Below, one piece after another: positions 1 through 64,000 of a stretch of DNA of 64,000 nucleotides; the first letter of the stretch is position 1; the number at the start of each line of letters is the position of its first letter. Both the position numbers and the translations under genes were made by a program. Source of the stretch: Convolutriloba macropyga (taxonomy: Eukaryota); the NCBI RefSeq assembly GCF_964194025.1, contig NC_134473.1, forward strand, positions 27,404,001 to 27,468,000, in the 5' to 3' direction. The notes beneath the pieces are model-generated. The model was not told the origin of the DNA, ran no database searches, and was given only the letters and a program-made list of their open reading frames with translations.

Positions 1-2287
1 GTATAGCTTGAATTTGCGCAGTGTTTTCTGAATGGATGCAAAAATAATTTAGAGACTGCTTCAGAATTTCATTAATCTGAAAGAAACAGTCTGCAATAAG
101 CCATTGAGAGTTTAATTTAGAAGAATAGTGGAAGCATCAGGAGTTGTCAACAAGATAATAATAGAAAACGGTTTTTTTCTTTTTTAAAAAAAAATTGGTT
201 TTTTGTTCTCATCTGGACTATACATTAATTAGCCAACTCTGTAAGTTTTCAATTAAATCTTTTCTCAAATGAACTGTACAATTTGGACTTAGCTTAAGTG
301 ACCTCAGAAATGGACAAATTGCATGTTTTTTCAAGTTGTGTTTGACCTTTCTCTAGAGTAGAAGATATTAAAATGGACAAATACTGCCTATGTTGAATCA
401 ATTAGTCCACATAATTGAGCCCTTAACTAGCACAGAAAACTCTTCAACAAGCTTGAAGTGCAAGCAAAAAGATGAATGAACTATTTCTCTTTCTTGCTAT
501 CTTTTCGTCGTTCTCTCGAAAAATTGTTTGCTATAGTTTTTGAGTACATCAGGAGTATGACACTTTTTTAATTGGTTTCAGTTCCGGGCTGGTAAACCGA
601 TTGAAAAACAAAGATACTACCTTTTTAAATATTAATGTACGTTTTCAAAGAAAGAATGTTTTTCTTTTTTCCTTTTATTAATTCTCAGCTTCTTTTGTTG
701 AAGTTTTCTTGATTTCAATATTAAACATTCATCTGTTTTGGCTGTCTTGACTTTTTCGGCTACAAAAATTTTTAAAAAATTTGAAACTTAAATTAGATAG
801 AGGGAAAGAAAAATCCCGTGAAAAGTAAAAAAAAAATGTTATTTTTTACATCGTTAGAAAGAAAGTTCCCTGTTTTGTGTTTAAACAAATCTTATTTGTT
901 TAATATACATTTTTTAAATATAATCTATTGACCACTTTGTCATAACTAAACCATTAAAATAGTCTGTGTTTTGATCATTAACTTTGTTTTGAAAACTGAA
1001 CGCTGAGATCATGCTAAAAGTTCATAGTCAGTGTTTCTGGTGTAATTAATTTGTATCGCTGTTTTTGCGAGGTTTTAGGCGGGAAGCGACAGCTAACTTT
1101 TATCATAATGACTTGTAGTTTTTGTTAGTTAGTCGTGTCGTCCATCTCCAATTTTTTGCACCCGACAGGTGAATCTTCGCACGCTGAAATGAAAGGAGCA
1201 ATTTTGTTCTTTCTGTATATGTTTTGTTCTTTCTGTCAATATGTTTTTCTCATGATGACTTGTTTCACCCTCTGATAGTGAATTGATTTTTTTTTTCAAA
1301 ACACGCGTGCTTTATCTCACTTATTCGTTCTCACTGACCGAAGTTCGATCGATTGAGGAATACAATCCTAATTTAACTGAATGGAATCTCTTAGTTCTGT
1401 TCTTCGATGACAAAGCAAAACTTGGCTGAAGTGTTTTGAAGCCACGCGTAACGCTTTCATAAGTAAATTTCCTAATATAATTTAATTTGATACATTTTAA
1501 ATTTGATAGAGACAAAGAATGTTTAAGATTTCATGATTTCGTGAATGATCTCACTTTGACGTCAAGCCCTTCTTCAACTCCTGGAAACTAATGGAGGGGG
1601 TCGAAGTCTTGTTACTCTTTGTCAAAGTTGCTTACCGCCGCTGTGGACCTTCTGCAATTGTTGGGCCAAATTAAGAAATATTTCCTGTCGGATGAAAAAA
1701 GCTGTTGCTTGATTAGTTTCAAATATTATGTGAAATAGCTGATGACGAATGTTGTCAAATTGATGATTACTATGATCACCCGTATTATGAAAATGTAACC
1801 ACCGGCTACTCGTCAATCGAGAATTTTTGAATTGCGTTAGTCATTTGAGATAGAGGCATCTCGGTATTGTCGAGGATATTTTCGGATGAGTTTTGCTAAA
1901 CATAAAACATGTTTAACTGAGGACGGTGCCGAGCTGTGGATATGATATTTTACCGAATTCAGCACATTAATTACGATTGGTTCTTTTGTCCCTTACAAGT
2001 TTTGCAAATGCTTTCATCAGATTCGCCGGCGGTAGTCAGTATTTGTTGGAGCTTAGTTTTCTAACTTATTGCCATTAGGTCTGAAACTTGGAAAATTGTT
2101 TACTGTTTTTAATAAGTTTGTTGATGTGACGTAATTTTACTGATAATTATTTTAACATTGCAACCCGAAGGGATGTGCTTTCTTTTGAAATTAAATTTTA
2201 ATTAAGTTCTTTTCTCTCTGAAAGTTGTTTAAATTATGGTGAGATGTGTAGTGATCATCATGGTTTCCAGTTTTCCCTTGATTTACT

Positions 2288-2592
2288 GATAAACAGGTAG
2301 CGCCCAGCGGGCATTGAGTTCTCCTAGAGCCTTTCAGCTCACTAATCTCCAAGTATGCGATTCACAGAAACTGTTTTGGAGACTTATGGTGTGAAAGGCG
2401 GTTGACCCCCACCCCACACACACACACGCGAGCGCACTGTTACCCCAACCCCTATCAGCCCTTCCCGCCGCGCTTACCTGACGCTCCTTCAATTAAGCTA
2501 AAGCTAGCCTCACTAAGCCGTGGCTTGCTACTGATGAAGCCAACCGCTCGCCGGTCGTTTGCGAGCAATTCGCCCGACGGTAGTCGGTTATG
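2288..2592 (+). mobile_element. Short interspersed repeat family B (~300 bp, C-rich core), unclassified
   Basis: GATAAACAGGTRGCGCCCA...CTCCAAGTATGC.ATTCACAGAAAC recurs at 46027-46110 and partly at 12316; the end GAGCAATT...TAGTCGGTTAT recurs at ~14340-14365, ~16855-16885 and ~59465-59492. Confidence 0.7.
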
Positions 2593-3442
2593 TTTCTCTC
2601 AAGCATTATAATATGAGCAAATTACAGACAAAATTTTTAATTTTTGTCTGCTTCCGCTTATCGTGGTTCTTGTTTCATGAATTGTTTACAAATTAAGAAA
2701 TTGCCGTAAAACTGGTTTTCCATTCTTTTAATAAGAGATTAATCGATTACTTTTAAAATGACACCTTCTTAATAAGTCTTAAGCACTTTTTTTTTGCAAA
2801 AGTTGTTGCTTAGAATGCATAAAAGTTACAATTTTTTTAAGCTTTCTTGATAATTTATCGGTTTTTAAATGCTATAAAGAGTCATTTTGTATATTTTGAA
2901 ATGATTTAAAGGTTGCACTGGGATTTTGTTTGAGACAGTTGAAATACTTGTATTCATGTTTTCTTAAATGCTCCTATAACCAGTTGGTTGCAAGTACTTG
3001 GGTCTTGTTCCTTTTTTTACATTGGCTGCTGAACGATTTCTAGAACTATTTCATGTGTTTGCATGATTTTATAAATTCCTATGGAACACTATTGTGATGC
3101 AAATTGTGGTCAATAAAAGGACGTATGTTTGAACAAAAGTTAAGATTGAGTTAAGTTTAAGAGATGTAGGTAATTGTGTGCTGTGCAGAGACAATTACGA
3201 ACATATTTGGTTTCTACATCAGTTTGTTAGCCAAAAGGGGCCGTGATCCACAAACGGTATTGAAATTGGCTTCATCTTTTCCTTTTAATTTTTCCATAAG
3301 AACGAGTCAAGTTAAAGCTCTTAATATTAGCAAGCTAGCTTTATTAAGATTGTTTCGAGATAACCAATTCGTTGCACCTCCAAAACCTAGAGTACGTTAA
3401 AAGTCTTAAAACCTGTTTGCCTTCATCGTTCAAAGTATATGT

Positions 3443-3552
3443 TAGAGTATAGTTCTGGGAAGCCTAAGGCGATTAGAGAGAGCTCAAAGCCGAGGGCGCT
3501 TACGCCCTATGCTGAGCTTGAATTGCCGAAGGCTTCCCTGAACTATACTCTA
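3443..3552. repeat. 110-bp fold-back palindrome (MITE-like hairpin)
   Basis: TAGAGTATAGTTCTGGGAAGCCT pairs with AGGCTTCCCTGAACTATACTCTA (1 mismatch); inner stems AGCTCA/TGAGCT and AGGGCG/CGCCCT. Confidence 0.75.
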
Positions 3553-5071
3553 GCTTATTTAGACCCCAATTTTGCTGTTCAAAACTCAAAGAGAGAATTC
3601 AATTAAAATTTATAGTAATATTGCAATTTTCGTGCAGCGAATCAATCCAACAATTGAATTATCGTTCTACCCAAATATTTTTTTCTGAGTTCCTTGATAT
3701 TATTGTAGCAGCGAATGGATCGCTGAGGTTGTCAGCTGTCTCTGTTGTGTCACTCTCATTGTCACTCTTTATGGTTTTTAGTAAATGAGCAATTTATAAA
3801 AATTCTTTATTGACTCAATTATAGACCTTAAAAAAGTCCTCTTTGCCGAAGTTGTATTTTTTGACTGTTTCCTGTTTTCAATTATCCGCTTTAATTATCT
3901 TTGAAAACTGTATGCTTTGTCTCATGAAAAAAAATTGGGCTTTCAAAAAAATTTTCCAAGAAACCTGCCTTAAGGCTTCCAAGAATTTTGTTGTTGATTG
4001 CTCATTTTATACCATTTTGTAAGGTTGAACTCTTCGAGACAAGTGTGAAAAGTGAGCGAGAAACTGATTAAGTTCAAAGTCTAGTGTGATATGAAACATC
4101 AAATCTTGAAAAAAAAGTGGGACGCTTGAAAAAGTATGAAATAATGACTCCTTGCTTGATCAACTTTCAAAATTAGTCGAGCCTAACTTTATTGTTGATT
4201 TTCTTTAACAGCGAAATTGAGGTCTAATTGTTTTTTGTTAACGTACCTTTAAATGGTCTTATGAACAGTTTTTGGCAGTTATTTGAGGGATTTTCGTCTT
4301 TCCTTGGCTGGTGTCTGACTTCGGAAACTTTTTGATTTGTTTGATTGATTTTATAATTTTTGGAACACTATTATGATTAAAATGCATAGATTGCAAGTGT
4401 ATGTAGTGCTTTAAATCAACTGTTGCTTAGTGTATGTCGTTATTTTAGGTCTATACTTCTTTAGTTTGCGGTTCATGGACATTGTTTCGTGTCGTGGGTT
4501 TTTATTTAAACTTTTTTTTGCCTAATTTGTTTCCTTGTAATGGCTCGCAAATACAGTAAAGCGTCAAAGGAAAAGTGTGATGAAGGTTTCATTACACAGT
4601 TTAAATTAGCTACGCTGTATGTTCTGTAGTGAACGTATCCAAGTGAGGTTGGAATCTCTTCGCCAATTTAATGAGACATAGCTGGGGCCTCTGAGGCCCC
4701 TGTCATTTTAATACCGCGTGGTTATACTTGTTTTTGTTCTAGTATCTGGCTGTAGCACAAAATATTACCGTGCGTGGCAAAATGTGAGAGCTCCCTATTT
4801 TTTATCAGGGTGTCTGTATACACTAATTGTTAGTTAGGAATGTCAAAGACCTACATTTTGTGTGAACAAAATGTGAGGCCGGATTTTATGATTTGCGATG
4901 GAGAGCATTGAAGCATTCATGGTGTGTTTGGACCGTTTCGTTCGATTTAGTTCCTCATGTTACCAAGTTAACTTGTTGTGACAATAGTAACAAGTAAAAA
5001 CTATTAAGTTCTAATTGAATGGTTCTATTTTCAGCATTGAATTTGTTTGAATCATTCCTCCGTTTTGCATC

Positions 5072-5131
5072 ATGACGCTAAGTTACAACTACCACAGACA
5101 GCAACATATCCTCAACTTCAATCATTCTTGA
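5072..5131 (+). promoter_or_regulatory. Upstream ORF (19 aa) in the XPO7 5' leader
   Basis: ATG 5072 to TGA 5129-5131, between the acceptor AG at 5033-34 and the main ATG at 5194. Confidence 0.4.
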
Positions 5132-5193
5132 AGCCATTAGTACTAATTGAAGACACATTGAAGCATCTGAAAAAGGAGCACAGATTGGTAATC

Positions 5194-6452
5194 ATGAACG
5201 CAAATTCAACCAATCAGATTTCGATGATCGAAAGCTGTTGCATGGCGTTGTATGAGTCGCATACGGAACCGGAGCGACGTAAAGCCGAGGAAACGTTGAA
5301 AGAGTTCTTCGAGAATGACCAACAGAACTCAGTTTCGCGATGCCACATGGTTATGGAGAACTCTGCCTCACCTTATGCCCAATTGTTGAGTGCCAATGCT
5401 CTCGCGAAATTCGTCAGTAAACCATCCAGTCAAATGAGTTTGGATGAGAAGATTTGGCTGAGAAATTTTGTTCTTGCAAATACATATACAAGATCTAAGA
5501 TGCCTGTGTATGTCACGCAAGCTTACACGCAACTTTTTGCTAAGATTACAAAGTTTAATTGGAACGAAGAGCAAAATAACAAATTTGTGTTCCGGAATGT
5601 TCTTGAAGATGTTAAAAAGTTTCTAAGTGGAGACTTGACACATTGTATACTAGGAATTGAAATTTTGAATTCTTTGGTTGACGAAATGAATCATTATGAG
5701 CCTTCAAGACGACTTAACGAGCATCGCAAAATTACAAATTCATTTCGTGATTCGTGTTTGATGGATGTTTTTACGCTGTCACGAGATCTATTACGTGACG
5801 CTTTAGATAATGGAATTGACCCTTCGGATTTACAGCAATGCCAATTAATGGAAAAATTAGTAAAATTAAGCCATAGTTGTCTTTCCTTTGATTTCACTGG
5901 AAATTATCTAGATGACGCTACAGATGAAATGTGTACAGTACAAATTCCTGGCTCTTGGCGAGACTTATTTGTCAACTTCAAAACTATGAATCTATTTTTT
6001 GAACTCTATCAACGTTTGCCATCAAATAACTGCTCCACTGTTGTATCTTGTTTATCTCAAATGGCGGCTATAAGAAGATCTTTATTCACTAACACGGAAC
6101 GGACAGATTATTTCCACAATTTACTAGCCGGTGTGAAAACAATGCTTGAAAATATTGATCACTTGTCCGACTCAAAGACGTATCACGAGTTCTGCAAATT
6201 GTTGGCTCGTTTGAGGGCCATCTACCAGTTAACAGAGTTTGTGAAAGCTCCCTGTTGGGCTGACTTTGTCAGACTTTTAGCCCAGTTTACTGTCAATAGT
6301 CTTCGGTTTGTCGAGTGTCCGGCCAACAGTTTGCACTATGTTCTCAGTACGTGGCACAAGCTGGTGGCTTCGGTGCCCTACATGCGTTCCAATGAACCCC
6401 ACTTTTTGGAAAAGTATGCGCCTGAGGTGACCATTGCCTACATTACCACTCG
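5194..6452 (+). CDS. XPO7: Exportin-7 (RanBP16) exon 1
   Basis: MNANSTNQISMIESCCMALYES...HRKITNSFRD...TVQIPGSWR...AAIRRSLF...YHEFCKLLARL match the XPO7 family; in-frame stop at 5038 upstream; donor CG|GTTAGT, phase 2. Confidence 0.95.
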
Positions 6453-6525
6453 GTTAGTTTCTTAAACAGAATTCTTAGCACTGTTGAGTCGTATACGGAA
6501 TTAATATTTGTCGTATCGACTTCTC

Positions 6526-6688
6526 GGATCTATTCTGTTTTGCCCCCCCAGTGTTTTTTTACGCCCACAGTTACAAATTATATGTTGTTATATAGCACAT
6601 TACTATGTAAGAAAATAGCATGTGCTCCTGGGGGCGTAAAAATATAAGCCCACTAAGTGGGGGGTGGGGGGCAAAACAGAATAAATTC
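6526..6688. mobile_element. MITE (GGATC...GATCC-type TIRs, 8-bp TSD GACTTCTC); right end duplicated at 6697-6754
   Basis: TIRs GGATCTATTCTGTTTTGCCCCCC and GGGGGGCAAAACAGAATAAATYC; GACTTCTC at 6518, 6689 and 6747. Confidence 0.8.
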
Positions 6689-7224
6689 GACTTCTCGGCG
6701 TAAAATTATAAGCTCCCTAAGATGGGGGGCAAAACAGAATAAATCCGACTTCTCGATTGAGATGAGGCAGACATTAGTTTCAGTAGAGCTTAAAAATTTC
6801 AGGAGCAAAAAGTTTTATTACGAAACTTTCAAGATTTCTGATTTCTTAGAACAATTGGCAGAGCGGGAATTAAAGCTTTCAGTTTATGATTGACAAGTGG
6901 GATTTTTATATTCTCTAAGGAAATAACTCAATCAGAGAAAAAGTGGTTACTCAAATTGTTAAGAAAGATCGTCCTTCTCCAGAGCTTTCTCCACTATCAG
7001 CACGTACTACAATGATCATTTGCAAAAAAGTGCCGAAGCAAGGTAAAAACAAGAGCAGTTTTAAGTGTTCGGTGATCCTTTAACAATTGTTGTTGAGGGT
7101 TGATAGCACAAAAAGAAACTTAGGAGTCAAATTTAAAGAGGTTTTGAACAGGATTGCTGAAGTTAATTTCATTGATACGTATTGTTTGCCCGAAAAATGA
7201 GATTGAGAATGTAAACTAGAGAAA

Positions 7225-7340
7225 GTTTGTTTGTTTGTTTGCGTTGCTTTGCTTTGTTTGTATGTTGGTTTGTTTTTGTTTGTTTGTTTCCTTTTTTGTT
7301 TGTTTCTTTGTTTCTTTGCTTTGTTTGCTGTTTGGGTTTA
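7225..7340. repeat. Degenerate (GTTT)n microsatellite
   Basis: Directly visible. Confidence 0.85.
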
Positions 7341-7344
7341 TTTA

Positions 7345-8685
7345 TAGGTTACTGCATGGTTTCTGGTGTCAATGAAATAGGTTTCAACATTTTTGCAATT
7401 TTAAGTTTTTCTAAATTTATTGTCTTTTCACTTTTTTCGCCTCAGCGGCCGCGCAAGTTGCTTTAGGGTTTGATAGTATGTTACTGCATCATTTCTAGAG
7501 GCAGTGGTTTGGTTTTTAAATTTTAGCACGAAGTTTTGAAATATTTTAATAAAGTTTGATTTTTCAAATTTTCTGAACTTTATAATCATATTCTAAATTT
7601 GTCAATCTTTATGAGCCACTGAAGCTATTTAAGGCTTGAAGTAGGGATACTGGGTAGTCTCTGGAGACAATGAAATGGTTCTGAAGATATTAATATCTTG
7701 AGTTTTGTTAAAATTTTGATTTGTCCATAAATTTTTCAAAAGTTTTTGTCATTTTCTGAGTTTAGCGATCTTTGCTGGGCGAATCGTTTTTATGTCTTGC
7801 AGATGGGCAACTTGACAGAACGGCAAGAACAGAAAAATGGTTTTGAACATTTTTGTTCTGCGAAAATTAGAAATTTTCTTTAAATTTTGCACTTCTCAGT
7901 TTTTTTGAAGCATGTGTCATAGTTGTCGAGTTTTTCTACCTTAAGTGGCAAATAGATCTATTTCAACGCTTGTGCTTGAGTAAATGAGTTTTTGCATTGT
8001 ATCATATTTGTTTTTCAGGTTAGAAGCTTCGAGAGTTTTAGCAATCATTTTTTGTTTAAGTTTGTTCGAATATTTTAGTTTCACAACTACTATTTTGTCT
8101 TTTTTGCTGGGATTGTTTAATTGTTCGTTTTGTCTGGTACATTAGTTCTGTTTTTCATTCAGTTTTTGGAGTGTATTCCAGGACTTTTCCTGCTATGTTT
8201 TTTTTTTTCAAATGGTCCCCATCGATTATTCTTGCTACCGCTGACTTCTTCAATTTCCGTGACTTCTACTGCTTTGCAGTTAAAATTTATGTGCGTGACA
8301 TCATCTACTTTTAGGTTAATTGCGTGACTGACTTCACTAAAAAAATGACTGAACTCACTAAATGAACTTTAATTTTTTTGAAGTTTTTACTAGTCAAAGA
8401 TCAATAGTGTGCATCTAAGTAGTGCCAAACGTATATGCACTAATTCTTGAGTATTAGATTCTTGAGTTTTTGATTTAGAATATTACTTTTGAAAAAGCTC
8501 TTAGGGTTTTTTCCCTATAGAGCGTATGTGTCTCATAAAAATGACAGTCCAAATCTAATCAAAAAGTCATGTGGTCTATTAAAAGACTGGTGGTCAATCT
8601 GTATATTATTTCTTTAGCTGTTTCAATTCCATGGAAGGCCACAAGCGTCTATCGCGGCTGTTTTGCGGCAATTGGCGGCTATATT
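7345..8685 (+). mobile_element. Non-autonomous Helentron-like (HINE) copy; 5' boundary approximate
   Basis: Shares internal modules with 12690-13700; ends GGAAGGCCACAAGCGTCTATCGCGGCTGTTTTGCGGCAATTGGCGGCTATATT. Confidence 0.65.
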
Positions 8686-9156
8686 CAACAGTTTTAATTC
8701 TGTTTGTTTTTCATGCTGAATTGTTTCCTTTATGCACGTTTAGTCTGTTGACGAGTTTGAGATGAAAATGTTTCGATTTCGTTCTCGCAGGCGTTTCCCG
8801 GAACAAATTTTGACCCCGAACAAATTTAATAGGGGAAAGACATGAATAGAGAAGACTCATTACAAAACGGTTTTTCACGGGATGTTGTCTCGAAGTCTCA
8901 ATTTATTTTCAACTCAGCAGTCAGTAACAACTGAAAATGTTGTGCTCTCAAGCAGAAATTGATTCTAGTCAGTATTCATGACGATTAAAAGTTGACTAAA
9001 AAATTTTTTCATCATTTCAAAAAAAAGTAGAGCATGTAAAATATTGTATTTTATTCACATGGTTGGTGGGAAAGTTTGGATTATCATAAATTTTTCCTGC
9101 ATACTCGTGGACACCTAATAGAAGCAGGTTTTGAATTAATTGTTGTGATTGCGTAG

Positions 9157-9277
9157 GTTGGAGCAAGTGCCTTTGCTTATGCGTGATGAGACGTTGAGCA
9201 ATGCCTTGAGTGACCAAACCATTTTGCAGCAACAGTTGGAGCAGGTGGCGATCGTAGCAAGGTGCACATACAAAAAG
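9157..9277 (+). CDS. XPO7: Exportin-7 exon 2 (missed by the ORF track)
   Basis: tag|G TTG GAG gives RLEQVPLLMRDETLSNALSDQTILQQQLEQVAIVARCTYKK|gtactt; phases 2 and 0 fit the neighbouring exons. Confidence 0.93.
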
Positions 9278-9486
9278 GTACTTATCACCTCATCCTCTTA
9301 TCATCACTCTCAGTGTTAGTTGCAATTACTGATGTCAGTATTTTATAGTCATGTTATATATTGTTCTATATCATAATCATCAATCATGCGTCTAAATCAA
9401 TGTTGAAATTTTACGCGACCGACAGTTTTTGTCATCTGAATATGGATTGTTGCTGTTACTGAGAAATTTTCTATGTTGCTCTTTAG

Positions 9487-10358
9487 GTGGCTGAAATGAT
9501 TATACATCTTTACGAGCAAGCTAGCAGTGAATACCAACAAGCAGCTGATATGAACGCGTTGAGGGTCAACCAGTACAAATTATGTTGGCTCGTATACATC
9601 ATAGGAGCTGTGGTTGGAGCGAGAATGACTGCTAGTTGCCAGGAAGATAATGAATCACACGACGCGCAACTAATCTGCAGAGTTCTTTTGCTTGTCCGCC
9701 ACTTAGAAGCACAACCGGTCGAAAAAACGTTGGACCACCTTGAAATTGCAATCATCTCCTTTTTTGACCAGTTTAGACGCATCTACATTGGCGAGCAAAT
9801 GCAAAAGATGTCCTACGTTTACATAACACTTTCGGAAGTAATGGGATTGAAAGATGAAACGATGATTTTAGAGTTGATTGTGAACAAAATCCTGAACAAC
9901 CTGAAACTCTGGTCCTCGAACAGTATTATTCTATCACAGACGCTGCAGCTTTTGAGTGACCTTTCATTAACCTACAGTGGGTTGAGAAAACTAGCCAAGC
10001 TGGAACCGGTACAGACTTTACTTAGAAATCACTCTGGCGAGGTTCTGCCGTTTTTGAGCCTAGACAATCACGGAATATCTGAAGATGATTTACGACACCG
10101 AACCACATTTTATACTTCGTTAACAAGGTTACTTCTCGTTGACCTTTGTGACGATGATGACAGATTTGAGGAGTTTTTGCAACCTCTGACAGTAGCGCTG
10201 GATTCTTTGGCGCAACATTTCATGAATGGTGCTGTTATAATGAACTCGGAAATTTCGAGGCGAGTCTTCATTGGGGTGTGTCGAGATCTGCGTGGAATCG
10301 TTCTCGCACTCAACACCAAGAATTACTTCCTGATGTTTTTCGAGTGGTTTTATCCAAG
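9487..10358 (+). CDS. XPO7: Exportin-7 exon 3
   Basis: tttag|GTG; WLVYIIGAVVGAR, FFDQFRRIYIGEQ, RTTFYTSLTRLL, IGVCRDLRGI; donor AG|GTTAGC. Confidence 0.95.
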
Positions 10359-10521
10359 GTTAGCGCTCGAAGCTGATATCTGCTCTGAGACTATGCTCGT
10401 GCAATTCTTGAGACTTTTTACAGCGCTTCTTTTGAAGTTTGGAGCGCTCGAACTTCCACTTTGCACCTACAATTGTATTAATTGCATTTTTAGATGTTTT
10501 TTGAGTTGATTCTGTCTCTAG

Positions 10522-10671
10522 GTACTGCCCTATGTTCCACAAGGCAATAGAGGTGTGGTTCACAGATGCCAAAGTGATGAGTCCTGTGCTGAAGCTGTAC
10601 TGCGAGCTGATGCAGAACAGGTTCCAACGTCTCCTATTTGAGACATCTCCTCTCGGCATCCTTCTGTTCAG
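10522..10671 (+). CDS. XPO7: Exportin-7 exon 4
   Basis: ctag|G TAC gives YCPMFHKAIEVWFTDAKVMSPVLKLYCELMQNRFQRLLFETSPLGILLFR|gtgaga. Confidence 0.93.
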
Positions 10672-10999
10672 GTGAGAGAGATGACATTAAACGTGCAACA
10701 TTCTATTGTATGAACTCTAGCGTCAAAAGGAGTGCCAGATATGTTGCTGTTATTTGTTTGACGGAAAAGAATTATTTGGTTTGAGAATTACATTGGAACT
10801 GGCTCTGAATATAGGAATTCGGCATTATATTGTTATTACTTTGTCTCTGATGATCATGTAGCTTTTTGGACTCCATCAACTGGAAAGGCTTTGTTCAAAG
10901 TTATGATATAATTGAGAACTCGCATCTGTTTAGTAATAAATTTTGGAATGATTTAGAATGTTCTGAGATAAAACAAAAAGTTAAAACTTGCTGTTTCAG

Positions 11000-11130
11000 A
11001 GAGTGCAGTTCTCTGTTGGTGAAGTATGGAGAGCGAATGCTGTCGACTGAGGTGCCCAAAGAGAAAGAGTATCCATTGAGACTGAAGGGGATCTGCACCT
11101 CTTTCCACATACTAAAAAACGCACTCTCTG
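11000..11130 (+). CDS. XPO7: Exportin-7 exon 5
   Basis: tttcag|A GAG gives ECSSLLVKYGERMLSTEVPKEKEYPLRLKGICTSFHILKNALS G|gtgagt. Confidence 0.93.
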
Positions 11131-12132
11131 GTGAGTCAACGCTGCTACAAAAGATCCGGCCTATATGTAGCAAATGAGCTCGGAGCTCAATAAGCTTGTG
11201 CAGATTTGTTTAGTGGGAGACTTCATAGTCTGCTTCATAATTGTTTAAATTAGCCAGCATTAGCAAACACCAAGTGCTGTTGGTATTTGGTGCTATTTTA
11301 ATACGGCTTACTAGACTCTAACTGTGATTCACCGAAATTGTTTAAAAGAGATAATTCATGGGGAGAAGGGCGGTTCTGAGGACTTTTACCCCCTCCCACT
11401 TAAAACCCCCCTCAATCAACCAAACCCAATGCTCATCCCGCCACCTCAGTTAAGCTAAGACGTTATTATCTTCCAGTGGGTTGCAAGTACTTAAAACGAA
11501 CTAACTGCTCAAAACGAACTTTTTCCTTTACGGATGAATTTGCTTACATCTGCTGAATTTCTTGCAGTGAGTTCTTACTTTTTTAAAATCTACTTTGTTA
11601 TTCATCTGTGAACTTCGCTTTTGTGATGGTCTAGTCGTATGCACGTTCCAATAGTAAATGACTTCCACCCTAAAATTCTGGGCTTGATTGATTTAAAAAG
11701 TATTTGAAAGAATTTCAAAAAGAAGATGAAAAGAATCGAAAGCTAACGTTAACGTGGGCACTGTTGCTAGAGTGACTTGTGAGATTTCCGTTTGTGCTCA
11801 CATCTTAATGGATGCTTACATATGGCAACACACAGGTGCTCTTGCATTATTGTTATAGAATTATTTATTAGCCGCAAAAGGGTAGCTGGGGCTCTTTTTG
11901 ATCATCTTTCTTTTTACAGTCCAAAGCGTTTTGATTTTATCGGTGTGGTGTCTTTTTTACGACTCGAAGGTGAGGATTGGGATTCTACAGGTTTCAAGTT
12001 TGTTCATGTTGAATCTTGACTTCTTTCTATTCGAACATTTACTTCCGTTTTGAAGGTTGACTTTTGTTTTTGATCATTTGACTTTCACAGTAGATTGGTT
12101 TGTTATATATAGTAATAAACTGCTGGTATTAT

Positions 12133-14116
12133 TAATAGCCGCACAGCGATAGCTGGGGCTATTATTGGCCTTCTCTTGGTTTTTAATAGCGGCACAGCGA
12201 TAGCTGGCCTTCTCTTGGCTTTTTACAATTCAAAGAGTTTGGATTGTATTGAGGCGCTGTTTTTTCTTAAGATGTGTTCGCACATTTTTCAATGACTTTG
12301 ATCTATCAAAACGCGATAAACAGGTAAAGCCCAGCGGGAGTTAAGTTTCATTAGAGGCGCAAAGTGGGCATCAGTAGTCCTTGAAATGCTTAGAGTGGTG
12401 CAGCTGCTGGGATAGCCTTAATTTAAGGTTAAAAGGCCAATTTTAGGAGTTTTGGTCTCAAAATGGTGCAATTTTTCATGTTTTTTGTGATTTTGAGTTT
12501 TTTTTACTTGATTAGTCTTAGGTTGAAGTTTTTGAAAGTTGACGAAGGCCTTTTGCGAGACAAATTTACTTGTTGTGACCATTTTATGAGCTATCTGTTT
12601 TTGTACTACAAATAAAAACACGCAAAATGATACTATTTTTTGCTCTTTTTTTCAAGTTTTTTGAAAATTGTCATTTTTTGATGTTTTTCAGCTTCAGGAG
12701 CCGGGAAATCTCCTTTGAGTTTTGATAATAGAGCACTGCATAGTTTCTAGTAATAATATGTTGGTTTTAGCATTTAAATGTCTCGAATTTCTGCATTTTT
12801 TGATAAATTTTTTTAAGGTTTCCTAAAGTTTTGGTCAATTTTTGATATTTGTCCAATCTCAAGTGCCAGAAAACATATTTCACGGTCTGATAAAAAGTTA
12901 CTGCATAGTTTTTAATTTCAATGGATTTGTTTTCAACAATTTAACTTTTCGATTATTGGAAATTTTTTTATAAAATTTGCAATTTTTTTTTCAATTTTTC
13001 AATTTGTCTTTCAATTTTTCAAAACATTTGTCTTTTATTCAGTTTTTCTTGCCTCAGTAACCAGGTAATCTTGTCCAGGGTTTGATAATATGTTATTAAA
13101 TATTGCTAGGGGTCAATTGAACGGGTTTCAACATTTTAATAGATTGAATTCCTATTTGAAATTTGAGATTTTTTTCTAAAAATTATTGCCTATTGATCTT
13201 TGGGCCCATAAAGGCTTGGAATTGGGTTAATGAATAGCCTGTAGATACACAGAAATGATTCTGAAGTTATTAATATCACGATTTTTGGCAACATTTCATT
13301 AAAATTCGCAATTGGTTTTAAAAATTTTTGGTCACTTTTGAAGTAATCGATCTTCAAGGGCCAATGAATTTTTTCCAGTTCATGCAGATTTAATTCTGGC
13401 CCGATTTCAGAAACGAAAATTGGTTTTAAACATGTTTTTGAAATAGGAATTTATAAAGAGATGAAATTTTGCCTAAGGGATAAAAGCTTCAAGAGTTTCA
13501 GCAATGAGTATATTTTTGTTTAGTTTGTTTGATTGTTTAGTTTCTCAATTTTTTGAGATGAATTTGTTTGTGTTTTGGCTGGCATTGTTCAATTGATCTG
13601 CTGGTCAGATTAAGTACTTCTTAAGTTTTTCATTCAATTCTTCGAATTGTATTTCAGAACTTGTCCTACTATGTTTTTTATTTCGTCGTCGCGATTTTTG
13701 TTACGACCATATGACGTCGCAAACACTTAAATCTGTTTTTTGTTCATTCGTTCATGCAATTTTAACTGACTTCATTTTTCGCTCTTAGTACAGCGAGTTT
13801 TTTGTTCTTTCGTGTGACTAAATTTTCAGTCACACTTGACTTACCTCACTCACAAAAATGACTTCCTCTCTTTGAAATTGACTTTTCTTTACTTTAATTC
13901 AAAGAGATAAAGTCAAATAGGTATGGTCACTAAATGTAGGTTATTAGAGAGCGGCTAATAGAGGCAGCAAAAACTTATACAGATTTTTAATCAAAATGTA
14001 ATGTATCTGCCTTCAATGAAAAGACGAATTTTTTTGGTTGGTCTTTTTAACTCTTTTTTAGACTGCAGATCTACGAAGCTATTGCGGCTATTTTCTGGCA
14101 ATCTGCCAGCTATGTT
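12133..14116 (+). mobile_element. HINE/Helentron-like copy (~2 kb) with duplicated 5' end, degenerate ~180-bp internal repeats and a nested family-B fragment
   Basis: 5' TAATAGCCGCACAGCGATAGCTGGGGCTATTA; 3' TGCGGCTATTTTCTGGCAATCTGCCAGCTATGTT. Confidence 0.8.
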
Positions 14117-14378
14117 ATATCTGTTTTCAAAATTTATTCATTTCTCGGTCACCTGCAAACCACTCAATCCACTCAACCGGATTCTGCTGTCTAGACGTAG
14201 GTTCACGGTTAAAAGCGCTTCATGTTAACTTATGGTCCGCCACCTTCTTTTTGACCCCCTTCTTCTCTCCTCTCACCCACGCTAGTCTGCTTAAGCTTAA
14301 GGTAGCTACAAAAAGCAATCCCACCCCAGTTGTTTGAAGCAGTTCGTCAGACGCTAGTCGGTTATGTCTTTATCCTAT

Positions 14379-15265
14379 TAATAGCCGCCTCATCTTCGCC
14401 TATTCAGCCGGCTTTTTTTACAATTCAAAGAATTTGAATCGTATTGGGGTGCTTTCTTTTTTTAAGATCTGTTCACACATTTTAATGATTTTTGAAGTCA
14501 AATTGGAGTAGTGATTTTGGTCACGCCGAAACAGGAAGTGGAGCGAAAAGGCGAGTTGTTTTGCGGCGTGAAATTTTTTCGCTCTAAATTTAAAGTAGAG
14601 TGAGAAAACTGTTTTTGAACAAAATTTTCGCTTTCTCGCTAGTGGTTTTTTGTTCGCATTCGGCAATTTTACTTCGATTTTTACTGTTTTTTTCGATTTT
14701 TTGGATCGGATTTTTTTCTAAGTGGTTTTCCCAATCCAATCATATTCCGTACTAGGTCTAGCTTTTTGTTTAGTCAATGAAAAATTTTTGAATTGTGCGT
14801 CAGGACTTGTCCTATGTTTTTTTTTCGCGATTTTATTACGACCATATGGCGTCACAACCACTTCAAATCGCTTTTTATTCATTTGTTCATGCAATTTCAG
14901 CTGAAGTGCGTTCGTGACGTCATTTTCCGCTCTTAGTAGAGCGAGTTTTTTGTTCTTTCGCGTGACTAAGTTTTCAGTCACACTTGACTTACCTCACTCA
15001 CAAAAATGACTTCCTCTCTTTGAAATTGACTTTTATTTACTTTAGTTCAAAGAGATAAAGTCAAATAGCTATGGTCACTAAATGAAGGTTATTAGAGAGC
15101 GGCTAATAGAGGCAGCAAAAACTTTTACAGATTTTTAATCAAAATATAACATATCTGCCTTCAATGAAAAGACGAATTTTTTGGTCTGTCTTTTTTACTG
15201 TCTTTTTGAGACTGCAGATCTACGAAGCTATTGCGGCTATATTCTGGCTATCTTCCAGCAATGTT
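14379..15265 (+). mobile_element. HINE/Helentron-like copy (~0.9 kb)
   Basis: 5' TAATAGCCGC; body colinear with 20218-21280; 3' TGCGGCTATATTCTGGCTATCTTCCAGCAATGTT. Confidence 0.8.
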
Positions 15266-16885
15266 TCAAATCGAAGGGCTAGAATTTTTGACCACGTTTT
15301 AGTGACTCTTACCTATCTAACATATCTACGTCCCTCACTGACCGACATTTCTAAAAATTGGTTGTTTCTACTTTTGTATTGCCTTGTCTGTACTTCTTTG
15401 AAAGAAATAGCTTGTACAGCTTTTCGAGTCGTTCCCGTTATGATACAGTATCATTTTTAGCTAAAGCATTTTTTCACGACTTGTATTTTGGCTTTTGTTT
15501 TCTAGCATTGACTTCTGTTTTAGAATTTTGACTTCTGTTTTTGGACATAGGACTAATACATAGTGATTAGGTACTGCTGGCAATGTTCAAGATCTGAGTG
15601 CTATTGATATGCGGCATATCTTCTGGCCTGTGATTGAACTCATCGACGGGCAGCTAATTTTTTTTTACTTTGACACTTTGTTTTCATTAAATTTTATTGA
15701 AAATATGATTTTTGCCCCTTTTTGGAAATATTTTGTTTTCTTCTAACCTAATATCATTAATGATGGTATTCTTGGTTGCTATTGAGTGATAAATGAAGTT
15801 AATTAAGTGTCTTTTTTTGAGTTTATGGCAAATGGTTTTCAATACTTTGACACTATTTCTTAAAATGTTTTAAGCTCGAGTCTTTTTTAGTATTTGTTAG
15901 TATTAGTATTAGGGTATTTAGAGTATTTATTGTTTTTGCGGTTTTTAGAGTATTTATTTTGTTTAGAGTTGTCCTATCGTTGAATCTCATTAAAGACAGG
16001 TCTCATAGGCCGCTGTTATAATTTATTTTAATCGATTAATTTGCAAAAGGTCTAAGCGATTTCTTTATGAATTTGACTTTCATTCTTGAATTCAAGAAAT
16101 ATTATCGAGCGTACTTTTTGTCGATTTATCGGCTCAATTTTTCAGCTAATGGTTTCATTCACTGATTTACCGTTTGGTTTTGAAAGGTTTAAATGAATTC
16201 GTGAGTCTTGCCATTATTTGTAGTTCCTTTGTCACTTTTTCAGCAATCTGAAGTGCTGAGAAGTATTTCTTCACTTTAAAAATGTTAAGATATGATATAT
16301 TTGAGGAATTTGGCTTGTAGTTATGAAGTTTTCTTAGTTTGGCGTCTTTGGTTTTAAACGTTTCTGATTTGTCCCTATTTTCTTCAGTTTTTTGGTTTGT
16401 TTTTGCTTTGTCTGTCATTTTGCTTTGTCTTCGCACAAGGTTATTGTATTATGTACTCATTGTAAGGACTACTAGAGTCAATAATTAATTGCTCTTGAGC
16501 TAAGTTCGTAGAAAATATTGTAAACATGTGTGTCTTTTATATGGAAAATTTTCGCTTGACAGTTTTGACTCTTCGAGTGACTTCCACGCCCTTGACTTTT
16601 TGCGTTTCGGTTGATCTAAAATTCTCTCTCAATCACAATTTCAAGCAACTAAACTCAATAGGCGGCAATTCAGTACTAAAATTCAAATGAAAAGTGCGCC
16701 GAAACAAGTGCCATTTTTCACTTTAAATCTTTATAGTGGTATATGTTAACCTCTAATGTTGTTATTTGAAGCCCACTTCTTAGTCCATTTAGCCCCTGAC
16801 CCCACCCCCGACTGAAGCAGGCTGCAATTGGTTAGAGCTCCCACTAGTCGTTCGAGAGCAATTCTTCCGATGTTTAGTCGGTTAT

Positions 16886-17387
16886 TAATAGCCGCACAGC
16901 GATAGCTGGGGCTATTATTGGCCTTCTCTTGGTTTTTTTTTATTTCGTCGTCATGATTTTTGTTACGACCATATGACGTCACAGCCATTTTTTATTCATT
17001 CGTTCATGCAATTTCAACTGAATTGCATGTGTGACGTCATTTTTTGCTCTTAGTGGAGCGAGTTTTTTTGTTCATGCGCGTGATTAAATTTTTGGTCACA
17101 CTTGACTTACCTCACTCTCAAAAATGACTTCCTCAATTTGAAATTGAATTTTATTTACTTTAATTCAAAGAGATAAGGTCAAATGGGTGTGTGTCACTCT
17201 AAATGAAGGTTATTTGAGATCAGCTAATAGAGGCAGCAATAAATTATACAGATTTTCAATCAAATTATAACAGATCAGCCTTCAATGAAAAGAAAAATTT
17301 TTTTGGTCGGTTTTTTTTTACTGTTTTTTTAGACTGCCGATCTACAAATCTATTGCGGCTATTTTCTGGCAATCTGCCAGCTATGTT
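16886..17387 (+). mobile_element. HINE/Helentron-like copy, internally deleted (~0.5 kb)
   Basis: Both termini identical to those of the 20218 copy; 5' end joined at a poly-T run to the 3' half. Confidence 0.85.
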
Positions 17388-18223
17388 GTTTTCAAAGTGA
17401 TGCTATTATTAGGAATTCTCAAAGCACTAGATTTTAGAAAAAGAAATTGTCTTTGTTTGGATTTTCATTTTTGCGCATATAAGGCGAGGGCTTTGTTGAC
17501 TTAGATTGATGTTGCTTTAAAATGTTAAGTGTAAGGTCATCAGTCCAGTCAATTTTTTGAATTGTTATTTAGGACATGTCTTGAGTGCTTCTAATGTGAT
17601 TCACAATTTTACGTGCGCTTTTTTACAAATTCTTGAATTTACCAACGGGTAGCTAATGTTTGTTATCACGGACACAATTTGTGGCCAAGAATTATTAGTG
17701 AATACTTCATTTTTCGCCTATTTTTTTCTTGTTGTCTCGTTACTTAATATCCTTAATGAAATTCTGGTTTGTTGCTACTGAGGATTAAATGAAAATAATC
17801 ATTGGTTCGATTTAACAGCTACTGTTTTCATGTCTCTGAATTTCAGTGAATTTTTGAGGTTTTGCTACTGTTTCTACTTTTTGTTGTCTTATCTTTTTGT
17901 TTCTATAGGACACTAATTGGGGTTATGTTGATCGGTTTATCTTTCTCTGTTCAATTGTAATGCTTTCTATGACTTTAATTATAAATTTCAGGAAATTTTA
18001 TCGAATTTTGCAAGTTTTTATCCGGTACTGTTTTGACTTATCGCTTAGTCCTAGTAATGATAGATATCATGGTTTCTATCGATCAATATGTTAATAGAAA
18101 TGTTTTTTTTCTAAGCGTTGCTTATGATGCCTGTGATTTGTTAATTATTTGTTAAAAATTTTGACACTTGGAAAGAATAAAAATTGTTTCTTTAGTTTTG
18201 CATGTTTTGTTTTGCTGATTTTG

Positions 18224-18282
18224 TTGTTCTTGTTGGTCTTGTCGCTTAGTCTTTTGTTCTTGTTGGTCTTATCGCTTAGTCT
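18224..18282. repeat. 30-bp tandem duplication
   Basis: TTGTTCTTGTTGGTCTTRTCGCTTAGTCTT twice. Confidence 0.85.
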
Positions 18283-18879
18283 TAATAACAGCTCTCCTGT
18301 GCCTTCTTGTGTGGCGTGCATGTGGTCAAACTCATAGCTCCAGTTTATAGCTAACATTTTTATTGACTGAGATACCGTTCGTTTTCGAAATAAGCGTGTG
18401 AGTTTTTGAAACTTGCCTTCATCCGTAGTTCTATTGCCACTTTTTCTGAGATCTGAACTGCTGAGAATTATTATTTATTTCACTTTCAAATTTTATTCTT
18501 TTCTGTGGTTAAGGAATTGGGCATATTGATATGTCGTTTTTGTACTTTGAGGCCACTGACTTTCAAAATTTTTTGTAAAATTGATTTTTGCAGTTTCTTG
18601 AGTTTTGCCTCCTTTTGGTTTATCATTTATTATCACAGGGTTGTTTTTTGCACTTTATGTAGGGTTGGGTAGAGTCATTTTTTCAATAAATTGGTGTTTA
18701 TAATAATGATTCTTAAAACACTAGATCTTTGAGACATAAATCTTCAAATAGTTTGATGTATGATTTTGCGCATTTGTATGTTTTTGCGCATGGGTGATGG
18801 GTTTTTATGACTGTGTTCGTTTGGTGTTAATGTAAAAATGTTAATTGTCAGGTCATTAGTTAATTCAATTCTTTGGATT

Positions 18880-19350
18880 AGTGCAGGATTTGTCCTGCTA
18901 TGTATTTTTGTTTTGTCAAGATTTTTGTTGCGACCAAGACGTCACAATGCTTTAAAATCTGCTTTTTGTTCATGCAATTTCACCTGTATTGTGTGCGTGA
19001 CATCATTTTTCACTCTTTGTGGAGCGAGTTTTGTTCATTCGCGTGATGGAGTTTTTGGTCACACGTGACTTGCTTCACTCTCAAAAATGACTTCATGACT
19101 CTAAAATTGACTTTTCTTTACTTTAATTCAAAGAGATAAGGTCAAATGAGTTTGTATCACTCTAATTGAAAGTTATTTGAGAGCAGCTAATAGAAGCAGC
19201 TATAAGTTATACAGATTTTTAGAATCAAAATTTAACATCCCAGCATTCAATTAATTAAATGATTTTGGCCTGTTTCTTTGACTATCTTTTTTGAGACTGC
19301 AGATCTACGAAGCTATTGTGGCTATTTTTGGACAATATGTCAGCTATTTT
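18880..19350 (+). mobile_element. Older diverged HINE 3' portion containing the left breakpoint of the triplication
   Basis: Colinear with the HINE 3' half; decayed end TGTGGCTATTTTTGGACAATATGTCAGCTATTTT. Confidence 0.75.
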
Positions 19351-19734
19351 TATGTAATTGCAAGTGTTCTGTTGTAAAGAGTGTTTTTTTTTGGGGGGGG
19401 TACTAACGGATAGATCCGAAACTTGATAGTCTTAATTTGAGATTAATGAAAGAACAGTTTGCATCCTCGTGACGTACATTACACGTCTTGCGTTATCGTT
19501 TAATTCCTGTTATGGTGGTCCGACTTAAGCATTTCACAATTTATGTTAATTTTGTAAGGCTGTTAAACTTTTTGTAATATGCTAGTTTTATGCTTCTGTT
19601 TCCAAGTGCGATAACAAAAAGTTTGCTGCTTTCTGTTTAGAATATACAAGAGTTCCGGTTTTAGTGATGTACACGCGAATTGTCATCCTTCATTGACTGT
19701 TTTGTTAGAGAGATATGATTATGAACATTTTTAG

Positions 19735-19968
19735 GTGGCTTTATCAACTTTGCGATCTTCCAGCTGTACGAGGACAAGTCGCTTGAAGACGCTCTGAAGA
19801 TGTTCGTGCGGATGCTCCTGTCCATGTCTGCCTCCAACTTCCTACAGTATCCCAAACTGAGTCTCAACTACTACAACCTGTTGGAAGTACTCAGTGGTGA
19901 CCACATCTACTTCCTAGCCAATCTGGACATCGATGTGTTCATATTCATACTACGCACTGTCGCCGAGG
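19735..19968 (+). CDS. XPO7: Exportin-7 exon 6
   Basis: tttag|GT GGC gives GGFINFAIFQLYEDKSLEDALKMF...YPKLSLNYYNLLEVL...VAE G|gtaagg. Confidence 0.95.
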
Positions 19969-20216
19969 GTAAGGACGGACTGACGACCCTTACATTGATT
20001 ACTATGTACTTAAACAAAGTTTTACTATTAACGTTGAAAACAACCTTGAAAACTGTTGACGTTGAAAGCAACCGAGTGTTTAAGAAATCGAGCGAAAGCA
20101 AGCAATTCCGTCTTACAACCCTTAAACATTCTTGGAACTTCTGTATCAAGTTGATAACTGAACGTTAGTCACCTCGAATACTTGTACCTATATAACTAAG
20201 CACATCATTTGTTTAT

Positions 20217-21281
20217 TAATAGCCGCACAGCGATAGCTGGGGCTATTATTGGCCTTCTCTTGGTTTTTTTTACAATTCAAAGAATTTGAATTGTATTGGG
20301 GCGCTGTCTTTTTTTTTTTTTTTTTAAGATCTGTTCACACATTTTCATGATTTTTGAAGTCAAATTGGAGTAGTGATTTTGGTCACGCCGAAACAGGAAA
20401 TGGAGCGAAAAAGCAAGTGGTTTTGCGGCGTGAATTTTTTTCGCTCTAATTTTAAAGTAGAGTGAGAAAATGGTGTTTGAACAAGAATTCGATTTCTCGG
20501 TAGTGGTTTTTTTGTTCACATGCGGCAATTCCACTCTGATTTTTACTGTTTTTTCGATTTTTTGGATCGGATTTTTTTCTAAATGGTTTTCCCAATCCAT
20601 TCACAGCTCATTCTAGGCCTAGTTTTTTGTTTGAATTGAGTTTTCATTTCTCGCTAGTGGTTTTTTGTTCACATGCGGCATTTTGACATTGATTTTCTGT
20701 TTTTTTTCCTATTTTTTATCTTATTTTTTTAAAATGGTTTTCTCAATTCACTCATAGTCCATTCTTGGTCTAGTTTTTCTGTTTAGTCAATGAAAATTTT
20801 TTGAATTGTACGTCAGGACTTGTCCTGCTATGTTTTTTATTTCGTCGTCATGATTTTTGTTACGACCATATGACGTCACAGCCACTTTTTGTTCATTCGT
20901 TCATGCAATTTCAACTGAATTGCATATGTGACGTCATTATTCGCTCTTAGTGGAGCGAGTTTTTTGTTCATGCGCGTGATTAAATTTTTGGTCACACTTG
21001 ACTTACCTCACTCTCAAAAATGACTTCCTCAATTTGAAATTGACTTTTATTTACTTTTATTCAAAGAGATAAGGTCAAATGGGTGTGTGTCACTCTAAAT
21101 GAAGGTTATTTGAGATCAGCTAATAGAGGCAGCGATAACTTATAGATTTTTGATCAAAGTATAACAGATCAGCCTTCAATGGAAAGACGAATTTTTTTGG
21201 TCTGTCTTTTTACTGTTTTTTTTTAGACTGCCGATCCACGAATCTATTGCGGCTATTTTCTGGCAATCTGCCAGCTATGTT
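20217..21281 (+). mobile_element. Full-length young HINE/Helentron-like element inserted at TT, with two ~155-bp internal repeats
   Basis: Absent at the paralogous sites in units 2 and 3 (GTTTATTGAACC); subterminal IRs AATAGCCGCA/TGCGGCTATT; 3' hairpin CTGGCA-ATC-TGCCAG. Confidence 0.9.
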
Positions 21282-21509
21282 TGAACCTTTCAAATCTAAA
21301 TTTAAGTTATGCTTAGTGCGGCAGGCATTTAAATCATGTAGAGTACCGCCTGTGAAAGGAGAAAGTGGTTCAACATTTCATCATAAATTATTTAGCAAAT
21401 ATTTTGCGGGCGTTATAAGTACTCGAAGATCACCACTGTGTCCTTGATAGAATGTGAAGCAGTGATGATGCATTCCGAATCAGCTGCTTTTTATGTCTCT
21501 TTTTTTCAG

Positions 21510-22018
21510 GGCTGGTGTCGGTAGATTCCACAATCAGCACTTCTTGTTGCTGCACCTTAGATCAACTCATTACTTTCATGTACAAGAAGTTCAGCAAGCA
21601 GAAGAAGAACAAGAACAGTCTCGAACCACCGGTCAGTGCTCAATTCCTACAAGTCACAGAGACTCATGGCGAACTCTTTGACCAAATGCTGGTTACAATG
21701 CTTTCTACCGTGATCTACGACGACTTACGTAATCAGTGGTCACTTTCGCGGCCTCTGATCGGTCTGATATTGCTCAGAGTGACGTCATTTGAACGGTTCC
21801 GGCTTGAACAGATTCAGTCACAACAGGACGAGAAACGTGCAGCTGGTGTGACTCAAGCTTTCAACAGCTTGATGGAAGGAATTGAGAGAAATCTAAGTAA
21901 TAAAAATAAAGATAAATTTACGCAGAATGTGGCAGTGTTCAGACGAGACATTAGCGAAGCTTTGAGAAGCAGTAAAGATCAAAACGGAGTCGCGGCTTCA
22001 GGCGATGATATGATATAA
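21510..22018 (+). CDS. XPO7: Exportin-7 exon 7 (terminal); spliced CDS 3276 nt = 1091 aa
   Basis: tttcag|GG CTG; CCCTLDQLIT, RNQWSLSRPLIGLIL, LMEGIERNLSNKNKDKFTQN, then TAA; all seven exon phases join into one ORF. Confidence 0.95.
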
Positions 22019-22561
22019 TTGGAGTTACAGTCAAGTTGTATACGTTTAAATGATGAAAGCTATTAAACTTGTATATAAATTCAAAAGTGCAAATTTTAAA
22101 TCAATCGACATTTTTTCAAAGCCAATTACCCGAAATTTAACTACGATTTTTGAATTTTGCTAAGATTGTTATAATGGTAATTGAGATAAACGAAGATGTA
22201 ATTGCAAATTTTTCTAAATGGTCTAAAGTATTAATTGGGCAATCGAGTCCCATTTTTTAAGCCAGTTTTCGGAGGTTTTCAGAAGTAGTCGATTGAAGTT
22301 TGCACTAATGATAATAGTCACCTGGTTGTGCGAACTGCAGCTCTTTAATAGATGTATTTGGATATTGTTGTGAGCAGTCGTAACTCAGACACTTTTTGCA
22401 GCTCGCTCTGCTCTGCTTTATTTGATATGTGATGTTTGATATGATACATAAACTGATATGAAAGATAATGAGTGAGTAAATGAGCGAAACACGCTGACGC
22501 TTTCCTTTGAGTCTTCTCTCTCTGATTTACTATTTACATTATTTACATTTTGCAATATATT

Positions 22562-24866
22562 CTAATTACTCGATAACTCTCTACGAACCACTGGGAAAGT
22601 CGCGAACTTTTTGGAGCTGAAACTTTTGATGGCGAGGCTTTTAGTTGTTACGGCTCTTGCAGTTTCTAGCTCCTGGACAGACAACAGGTTAATAGACTGT
22701 TTTTTTTCTATTTCATCTGAGTGAATCGGTATCTGATATGCTTTGACCAAGTCAAGTATGCTGAATTTTTTTGCCATTAATTTCAACCATTGAAAGTTGA
22801 GGCATTGGATAACTATCTCTGACAGTTATGTAATTTAGAGATTGTTAGTCACCGCAGGGACTCCAATCGCCTATTTCTTTCTTCGGCACCATATGCAAAG
22901 GTGATGAATAAGGACTCTTAGATGACTGTATTGTACCAAGTCGTTGCATTTCATCAAAGGCATTTTTGGCAATTTTTAGTTTTCTGGAGTCAACTGTCTT
23001 AGTTTAGAGAAAACTTTGTTTCCCGGATGCTTCAATTATGTGGAATGTTCTGCTTCGGCATCAAAATCAACGTCACCAAAAACATCAGAACATTTTTCCA
23101 TGATTGCCCTTCTATCATTTTCAATTGACGAAAAGTCTTTGTACGGACTGATAAATGACTGTCTTCAACTGGTGGTAAAGAGTGTCTCGTAGAAAGACCT
23201 GTTATGTTGTCAGTTAAGAACAGGTTATCACAATTAATTGTAATTTTGAATTCATTCAGGAAGTCTAAGCCAAGAATATTGTCTTTGACATCTGCTAAAA
23301 AGAATGTGAATGGAAATGTTCTTCGCAAAGAAGGAATCGAAATTGATAACGGCATTCTGCCAAAAAATTTTAATTGAATCTCCATTAACTGTTCTACGTT
23401 TTGTTACAGTAGGTGTTACGAAGTCTTTGTTAACAAAAGTTGGCATAAGTATTGATGTCATTGAGCATGTGTCTGCTATGAGATCAATTGAATTGTCTCC
23501 TAATTTAGCGGCTATATGAATGCAGAGGTTACCCGCAGAGGTTACCGCGCACAAACTAGGGGTTACTAGTTTGATGGATTTGCTAGAGTTTGCGCGAGAT
23601 GTTTGCTCTATGTTTTTGGGCTTCTGTCGTGGCCGCTGACACCATGCTTTAAATTATTTTGCTTTCTCAGCAGAATAGAGATGATAGCAACAAACTTTTG
23701 GTCTTTGACCTGCTGTGAAAGGTCTATGTATATTTTCGATTGATCTGTTTGACTTTTTTTGTTTACTGATTGGTTATTTTGCGTTGAATGAGGATTGTAC
23801 AATGGTCTTGTTGGCATCTGCTGTGTAGAGGCTGCAACTACGTTTGAAGTACTTGTGGCAACTACAGTGTTTGAGTAGCTATAAATGGTATCGGCTTATT
23901 TTGCAAATTGTTCAACAGGAAGTTCTAGGTGGGCTGAGAGTGCCGTTTACACAGAAACTGGCATTACTTGCGTTAACCTGTGCTTTATGACATCTTCATC
24001 TAACGTCAAGTTACATTCAGCAAGCTTTCGTTGAATTCTCATCAAGCACAATGAAGTCTTTTGACCGTCCAATGCAATCATTCCCATGGCTTCTTCAACC
24101 ATTTCTTGTTTTGACTCCTGAACAATGCCGCAGATATTATGTTTGATGTCTCTACAATTCGCTATGCCCAATGGAAGATTGATTGCAACGTCTTCAGGAA
24201 TTGCAGCAAGTATGTGATGAAATTTTGTCTCATCATTTGTTATTCCGGCAGGGACAAATTGAGATTACATTTGACGGAACCATACTCCGGGAATTGACCT
24301 GGAGAAAACAGAAGTTTTTCACAGAAACTCCTCAACGTAGCCACCTGAAGCTAAATGTTGTTGAGCAAGCAACAATTTTGGATCTATCGCTCCAGCTAGA
24401 GTTTGGTATCCTGATGGAAATTTTCCCACAAAACCTGAACCTACAGGGTCACCTGAACCTGCACCTGTACCCGTCATACCAATACCTGTTATTACCCCAA
24501 CCTGTACCTACCAAACCCTGACCAGTACCTACCAAACCCTGACCAGTGCCTACCGAAACCAAACCCGAATCTACCGTACCCAAACCCCCCAAACCTGTAC
24601 CTACCGGGCTACCCCTCGAACCATCCATCACCGTAAAACCAGTAATGGGAAAAAATAACGGGGCCCCGGAAAAGAAACAAATTTAAGAAGTCGAGCAAAG
24701 GTAAAGTTCTCGAATTTTGTTGTAAAACGATTAAATTTCATTATCGTGAAGGAAAAAAAAGTTATTTAGCTTCCGTGTTAGGCGTATATTAACAGTTAAG
24801 GATCACCATTGTAGGAGTGAGGAATCCTAACTTAATATTTAAATACGCCTTTCCCTTTAAAACAAT

Positions 24867-24917
<51 letters not shown>

Positions 24918-37868: not shown

Positions 37869-40275
37869 CTAATTACTCGATAACTCTCTACGAACCACTG
37901 GGAAAGTCGCGAACTTTTTGGAGCTGAAACTTTTGATGGCGAGGCTTTTAGTTGTTACGGCTCTTGCAATTTCTAGCTCCTGGACAGACAACAGGTTAAT
38001 AGACTGTTTTTTTTCTATTTCATCTGAGTGAATCGGTATCTGATATGATTTGACCAAGTCAAGTATGCTGAATTTTTTTTTTGTCATTAATTTCAACCAT
38101 TGAAAGTTGAGGCATTGGATAATTATCTCTGACAGTTATGTAATTTAGAGATTGATAGTCACCGCAGGGACTCCAATCGCCTATTTCTTTCTTCGGCTCC
38201 ATATGCAAAGGTGACGAATAAGGACTCTTAGATGACTGTATTGTACCAAGTCGTTGCATTTCATCAAAGGCATTTTTGGCAATTTTTACTTTTCTGGAGT
38301 CAACTGTCTTAGTTTAGAGAAAACTTTGTTTCCCGGATGTTTCAATTATGTGGAATGTTCTGCTTCGGCATCAAAATCAACGTCACCAAAAACATCAGAA
38401 CATTTTTCCATGATTGCCCTTCTATCATTTTCAATTGACGAAAAGTCTTTGTACGGACTGATAAATGACTGTCTTCAACTGGTGGTAAGGAGTGTCTCGT
38501 AGAAAGACCTGTTATGTTGTCAGTTAAGAAGAGGTTATCACAATTAATTGTAATTTTGAATTCATTCAGGAAGTCTAAGCCAAGAATATTGTCTTTGACA
38601 TCTGCCAAAAAGAATGTGAATGGAAATGTTCTTCGCAAAGAAGGAATCGAAATTGATAATGGCATTCTGCCAAAAATTTTAATTGAATCTCCATTAACTG
38701 TTCTACGTTTTGTTACAGTAGGTGTTACGAAGTTTTTGTTAACAAAAGTTGGCATAAGTATTGATGTCATTGAGCCTGTGTCTGCTATGAAATCAATTGA
38801 ATTGTCTCCTAATTTAGCGGCTATATGAATGCAGAGGTTACCCGCAGAGGTTACCGCGCACAAACTAGGGGTTACTAGTTTGATGGATTTGCTAGAGTTT
38901 GCGCGAGATGTTTGCTCTATGTTTTTGGGCTTCTGTCGTGGCCGCTGACACCATGCTTTAAATTATTTTGCTTTCTCAGCAGAATAGAGATGATAGCAAC
39001 AAACTTTTGGTCTTTGACCTGCTGTGAAAGGTCTATGTATATTTTCGATTGATCTGTTCGACTGTTTTTGTTTACTGATTGGTTGTTTTGCGTTGAATGA
39101 GGATTGTACAATGGTCTTGTTGGCATCTGCTGTGTAGAGGCTGCAACTACGTTTGAAGTACTTGTGGCAACTACAGTGTTTGAGTAGCTATAAATTGTAT
39201 CGGCTTATTTTGCAAATTGTTCAACAGGAAGTTCTAGGTGGGCTGAGAGTGCCGTTTACACAGAAACTGGCATTACTTGCGTTAACCTGTGCTTTATGAC
39301 ATCTTCATCTAACGTCAATTTACATTCACCAAGCTTTCGTTGAATTCTCATCAAGCACAATGAAGTCTTTTGACCGTCCAATGCAATCATTCCCATGGCT
39401 TCTTCAACCATTTCTTGTTTTTGACTCCTGAACAATGCCGCAGGTATTATGTTTGATGTCTCTACAATTCGCTATGCCCAATGGAAGATTGATTGCAACG
39501 TCTTCAGGAATTGCAGCAAGTATGTGATGAAATTTTGTCTCATCATTTGTTATTCCGGCAGGGATAAATTGAGATTACATTTGACGGAACCATACTCCGG
39601 GAATTGACCTGTAGAAAACAGGAGGTTTTCACTGAAACTCCTCAACGTAGCCACCTGAAGCTAAATGTTGTTGAGCAAGCAACAATTTTGGATCGATCGC
39701 TCCAGCTAGAGTTTGGTATCCTGATGGAAATTTTCCCCCAAAACCTGAACCTAAAGGGTCACCTGAACTTGCACCTGTACCCGTCATACCAATACCTGTT
39801 ATTACCCCAACCTGTACCTACCAAACCCTGACCATTACCTACCAAACCCTGACCAGTGCCTACCGAAACCAAACCCGAATCTAACGTACCCAAACCCCCC
39901 AAACCTGTACCTACCGGGCTACCCCTCGAACCATCCATCACCGTAAAACCAGTAATGGGAAAAAATAACGGGGCCCCGGAAAAGAAACAAATTTAAGAAG
40001 TCGAGCAAAGGTAAAGTTCTCGAATTTTGTTGTAAAACTATTAAATTTCATTATCGTGAAGGAAAAAAATAGTTATTTAGCTTCCGTGTTAGGCGTATAT
40101 TAACAGTTAAGGATCACCATTGTAGGAGTGAGGAATCCTAACTTAATATTTGAATACGCCTTTCCCTTTAAAACAATAGATATATATTTTTAACTGTAAT
40201 GGAGGCATATATAGGGAAATCAACTGTAATAAAAAAGATAATCAACAAAGCTTATGAAGCTAAATCGTGGTTACA
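37869..40275 (-). mobile_element. Ty3/Gypsy relic, copy 3
   Basis: Protease ORF 38342-38863 (FIADTGS); RT fragments 37869-38259. Confidence 0.9.
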
Positions 40276-43200
40276 TAAAAATCATGAGTTCTATATTTCC
40301 GATTTCATTTTGAACGATTTGAGTTTTGTTTACATGACTATACTTGGTACCATGACCTCTAATTGCTCTTATATCCTGCAGAGTTGAGCGAACAATTTTA
40401 AGTTAATCGATCTCAACTACAATCTATTGTGTTTTGATCTTTCTCGAAAACTAACGGCTTTTGCTATATTTTTTGTAAATCGTCCTTCAAGAGTGTTTTT
40501 ATGCTCAAATTGTTGGATTTGAATCAAAAGGTTTTTCTTCACTGGTTTTTGTTTGTACGATTTTGATAATTATCTGACTGCTCTGTTTCTTGTTTTCTGT
40601 TTAAAATATTATGCCCATTGGTTAGTAGTGATCCGGAATTCTATCTTTTTCAGTTAGACAATTCGTTTTGTTGTCGATTTTGCCATTTTGATATTTTGGT
40701 TTTTTTCGTACCAAATCTTTCCGAAGTATTTTTCGCAAATTAGTTAGTGTGAAAACTGGATAGGCAGAATTATTGTTTTGATCTGTTCTAACGTTTCAAA
40801 GGAGAAAATTTTCTGTAGCCAAGTGCTATGTTATTGGATAGTAAAAAAAATAGTCACTTATTTCCTCGCCTCACTAGCGGACATTTGATCACCAAATACC
40901 CAGGATATTATATTTTCTGGGAGATTGTTTTGCAACGACGTTTTGAAGAATCAAATTGTTTTTGTACTCGTTAATGAAAACCACACAGCTTCACAGTCTG
41001 AACTCAAAATTTCAACCCCATCTTTCTTTCTGAACCTAAACGCCACCTATTCATTCTGCAAATATGCGGATATTTCTACTTTATCACCAATTTTTTTGAT
41101 TAACTTTTCTTCATTTCGTCAATTTGATAAGTTCTATCCTACTTATTACGCGCTAACGTGTGTCTGATTACATTTTAACGTTTGTCTGATTACATCTTAA
41201 CATTCGTTACTGAAAAACAACTTTTCTGCATGTCTTTATTCGATCTATATATCAATAACTTGTTTACCAACAAATTTTCTCAATCCAATTTTTTAGTTTG
41301 AATTTCCGACGGAGAGAATTTTTATTTCCTTAGAAGTAAAATATCCTAGCTGTTGATTTGAATGGTTTTGACGAGAATCATTTTTTCAAAAACAAGCTAT
41401 ATTTTCTCAAAAAACGTATTGAGAAGACTTTTACACAATGCGACTTTAGACAGCAAACACCGATTTTGTAGAAAACTACCGCAGAAAAATTAAAAGGGCA
41501 ACACAAACGACATTAGCAAAAATGAATTTTACGAAAGTCATGAAAATAAGTGACATCAAAGCCAGTGAAACAGGCTGCTGAAACTTGAACTCTTCAAAAT
41601 CTATTGCACTATCTGTAAAGATAAAGAATATATCAATTTGATTGGAAACAATTGTGGGGAGCATGCAACAAAAGCTGGACACAAACAAAAGTTCATAAGT
41701 AGCCGAAGTCAAATGGTGTCGAGGCCATTTCAATTAATGGTTTTAAGCCTAAGCCATTATATAGATCAAATCATGACTAATTGGAGAGCATCTAGCATCT
41801 ATCATTAATGAAACTTGACCACTGGACAACAAAATACAGTTACAAAACGGTCATAATCCAGAAAAACACGAATAGTTTGTGAAAACAGGTTGTCAAAGTG
41901 GTTAAAACTGTCAGCTTTCTTTTTAAAACACTAGATAAATTCAAACATTCCTAGTGAAAAAGCAACGAAAAACCATGATTAATGAGATTACGTGACAAAA
42001 CAACACAACAACTACTAAGGACAAAATCCGAAAAACAACTAATCTTTTTTGAAAGCAAGTGGTGTCAAGGTAGTGAAAACTGTTTGATGTGGAAACAACC
42101 TTCAACATGATCAAATTGGGATCCATAAGAGAGCCAACTAGAGTTGACATAAGGAGACTAAGTGATAGAAGAAAAGAATTATAAAAGATGAAAATTTCAA
42201 AAACTCGTTAATATTTGTTCAAAATGACTTAGTGTCAGTTTCGCTAAAAACCGTTATGTGCTCTTTGAGGGGTTAAGTAGTGCAACTATGCATCATTAAA
42301 ACATACATATTCCTATCATTAAGTGTGCATAGTGAAAATGAAAAAAAAACAAGTCATTTCCGCCTGTGAAAATAAATTTGCTCTTAAAGACTGGAAATCT
42401 CTTTAGACACCATTCTCTCACTTCATTTTGAAAAGCTCATCGAATACAAGCCACGACTTATAACTTCTTGATTTTCGCTCCGCTTACTAATTATTCCAGT
42501 GTGGCTAAAATCACTACTCCAATTTGACTTCTCATTGGCAAGAAAATGTCAAAAAAGTTTGAACATCTTTAAAAAAAATATAGCACATCAATACAGTTAA
42601 TTTTTTTTGAATTGTAAAAAGAGAGAGAGAGAGAGAGCAACCTTTTGAGCGAGCGAGAAAAGTAGATGTGAAAAAATTTCACTAATCGAGCGGAATTTTG
42701 TTGATCCGTGAATTTCGTGAAATTGCGGAATTTCGTGAAACGTGCGGCAGTTGCTTAGTTTTTTTTAACTCAGATTATTCAGTCACAGGTGTTTCTCTCA
42801 ATCATCTATACTAGTAATAGTGCGTTTGGAAGCATCTTTGACCATCTGAATAAAATCTTACCATTTTGGTGTCAATTTTTACCATTCTGCCGTATTTTAA
42901 GCCAACTTTAACTTTGGTTTGTTTTTGTTACAGAAAATCGATTGAATTTGGTCAAATTTTTGCCTAATTTTGACCGAGTTTTGTTTTTTCACAGATTTTT
43001 TAATTTTTAAACTGGTTACATTGTCTGTCAATTGGCAATGTTTTGCGATCTAATTTTTGTTTGTATTAGTCTTTTTAGAGTCGCAACTTAAAGTAAAATT
43101 TTTCAGATTCTGCTTCATTTTTTCCAGTTGGTTTTTTTTCAAACTGTAAACTATATTTTTTAGCCAAAGATGTTTGTTTCATCTTTTTCGGCTAGTAATA

Positions 43201-43616
43201 ATGTTTTGAAGTTTTTTAACGTCTAATGCAAATAATATAAATTTAGATGATCATTTGAGCTAATTTTGCCTTTTACCCAGTGCAACGCTTTTACCACTCT
43301 TTACGGTCTTCTTCAATTTTTGTTACCAATGGGGGTCTTTTTATTGTTCGGCTTAGTTTTCTAGTCTATTTTCTTATATAAAAATTTTTGATTTGTGTGC
43401 TTAAAATGGAAATATTTTAATTGAAATTTGGCTTACTTTCATCTGTGTGTTCAGGTTGTTGCATGTCTACTCCGGTTTGCGGTTTTCTGATAGAGTTTGA
43501 TGTTTGCTATTGTATCGACAGATGTCTGAGAAATTGTTTTGCCAATAGGTAACAATTCAATGTTTTTATAATATAATCTTACAAATTTGTAAGTTTTCAT
43601 TTTTTGAAAAAAAATG

Positions 43617-44275
43617 TGATTAGGATGTGTGTGATGGTGGTCTTGACTAGGTCATTTGATGAGCAGAGAAAAATTTCAGAAGGCTGTCGTAAAGTTACTG
43701 ATGGGAAGCATCATTTTGCATTTAGTAGGAAATCTTGTATAAGAAATTTTTTCTGTTTTAGGTTTTCTCCGTTTGTACTGTTTTTGCAGTTTTTTTTTCA
43801 ATTGGTATTTGAATAATAACTGTTTTTTCTGCATAGTTTTTGCTGAAAGTTTTCGGAGTCGCAACTTGACGAATTTTAGACAGATTCTTTGTTTTAGCAG
43901 CTTTTTTATTTCATAATTTGTTGGGACGTCTGTATTGATTAGGATGTCTGTGTTGATTCAAATTGTTGATTAGGATGTCTGTGATGGTGTTCTTGGTTAG
44001 GTTATTTAATCAACTGAGCAAAATTTTAGAAGGCTGTCGTAGAGTTACTGATGGGAAGCATCATTTTGCATTAAGTAGAAAATCTTGTAAACCAAATTTT
44101 GTCATTTTTCTAGGTTTTCTCCGTGTGTACCGCTTTGCTGTTTTTTTTTTCAATTGGTATTTGATTAATAACTGTTTTTCTGCATTTTTTGCTGATATAT
44201 TTTTTGGAGTTTATATTTTAAACTTTTATTCATGTTCTTTATGTTTTAGCAGATTTGTTTTTCACAATTGACTGG
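43617..44275 (+). repeat. Diverged ~350-bp tandem duplication
   Basis: TGATTAGGATGT.TGTGATGGTG and AGAAGGCTGTCGTA.AGTTACTGATGGGAAGCATCATTTTGCATT recur, with units starting at 43617 and 43967. Confidence 0.8.
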
Positions 44276-45383
44276 GGTCTAAGTAAATAGCTACTTTGAT
44301 GCCGTTCCGTAGCCTGCCGTCTATGTTTTTTTTTCAAGATCGGTTCACTTTTTTTCGGCTTTTTCGCGTCAGTGAGAAGTAAATTTATAGAGTGCTTGTT
44401 TTAATCACTTTGGAGAAGCGAAGGAAGCGAAATGCGGGTAGGTTAGGTTCCAAGGGTGATTTTCTCCAAGTACATTTGAAGTGGAGTGAGAAATTGGTAT
44501 TTGAATAAATGTGTTTTTGAAAGCAAAATTTTTTTTCCGTGCGGCAATCTGACTTTTGTTTTAGAGTTTTTCTCTGGACTGCTATTTATAAAATACACAT
44601 GTGTTCTAATTATGCCTATTTGCAGTTGGTTGATTTCATTGACTGGCATCTAATAATTTTTTTACTTTGACAATTTTTTTCATAAAATATTATTGAAAAA
44701 TTGATGTTTCCCCCTTTTTATGATTATACTTTTGTCTTATCACCTAGTATCCTTTATGGCCGAATCATATGTTCCTGATGCGACATAAATGGACCTTTTT
44801 AAATTTTTGAATTATGTTCAGTGTTCATGACTTTTAAACTATTTGTTCTGGAAGTTTTTTAAATGTTTTTTTTGGGTTTTTTAGAGTATTTTTGTATTGT
44901 TCGTTGTCCTCTCATTTAGTCTCATTAGGGACAGGTCTTTTAGGTTGCCAACATGAACAGTTTTAATTGATTTAATTGTTTCTGTTCAAAGCTAATTCTT
45001 TCTGTGAGTTGACTTTCCTTGTTTTCAAGAAATTTTGTTCTTGATTCCCACCAGATTGTATTATGTACTAATTCTAAGGAAACGTAGTCTGTTTTTTCAT
45101 AAACTTCTGGTTTAGAACATTGACTTCTGCTTTCGAATATTGGACTTTGACAGTAGCTTTGTTACCATTGCATATTAATTAGGAACTGCTCGTAATGCTC
45201 AATGTCAAGGGATTTTTGAACAGTGTTCTTCCCATAACAGTCACTCCCTGTCCAAAATACGGACACTTCACATCCTTCCCCCACCTCACCATACCCCCGC
45301 CACCTCAGCAGTCCCTCAACTACTCCGTAATCCCCGCCTATCGCCCCCTCCTCACTAACCAACATGTAACTCCTAATATTTTA

Positions 45384-45546
45384 GGATCTTTTCCGTTTGT
45401 GTCTCTCAGTATGTGCAACCCTCGCAGTTACAGAGCACGTGTCAGTACATATAGAATCATTGTTTAAGTATGGAACGTGCGTCTGGGGAGGCGCACATAA
45501 TATGCAGCCACTAAGCTGGGGGGGGGGGGCAAAATGGAAAGGATCC
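45384..45546. mobile_element. MITE of the GGATC...GATCC family
   Basis: GGATCTTTTCCGTTTGTG...GGGGGCAAAATGGAAAGGATCC; interior CAGTTACAGAGCACGTG shared with the 59513 copy. Confidence 0.8.
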
Positions 45547-45577
45547 TCGTTTTATTAAGGAGTTTTTTTTCTTTTTC

Positions 45578-45730
45578 GGACTTCTTCCGTTTGTTCCCCC
45601 CATTACTTTATACAACCTCCAGGTACAGAGCACGTGTCTTTACATAGTAAATCATTATGTAAAAATATAGCTTGTGCGTCGGGGGGGGGGGGTGCAAATA
45701 ATATGCAATCACTAATCTGGGGAGGGCACA
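45578..45730. mobile_element. Second MITE copy running into the assembly gap
   Basis: GGACTTCTTCCGTTTGTTCCCCC...ACAGAGCACGTG...GGTGCAAATAATATG. Confidence 0.75.
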
Positions 45731-45865
45731 NNNNNNNNNNNNNNNNNNNNNNNNNNNNNNNNNNNNNNNNNNNNNNNNNNNNNNNNNNNNNNNNNNNNNN
45801 NNNNNNNNNNNNNNNNNNNNNNNNNNNNNNNNNNNNNNNNNNNNNNNNNNNNNNNNNNNNNNNNN
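45731..45865. other. Assembly gap
   Basis: Run of N. Confidence 1.
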
Positions 45866-46026
45866 TTATATAGTGCTATATAGTTCTTATATAGGTGAGG
45901 TAAATTTATAGATCATGATTGAACTTTTCGAGTCGTTTCCGATATTCTACCAGCTATATTTTTTGCAATTTTTAGCTTGAGCGATATTTGGTCTGGCCTA
46001 TTTGACTTTTTGTCCTCCAAAACGGG

Positions 46027-46320
46027 ATAAACAGGTGGCGCCCAAAGGGCATTAAGGTCTCTTAGAGCCTTTTAGTTCACTAGTCTCCAAGTATGCTATT
46101 CACAGAAACTTTTGGCGAAGTATACTCATGGTCTCATGGTGAGAAGGGCGGTTCTTAGATTTTGACTTCCCGTGGCCCCGTGTAGCCGAAGCCCCCATCC
46201 CGCCCGTTGCCCCCTTCCATCAATTCCCGAACCCTCCCCCCCCCCCCCCGTCTGCGCTCACCTCACGTCCCTTCATTAAGCTAAAGCTAGCCTCATTAAA
46301 CCGTAGCTAGCTACCGACTG
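46027..46320 (+). mobile_element. Repeat family B copy just upstream of the RSRC1 acceptor
   Basis: Colinear with 2288-2535, including ATTAAGCTAAAGCTAGCCTCA. Confidence 0.75.
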
Positions 46321-46366
46321 CACTGTATAAAAGCATTAAACGTGCGTGTTTTAGTTTCAGACGTAA

Positions 46367-46614
46367 ATGGGTAGAAGGAGAACCTCTTCATCGAGCCGAA
46401 GCAGGTCTAGGTCTGCCTCTAGAGACCGTCACAGAAAGAGAGACTCAAAGCAGGACAGCAGAAGCAAACGGAAGAGGTCTCGTAGTCGCAATAAAGGAAA
46501 GAAGCACGATTCTCATTCTAGTAAGCACAAGAAAGATAACCGAAGACGCAGAAGTCGTTCTAGGCGCAGAAGCACTAGTCACTCGAGTGATGATAGACAC
46601 AAATCACGGTCTAG
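46367..46614 (+). CDS. RSRC1: Arginine/serine-rich protein (RSRC1/SRrp53-like) exon 1
   Basis: MGRRRTSSSSRSRSRS RS domain; donor AG|GTAAAG, phase 2. Confidence 0.8.
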
Positions 46615-47540
46615 GTAAAGTTTGCTGATGCTTTAACTGTATACCTGAATGGAAGTGATTTTGTTGTTTTAGAAGTTTTTCTTACTCAGGCCTTTGACAT
46701 GAAACTAAGAAATGATCAACGTGAGATGATATCAGCGAATTGTTTTGCGGAAGCTAATAAAGGTTTTGTATTGATAATCCCACTTCATCGGCAATGTAAT
46801 AATTCAAATGGTCATCTCTTCATTGTTTAGCCATTATTATTTGGATTTTCATTTTTGTCTCACTTTGTTACTTTTTTTTGTGTATTAATAGCCGCGATGG
46901 CTGACTTTATTGAATATTGGCCTTCTCTTAGATTTTGCGACACAAGATGCACAATTTTTGCTGCGCAAAATATTTTTTGTTCATGCGCTGCGTTGTGCAA
47001 ATGACTTCTTGATTTTGAATAGTTTTTTTTGAAGCTTGGTGCCGTTTTGTGGATAATTGTTTTTCGCCGATTTGGCTCAATTTTTTTAAGTTATAAAATA
47101 AATTTGTTTTCAAGTAAGTTGGTTTTGCTGTACAAATCAGGCCGTATATAGAACCGTCACTTACTTGATAGGTCATCAAAAGGTCCGATGATCCTAGTGA
47201 AGTGATGCCAGTAGCAGTACTAAGAAACTTTAAAAAAAGATAGTCAAATGCTTAGGGTGCAAGGGAGTAAAACAATGGTCACCTTAATACCTTAATCAAA
47301 CCTATTGTTTTTGATTCCTAGCATAATTGTCTTTAAAGCTATACTGATAATGTTTCGATTCGTGTTTACTCAAAATATGTACGTCTGAAATGAAATGGTG
47401 GATAAATTTCAAGATAAAGCTCAACAATTTTTTTAAATTAGTACTCCAAGTAGTTTAGGGTTACATCCACTAACCACATTTGTGGTCGTCAACTTTTCCA
47501 CGTTTTTTGGCTTAATTGAGTTAATTTCTCTTTCTGTTAT

Positions 47541-48087
47541 TATTAGCTGCGAAGCGATAGCGGCTATTATTGGGGACATCGTCTTTTTTTTAATTCGTCG
47601 TCTCCATCGATGATTCTTACGACCTGAATTCTTGGAATTGACTTTTTCAATGACTTTAGTGACCTCTACATCGTTGCAGTTAAAATTTTTGTGACGTCAT
47701 TTCTGCTAATAGGTCAATTGCGTGACTTACCTAACTCAAAAAATTGACTTCTGAGCTTACTTATGGAACTTCAATTTTTATGAAATTTTACTTGTTAAAG
47801 ATCAATAGTTTGCATCTAAGTAGTGCATATATGCCCTAGTTCTTGAGTATTGGTCTTGAGTTTTTGATTTCAAATATCAATTTTGTAAAAGCTCTTTTAG
47901 GTTTTTTCATTATAGAACGTATGTGTCATAAATTTAACAGCCCGCGCGCGAATCTAACCCAAAAAGTCCAGTGGTCTGTTAAAGGGCTGGTGGTCGATCT
48001 TGGTCTCTTATTTCTTTAGTTGTTTCAATTCATGGAAGGCCACAAGCATCTATTTCGTCTATTTTCCGGCAATCTGACGGCTATGTT
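47541..48087 (+). mobile_element. HINE subfamily-2 copy (~0.55 kb)
   Basis: 5' TATTAGCTGCGAAGCGATAGCGGCTATTATTGGGGACATC; 3' GGAAGGCCACAAGC...CCGGCAATCTGACGGCTATGTT. Confidence 0.75.
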
Positions 48088-48099
48088 AAGATATTTTAG

Positions 48100-49800
48100 A
48101 CTACCTATTTTGTATTCCGATCTAAGTACCTGTGTTAATTTTTAACCAATTTAAAAATGCGCAAATCTTTGATCGAAGGGAACTTTTACTTTTCTCGTTT
48201 TTGCAATGTTCATTCCGTTTTCTTTTAGTGAAGTTGATTCTAGCTATTTGTTTTCTTTCTAACGGGTGAAGTGTTTTCTTGCTACTAGTTTCATATACTA
48301 AAACGCCAAAGCTTAGTTGGGTTTTTGTAAACTTAAAGTTATAATAAGGTTATAAGCTGTGCAGTTGTTAAAATTCGTTTCAACTTCTAAATCAAACCTG
48401 AACCTTTACAGTTTCTACCATATTTTTGAAATATGCCGATTAAAATTAGTTATTCATCAATTCGTATTCCAGTGTACGGTAGGGACGTTTTCTGACTGAT
48501 CGCTCCGTTTTTCATTTTTAACTCTGATCGAAATTTTTCCATTTGCTTTCAATTTCTTTAGGTGCTTTATTTGTAAATTGGTGGCCAGTTATTTTTGCAA
48601 GAGTTAGTCGACAACAGATTCTAGTGGCCTGGTAAATTGTTTTGGCGTGAATACACATTTTGCTTGTTAAGGTCGTCATCAGCGAACAATGCAGCTCTTG
48701 AGTAACTGCAAAAGTCCAGAATATCGTTTATATAAGCTAGAAAGTGAAGGGGTCCTAGCAGAAAGTGAAGTGGTCTTAGCCTGCGGCACTCCATATCCTA
48801 TTAGTTAGAGTTCCTACCTGACTTCTACTGATCTCACATTTTATTGTCTGTCTTTCAAATAGTATTTCGGTAAACTTTGTTCAGGTCCTCTTATACCTAA
48901 GTTTTCTAGCTTTTCGAGAGCAAATTTCGTTCAATTTTGTCAAATGCTTTATTCAGATTTATGAAGACAGCTCTTTTGTTGAATCCAATTTCCCAGTTTT
49001 TTTCTGATAGCATCGACAAACTTTACCAATTCTTCAGTTGTCCCTTTCTTGGGTCGAAAACCAAATTTATTTTTATTGAGCAAATGAAATTTATTGAGGA
49101 ATGTGTGGTCATTCGTTTACAGACGACCCTCTCTATGGTTTCGACAATCGTTGGTAATAAACTGATTGGCCTGTACTTCTCTGCTTTGTCAGCATTTCCG
49201 CCCCTTTGTTTTGAAATACAACTGATGTTTGAAACATTTTGCGAAATTTGCAAGAGTGTTTTGTCAGTACTCATTTTGGAAATTTTGTCCTTAACACCTG
49301 ACCCATTTTTCGTTTTTGGTCAAAGTTTCAAATGCATTGCGGGAAAATCTGAAAACCGTGCAAAAATAGTTAAGGTGGAAAATGAAGAATTTGTTTGGTT
49401 GAGATATGTTTTTGGTGAATTTAAGTTTTTGAGTGATACCTTACTAATGTTATTGGGTCTTTAAATTTTGTCGCTGTTTGAAATTTTTCCCTTGTGAAAT
49501 CTGTTTTTTGGCGTTTTATGACGATTTTTTTTTAAAGTCTTTCTCATCGGTTTGCTCGGTTTATTAGAATAAGCTTATTCACTTATTTTGGCGTAGTTTT
49601 GTCTTGTCGATAATTCTATTTTTAGGAGCTATTTGCTTCAGAATTATTGAGAATTCTTCTGACCCGAGAATTATCGATCGGAGGAAAATATGGGATGTAT
49701 CATTTGATGGATCTGACAGCATAGAATGCTTCCGCAAGAAGGATTTCTGAAAGTGCATTTTTTGGGACAACTAGGTTAGGCAAAACGATATTCTCATGAT
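48100..49800 (-). mobile_element. Decayed non-LTR retrotransposon RT region (CR1/L2-like); ends approximate
   Basis: Minus-strand motifs YRPISLLP, VFINLNKAFD, GIRG, GVPQ, LGPLHFLAYINDI, LFADD; stops and frameshifts. Confidence 0.85.
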
Positions 49801-50560
49801 TTCAACAGAAAAAGATTTAGTTTCCAAAATAATTGGCTGCGTTATGATAATAATAATAACAGCTTCCCATTTACTAGATTAGATTAGATATTTATGAAAC
49901 CTGGTCGACTGGTAAAACACGAGGCAAGTAAGGTACTTGCAACTACATCTACACCTTTTTTTCCCGATGAAATTGAAGGCCTTTGCAATTCGACTGGATT
50001 TCAAATGTGGTTGTAACCTAGGTAGAATTTTACAAGATCAGAAAAATTTTTAAGATTTCAAATTTCGTCTCCTTAATGGTAATTCTAGATGTTCAAAGAG
50101 CGCATGTTTTATAATTCTTTACAGTGGCTAATAATGAGGGGTTTCAAACTACAGCTACGGAACTTAACGACTTTGAAACAACTTACTTTTTACAAAAGTT
50201 TTGCGAACTTTCAAGTTTTACCCTGCTTTCTGCTGTATTTGTTTTCTTTTCATAAGTTAATTGATGCTTCGAAAGCCATATAGTAAGAATATCAAACGGT
50301 TTGTTTTTTATGATTGTTATGAAGTTGCCGTTGGTAGATGTCAGTTTTGATTACTTGGCAACTGCTTATTTTCGATAAAATAATTGAACTTCTTAATTTA
50401 AACACATGGTCACTTATTGAGGGTTTTTCAATACCTTGTCATTTCATGGTTAAATGGATAGAGATATAGTTCACTTGCACGTTTTGTTTTGGCTGGTAAA
50501 ATCAAGGTTTGAGGTGTTCGAAGAATTGATTGAAAATTTATTGAATCATCATCTCTTCAG

Positions 50561-51023
50561 GCGTTCATCAGTCTCCAAAAGGTCTTCCAAGACTGAGAGC
50601 AGAACAACTAGTCCTAAAATTTCAGCGTCAGAAAAGCTGAAACAAGATGTCATTTCGATTTTGAAGAAGAAGGAACCAAAAGAAGACTCTGATGTGGAAG
50701 AGGTCAAGCCATCTGTTGCTGCGCTCGATAACATCAACTCGGATACGTTTAAACAGCGTCAGTTTAAGTCAACAGCTAACAAGCAGAGCAAAAGCTACAA
50801 TAGTACGTCCAACATTGCCTCCAGAGGGCTATCGGCTCTTAATCCAACTTTGGCTGCTTTAAACTCGAATAGATACCGTAAACAGAAGGATCTCCAGGAA
50901 TTGTCAATTTTCAATGATAAATTTTTTATGGATGAAGATGAGAAGATAGCGAATTGGATGAAAAAATTGACAGAGTACAGAAGTGCATTTGTGAAGCTGA
51001 GAAAGCCGGTTGTTGATGCATGA
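50561..51023 (+). CDS. RSRC1: RSRC1-like exon 2 (terminal); spliced protein 236 aa
   Basis: ctcttcag|G CGT fits phase 2; INSDTFKQRQFKS and SIFNDKFFMDEDEKIANWMKKL resemble the RSRC1 C-terminal motifs as recalled. Confidence 0.78.
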
Positions 51024-51559
51024 TTTTCTTTTGTTGCTTTGATGTTGGTTTAGACGTTGTTTATTATTTCCATTATTTTTATACTGGCCAGTTTAATAGA
51101 CTATCCTTTCTCCAGAGGTATTTTTTCATAGGAGTGTAGAAATAATTTTAACACTGAACATGTCACCTTGGTTTAAATCATTTTAGCTTAATAGATAATT
51201 TAGATTATTATAAATTTTTAGATTAATATAAATTAAATGTAAGTTAAAAGTTGCTTTGAGTCACGGAGTTGACTGCGATTTTGGAATCAGTTAGTATAAT
51301 CATTTCGATAGTGTGTTTCAAGGAACTAGAACCAATGTGTCCGTGCAAAGGTACTGCTTTGTCTTGCCTTATAGTAAAGGGTTAGTTATTTTAAAGTTTA
51401 AATAAGATAACTAAGCTATTAGTTATGACTGTTTGTATTTCACAGAAAACTTTAGAGAGACACTTCAGCTAACATCCCTTGCCTTTGTAGCAAATTGAGT
51501 AGTTTCTCTCATTTTCTCGACAAATTTATTTGATTATATTGCTTAAAATTGACCGAGGT

Positions 51560-54518
51560 TTTTATAACTCTTAGTACCGGGCGACATCTAGAATTACTAC
51601 TGCATAATCGAAAATAATGGGCCCAAAGAAAGAGGCAAAGGATGAAGAGGGTAGAACTCACCGCAGTTGGTAATAAAATCAAACTAATGAACACCTACAT
51701 ACCACCTTCGTCTAGCTGTTATGCAGGATACAAAACATCTGTCAGTAAACTACTAGAGTTAGATGACTCTATTATTGTCGGTGATTTCCGTGCTCATAAC
51801 CCTTTATGGCACTCGAAACTAACTGGAATACACAAGAGAAAACTATATTGTAAGTGAAGTAGACCTCTCTATCATGTAGTACTCAACGATAAGGACAGCA
51901 CAAGAGTAACTAATTCTTGTTAAAGCTCCCCGGACATCAGTCTCGCCAGCTCTACAACAGCAATGAACGTCGATTGGCGCACGGAGTAAGCATTAGGCTC
52001 GGACCATTTACCAATAAATCTATCCATCACCTGTGACTTCATCACACACAACACCACAGATTTCAACTTCCGCAAAGCTGACTGGTCATGTTTTCAAGAC
52101 GACATTGAACTAAAACTGATGAAACAACAGAGGCCAACAAATGTCTACCATGTGGAAAAAATGAAGGAAAGTAATCGATGCAGCGGCTGGCAGGCATATG
52201 CCACAAGGAAGAATTAAAACAACGGTTGCCAATTTTCCCAGCAAAGTATTAAAGATTTCTGAAAAGAGTTTCAAGTCAAAGAAAACATCCAGGGGACCCA
52301 AAGATAACACAACTAAAGCTTGAAATAAACAAACTTCTTCGAAGTCAAAAGCGCAAAAAATGGATCGAGTTTTTACAAACACTTGCAGAGGTAACTGCTA
52401 TAATTTTGGGAGCACAGTAAAAGTTCTTTTGTCAAGTAACTCAACCGCCTACAAAAAGAGCCACATACTGTAACGTTAAGACGACTAAACCTCACCATGA
52501 CCCAAGGAAATGCGCAAACAAGTTAAACCAACAATACACTCCACACACCAAGAAAAATGAAAAACAGAAATAGACTATGAATAATAAGGAAACTGGAGAT
52601 AGAGGGCAGAACGTGTAAAGGTAACACAGTGCACAGTGAAAGAAGCTAGCAGACACCAAGAAAAGTAAGGCAAGCCCCAGATATAATAGCGCCAATCCAC
52701 CTACACCATCGAGGTCCCATGGCACTCAGATACCTCACTGACACCATAAACTTTTCTGTAAGTAGTGCATAGTCCCGTACATCTGGAAAGTTGGCAGGGT
52801 TGCACCCCTACTTACGCCGTGAAAACCATAGAGGAATCTAAAAGGTTCAGATAAATTGCACTCCTCTCCCCCTTGCGGAACTAACAGACAAACTTTTACT
52901 GCTAAAAGACTTTATAAGACTATCCACCAAAAGAATATCAGCGCGGCTTTCGACGTGATTACTCCACAACGATAGCTCTCCAAATTGTCACCAACGATAA
53001 ACAAAGGCTTTTATCTAAAACTTTGCAACCGCTCTCTTCTAGTAGCCTTAGATCTCACTTCCTCTTTCAACACGGTTGATCAGCACCGACTACTAAGAGA
53101 CAGATTCGAGACACCACTACCAAATAGCACAAAAAGATGGTTAGCCTCATACTTACAGGGCAGGTGTTCTTACATAGAATATAACAAAAAATCATTATGT
53201 AAATATCAAACAGGATGTTAAAGGTGGTGTATTATCGCCCAAACTCTTCAACATCTACACGAGCAAGCTGCTTCCCCCAAAAGGAAAAATATCACGTCTT
53301 ACATTGATATAATTTTACTAAATCTCATCCACTGGTTGAAAAATTATGTGCGATGATAACTTGCTACCTATTTATTTTGCCTGACTGGCTAGATTCAAAG
53401 AAAACGCAAGCTATCAGCTGAGAAATCCAGTGCAACTTTGTTCACAACCTGAAGCAAGGAGGCCAAGCTTGATCCACACCTCGCTATCAACAGTACACCA
53501 ATACGAGTAAAGTACTTGGTGTCATCTTCTTTGGTATGCTCAATTTTGAAGAACACGTAAGGAGCACTAAAGAGAAACTACAAAAGCGCAATAACATATT
53601 GAAAAGGATTGCTGGTAGCGACTGGGGCTGCACAAAAGAGACACTCATTGACCTGCAAAGCTATCGACTGGAGCGTTCTGAACTACAGTGCTCCCATTTG
53701 GAACCACCTGCAAACACAAGAAAACGTTGCTTTCGACACAATTACTGGCTCTGTAAAAATTTCTGACCTGAATGACTTACACAATGAGGGTGAAATGCTG
53801 CCTGTTAAAGCCCTCACCGAAATGTTAGCAGAGCAATTGTGAGCCGGCAGTTATCATTGCCACGTGCTGATCATAAAACATTCTCCTCAACCAGTTTTTG
53901 TCCCACGAGACCGACCCTAAACAATACTTAGAGGGACCACGTGAAACAACACACAAACTACAAAGAGCATTTAAATTGCAAGGAATACAAAACTATGCTC
54001 AAAGTATCCGTCGAAACACAGTCCAGACTCAAAGACAGCAAGCCACTAGGCTCGCCTCCAACAACGATAGCAGAAGAACAAACGCTACCACTAATTGCAC
54101 GTATCCGACTAACCTAACAGGAAACTGGATATTGCCCCCTGCTAAACTCTTACTTGAATATGATCTGTTATAATGTCCGTAATCACCGTTGTCCCAATTG
54201 TGAAGTATCACCACGTGATGGAAACCACATTTTCAACTGCAGTAAGAACAGCACGGACCTGAAAGTGATTGACTTGTGGGAAAGACCAATAGAGGTAGCT
54301 AAGTGGCTGGACTAAATACCATCAGTCCAAGTCGACCACACTGCACATAACAATCTGCCTTCCTTGCCACCTTTCCTTCGCTGTTGACGATGCGCCTCGG
54401 GGACCGCCTAACGCTGGGACCGCTTGTTCACCATGGCGTAAATGCAGAAAGGTCGCCGCACCACAAACAAGTTGTAGATAGGCAGTCACACTGCTACTAA
54501 TATGTGTATTATTATTAT
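51560..54518 (+). mobile_element. Decayed LINE ORF2 (APE + RT + CCHC), I-group/Ingi-like, with GC-rich 3' region and (TAT)n tail; 5' end approximate
   Basis: NTYIPP, IVGDFRAH, SPDISL, GSDHLPI, VALDL.SSFNTVD, GGVLSPKLFNIY, KYLGV, AGSDWGCTKETL, CPNC...HIFNC, DLWERPIEVAKWL; many stops. Confidence 0.88.
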
Positions 54519-54875
54519 GATACAAATGCAACTGAGGTACAAGTTAGAAATGGCTATAAGTGTCGGTATCCCGCCAAAATTACCTGCGAATTGCAGCTCT
54601 GTGTGACAGCTATAACCACGACAACATTTAGAAATACTGAACATAAGCTGATTTTATTGCTGATATTGCTAGGCAAACAACAAGTGTATACAAGCATGAA
54701 TAAATATTTTCTTTTGAACGACTCAAACGCATAAGGCTATCAATTTTTCTACATTTCAGTATTTCGATAATTGGTTGCAATATCTTTGAGGCTAGGGATA
54801 ACTTTGCGAAATCACAGGCGCTCCAGCCTCCTTGTTGGGAGTAGCCAAAGAAAAACTTTTTCAGATGTTAGTAAA

Positions 54876-55042
54876 ATGAACACAAAAGGGGATGTGAGTG
54901 GAGGTGGGAATGCAATGGCGGCTGCTGCCAAACAACAACAACAAATGGAGCAGATGGAGAGAAAACAGCAACAGAAAGAAGCTTACGAAGAGGCGAGGCA
55001 AACATTGCTACACAATGCCTTAGACCAGAACGCCTTAGCCAG
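54876..55042 (+). CDS. PDCD5: Programmed cell death protein 5 exon 1
   Basis: EEARQTLLHNALDQNALA R|gtacgc, phase 2; start codon less certain than the donor. Confidence 0.85.
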
Positions 55043-55223
55043 GTACGCTCATGTCGTTCTGAAAAAGATCGGCAGAAGAGAGGGGTGTAGATCGGGTTTT
55101 ACGATTGAAAGAATATGAAGTGAATTGATGCTTCAGAAATTGAGTGAAGATTTTGCTTCGACCTGAGGACTGCAATTATATCAGTAATTAAATTTTTCAT
55201 TGTCTTTGGCGTGAGTTCGTTTA

Positions 55224-57217
55224 TTGATAGCCGCGAAAAGATAGCGGCTATTATTGGGGACATCGTGTTTTTTTTACAATTCAAAGAATTGGAATTGTAT
55301 TGGGCCGCTGTCTTTTTACGACTCGAAGAGGAGCATTGGAGAAGTCCTTTTTAATCAATTTTATTGGAGTGTATTTTGAAGCAGGAAACACGTGAAAAAA
55401 TTTGGAGTGATTTTGTTGCTGGACAAAATGAAGAGTAGAGCGAAAAGAGATTGGTTTTTTTGTTCTTATTGCTGTTTTCTAGAGAGCGATAAATTGAGGC
55501 GTGAAAAATAAATTCTGTAACCGAGCGAAATCTTTTGTTCACGTGCGGCATTTTAAAAGTTTTTTTCAATTTTTTTTTGGTTGTGATTTTGTCTTAATTT
55601 CAGGCTAGTTATGGTAGTGGCTTGAAGGTTTCTGGAAACTCATATGCATTTATTTTATACTAATTCGGAGGTTTTTCGTGTATCTTGATGAATTCTGGGC
55701 TAACTTTTGTTTCTTAGCCTTTTATCACTTGCCTATTGTTTTCCAAGCATATTTATACCCTATTGGCTGAAAGGAATTTTTCTTTGGATTTATGTGCTTT
55801 TGTAATATAAAATTTTGTTTGAAAGTTATATAAAAGTTGTTTGAAAGAGCTTATTTTTTCATGATTTGGCTTCAAGTATTTTTAAAGGAAAATTCTCATA
55901 AGTGGTTTTCGTAGGCACTAGTTGTTTTGATGGCAGAGATAGAGGGATCTCAATTTATGTCAAAAATGGATTCGATTTTTATCATATTTTAATAGATTTG
56001 ATTTTCTTGCTTATACTTTTTTGTTTTGCGGTTTTTTTTTCAAGATAATCATTAATTAAAGGAGGCACGTTTTGTCTGATGAGTATTTGGATGGCGTTTC
56101 AGTGGATTTCCACTTCGAGTCGTGTACACTCATAGTCACTTCTAGGTTTATTTTTTAAGTAGTCAATGAGAATTCCTTGAACTGTACGCCAGGACTGTTC
56201 CTGCTAAGTTTTTTAATTCGTCTCATTCAATGATTCTTGCGATTATTGAATTTTTCTATTTCACTGACTTCTATTAAAAAGTTATTATTATTATTATTAT
56301 TAATAAAAAAATTATTATTATTATTATTATCATCATCATCATTATTAGTATTATTTAAAAAAGACAAACGAACTCCTAACTAGTAAACATCCAAAAATAC
56401 CGACCGCATCAAATTGTCGCCGTAAAAAAACAAATTATCAAGTTAATTTATATCAAGCAAACTTTTATGGGATGTGCGAAACAAAAGTGTCTACCAAAAA
56501 CTACAACACTAAATTTTGCAGCTTATACAGAAAATATTCTGCCCGTCAAACCTAAAGCGATAAGAACAGGTGTAGAGGATAGATCAAATTAGGAAATCAA
56601 TAGGTTTATGGTTTTTGTTTCAAGATAATCATAAATTAGAGGAGGCACGTTTTGTCTGATGAGTAATTGGATGACGTTCAAGTGGATTTCCACTTCGAGT
56701 CGTGTACACTCATAGTTCATTCTACGTCTATTTTTTTGTGTAGTCAGTGAGTCTTCCTTGAATTGTACGCCAGGACTTTTCCTGCTAAGTTTTTTAATTC
56801 GTGGTCTCATTCGATGATTCTAGCGACTATTGAATTTTTCAATTTCACTGACTTCTACTGCTTTGCATATAAAATTTGTGTGCTTGACGTAATTTGAGCT
56901 TTAGGTCAATTGCGTGACTTACCTCACTCAAAAAATGACTTCTGAACTCAACTCACTTAATGAACTTTATATTTTGTGAACATTTTTTTAAAGATTAATA
57001 TTGTGCATAATGATTACTAGTGTGCATCTAAGTAGTGTCAAACGTATATGCCCTAATTCATGAGTATTAGAGTCTTGAGTTTTTGATTTCTAATATTAAT
57101 TTTGAAAAGCTCTATTAGGGCTTTCCTTATAGAGTATATTTTTTCTTTTGTTGTTTCATTTCGATGGAAGGCCACAGGCGTCTATCGCGGCTATTTTCCG
57201 GCAATCTCCCGGGTTTG
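55224..57217 (+). mobile_element. Composite HINE subfamily-2 element(s) with internal duplication, (TTA)n tract and an extra ~250-bp segment
   Basis: 5' GATAGCCGCGAAAAGATAGCGGCTATTATTGGGGACATC; 56040-56272 repeated at 56620-56858; 3' TCGCGGCTATTTTCCGGCAATCTCCCGG. Confidence 0.75.
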
Positions 57218-57742
57218 TTTTGCATTTATTGAAGTTTTTGTCAATTATTGTAAACATTTGTGGCTTTTCTATGCACATTTCTTGCTTGACCGTTTCGCTA
57301 GAGAATATTCCTCTGCTCGCTTTGAGTTGACTTTTCGGGTGACTTTTAAATACTCTCGAAAGAAGTTTGAAACAATTAATATAAACGTGTCTTTTCTGAT
57401 TGCACGTTATTGCAGTCCTCCCATACAACCTTCACAATCCTACCTCTTCCATCGCTTGACCCCCACTCCCCTACTCCCACTTAATGTGAGCATCCCTATG
57501 CCCCAGCTGGCTACTACCGAAGTCAACGACAAACCTCGAATTTCATGTTAAATTCCATGAGATTCGATGAATCATAGAATTGTTCAAATACTACTTGCGT
57601 TACTTAGATAAATTCATCAAATTAGGTCAAATTTTGTATATTAGTGGAAAAGCGGCATGGGAAGTTCAATACAAACTGTTTTGAGGTTTGAGTCGGGAGA
57701 ATGGCTTTCAAACTACCGACGAACAGCTGACTTTGGGTCTTC

Positions 57743-58905
57743 AATGTCTTTCCCCTATTAAATCTGTTCGGGGTCAAAATTTGTTCCGGGAAACGCGTGC
57801 GTGAACAAAATCGAAACATTTTTATCTCAAACTCGTCAAGGGACTAAACGTGCATAAAGGAAAGGATTCAACAGGAAAAACAAACAGAACTAAAACTGTT
57901 GAACATAGCCGCAAATTGCCGCAAAACAGCCGCGATAGACGCTTGTGGCCTTCCATGGAATTGAAACAACTAAAGAAATAATATACAGATTGACCACCAG
58001 TCTTTTAATAGATCACTGGACTTTTTGGATTAGATTAGGAATGTCATTGTTATGAGGCACATACGCTCTGTAAGGAGGAAACCCTAATAGAGCTTTTCAA
58101 AATTAATAATAGAAAATAAAAACTCATGAGTATTACAGTCTTAATACTCATGAGTTAGGGCATATATAACGTATATGCCCTAACTCATGAGTATTACAGT
58201 CTTAATACTCATGAGTTAGGGCATATACGTTTGACACTACTTAGATGCACACTAATAATCTTTATGCACACTATTAGTCTTTAACCAGAAATTGTTCACA
58301 AAATATAAATTTCATTAAGTGAGTTGAGTTCAGACGTCATTTTTTGAGTGAGGTAAGTCACGCAATTGACCTAAAGCTCAAATTACGTCAAGCACACAAA
58401 TTTTAACTGCAAAGCAGTAGAAGTCAGTGAAATTGAAAAATTCAATAGTCGCAAGAATCATCGAATGAGACGACGAATTAAAAAACTTAGCAGGAAAAGT
58501 CCTGGCGTACAATTCAAGGAATACTCATTGACTACACACAAAATAGACCTAGAATGGACTACGAGTGTACAAGACTCGAAGTGGAAATCCACTTGAACGT
58601 CATCCAATTACTCATCAGACAAAACGTGCCTCCTCTAATTTATGATTATCTTGAAACAAAAACCATAAACCTATTGATTTCCTAATTTGATCTATCCTCT
58701 ACACCTGTTCTTATCGTTTTAGGTTTGACGGGTAGAATATTTTCTGTATAAGCTGCAAAATTTAGTCTTGTAGTTTTTGGTAGACACTTTTTTTTCGCAC
58801 ATCCCATAAAAGTTTGCTTGATATAAATTTACTTGATAATTTGTTTTTTTACGGCGACAATTTGATGCGGTCGGTATTTTTGGATGTTTAATAGTTAGGA
58901 GTTCG
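57743..58905 (-). mobile_element. Inverted HINE subfamily-2 copy plus ~160 bp of 3' flank shared with 8686-8846
   Basis: 57902-58905 is the reverse complement of ~56369-57210; 57743-57901 is the reverse complement of 8686-8846. Confidence 0.85.
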
Positions 58906-59052
58906 NNNNNNNNNNNNNNNNNNNNNNNNNNNNNNNNNNNNNNNNNNNNNNNNNNNNNNNNNNNNNNNNNNNNNNNNNNNNNNNNNNNNNNNNNNNNNNN
59001 NNNNNNNNNNNNNNNNNNNNNNNNNNNNNNNNNNNNNNNNNNNNNNNNNNNN
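58906..59052. other. Assembly gap
   Basis: Run of N. Confidence 1.
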
Positions 59053-59065
59053 AAAAGGGGATGCA

Positions 59066-59492
59066 GATAATTCCCGGAAGGCATTAAGTTGCTGACTAGC
59101 TCTCTTAGAGTTGTACTAGTCTTCAAAAGTACAATGCGCCAAAGCTGCTCAGAAGACATAAATTATAAAAAATCATGGTGCAAAGGGCCATTTGCACCCC
59201 CTCACTCCATCCGCAAACCCCTCCCCTATTGTAACCCCTGCCTAATGCTAGCCTCCCTGAGCACAAGCTGGCTACTAATCACTTGCGGGTCGTTTGAGAG
59301 GAATTCGCTCGATGGTTGTCGGCTATGTTTCGGAAATTTGGCCCCTCATCTTGTTCCAACCAACCCTCCATTGCCCCCTCAACCCTTTCATCAAACCAGT
59401 GAGGCTAACTTCCTTAAGTTTGACCTACCTATTACCGAAGGCAAATGATCGTACTTCGTTAGAGAGCAATTTGTCCGCTATTAGTCGGTTAT
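59066..59492 (+). mobile_element. Repeat family B copy with internally duplicated 3' part
   Basis: GGCATTAAG...ACTAGTCTTCAAAAGTA; CGTTWGAGAG.AATT...GTCGGYTAT at ~59291-59325 and ~59457-59492. Confidence 0.6.
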
Positions 59493-59512
59493 CTTTTATC
59501 TTTTTTAATTTT

Positions 59513-59679
59513 GGATCGTTTCCGTTTGTGCCCCCCCCCCCCCGTACGTTATGCGCCCCCAGTTACAGAGCACGTGCCATTGTATAGTAAATTATCATGT
59601 AAAGATATGGCACGTGCGTCTGGGGGGTGCAAATAATATGAGCCCACTAAGCTTGGGGGGGCACAAACGGAAAAGATCC
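59513..59679. mobile_element. MITE of the GGATC...GATCC family within the PDCD5 acceptor region
   Basis: TIRs GGATCGTTTCCGTTTGTGCCCCCC and GGGGGGCACAAACGGAAAAGATCC; flanks TTAATTTT and TAAATTTT (7/8 match). Confidence 0.85.
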
Positions 59680-59690
59680 TAAATTTTTAG

Positions 59691-59898
59691 ATATAACAGT
59701 ATCCTCATGACGAAACCCGAGTATGCTCAAAAACTGGAACCGTTCATCATTCGGGCGGGACAGTCCGGTCAACAGATTAGCGATGCACAATTTAAACAAC
59801 TCCTAGAACAGTTCAGTCAGCAAGCTAAGCCCAAAAGTTCCAAAGTTAATTTCCAAAGGAGGCGAGTAGATTCAGATGACGACGATGATGATTTTTGA
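59691..59898 (+). CDS. PDCD5: PDCD5 exon 2 (terminal); spliced protein 124 aa
   Basis: ttttag|A TAT gives YNSILMTKPEYAQKLE...SGQQISDAQFKQLLEQ...KVNFQRRRVDSDDDDDDF*, the typical PDCD5 C-terminus. Confidence 0.9.
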
Positions 59899-60370
59899 TT
59901 TTAATTGACCTATTTCTGCCACTTCTTTTGAAATCGTATCTGCGTTCAATGGGTTATGATGTGATATAATGTGCAAGTGTGATTTAAAAATTGATCGGTA
60001 AAAATTGCCGTCTTTGTTCATTGTTCGGCTTGAAGCACGGTCTGAGTAAAGCTAGACGTTTAAAGTTTTGAATTATTTCATGTACGTTGCTAGACATCTT
60101 AGCAGCTAAAATCAGAGCTCGCAAAATGTACTAAAGAGTTTAGAATCGTTTAATATTAAAGGATATGACCGACAAATCCAAAGTTTGTACTTTATTCATG
60201 TGTGTAAGTAGTACCTCTGAGTTTCAATTTCAGATAATTTGATCAGCTCTGAACGCTGAAATGAGCTTTGTTTGTTGAAAGCATTTGAGGTGCTACGTGT
60301 TCAACCGATTTGTACTAAGTCTGTGTCAAATTTGCTCCGTGCAAACTTAACCAACTGAAATCTCATCGTA

Positions 60371-62564
60371 ATGGCCGAAACTGGCGATTCTACTGCAAAC
60401 GAGCCCAATCTACAGAATTGCCATGAACCAAAATTGACCGGGGAAGACTCTGCAAAGGAAGATCCGCTGCTATGTGTTGATGTTGACCACGAATCTCAAT
60501 TGAACAAAGAGGAGGGATCATTAGAGGGGCACCCAGAAAATAGCCAGATTTCAAAATTGGGTGAAAGTTCCGAAAAGGAAGGATTGGAGCAGATTCCTGA
60601 AGCTGCAGAGACACCAAAGATAGCTTCAGAAAATTACATTGATCAAAAATCAGAAATTGACTCTCAAAATGGACACGAAACGAAATCGGATGATGCCAGT
60701 TTTGAAAATGAGGACCAACAAGTGCCGGACAACATAAAAAGAGCTAACATTGAGGAAAAGGAGGAAAAAATCACTGAACCAACGAGCGAGAGTGAAAATC
60801 AAGAAAGTTTACATTTAGAAATTGTAGAGCAATCTACTGAAGAAACCGAAATTAACTCTCAGGTAAATGAAACAACTGAAAGTGATATGTATACTGGAAG
60901 TTCAATGACTGGAGACACCACTTCGCAAATGATAACAGCACGAGAAAACAATTCGGAGGAAAGGGAAAGTAACACAGTTTTAGTTGAAGTTAGTGCTACC
61001 AATACAGAAGAGACTTTACAGTCAACTGAAAACGAGGGTGTAAGTGAAGCTAACACTGTTGCAGAGAAATCTACAGAAAATGGAGGAACTAGCTCTTTTG
61101 ATTTAAGCCTCGTACACGCTGGTGCTGAAACAAATAGTAGTTCTATTGTTGGAGAGGGTTTGCAAATCAAGGATTACGAAATGCCGCCTGTTCCAGAAAT
61201 ATCAGATAGTAGTCAGGCGTCTGAAAACATTGACAATAGTTCGTTTCTGAACATTTCAGAAGCAACTGGTTCTTCAACTTCCGACCAATCTGCTACAAGT
61301 TTTGGAGTTCTAACTACAAACGATGATTCGGCCTCCAATGTGTGCGAAAAGTCAGACAGCAATTTACCATATTTGGAAAGTGCTAGTTTGCCGAGCAATT
61401 CGGAAGTGAGCTCTTCATCTGCTCTTGACGTTGCTGAGAACATGAGTGAGTCTTCCAAGGGTACAAACCTGGAATTGAGTGCTGAGAGATTTGCAGCAAT
61501 GGAAGAAAGTTCAACTGCGAGCGTTGACCAGCCTCGTGATGTTGACAGTTGTTCTACTGACTTCGAAAGTTGCTCTTACTTAGAAGAGCCGATGGTCCCG
61601 AATTCAGGTGTTTCAACAAATCCTTCTGAAAACCAGGTTTTGCCAAGCGATCAGAGCAAGTATGAAACTGAGGATTCACGCAACGCAGTGTCTAGTGGTC
61701 CTTGTATGTCATCTTCGGTAAATTTGACGACCGAAAGTTTCACGGAGGCGACAAGCGATGATTTTAACAGCAATGATCATTCCAAAAGCGAAGCCAGCTT
61801 CGCCGTATCTACAGCTACAGAAGATGCTAATTCCAATATCTCAAACGGTGCTATTGAAAAAGTAAACGGTGCAGCTGGTGATTTGGAAGAAATGCCTTAT
61901 AACGAAGAGGATACCAGAAAAGTTAATGAACTGTACAAACAGATTAAATTCCAGAATGAGGTCCAAATTAAAGATATAGAAGACGCAAATGTTAACGATA
62001 TCGAACCGACCAATGAGAATGAAAATGTTGAAGATGAAAATGACGTCGTTGTTTCTGATGTCAGAGATGCCGACATTCAGTCGCAGCTTCTGAAACGAAC
62101 CGAATCGTGTCTAACTGATGTGACTATGAGTAATCTCTCGACTTGTGTTAATTATTCGGCATCAGACGCCGGAGATGTCGATGATTTGCTAGCCAATGAA
62201 AGCGAGTTGTCTAATGATGCTATTGTGCAGGATGTCGAATCTGGACTATCCGGTCGTTCAGAAGGTGACGTTGAGCAGCCGCGAATGGATCCAGTTAAAG
62301 ATACGAACTCTTCAGATAACCAGGAGCAAACAGAAACGGACCAAGCACAGGGGGATGTTGACAGAGCAGATGTTTCAAATAAAGAAGAGGAAACAACACA
62401 CGAGTCTCCCAATAAAGATGTTGACTTAAGTGGTGGAAGCACTTTGGTGGATTCGGAGTACGTTCCGCATCACGAGACGGATGAAGAAGTTGCGGACAGT
62501 GGAGATGTTCAAGATAAAGAAGTAGATGAGCAGAACAATAACAGTTGCAATCTTGTCGGCGAAG
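60371..62564 (+). CDS. FKBP8: Exon 1 of an FKBP8-like gene: ~731-aa acidic, Ser/Glu/Asp-rich disordered region
   Basis: Long open frame; donor GAA G|GTAATA (phase 1) splices in frame to 62865; identity rests on exon 2. Confidence 0.7.
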
Positions 62565-62864
62565 GTAATAACTTTACTTTTATATAAATCTCGACAATGA
62601 TTGTTATACAGGAGTTTCAACCTCGTTTCTCAACATCATTTAAAATGTCAATGCTCAGACAAACAAGTCTGAAAGAAAGTAGTCGAAAACCGTTCGTCTT
62701 TTAGCTACAGTCGAAACTCTATGATGGACGACTCATAACGGAAAAAAATTTTACTATGCTGTTTTATATGTTAAAGCAAACATTAATTGTTTGTGAACGT
62801 TTTGAGTGTTTGAATCTTCTTCGTTTGCATTCGATACTGAATTAATCTACTAATTTTGATTCAG

Positions 62865-62935
62865 GCAACGAGAAGGAAAGCGTGGAACCACCAGCTTGGG
62901 ACGATATTTTGGGCACGGGTTGTCTACGTCGAAAG
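62865..62935 (+). CDS. FKBP8: Exon 2 of the FKBP8-like gene (start of FKBP domain); remainder not identified in this window
   Basis: ttcag|GC AAC gives NEKESVEPPAWDDILGTGCLRRK|gtaagg, resembling FKBP8 W-x-DILG-x-G-x-LRKK. Confidence 0.7.
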
Positions 62936-64000
62936 GTAAGGTTTTTTATCTCCGAAATTTTTTCTTTAAACATTTTGTTGCAAACTATAAAAATAATAGT
63001 TTTGGTAAAGTTTCATGGCGTGACTTCAAATTTTCCTGATTTCTATAAAGCAATAATTAATAAAATAAAAATTTTAGATTTGTCCCAATTCGTAATAATC
63101 ATAAGTGTAATTTCTCTTTATCCTTAATGATTGTAAACGTGCATTGTCTCTTTTGAAATAATAATTTTGTAATATTGTATAAATTACTCATCTGATAATA
63201 ACTGTAAAATACACTGCATGGAACTTTACACAAGTCTGTAAATACTCAGATAATTCAGTGTTTCTTTTTTCATTTCCCTTGTCTACTTCCCGATACAGAA
63301 ACCATAATATCCTCTTATCTAACATCCATTCGATTTGCTATTGTGGTTACATCGATGTGCAAGTTTTGTTATTACCTATTGTCATTTTCGATAGATGTTG
63401 ATTTGATGTCGGTTCTTTTGTGTGTTCCTTTTTTTCGATACTTTAACTGGCTTTAATATCATGTTTACAACCTGCTTCAGGTATTGCTCCTGAGTAACAG
63501 GTATTGCAAAAACTTCAATCCATTATGCGGTCATTTCAATTGCTCGCGAACGAAGTTTGAAGCAATTATTGTAAACGTGTGTGTATCCTGTATGCAAAAT
63601 TATTGCTTGACCATTTTTGCGCTTTTCATCGCAAATATTCTTTGACTTCTTAAGTGACCTTTTTACGCTTCTCTGCTTTATTTTTGAGTGATCTCATTTG
63701 CTCCCACTCCGAAGTAAAGTAAAAGCGATTGTAGCAGAGGAGCCTTCAAGGGCGTGAAAGCCGAGTGATGAATGCTTCTGTTAAGATGTTGGTCGGGAGG
63801 TTTTCGCGCCCATTAAAAAATATATAGGCACTTGAATTAAATTGTCATAACGAATTGCTCAGCTCCTTGTATTTTTATTTTGTCTCTTCAGTTTTAGACG
63901 AGCATGAATTTATCATAGAATTTTGGGCGAGCATGAGTTGGTCATAGATTTTTGTCATTTGTATCTTGGGTGAGTCCATGGTGCCTAGGTGCCTAGAGCA

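Follow-up and report, generated by a model that had tools for sequence, protein, structure and literature searches.

Candidate spliced-leader acceptors ahead of four co-oriented genes in the acoel Convolutriloba macropyga

The operons of Caenorhabditis elegans are polycistronic units that are resolved by SL2 trans-splicing. In the chaetognath Paraspadella gotoi, operons have been called where less than 250 bp separates the genes (PMC12460157). In the acoel Symsagittifera roscoffensis, 30% of the genes are spliced-leader (SL) trans-spliced, and no operons were described (PMC9911081). SL addition in acoels is already a published process, of which the locus described here is an ordinary further example. 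The window, a stretch of 64,000 nucleotides from the genome of C. macropyga, carries four genes (XPO7, an RS-rich protein gene, PDCD5, and an FKBP8-like gene), all of which lie on the + strand with an acceptor ahead of the ATG. A first-pass annotation had proposed that the four genes form a trans-spliced, operon-like cluster, and the acceptor motifs, CTAAT, and ATTAAA on which it drew are all present when the sequence is read directly (Table 1).

The genome of C. macropyga contains a canonical family of SL RNA genes, whose leader is the one published for acoels. The search for an SL RNA gene, which the first-pass annotation had called for, recovered at least 1,271 genomic copies of the S. roscoffensis SL, each followed by a GT donor; the leader corresponds to nucleotides 1-31 of the published string of 32 nt, after which C. 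macropyga has GT. The array copies that were read proceed from the leader through GTAAGT to stem I, an Sm-like site, and a terminal hairpin (folding z = -4.9), and 5S rRNA genes alternate with the SL RNA genes. More than 2,600 additional copies of the leader (up to 3 mismatches) occur in the genome, and those that were read are joined to diverse sequences, mostly the 5' ends of LINEs; such fusions show that RNAs of C. macropyga receive the leader by splicing. The distance from the leader to the first ATG has a median of 14.5 nt (n = 34 distinct fusions), in agreement with the acceptor distances of 6 nt in the RS-rich gene and 11 nt in PDCD5. For none of the four 5' exons did the genome yield a leader-bearing retrocopy, and the protein collection searched contained no transcript-derived copies.

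Table 1. Coordinates of the features in the window
Feature	Position	Strand	Remarks
CTAAT, branch-point-like	5011-5015	+	~20 nt upstream of XPO7 acceptor
TATTTTCAG acceptor	5026-5034	+	159 nt before XPO7 ATG (5194); candidate SL or cis acceptor
XPO7 (exportin-7) coding span	5194-22018	+	seven exons; stop 22016-22018
XPO7 exons	5194-6456, 9161-9280, 9487-10359, 10520-10672, 10995-11132, 19734-19970, 21509-22015	+	
Extra copies of last two XPO7 exons	28486-28722 with 29196-29702; 36076-36312 with 36784-37290	+	self-comparison
Assembly gap	45731-45865	.	repeat-rich intergenic DNA, 495 nt before RS-rich acceptor
TATAAA	46326-46331	+	starts 34 nt before acceptor AG, 41 nt before ATG
TTTTAGTTTCAG acceptor	46349-46360	+	6 nt before RS-rich ATG (46367); probable SL acceptor
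RS-rich protein gene	46367-51023	+	stop 51021-51023 ends last coding ORF
Degraded LINE (endonuclease and reverse-transcriptase fragments)	51642-54300	+	between RS-rich gene and PDCD5
ACATTTCAG distal alternative acceptor	54751-54759	+	116 nt before PDCD5 ATG; kept in second haplotype
CTTTTTCAG acceptor	54856-54864	+	11 nt before PDCD5 ATG (54876); probable SL acceptor
PDCD5	54876-59898	+	exon 1 54876-55041, exon 2 59691-59895, stop 59896-59898
PDCD5 single intron	55042-59690	+	encloses assembly gap 58906-59052
ATTAAA	60155-60160	+	only AATAAA/ATTAAA hexamer in spacer; kept in second haplotype
CAATTTCAG acceptor	60225-60233	+	137 nt before FKBP8-like ATG (60371)
Putative FKBP8-like 5' UTR	60234-60370	+	5-codon uORF at 60261
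FKBP8-like gene	60371-62938	+	continues beyond window

The predicted identity of XPO7 is confirmed by RefSeq protein XP_075248799.1, which maps with 100% identity and places the start of the coding sequence at 5194, by a match to Pfam TPR_XPO7, and by 44% identity to Patella exportin-7 in an alignment that begins at residue 8. The predicted PDCD5 protein is likewise confirmed by PF01984; its two exons join in frame, with the junction exactly as in intronless orthologs, and the intron position is common to L046 and L059. The last gene is accepted as FKBP8-like on the precomputed Pfam FKBP_C and TPR_1 domains of XP_075248801.1, whose coding start is at 60371 and which, like XP_075248800.1, maps at 100%. 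Its first coding exon (60371-62569) comprises 733 acidic and serine-rich codons, and the next matched coding segment lies at ~62864-62938 (a tblastn range with a two-residue overlap with the first). The first coding exon of the RS-rich gene falls inside an ATG-started ORF at 46367-46615; its earlier designation as RSRC1 is not confirmed, the product having matched nothing in Pfam and having yielded no more than a weak lead, to RSRP1, in the atlas. Neither of the two assembly gaps touches a reading frame.

On this strand, TTTCAG occurs at 0.67 per kb and the broader TTTYAG at 1.7 per kb. Given this background, the acceptors of the RS-rich gene (P = 0.005; 0.005-0.012 by position, about 0.005-0.02 at the widest) and of PDCD5 at 11 nt (P = 0.008, range 0.008-0.02) hug their ATGs in a non-random manner, while those of the FKBP8-like gene (P = 0.086, up to about 0.2) and XPO7 (P = 0.098, about 0.1-0.2) do not, so that two of the four acceptors are within chance by position alone. 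TTTYAG is also an ordinary cis-acceptor form here, as the PDCD5 intron ends in TTTTTAG, and an upstream non-coding exon could therefore pair with any of the four sites. The first-pass annotation had rightly named ordinary non-coding first exons as the alternative to trans-splicing: the sites would then be the ends of cis-spliced 5'-UTR introns, or chance T-rich AGs in unspliced leaders, and each gene would have its own promoter. This reading also draws on the ~70% of S. roscoffensis genes without trans-splicing (PMC9911081), and on the TATAAA ahead of the RS-rich gene, which fits a start site at ~46356; at any given point, TATAAA has a chance of 0.011 of occurring 25-45 nt upstream, and a local promoter with a ~10-nt unspliced leader would exclude trans-splicing at 46360. 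However, the placement of the RS-rich and PDCD5 acceptors (P ~0.01 each), the recurrence of the PDCD5 site in relatives, and the short leader-to-ATG distances in the leader fusions of this genome all argue against a locus free of SL addition. As far as is known, trans-splicing in leader-using animals affects conserved housekeeping genes more often than other classes, which would also count against this reading. Cis-spliced 5'-UTR introns, too, typically show a conserved acceptor right before the ATG, like that of PDCD5. The absence of SL addition from all four genes is rather unlikely.

Of the four sites, the PDCD5 acceptor is the one most favored for SL addition. Four related assemblies carry PDCD5 orthologs with a pyrimidine tract and AG ahead of the ATG, at distances of 6, 6, 10, and 14 nt, so that the near-ATG acceptor recurs in five genomes, C. 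macropyga included, even though the DNA upstream of those orthologs does not align. The pyrimidine tract of CTTTTTCAG is short; nevertheless, the AG at 54864 is the most likely site of SL addition to PDCD5, and can be named as such with considerable confidence. The AG at 46360 is the most likely SL addition site of the RS-rich gene, somewhat better than evenly favored. The XPO7 acceptor (5034), the strongest pyrimidine-rich AG within 4800-5193, is a plausible SL addition site on which the balance is even, and one relative has T11CAG 127 nt ahead of its own XPO7 ATG. The FKBP8-like acceptor (60233) is plausible to the same degree. What the sequences show is the SL machinery together with the motifs, the gene models, and the patterns among relatives and haplotypes; that the leader is actually joined at these four sites is our inference.

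The original suggestion was that the four genes form one polycistronic unit, with spacers inflated by transposons and duplication. The longer spacers do consist largely of such DNA: the LINE, with matches to Pfam Exo_endo_phos_2 (1.6e-5) and RVT_1 (1.1e-3) that are both below the curated cut-offs, HINE-like repeats, and a 7.6-kb segment that self-comparison shows to be triplicated over 19.3-43.3 kb and that contains both extra XPO7 exon pairs (97-98% identity in tblastn). The shared strand, the acceptor ahead of each ATG, and a close relative in which XPO7 and PDCD5 are co-oriented neighbors 13.3 kb apart are also in keeping with a single unit. However, 24.3 kb separates the XPO7 stop from the next acceptor, and 3.7-3.8 kb, across the same-strand LINE, separates the end of the RS-rich gene from the PDCD5 acceptors; to our knowledge, these distances far exceed all described SL operon spacings. 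The neighborhood also varies among relatives: the close relative has neither an RS-rich ORF between XPO7 and PDCD5 nor FKBP8 downstream; in the closest relative examined, FKBP8 is absent from the 9 kb that follow PDCD5; in two other assemblies, the RS-rich gene is absent from the 10 kb ahead of PDCD5; and, in another relative, PDCD5 is followed by 119 nt, TTTTCAG, and then USE1 instead of FKBP8. A four-gene polycistron is therefore highly improbable. What stands of the original proposal is its trans-splicing component, given the SL family, the non-random RS-rich and PDCD5 acceptors, and the recurrence of the latter in relatives.

PDCD5 and the FKBP8-like gene are the only pair with operon-like geometry, in which one promoter upstream of PDCD5 would yield a dicistronic precursor, PDCD5 would be cleaved and polyadenylated after ATTAAA (60155), and the leader added at 60233 would cap the FKBP8-like mRNA. 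As first reported, 335 nt lie between the PDCD5 stop and the acceptor AG, and ATTAAA lies ~75 nt upstream of that acceptor, which places the acceptor ~55 nt beyond the point at which cleavage would be expected. A GT-rich stretch (~60183-60205) follows the hexamer, an AGTAAA variant is present at 60045, and no TATA-like motif was found within the 335-nt spacer. Two haplotype contigs differ 18 times over 331 nt of the 335-nt spacer and nowhere in the 137 nt that follow the acceptor (Fisher P = 0.0026); the differences stop exactly at CAATTTCAG, marking an exon-like boundary. PDCD5 is also followed by an FKBP8-like gene on the same strand in two more distant acoel-like assemblies, and the close succession of USE1 in another relative suggests that PDCD5 may often head tight same-strand pairs. 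Against a two-gene operon, the two genes are separated by spacers of 3.4 and 7.1 kb in the two assemblies where the pair is retained, the closest relative examined has no FKBP8 in the interval searched, the position of the 60233 acceptor is within chance, and the stop-to-acceptor distance is longer than the chaetognath criterion (PMC12460157). Within the literature library searched, no paper unites operon, spliced leader, and Xenacoelomorpha. Such an operon is unproven and must be considered doubtful.

The explanation that we slightly favor is that the four genes are separate transcription units to whose acceptors the SL is probably added, with no four-gene operon. The locus would then be an ordinary stretch of chromosome with four co-oriented housekeeping genes. 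The 31-nt leader, transcribed from ~1,300 SL RNA genes that alternate with 5S rRNA genes, would be added by splicing to numerous mRNAs at their 5' ends. XPO7, the RS-rich gene, and PDCD5 each have kilobases of DNA ahead of them, whether non-coding, duplicated, or of transposon origin, that would be discarded as an outron. As the FKBP8-like gene lies so near the PDCD5 poly(A) signal, its pre-mRNA must have its start within the 335-nt spacer or else continue the PDCD5 transcript.

The PDCD5/FKBP8-like pair resembles the operons of C. elegans in its layout, with a trans-splice-type acceptor located no more than ~100 nt beyond a poly(A) signal of the same strand. In contrast to the ~100-nt spacing in C. 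elegans, three of the four genes here are 3.7-24 kb apart, and, whereas C. elegans has SL2, one leader was found in C. macropyga, the only leader sequence searched for. A single leader class that serves both monocistronic and operonic genes, mostly housekeeping genes, is known from tunicates and from the chaetognath P. gotoi (PMC12460157) and is a point of likeness, but chaetognath operons were called at less than 250 bp between genes, while in the only tight pair here the stop is 335 nt away from the acceptor and 472 nt away from the ATG. The closest counterpart is S. roscoffensis: both species are convolutid acoels, with the same leader sequence and with acceptors, candidate ones in C. macropyga, of the TTTYAG form shortly before the ATG.

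Spliced-leader (SL) trans-splicing has already been published for acoels, and the leader of Symsagittifera roscoffensis, described in PMC9911081, is found unchanged in the C. macropyga genome. The first 31 nt of this sequence (hereafter the leader) are directly followed by a GT donor in at least 1,271 copies genome-wide, most of which form tandem arrays on contig C9 between 23.1 and 23.7 Mb, and the array copies that were read carry GTAAGT after the leader. A donor of the form leader plus A plus GT was ruled out, as the leader itself ends in AG and GT comes directly after it. The SL unit folds at -36 kcal/mol (z = -4.9) into a stem that pairs the 3' half of the leader, a single-stranded U-rich Sm-like site (AGUUUUAUUUGAA), and a terminal hairpin. 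Interleaved with the SL genes are 5S rRNA genes, a classic linkage of the two gene types. The first-pass annotation had proposed a genome search for an SL RNA gene as a check on trans-splicing, and these leader copies with their donor, Sm-like site, and stem-loops are what such a search recovers; the nematode SL1 sequence was not found anywhere in the genome. Two tandem leader copies lying 45 nt apart on another contig (L030 and L031, G000:C2:14281265-14281334, minus strand) are each followed by GTCAAAT, as opposed to the GTAAGT of the array genes, and may be an SL gene pair in variant or decayed form.

More than 2,600 further leader copies with no more than three mismatches are scattered over many contigs (loci L001-L036 among them). 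In the copies that were read, the leader runs straight into diverse sequences, largely the 5' ends of LINEs; it has therefore been joined by splicing to RNAs that subsequently underwent reverse transcription. The distance from the leader to the first ATG has a median of 14.5 nt among 34 distinct fusions, and ORF1-like frames in the LINE fusions start 2–17 nt past the leader. A leader variant differing by one base sits on a LINE in a related assembly (L047:5268-7268). One leader fusion was traced back in search of a proven acceptor in a parent gene and was rejected, because the copy proved chimeric with a repeat family that numbers at least 40 copies; most of the other fusions resemble LINE ORF1 starts. 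At three loci (L001:1533-1551, L003:1533-1551, and L004 on the minus strand), a common 19-nt sequence, GATGAGCCAGCGAGGCATG, directly follows the leader plus A. These loci are otherwise unrelated and diverge completely beyond the 19 nt; the stretch could represent a second mini-exon common to them, or else belong to a repeat family as its conserved 5' end.

Direct reading of the window bears out the motif positions of the first-pass annotation, and a consensus 3' splice acceptor lies upstream of the start codon in all four genes. TTTCAG occurs 43 times on the plus strand of the window (0.67 per kb), and the chance of finding it as near the ATG as seen is 0.005 for the RS-rich gene, 0.008 for PDCD5 (proximal site), 0.086 for the FKBP8-like gene, and 0.098 for XPO7; the less strict TTTYAG gives 0.012, 0.020, 0.20, and 0.22, respectively. 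Taken individually, two of the four sites are thus non-random: the acceptors at 46360 and 54864 alone lie nearer the ATG than chance would place them. An Rfam search of the window returned no match.

Positions of acceptors, genes, and associated features. Coordinates without a prefix refer to the window. L038 is an SL array locus of C. macropyga, L043 and L044 are more distant acoel-like assemblies, L046 is a metagenome scaffold of a relative, and L059 is a close relative.
Feature	Sequence	Position	Strand	Remarks
XPO7 acceptor	TATTTTCAG	5026-5034	+	159 nt to ATG 5194; CTAAT at 5011-5015
RS-rich gene acceptor	TTTTAGTTTCAG	46349-46360	+	6 nt to ATG 46367
PDCD5 distal acceptor	ACATTTCAG	54751-54759	+	116 nt to ATG 54876
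PDCD5 proximal acceptor	CTTTTTCAG	54856-54864	+	11 nt to ATG 54876
FKBP8-like acceptor	CAATTTCAG	60225-60233	+	137 nt to ATG 60371
L043 PDCD5 acceptor	CATTTTCAG			6 nt upstream of ATG
L044 PDCD5 acceptor	TTCCAG			6 nt upstream of ATG
L046 PDCD5 acceptor	TCTTCTAG			10 nt upstream of ATG
L059 PDCD5 acceptor	TTTTTTAAG			14 nt upstream of ATG
SL gene, array example		L038:1493-1605		
5S rRNA genes, same array		L038:1025-1143 and 2658-2776	-	
XPO7		5194 to stop 22016-22018	+	seven exons
Triplicated 7.6-kb segment		19277-43268		holds the copies of the last two XPO7 exons
Assembly gap		45731-45865		repeat-rich intergenic DNA, 495 nt upstream of RS-rich gene acceptor
TATA-like motif	TATAAA	46326-46331	+	starts 34 nt upstream of RS-rich gene acceptor AG
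RS-rich gene		46367 to stop 51021-51023	+	
Degraded LINE		about 51.6-54.3 kb	+	
PDCD5		54876-55041 and 59691-59895; stop 59896-59898	+	two exons
PDCD5 intron		55042-59690		4.65 kb
Inverted repeat		56369-57069 and 58203-58905		96%, ~700 bp, inside PDCD5 intron
Assembly gap		58906-59052		within PDCD5 intron
Poly(A) hexamer	ATTAAA	60155-60160	+	
FKBP8-like ORF		60371-62587	+	

A pyrimidine tract and an AG shortly upstream of the ATG are present in each of the PDCD5 orthologues from four other assemblies, and the DNA upstream of these orthologues is not alignable. For the FKBP8-like gene, a second haplotype contig from the same sample differs at 15 bases and by three indels over 331 aligned bases of the spacer, whereas the 137 bases from the acceptor to the ATG show no difference (Fisher P = 0.0026). 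The AG at 60233 therefore falls on an exon-like boundary. At the 5' regions of PDCD5 and XPO7 the same comparison carried no information, since one of them diverges uniformly along its length and the other shows no differences. In the close relative, which is 81% identical over XPO7 exon 1, a T11CAG stands 127 nt upstream of the XPO7 ATG, at a distance similar to that in C. macropyga, in sequence that is not alignable. Whole-genome searches with each of the four 5' exons returned the parent loci and no leader-bearing retrocopies, and protein look-ups returned genome-derived contigs and RefSeq proteins, with no transcript-derived contigs or proteins. Judged from these sequence features, the leader is probably added at the acceptors of the RS-rich gene and PDCD5, and its addition at those of XPO7 and the FKBP8-like gene is plausible.

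A competing signal exists at the RS-rich gene. Should the TATAAA upstream of its acceptor function as a TATA box, the transcript would begin at about 46356 with a 5' leader of about 10 nt, too short to accommodate trans-splicing at this gene. The chance of a TATAAA at this place is approximately 0.011, which makes it as improbable as the acceptor with which it competes. The assembly gap further upstream, which has HINE-like repeat units on its flanks, may conceal a promoter or an exon.

The gene models are as follows. The RefSeq protein XP_075248799.1 maps to XPO7 at 100%, and the last two XPO7 exons have two further copies within the triplicated segment. XPO7 and PDCD5 are 42.6 kb apart on the second haplotype contig (L061, L062) and 49.8 kb apart here, a difference of approximately 7.2 kb, which suggests that the copy number of the 7.6-kb cassette differs between haplotypes. 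The identity of the RS-rich gene as RSRC1, given by the first-pass annotation, stays unconfirmed, since the gene lacks a Pfam match and its only lead is an atlas hit of 0.75, to RSRP1. The PDCD5 protein matches PF01984 in a profile search run exon by exon, on separate exons, and its exon junction gives the same reading frame as the intronless orthologues. The single PDCD5 intron occupies a common codon position and is very variable in length, measuring ~0.8 kb in L059 (10160-10980) and ~70 nt in L046 (713-781), and is absent in L043 and L044; in C. macropyga, the second arm of its inverted repeat adjoins the assembly gap. The FKBP8-like ORF is identical to C. macropyga RefSeq XP_075248801.1 and XP_075248800.1, and neither assembly gap touches a reading frame. 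Two loci on other contigs of C. macropyga, L009 and L061, extend across the region that corresponds to the gap at 58906-59052.

Operons are recognized by a spacing of about 100 nt from the poly(A) site to the acceptor, or of less than about 250 bp between same-strand genes; chaetognath operons were called at less than 250 bp between genes (PMC12460157). The spacers here measure 24.3 kb from the XPO7 stop to 46360, 3.7–3.8 kb from the RS-rich gene stop to the PDCD5 acceptors, and 335 nt from the PDCD5 stop to the FKBP8-like acceptor, so that the four-gene set lacks short intercistronic spacing and only the last pair comes near it. The close relative has XPO7 and PDCD5 in the same orientation, 13.3 kb apart, with no RS-rich ORF between them and no FKBP8 within 9 kb downstream of PDCD5. 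The RS-rich gene was not found within 10 kb upstream of PDCD5 in two more distant assemblies, and the ORFs of the orthologous spacers had no Pfam match. The first-pass annotation had proposed that the four genes form one polycistronic unit with spacers inflated by transposons; given the two long spacers and a neighbourhood that differs among relatives, a single operon of XPO7, the RS-rich gene, PDCD5, and the FKBP8-like gene is not supported.

The geometry of PDCD5 and the FKBP8-like gene is operon-like. Their 335-nt spacing agrees with the first-pass annotation, as does the ATTAAA placed about 75 nt upstream of the acceptor. The spacer has no other AATAAA or ATTAAA hexamer, a GT-rich element lies between this one and the acceptor, and the spacer contains no TATA-like motif. 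The order PDCD5 then FKBP8-like on the same strand is kept in two distant acoel-like assemblies, with spacers of 3.4 and 7.1 kb. As a true SL-resolved dicistronic operon, this pair is an unlikely candidate. In the relative represented by the metagenome scaffold L046 (ERZ23486757), USE1, not FKBP8, comes next after PDCD5: TTTTCAG lies 119 nt past the PDCD5 stop, and the USE1 ATG comes 60 nt later on the same strand (L046:986-1170), an arrangement tighter than any pair in the window. If PDCD5 and the FKBP8-like gene are an operon, this pair perhaps is one too.

The literature searched contained no paper joining operons, the spliced leader, and Xenacoelomorpha. Xenacoelomorpha would gain its first documented operons if PDCD5 and the FKBP8-like gene, and perhaps PDCD5 and USE1, were operonic; the range of spacers among relatives (0.3–7 kb) would then show the assembly or decay of such units. 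The PDCD5/FKBP8-like pair offers a small, concrete test case for whether xenacoelomorphs have operons at all. For annotation, C. macropyga gene models should start at acceptors of this kind, without imagined upstream exons. SL trans-splicing is already published for a sister genus of Convolutriloba, and the leader found here is identical, so the acceptors described add examples to a known acoel system and no new principle.

Follow-up and report, generated by a model that had tools for sequence, protein, structure and literature searches.

An apparently young head-to-tail triplication of the XPO7 gene tail, joined at a 4-bp microhomology, in the acoel worm Convolutriloba macropyga

The window analysed here, a stretch of 64,000 nucleotides from the chromosome-scale scaffold C6 of the acoel worm Convolutriloba macropyga, contains the 3' end of the XPO7 gene three times, as positions 19277–43268 consist of three direct, contiguous head-to-tail units, all on the + strand and without any spacer. 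With a probability of about three in four we regard this array as a real and young triplication of a ~7.6-kb segment, which would have started with a microhomology-mediated duplication, quickly gained its third copy and since left the extra copies to decay. The genome searched is txConMacr16, a HiFi/hifiasm primary assembly of 1.18 Gb, and the alternate haplotype lies outside it.

The structure of the array can be read directly. Every unit starts with TTTGACTATC (at 19277, 28029 and 35621), GAGCTAATTTTG is located at 28021, 35613 and 43257, and each unit contains the last two XPO7 exons (234 + 509 = 743 nt), a poly(A) signal and ~6 kb of transposon-rich downstream DNA. An earlier note on this DNA had described a head-to-tail array with unit lengths of 8752, 7592 and 7644 bp, and exactly these lengths were recovered. 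In self-BLAST the units are 96–98% identical to each other; their divergence is 1.3–1.8% and the longest stretch that is identical between two of them measures 649 bp. There is no N run within 19277–43268; two N runs, at 45731–45865 and 58906–59052, are located outside the array. Units, joints and outer ends are as follows.

19277..28028, + strand: unit 1, 8752 bp, completes the XPO7 gene (sequence match, self-BLAST, MAFFT)
28029..35620, + strand: unit 2, 7592 bp (sequence match, self-BLAST, MAFFT)
35621..43264, + strand: unit 3, 7644 bp (sequence match, self-BLAST, MAFFT)
28021..28038, no strand: joint 1, GAGCTAATTTTG followed by ACTATC (exact match, genome-wide search)
35613..35630, no strand: joint 2, identical to joint 1 (exact match, genome-wide search)
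19277..19280, no strand: TTTG microhomology, left outer end (exact match, BLAST)
43265..43268, no strand: TTTG microhomology, right outer end, followed by single-copy flank (exact match, BLAST)

The two internal joints, which had been described as identical, are indeed letter-for-letter copies and remain alike for at least 60 bp on either side. Across the 1.18 Gb of the assembly their 18-mer has just two occurrences, at 28021 and 35613 in the array, and the reversed control has none. Unit-specific letters 63–107 bp away distinguish the two joints, and since these letters differ, a single chimeric read cannot account for both. The only homology between the outer ends is TTTG, as had also been noted before, with different letters preceding and following it; a BLAST comparison of the 800-bp breakpoint regions (18700–19500 against 42900–43700) found no longer homology, the best match being 14 bp, off-register and with an E value of 0.27. 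By our own estimate a microhomology of at least 4 bp is expected in roughly 1–3% of random joints. No hairpins or palindromes beyond those of shuffled sequences were found at either breakpoint (z-scores +1.2 to +1.6, weaker than shuffles).

Three-way MAFFT alignment also placed the length differences between the units. The 1065-bp HINE ascribed to unit 1 is present and private to it, as is a 33-bp gap at 22393/22394, where ~33 bp had been reported missing. The deficit of ~66 bp proposed for unit 2 at 33596 exists, but the alignment gives it as 62 bp at 33594/33595, a size that is ambiguous because the gap is placed in a 22-bp tandem repeat. Units 2 and 3 retain the empty site of the unit 1 HINE (GTTTA/TTGAACC, without target duplication), so that this insertion is a clean dated marker showing that the HINE family moved after the amplification. 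A further HINE copy contains the left breakpoint, and unit positions 1–75/90 match many places in the genome.

18860..19351, + strand: HINE copy with the left breakpoint inside, its final ~75 bp opening every unit (self-BLAST, 18884–19351 against 20814–21282)
20216..21280, + strand: 1065-bp HINE insertion in the last intron, private to unit 1 (MAFFT; contig 7 of DNA run X1 begins precisely at 28968, the corresponding point)
22697..25109 in unit 1, also 30417–32811 and 38004–40382, no strand: 2.4-kb dispersed repeat (transposon) with >40 genomic copies of 79–87% identity

The proposed identity of the gene as XPO7 was borne out, the spliced model being assessed exon by exon. The exon at 9487–10506 matches the Pfam family PF25795 (TPR_XPO7) at 202 bits (cut-off 27) and thus contains the exportin-7-specific repeat region, and P0001, a 288-aa relative that is 87–91% identical, is colinear in tblastn with 11019–11132, 19734–19970 and 21509–22015. 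NCBI names the protein P0002, which matches the unit 2 exons at 100% identity, 'exportin-7-A-like [Convolutriloba macropyga]'. For the triplicated exons themselves we found no useful match among the solved structures of the PDB, only a sub-threshold CRM1_C match in Pfam and nothing meaningful in NCBIfam, which is a prokaryotic library; their identity thus comes from TPR_XPO7 on the upstream exon and from the named relatives. Together with an RNA contig that joins the exons, the colinearity of P0001 and the NCBI name identify them as the C-terminal end of the same XPO7 protein. In the searched primary assembly the XPO7 tail exists in only three copies, all in the array, and neither a further paralogue nor a leftover haplotig was found elsewhere in it.

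9487..10509, + strand: large internal XPO7 exon, open frame (Pfam PF25795 TPR_XPO7, E 9.7e-60; ORF)
11019..11130, + strand: antepenultimate XPO7 coding exon, final 112 nt, as matched by P0001 (tblastn, P0001 residues 1–38; donor G/GTGAGT)
11131..19734, + strand: 8.6-kb intron packed with HINE copies, contains the left breakpoint 458 bp 5' of the penultimate exon
19735..19968, + strand: penultimate XPO7 exon, unit 1, 234 nt, flanked by ag and gt (tblastn, exon comparison)
21510..22018, + strand: last XPO7 exon, unit 1, coding part, TAA stop at 22016–22018 (tblastn, exon comparison)
22062..22104, + strand: unit 1 ATTAAA signal (22062) and the place matching the RNA poly(A) addition site (exon comparison, X5 contig)
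28487..28720, + strand: penultimate exon copy, unit 2, F>S and L>Q (tblastn, exon comparison)
29197..29705, + strand: last exon copy, unit 2, CAA>TAA at 29508–29510, D>N and T>A (tblastn, exon comparison)
36077..36310, + strand: penultimate exon copy, unit 3, N>K and F>S (tblastn, exon comparison)
36785..37293, + strand: last exon copy, unit 3, open frame, S>G, K>E, V>L and A>V (tblastn, exon comparison)

Unit 1 is the copy that finishes the working XPO7 gene, which is intact. Its exons carry no derived change, and the relative P0001, with 87% identity, agrees with unit 1 at nearly every replacement site, T>A being a site where it shows a third residue. The exon copies differ from unit 1 at 8 (unit 2) and 9 (unit 3) of 743 positions, which agrees with the count given earlier, and the F>S change previously assigned to both was found in both (TTC>TCC at 19759). 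In unit 2 five changes are non-synonymous (the TAA stop and four replacements) and three synonymous; in unit 3 there are six non-synonymous changes, all of them replacements, and three synonymous ones. The private exon changes, seven in unit 2 and eight in unit 3 per 743 nt, amount to 0.9–1.1% compared to 0.8–1.0% for the whole unit. With exons changing at about the non-coding rate, units 2 and 3 look like decaying partial gene copies and are probably without function, as judged from their sequence, even if all their splice sites and ATTAAA signals are retained.

Read evidence was taken from Logan contigs of two DNA runs (X1 and X2) and one RNA run (X5), contigs that drop rare variants. An X5 contig is spliced from 28718 to 29196; its loose end at 28486 carries the last letters of the exon ending at 11130, and it reaches a poly(A) end at the unit-2 place 29791, where its 18-A loose end is not encoded in the genome. 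This contig, which represents the majority sequence, has a non-unit-2 letter at every listed unit-2-private site and, with letters of its own at 28683, 30035, 30102, 30327 and 30353, constitutes a fourth version of the sequence, so that further alleles exist. The NCBI model of 217 aa on unit 2 starts in the transposon of unit 1 (24164–24211) and skips the TAA stop by an extra intron; we consider this 'exportin-7-A-like' model an artefact on a broken partial copy.

A three-way tree, which the earlier note had named as a check, was rooted with eight other genomic copies of the embedded 2.4-kb transposon. It unites the three units in a clade with 100/100 support, but its inner fork is a polytomy that gives no order (branches 0.005–0.010), and the shared-derived sites are spread evenly over the unit pairs (2, 3 and 4). 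The F>S change common to units 2 and 3 does not by itself establish a clade of these two. Unit 1 has the shortest branch, with 36 private sites against 61 and 75 in the other units, and exon constraint accounts for only part of this difference. No hybrid pattern indicating a crossover was detected in the middle unit, the site patterns being interleaved along the units. Their heterogeneity is only weak (chi-square p 0.025), the longest tract of identity being 649 bp. For the longest tracts permutation gave p of about 0.05, and a microsatellite misalignment at 27390–27401 accounts for one of them; we rejected a mosaic made by crossover or gene conversion. The polytomy, the even shared sites and the missing hybrid mean that the steps were close in time or that a single event made all copies; a hybrid middle unit is expected only if time separated the steps, and its absence is compatible with a quick second step.

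As to the repair pathway and the order of the two steps, we infer that a first tandem duplication would have joined an intergenic point ~21 kb downstream (now 43268) to the last long intron of XPO7 (19277), using the 4 bp TTTG via end joining or replicative template switching. Soon afterwards the third copy could have come from slippage between these two, or from homologous exchange after they misaligned, the joint being copied exactly, and the HINE would have inserted into unit 1 after the amplification. Since the segment begins within an intron and runs past the end of the gene, the last two exons and the poly(A) site still come from unit 1, and units 2 and 3 would be promoter-less 3' fragments behind a working poly(A) site, drifting without selection. 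The same two steps had been suggested before. A non-homologous TTTG joint without flanking homology fits a microhomology-mediated duplication as the first joint, but the polytomy does not show the order of events; the identity of the second joint with the first agrees with expansion by unequal crossing-over, but the hybrid middle unit is missing.

Two other origins have to be weighed against this one. In a one-step amplification the segment, either excised or copied as a circle closed at TTTG or else re-replicated or rolled, would have returned as a three-copy concatemer with units of equal age, and the polytomy, the even shared-derived sites, the identical joints and the lack of a crossover mosaic all speak for it. 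An early unequal exchange after the first duplication gives the same pattern, no sequence mark of a circle or of rolling-circle replication is present and the unit ends are not at a HINE terminus, and the route commonly documented is a duplication with a later unequal exchange, so that we think the one-step origin unlikely, if far from negligible. An origin driven by transposons, through unequal recombination between two HINEs or Helitron-type read-through transduction of the flank, is suggested by the left breakpoint ~75 bp from the 3' end of a HINE in a HINE-packed intron. We rejected both forms because the right breakpoint has no HINE and no likeness to the left one: direct repeats of one family at both outer breakpoints were not found, the HINE being at the left one only. 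Moreover the units begin inside the HINE tail and not at an element terminus, and there are no breakpoint hairpins, which makes this origin hardly conceivable.

A different question is whether the three copies are real and whether the extra ones are used. The genome of C. macropyga has a heterozygosity of 3.65%, its assembly, at 1176 Mb, exceeds the 867 Mb estimated from k-mers by 36% and the mean HiFi read length of ~8.1 kb is roughly one unit (PMC13650328). With such heterozygosity, above the inter-unit divergence, and an oversized assembly, copy-number errors are not rare a priori, and hifiasm could have strung divergent haplotypes, or paralogues from both of them, of a locus with one or two copies serially into three. 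Among the listed read-derived contigs none bridges either joint, which we attribute to the high-copy HINE tail, as this begins ~10 bp past the joint with a summed word depth of ~195,000 and breaks de Bruijn contigs; the fourth sequence version in X5 also fits an error. Against this stand the seamless joints without N, whose joined ends share only 4 bp so that an overlap needs real reads, the different unit-specific letters near them, the lack of a leftover haplotig and an unbroken inter-unit identity of 649 bp at most, not long enough to make HiFi reads overlap falsely. Also, X1 contigs of a single run contain all three letter combinations at 28557/28560, thus three versions within 4 bp. X1 contig ends coincide with the inter-unit differences at the HINE site (28968) and the 33-bp indel, and both X1 and X2 have contig ends at the 62-bp indel (25911–25972). 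X1 contig depths, uncalibrated because the stretch compared with the contigs included no single-copy flank, are 47–60 for collapsed contigs and 19, 27 and 42 (sum 88) for variants and fit neither three nor four haploid doses cleanly. As to the variable copy number that the earlier note had thought likely, contigs of the two DNA runs are equal in length and place, the animals coming from one laboratory culture of a species that also buds asexually. Altogether we judge an assembly artefact very improbable. Use of the extra copies, through read-through transcripts spliced to unit 3 (or unit 2) terminal exons that give alternative XPO7 C-termini, or as a small gene of its own on unit 2, has in its favour the retained signals, the open frame of unit 3, the NCBI prediction and the break of the X5 RNA contigs at 28557–28560, where the units differ. 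Its chances seem slighter again, as the NCBI model starts in a transposon and needs an intron around the TAA, both copies sit behind a poly(A) site in use, their exons have changed about as fast as non-coding DNA, mostly by replacements, and the spliced X5 contig has no unit-2-private letter at any listed site. It is quite improbable, too, that the array is present on only one of the two very divergent haplotypes of this worm, which is kept clonally, as a segregating copy-number variant, with unit 3 occasionally being spliced to the XPO7 body by read-through; if so, the gene would have a second C-terminus with six replacements, and one could observe how a partial tandem duplication begins to give rise to alternative terminal exons.

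The preferred reading, a real and young triplication, can be compared with several known systems. The array resembles false haplotypic duplications in its near-identical neighbours within a 3.65%-heterozygous genome and an oversized assembly, but differs in that its joints show neither a gap nor a contig end, and in having three versions, no haplotig and a novel joint that occurs twice with different neighbouring variants. At Bar and double-Bar on the X chromosome of Drosophila melanogaster, a tandem duplication is said to have become a triplication by unequal crossing-over. Both cases share a head-to-tail duplication whose novel joint would be copied unchanged by misaligned recombination, resulting in three units with identical joints. 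In Bar, however, a transposon lies at the first joint and the copy-number steps were observed genetically, whereas the XPO7 array has a first joint with only 4 bp of microhomology and no observed two-copy intermediate or reversion.

Microhomology-mediated tandem duplications have reportedly been explained by MMEJ or FoSTeS/MMBIR; like the XPO7 array they share 2–15 bp at the breakpoints, have no flanking repeat homology and are in direct orientation. Templated insertions or complex rearrangements as in FoSTeS/MMBIR are not present here, and a simple joint cannot tell the pathway. In Drosophila and other animals, young tandem duplications reportedly include partial duplicates of the 3' ends of genes. 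As in the XPO7 array, the boundary is intronic, the parent stays whole and a promoter-less fragment without the 5' exons decays; unlike them, the array has two extra fragments and not one, of which one is still open and the other auto-annotated as a gene. The XPO7 tail array is thus an ordinary young structural variant, as joints at microhomologies, tandem copies that expand and 3' gene fragments that decay are all textbook and raise no new question of mechanism. Many tandem duplications have been noted in the C. macropyga genome, to which the array is a well-defined addition, and its value is mostly practical, since a RefSeq-type 'exportin-7-A-like' model with a transposon as first exon and an invented intron skipping a stop can now be flagged as an artefact.

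The 3' end of XPO7 (exportin-7) is present in three direct copies with 96–98% identity (self-BLAST), which follow each other head to tail and form an array without any N letter within 19277–43268:

19277–28028, + strand, unit 1 (8752 bp)
28029–35620, + strand, unit 2 (7592 bp)
35621–43264, + strand, unit 3 (7644 bp), followed by TTTG

TTTGACTATC is found at 19277, 28029 and 35621 and GAGCTAATTTTG at 28021, 35613 and 43257, and the 18-mer joining them occurs only at 28021 and 35613, in the window as well as in the whole 1.18-Gb assembly (1,175,981,408 bases in 4694 pieces searched). Around joints 1 and 2, the internal junctions, 60 letters on either side are identical. TTTG represents the only letters that the unit ends have in common with the left flank (...CCTGTTTC/TTTG) and the right flank (TTTG/CCTTTTAC...), and BLAST between the two 800-bp breakpoint regions revealed no further homology. 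Thus exact coordinates and self-BLAST confirm the unit lengths proposed in an earlier note made from the sequence alone, and the joint comparison and BLAST do the same for its identical internal joints and for TTTG as sole homology of the outer ends. The left breakpoint is located within the 8.6-kb last long XPO7 intron, 458 bp upstream of the penultimate exon, where it cuts the tail of a HINE copy (a Helentron-like non-autonomous transposable element), the opening ~75 bp of every unit being high-copy; the right breakpoint is intergenic. As neither a HINE nor another repeat was found at the right breakpoint, repeat-mediated recombination and Helitron-type transduction both fail as mechanisms. 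Hairpins or palindromes above shuffled controls were not found at the breakpoints. The same intron carries at least four HINE copies (13636–14116, 14783–15265, 16936–17396 and 18860–19351), all in one orientation and with 77–94% mutual identity.

Every unit carries on the + strand the XPO7 penultimate exon (234 nt) and last exon (509 nt including the stop) with ag/gt exon borders intact in all three, an ATTAAA signal and ~6 kb of downstream DNA including a 2.4-kb dispersed repeat and an older repeat. The exons were searched one by one: the upstream exon 9487–10506 matches Pfam TPR_XPO7 (E 9.7e-60), and P0001, a relative of 288 aa, is 87–91% identical to and colinear with 11019–11132, 19734–19970 and 21509–22015 and aligns also to units 2 and 3. 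The last-exon protein matches the genome at only the three unit locations, and no haplotig copy of a unit was found in the assembly. The frame of the last exon, used in a word search, led to P0002, an NCBI protein model named 'exportin-7-A-like [Convolutriloba macropyga]', with 100% identity to the unit 2 exons. This model (217 aa) spans 24164–24211, 28489–28722 and 29196–29702, derives its residues 1–16 from within the 2.4-kb repeat of unit 1 and treats 45 residues around a TAA stop as intron. It rests on unit 2, which is broken, and is probably an artefact of annotation. The 2.4-kb repeat itself (22697–25109, 30417–32811 and 38004–40382) has sharply defined ends and occurs in more than 40 copies across the genome, at 79–87% identity (including loci L001–L008). 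It showed neither terminal inverted repeats nor long terminal repeats, one of its ORFs (23035–23385, minus strand) has no Pfam match, and it contains a 21-bp tandem repeat at 24500–24560. Downstream of XPO7, a very acidic, serine-rich open frame of 738 aa (60371–62587, + strand) without Pfam match is probably a single-exon gene or a large exon of a disordered protein, and an inverted repeat pair of ~700 bp with 96% identity (56369–57069 and 58203–58905) adjoins an N run (58906–59052).

In a three-way alignment with 7519 ungapped columns, units 1, 2 and 3 show 36, 61 and 75 private substitutions, respectively, ~9 of the latter being microsatellite misalignment at 27390–27401, and pairwise divergence is 1.3–1.8%. 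The alignment also recovered the previously noted 1065-bp HINE (20216–21280) and 33-bp gap (22393/22394) private to unit 1, while the loss of ~66 bp at 33596 reported for unit 2 is indeed a gap, of 62 bp at 33594/33595. For the HINE, the filled site can be compared with empty sites at 28967/28968 and 36557/36558, the entry point being GTTTA/TTGAACC without target-site duplication. This filled/empty pair indicates that the HINE family moved recently, and the insertion postdates the triplication.

Could the array be an assembly artefact, with haplotypes stacked in series? Heterozygosity of C. macropyga is 3.65%, higher than the divergence between units, the assembly exceeds the k-mer estimate by 36%, and it was built with hifiasm --primary, purge_dups and YaHS from HiFi reads with a mean of ~8.1 kb (PMC13650328). 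All of this calls for caution, but both joints are seamless and the sequences joined have only 4 bp in common, so that no overlap could have made them without reads containing them. Haplotypes stacked in series would usually abut at a gap or at the end of a contig. Moreover, joints 1 and 2 differ in unit-specific letters within 63–107 bp, and the longest tract identical in two units (649 bp) would not suffice for a false overlap of HiFi reads. We therefore regard an artefact as very improbable and the array as real, a young tandem triplication of an ordinary kind that involves part of a gene.

Of the runs for which Logan contigs were located, four belong to the genome project, one dates from 2016 (X5) and one bears the label of another organism (X6). 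Contigs of X5, X6 and the DNA runs X1 and X2 were compared with 25100–30400, an interval including joint 1 as well as the exons of unit 2. At most of the variable sites, X1 and X2 contigs agree with the majority, and their ends coincide with inter-unit differences: in both runs they stop at 25882 and resume at 25973, on either side of the 62-bp indel, X1 contig 7 begins at 28968, the HINE filled/empty point, and X1 contigs are broken at 30093/30104 within the 33-bp indel. X1 contains all three unit combinations at 28557/28560 (depths 42, 27 and 19, uncalibrated as the stretch has no single-copy part). Thus unit-specific differences exist in the reads of at least two runs, which come from two specimens of one culture and are not genetically independent. 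None of the listed contigs bridges the joint because the HINE tail (summed word depth ~195,000), from ~10 bp past it, halts de Bruijn contigs. X5 behaves as RNA: in one contig the last letters of the upstream exon precede 28486, and a second, spliced 28718>29196, terminates at 29791 with 18 A's absent from the genome. The spliced contig has the non-unit-2 letter at all listed unit-2-private sites, including C at 29508, and unit 3 is excluded as source by difference count. Over 28561–30400, X5 represents a fourth sequence version, which matches unit 3 at 29363, 30007, 30094 and 30103, has letters absent from all units at 28683, 30035, 30102, 30327 and 30353 and a 3-bp gap at 30079, and retains the 33 bp missing from unit 1. 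Its own letters and the retained 33 bp show that a further allele exists, probably the XPO7 allele of the other haplotype, which could act as an outgroup. Another X5 contig (depth 78) covers 29977–30400 (unit 1 equivalent ~22290–22680), ~190 bp past the mapped poly(A) site, and may represent an isoform with a longer 3' UTR, or else unspliced or genomic carry-over. X6, from another study, contains 151-letter records 98–100% identical to the locus, one with unit-3-type letters at 28557, 28560 and 28595; the records reflect either carry-over or a sample of the same species that was labelled differently.

The exon-by-exon comparison bears out the earlier count of 8–9 differences from unit 1 in 743 positions. 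Unit 2 differs at 8, with F>S, L>Q, D>N, T>A, CAA>TAA at 29508 and three silent changes, and unit 3 at 9, with N>K, F>S, S>G, K>E, V>L, A>V and three silent changes, F>S being common to both as had been noticed. At almost every replacement site P0001 agrees with unit 1, so the polarisable changes are derived in units 2 and 3 and none in unit 1; at the T>A site it has N, which leaves this site without polarity. Private exon changes amount to 0.9–1.1% in units 2 and 3, in line with their whole-unit rates, and to 0 in unit 1 against ~3.5 expected. Judged from these substitutions, the pattern is that of one constrained copy (unit 1) and two unconstrained fragments; XPO7 is kept whole through unit 1, and units 2 and 3 are probably decaying 3' fragments.

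For the three-way alignment tree that the earlier note had suggested, eight copies of the embedded 2.4-kb repeat from elsewhere in the genome served as root. The three units group together with 100/100 support on branches 0.0054, 0.0093 and 0.010 long, and the inner fork of this clade is a polytomy. In the repeat comparison, polarised private derived changes number 10, 17 and 16 in units 1, 2 and 3, and shared ones two (units 2+3), three (1+3) and four (1+2); F>S alone is insufficient for a clade of units 2 and 3. Site patterns are interleaved along the unit with weak heterogeneity (chi-square p 0.025), and the middle unit shows no sign of being a left/right hybrid. The polytomy, the even shared sites and the missing hybrid indicate that the three copies are effectively of the same age, which suits either a single amplification event or a duplication followed by fast unequal exchange. 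Of the proposed microhomology-mediated duplication with later unequal crossing-over, the 4-bp joint stands, and tree and site patterns accommodate either order of events. Since the units differ from each other by less than alleles of C. macropyga do on average, the array could have arisen after the two haplotypes separated and would then be polymorphic. Two by-products are of practical value: the faulty NCBI model at unit 2, and a HINE insertion whose timing relative to the triplication is known. The sequence is compatible with both routes, and we favour the two-step one because duplication followed by unequal exchange is the commonly documented route; the triplication is nothing categorically new.
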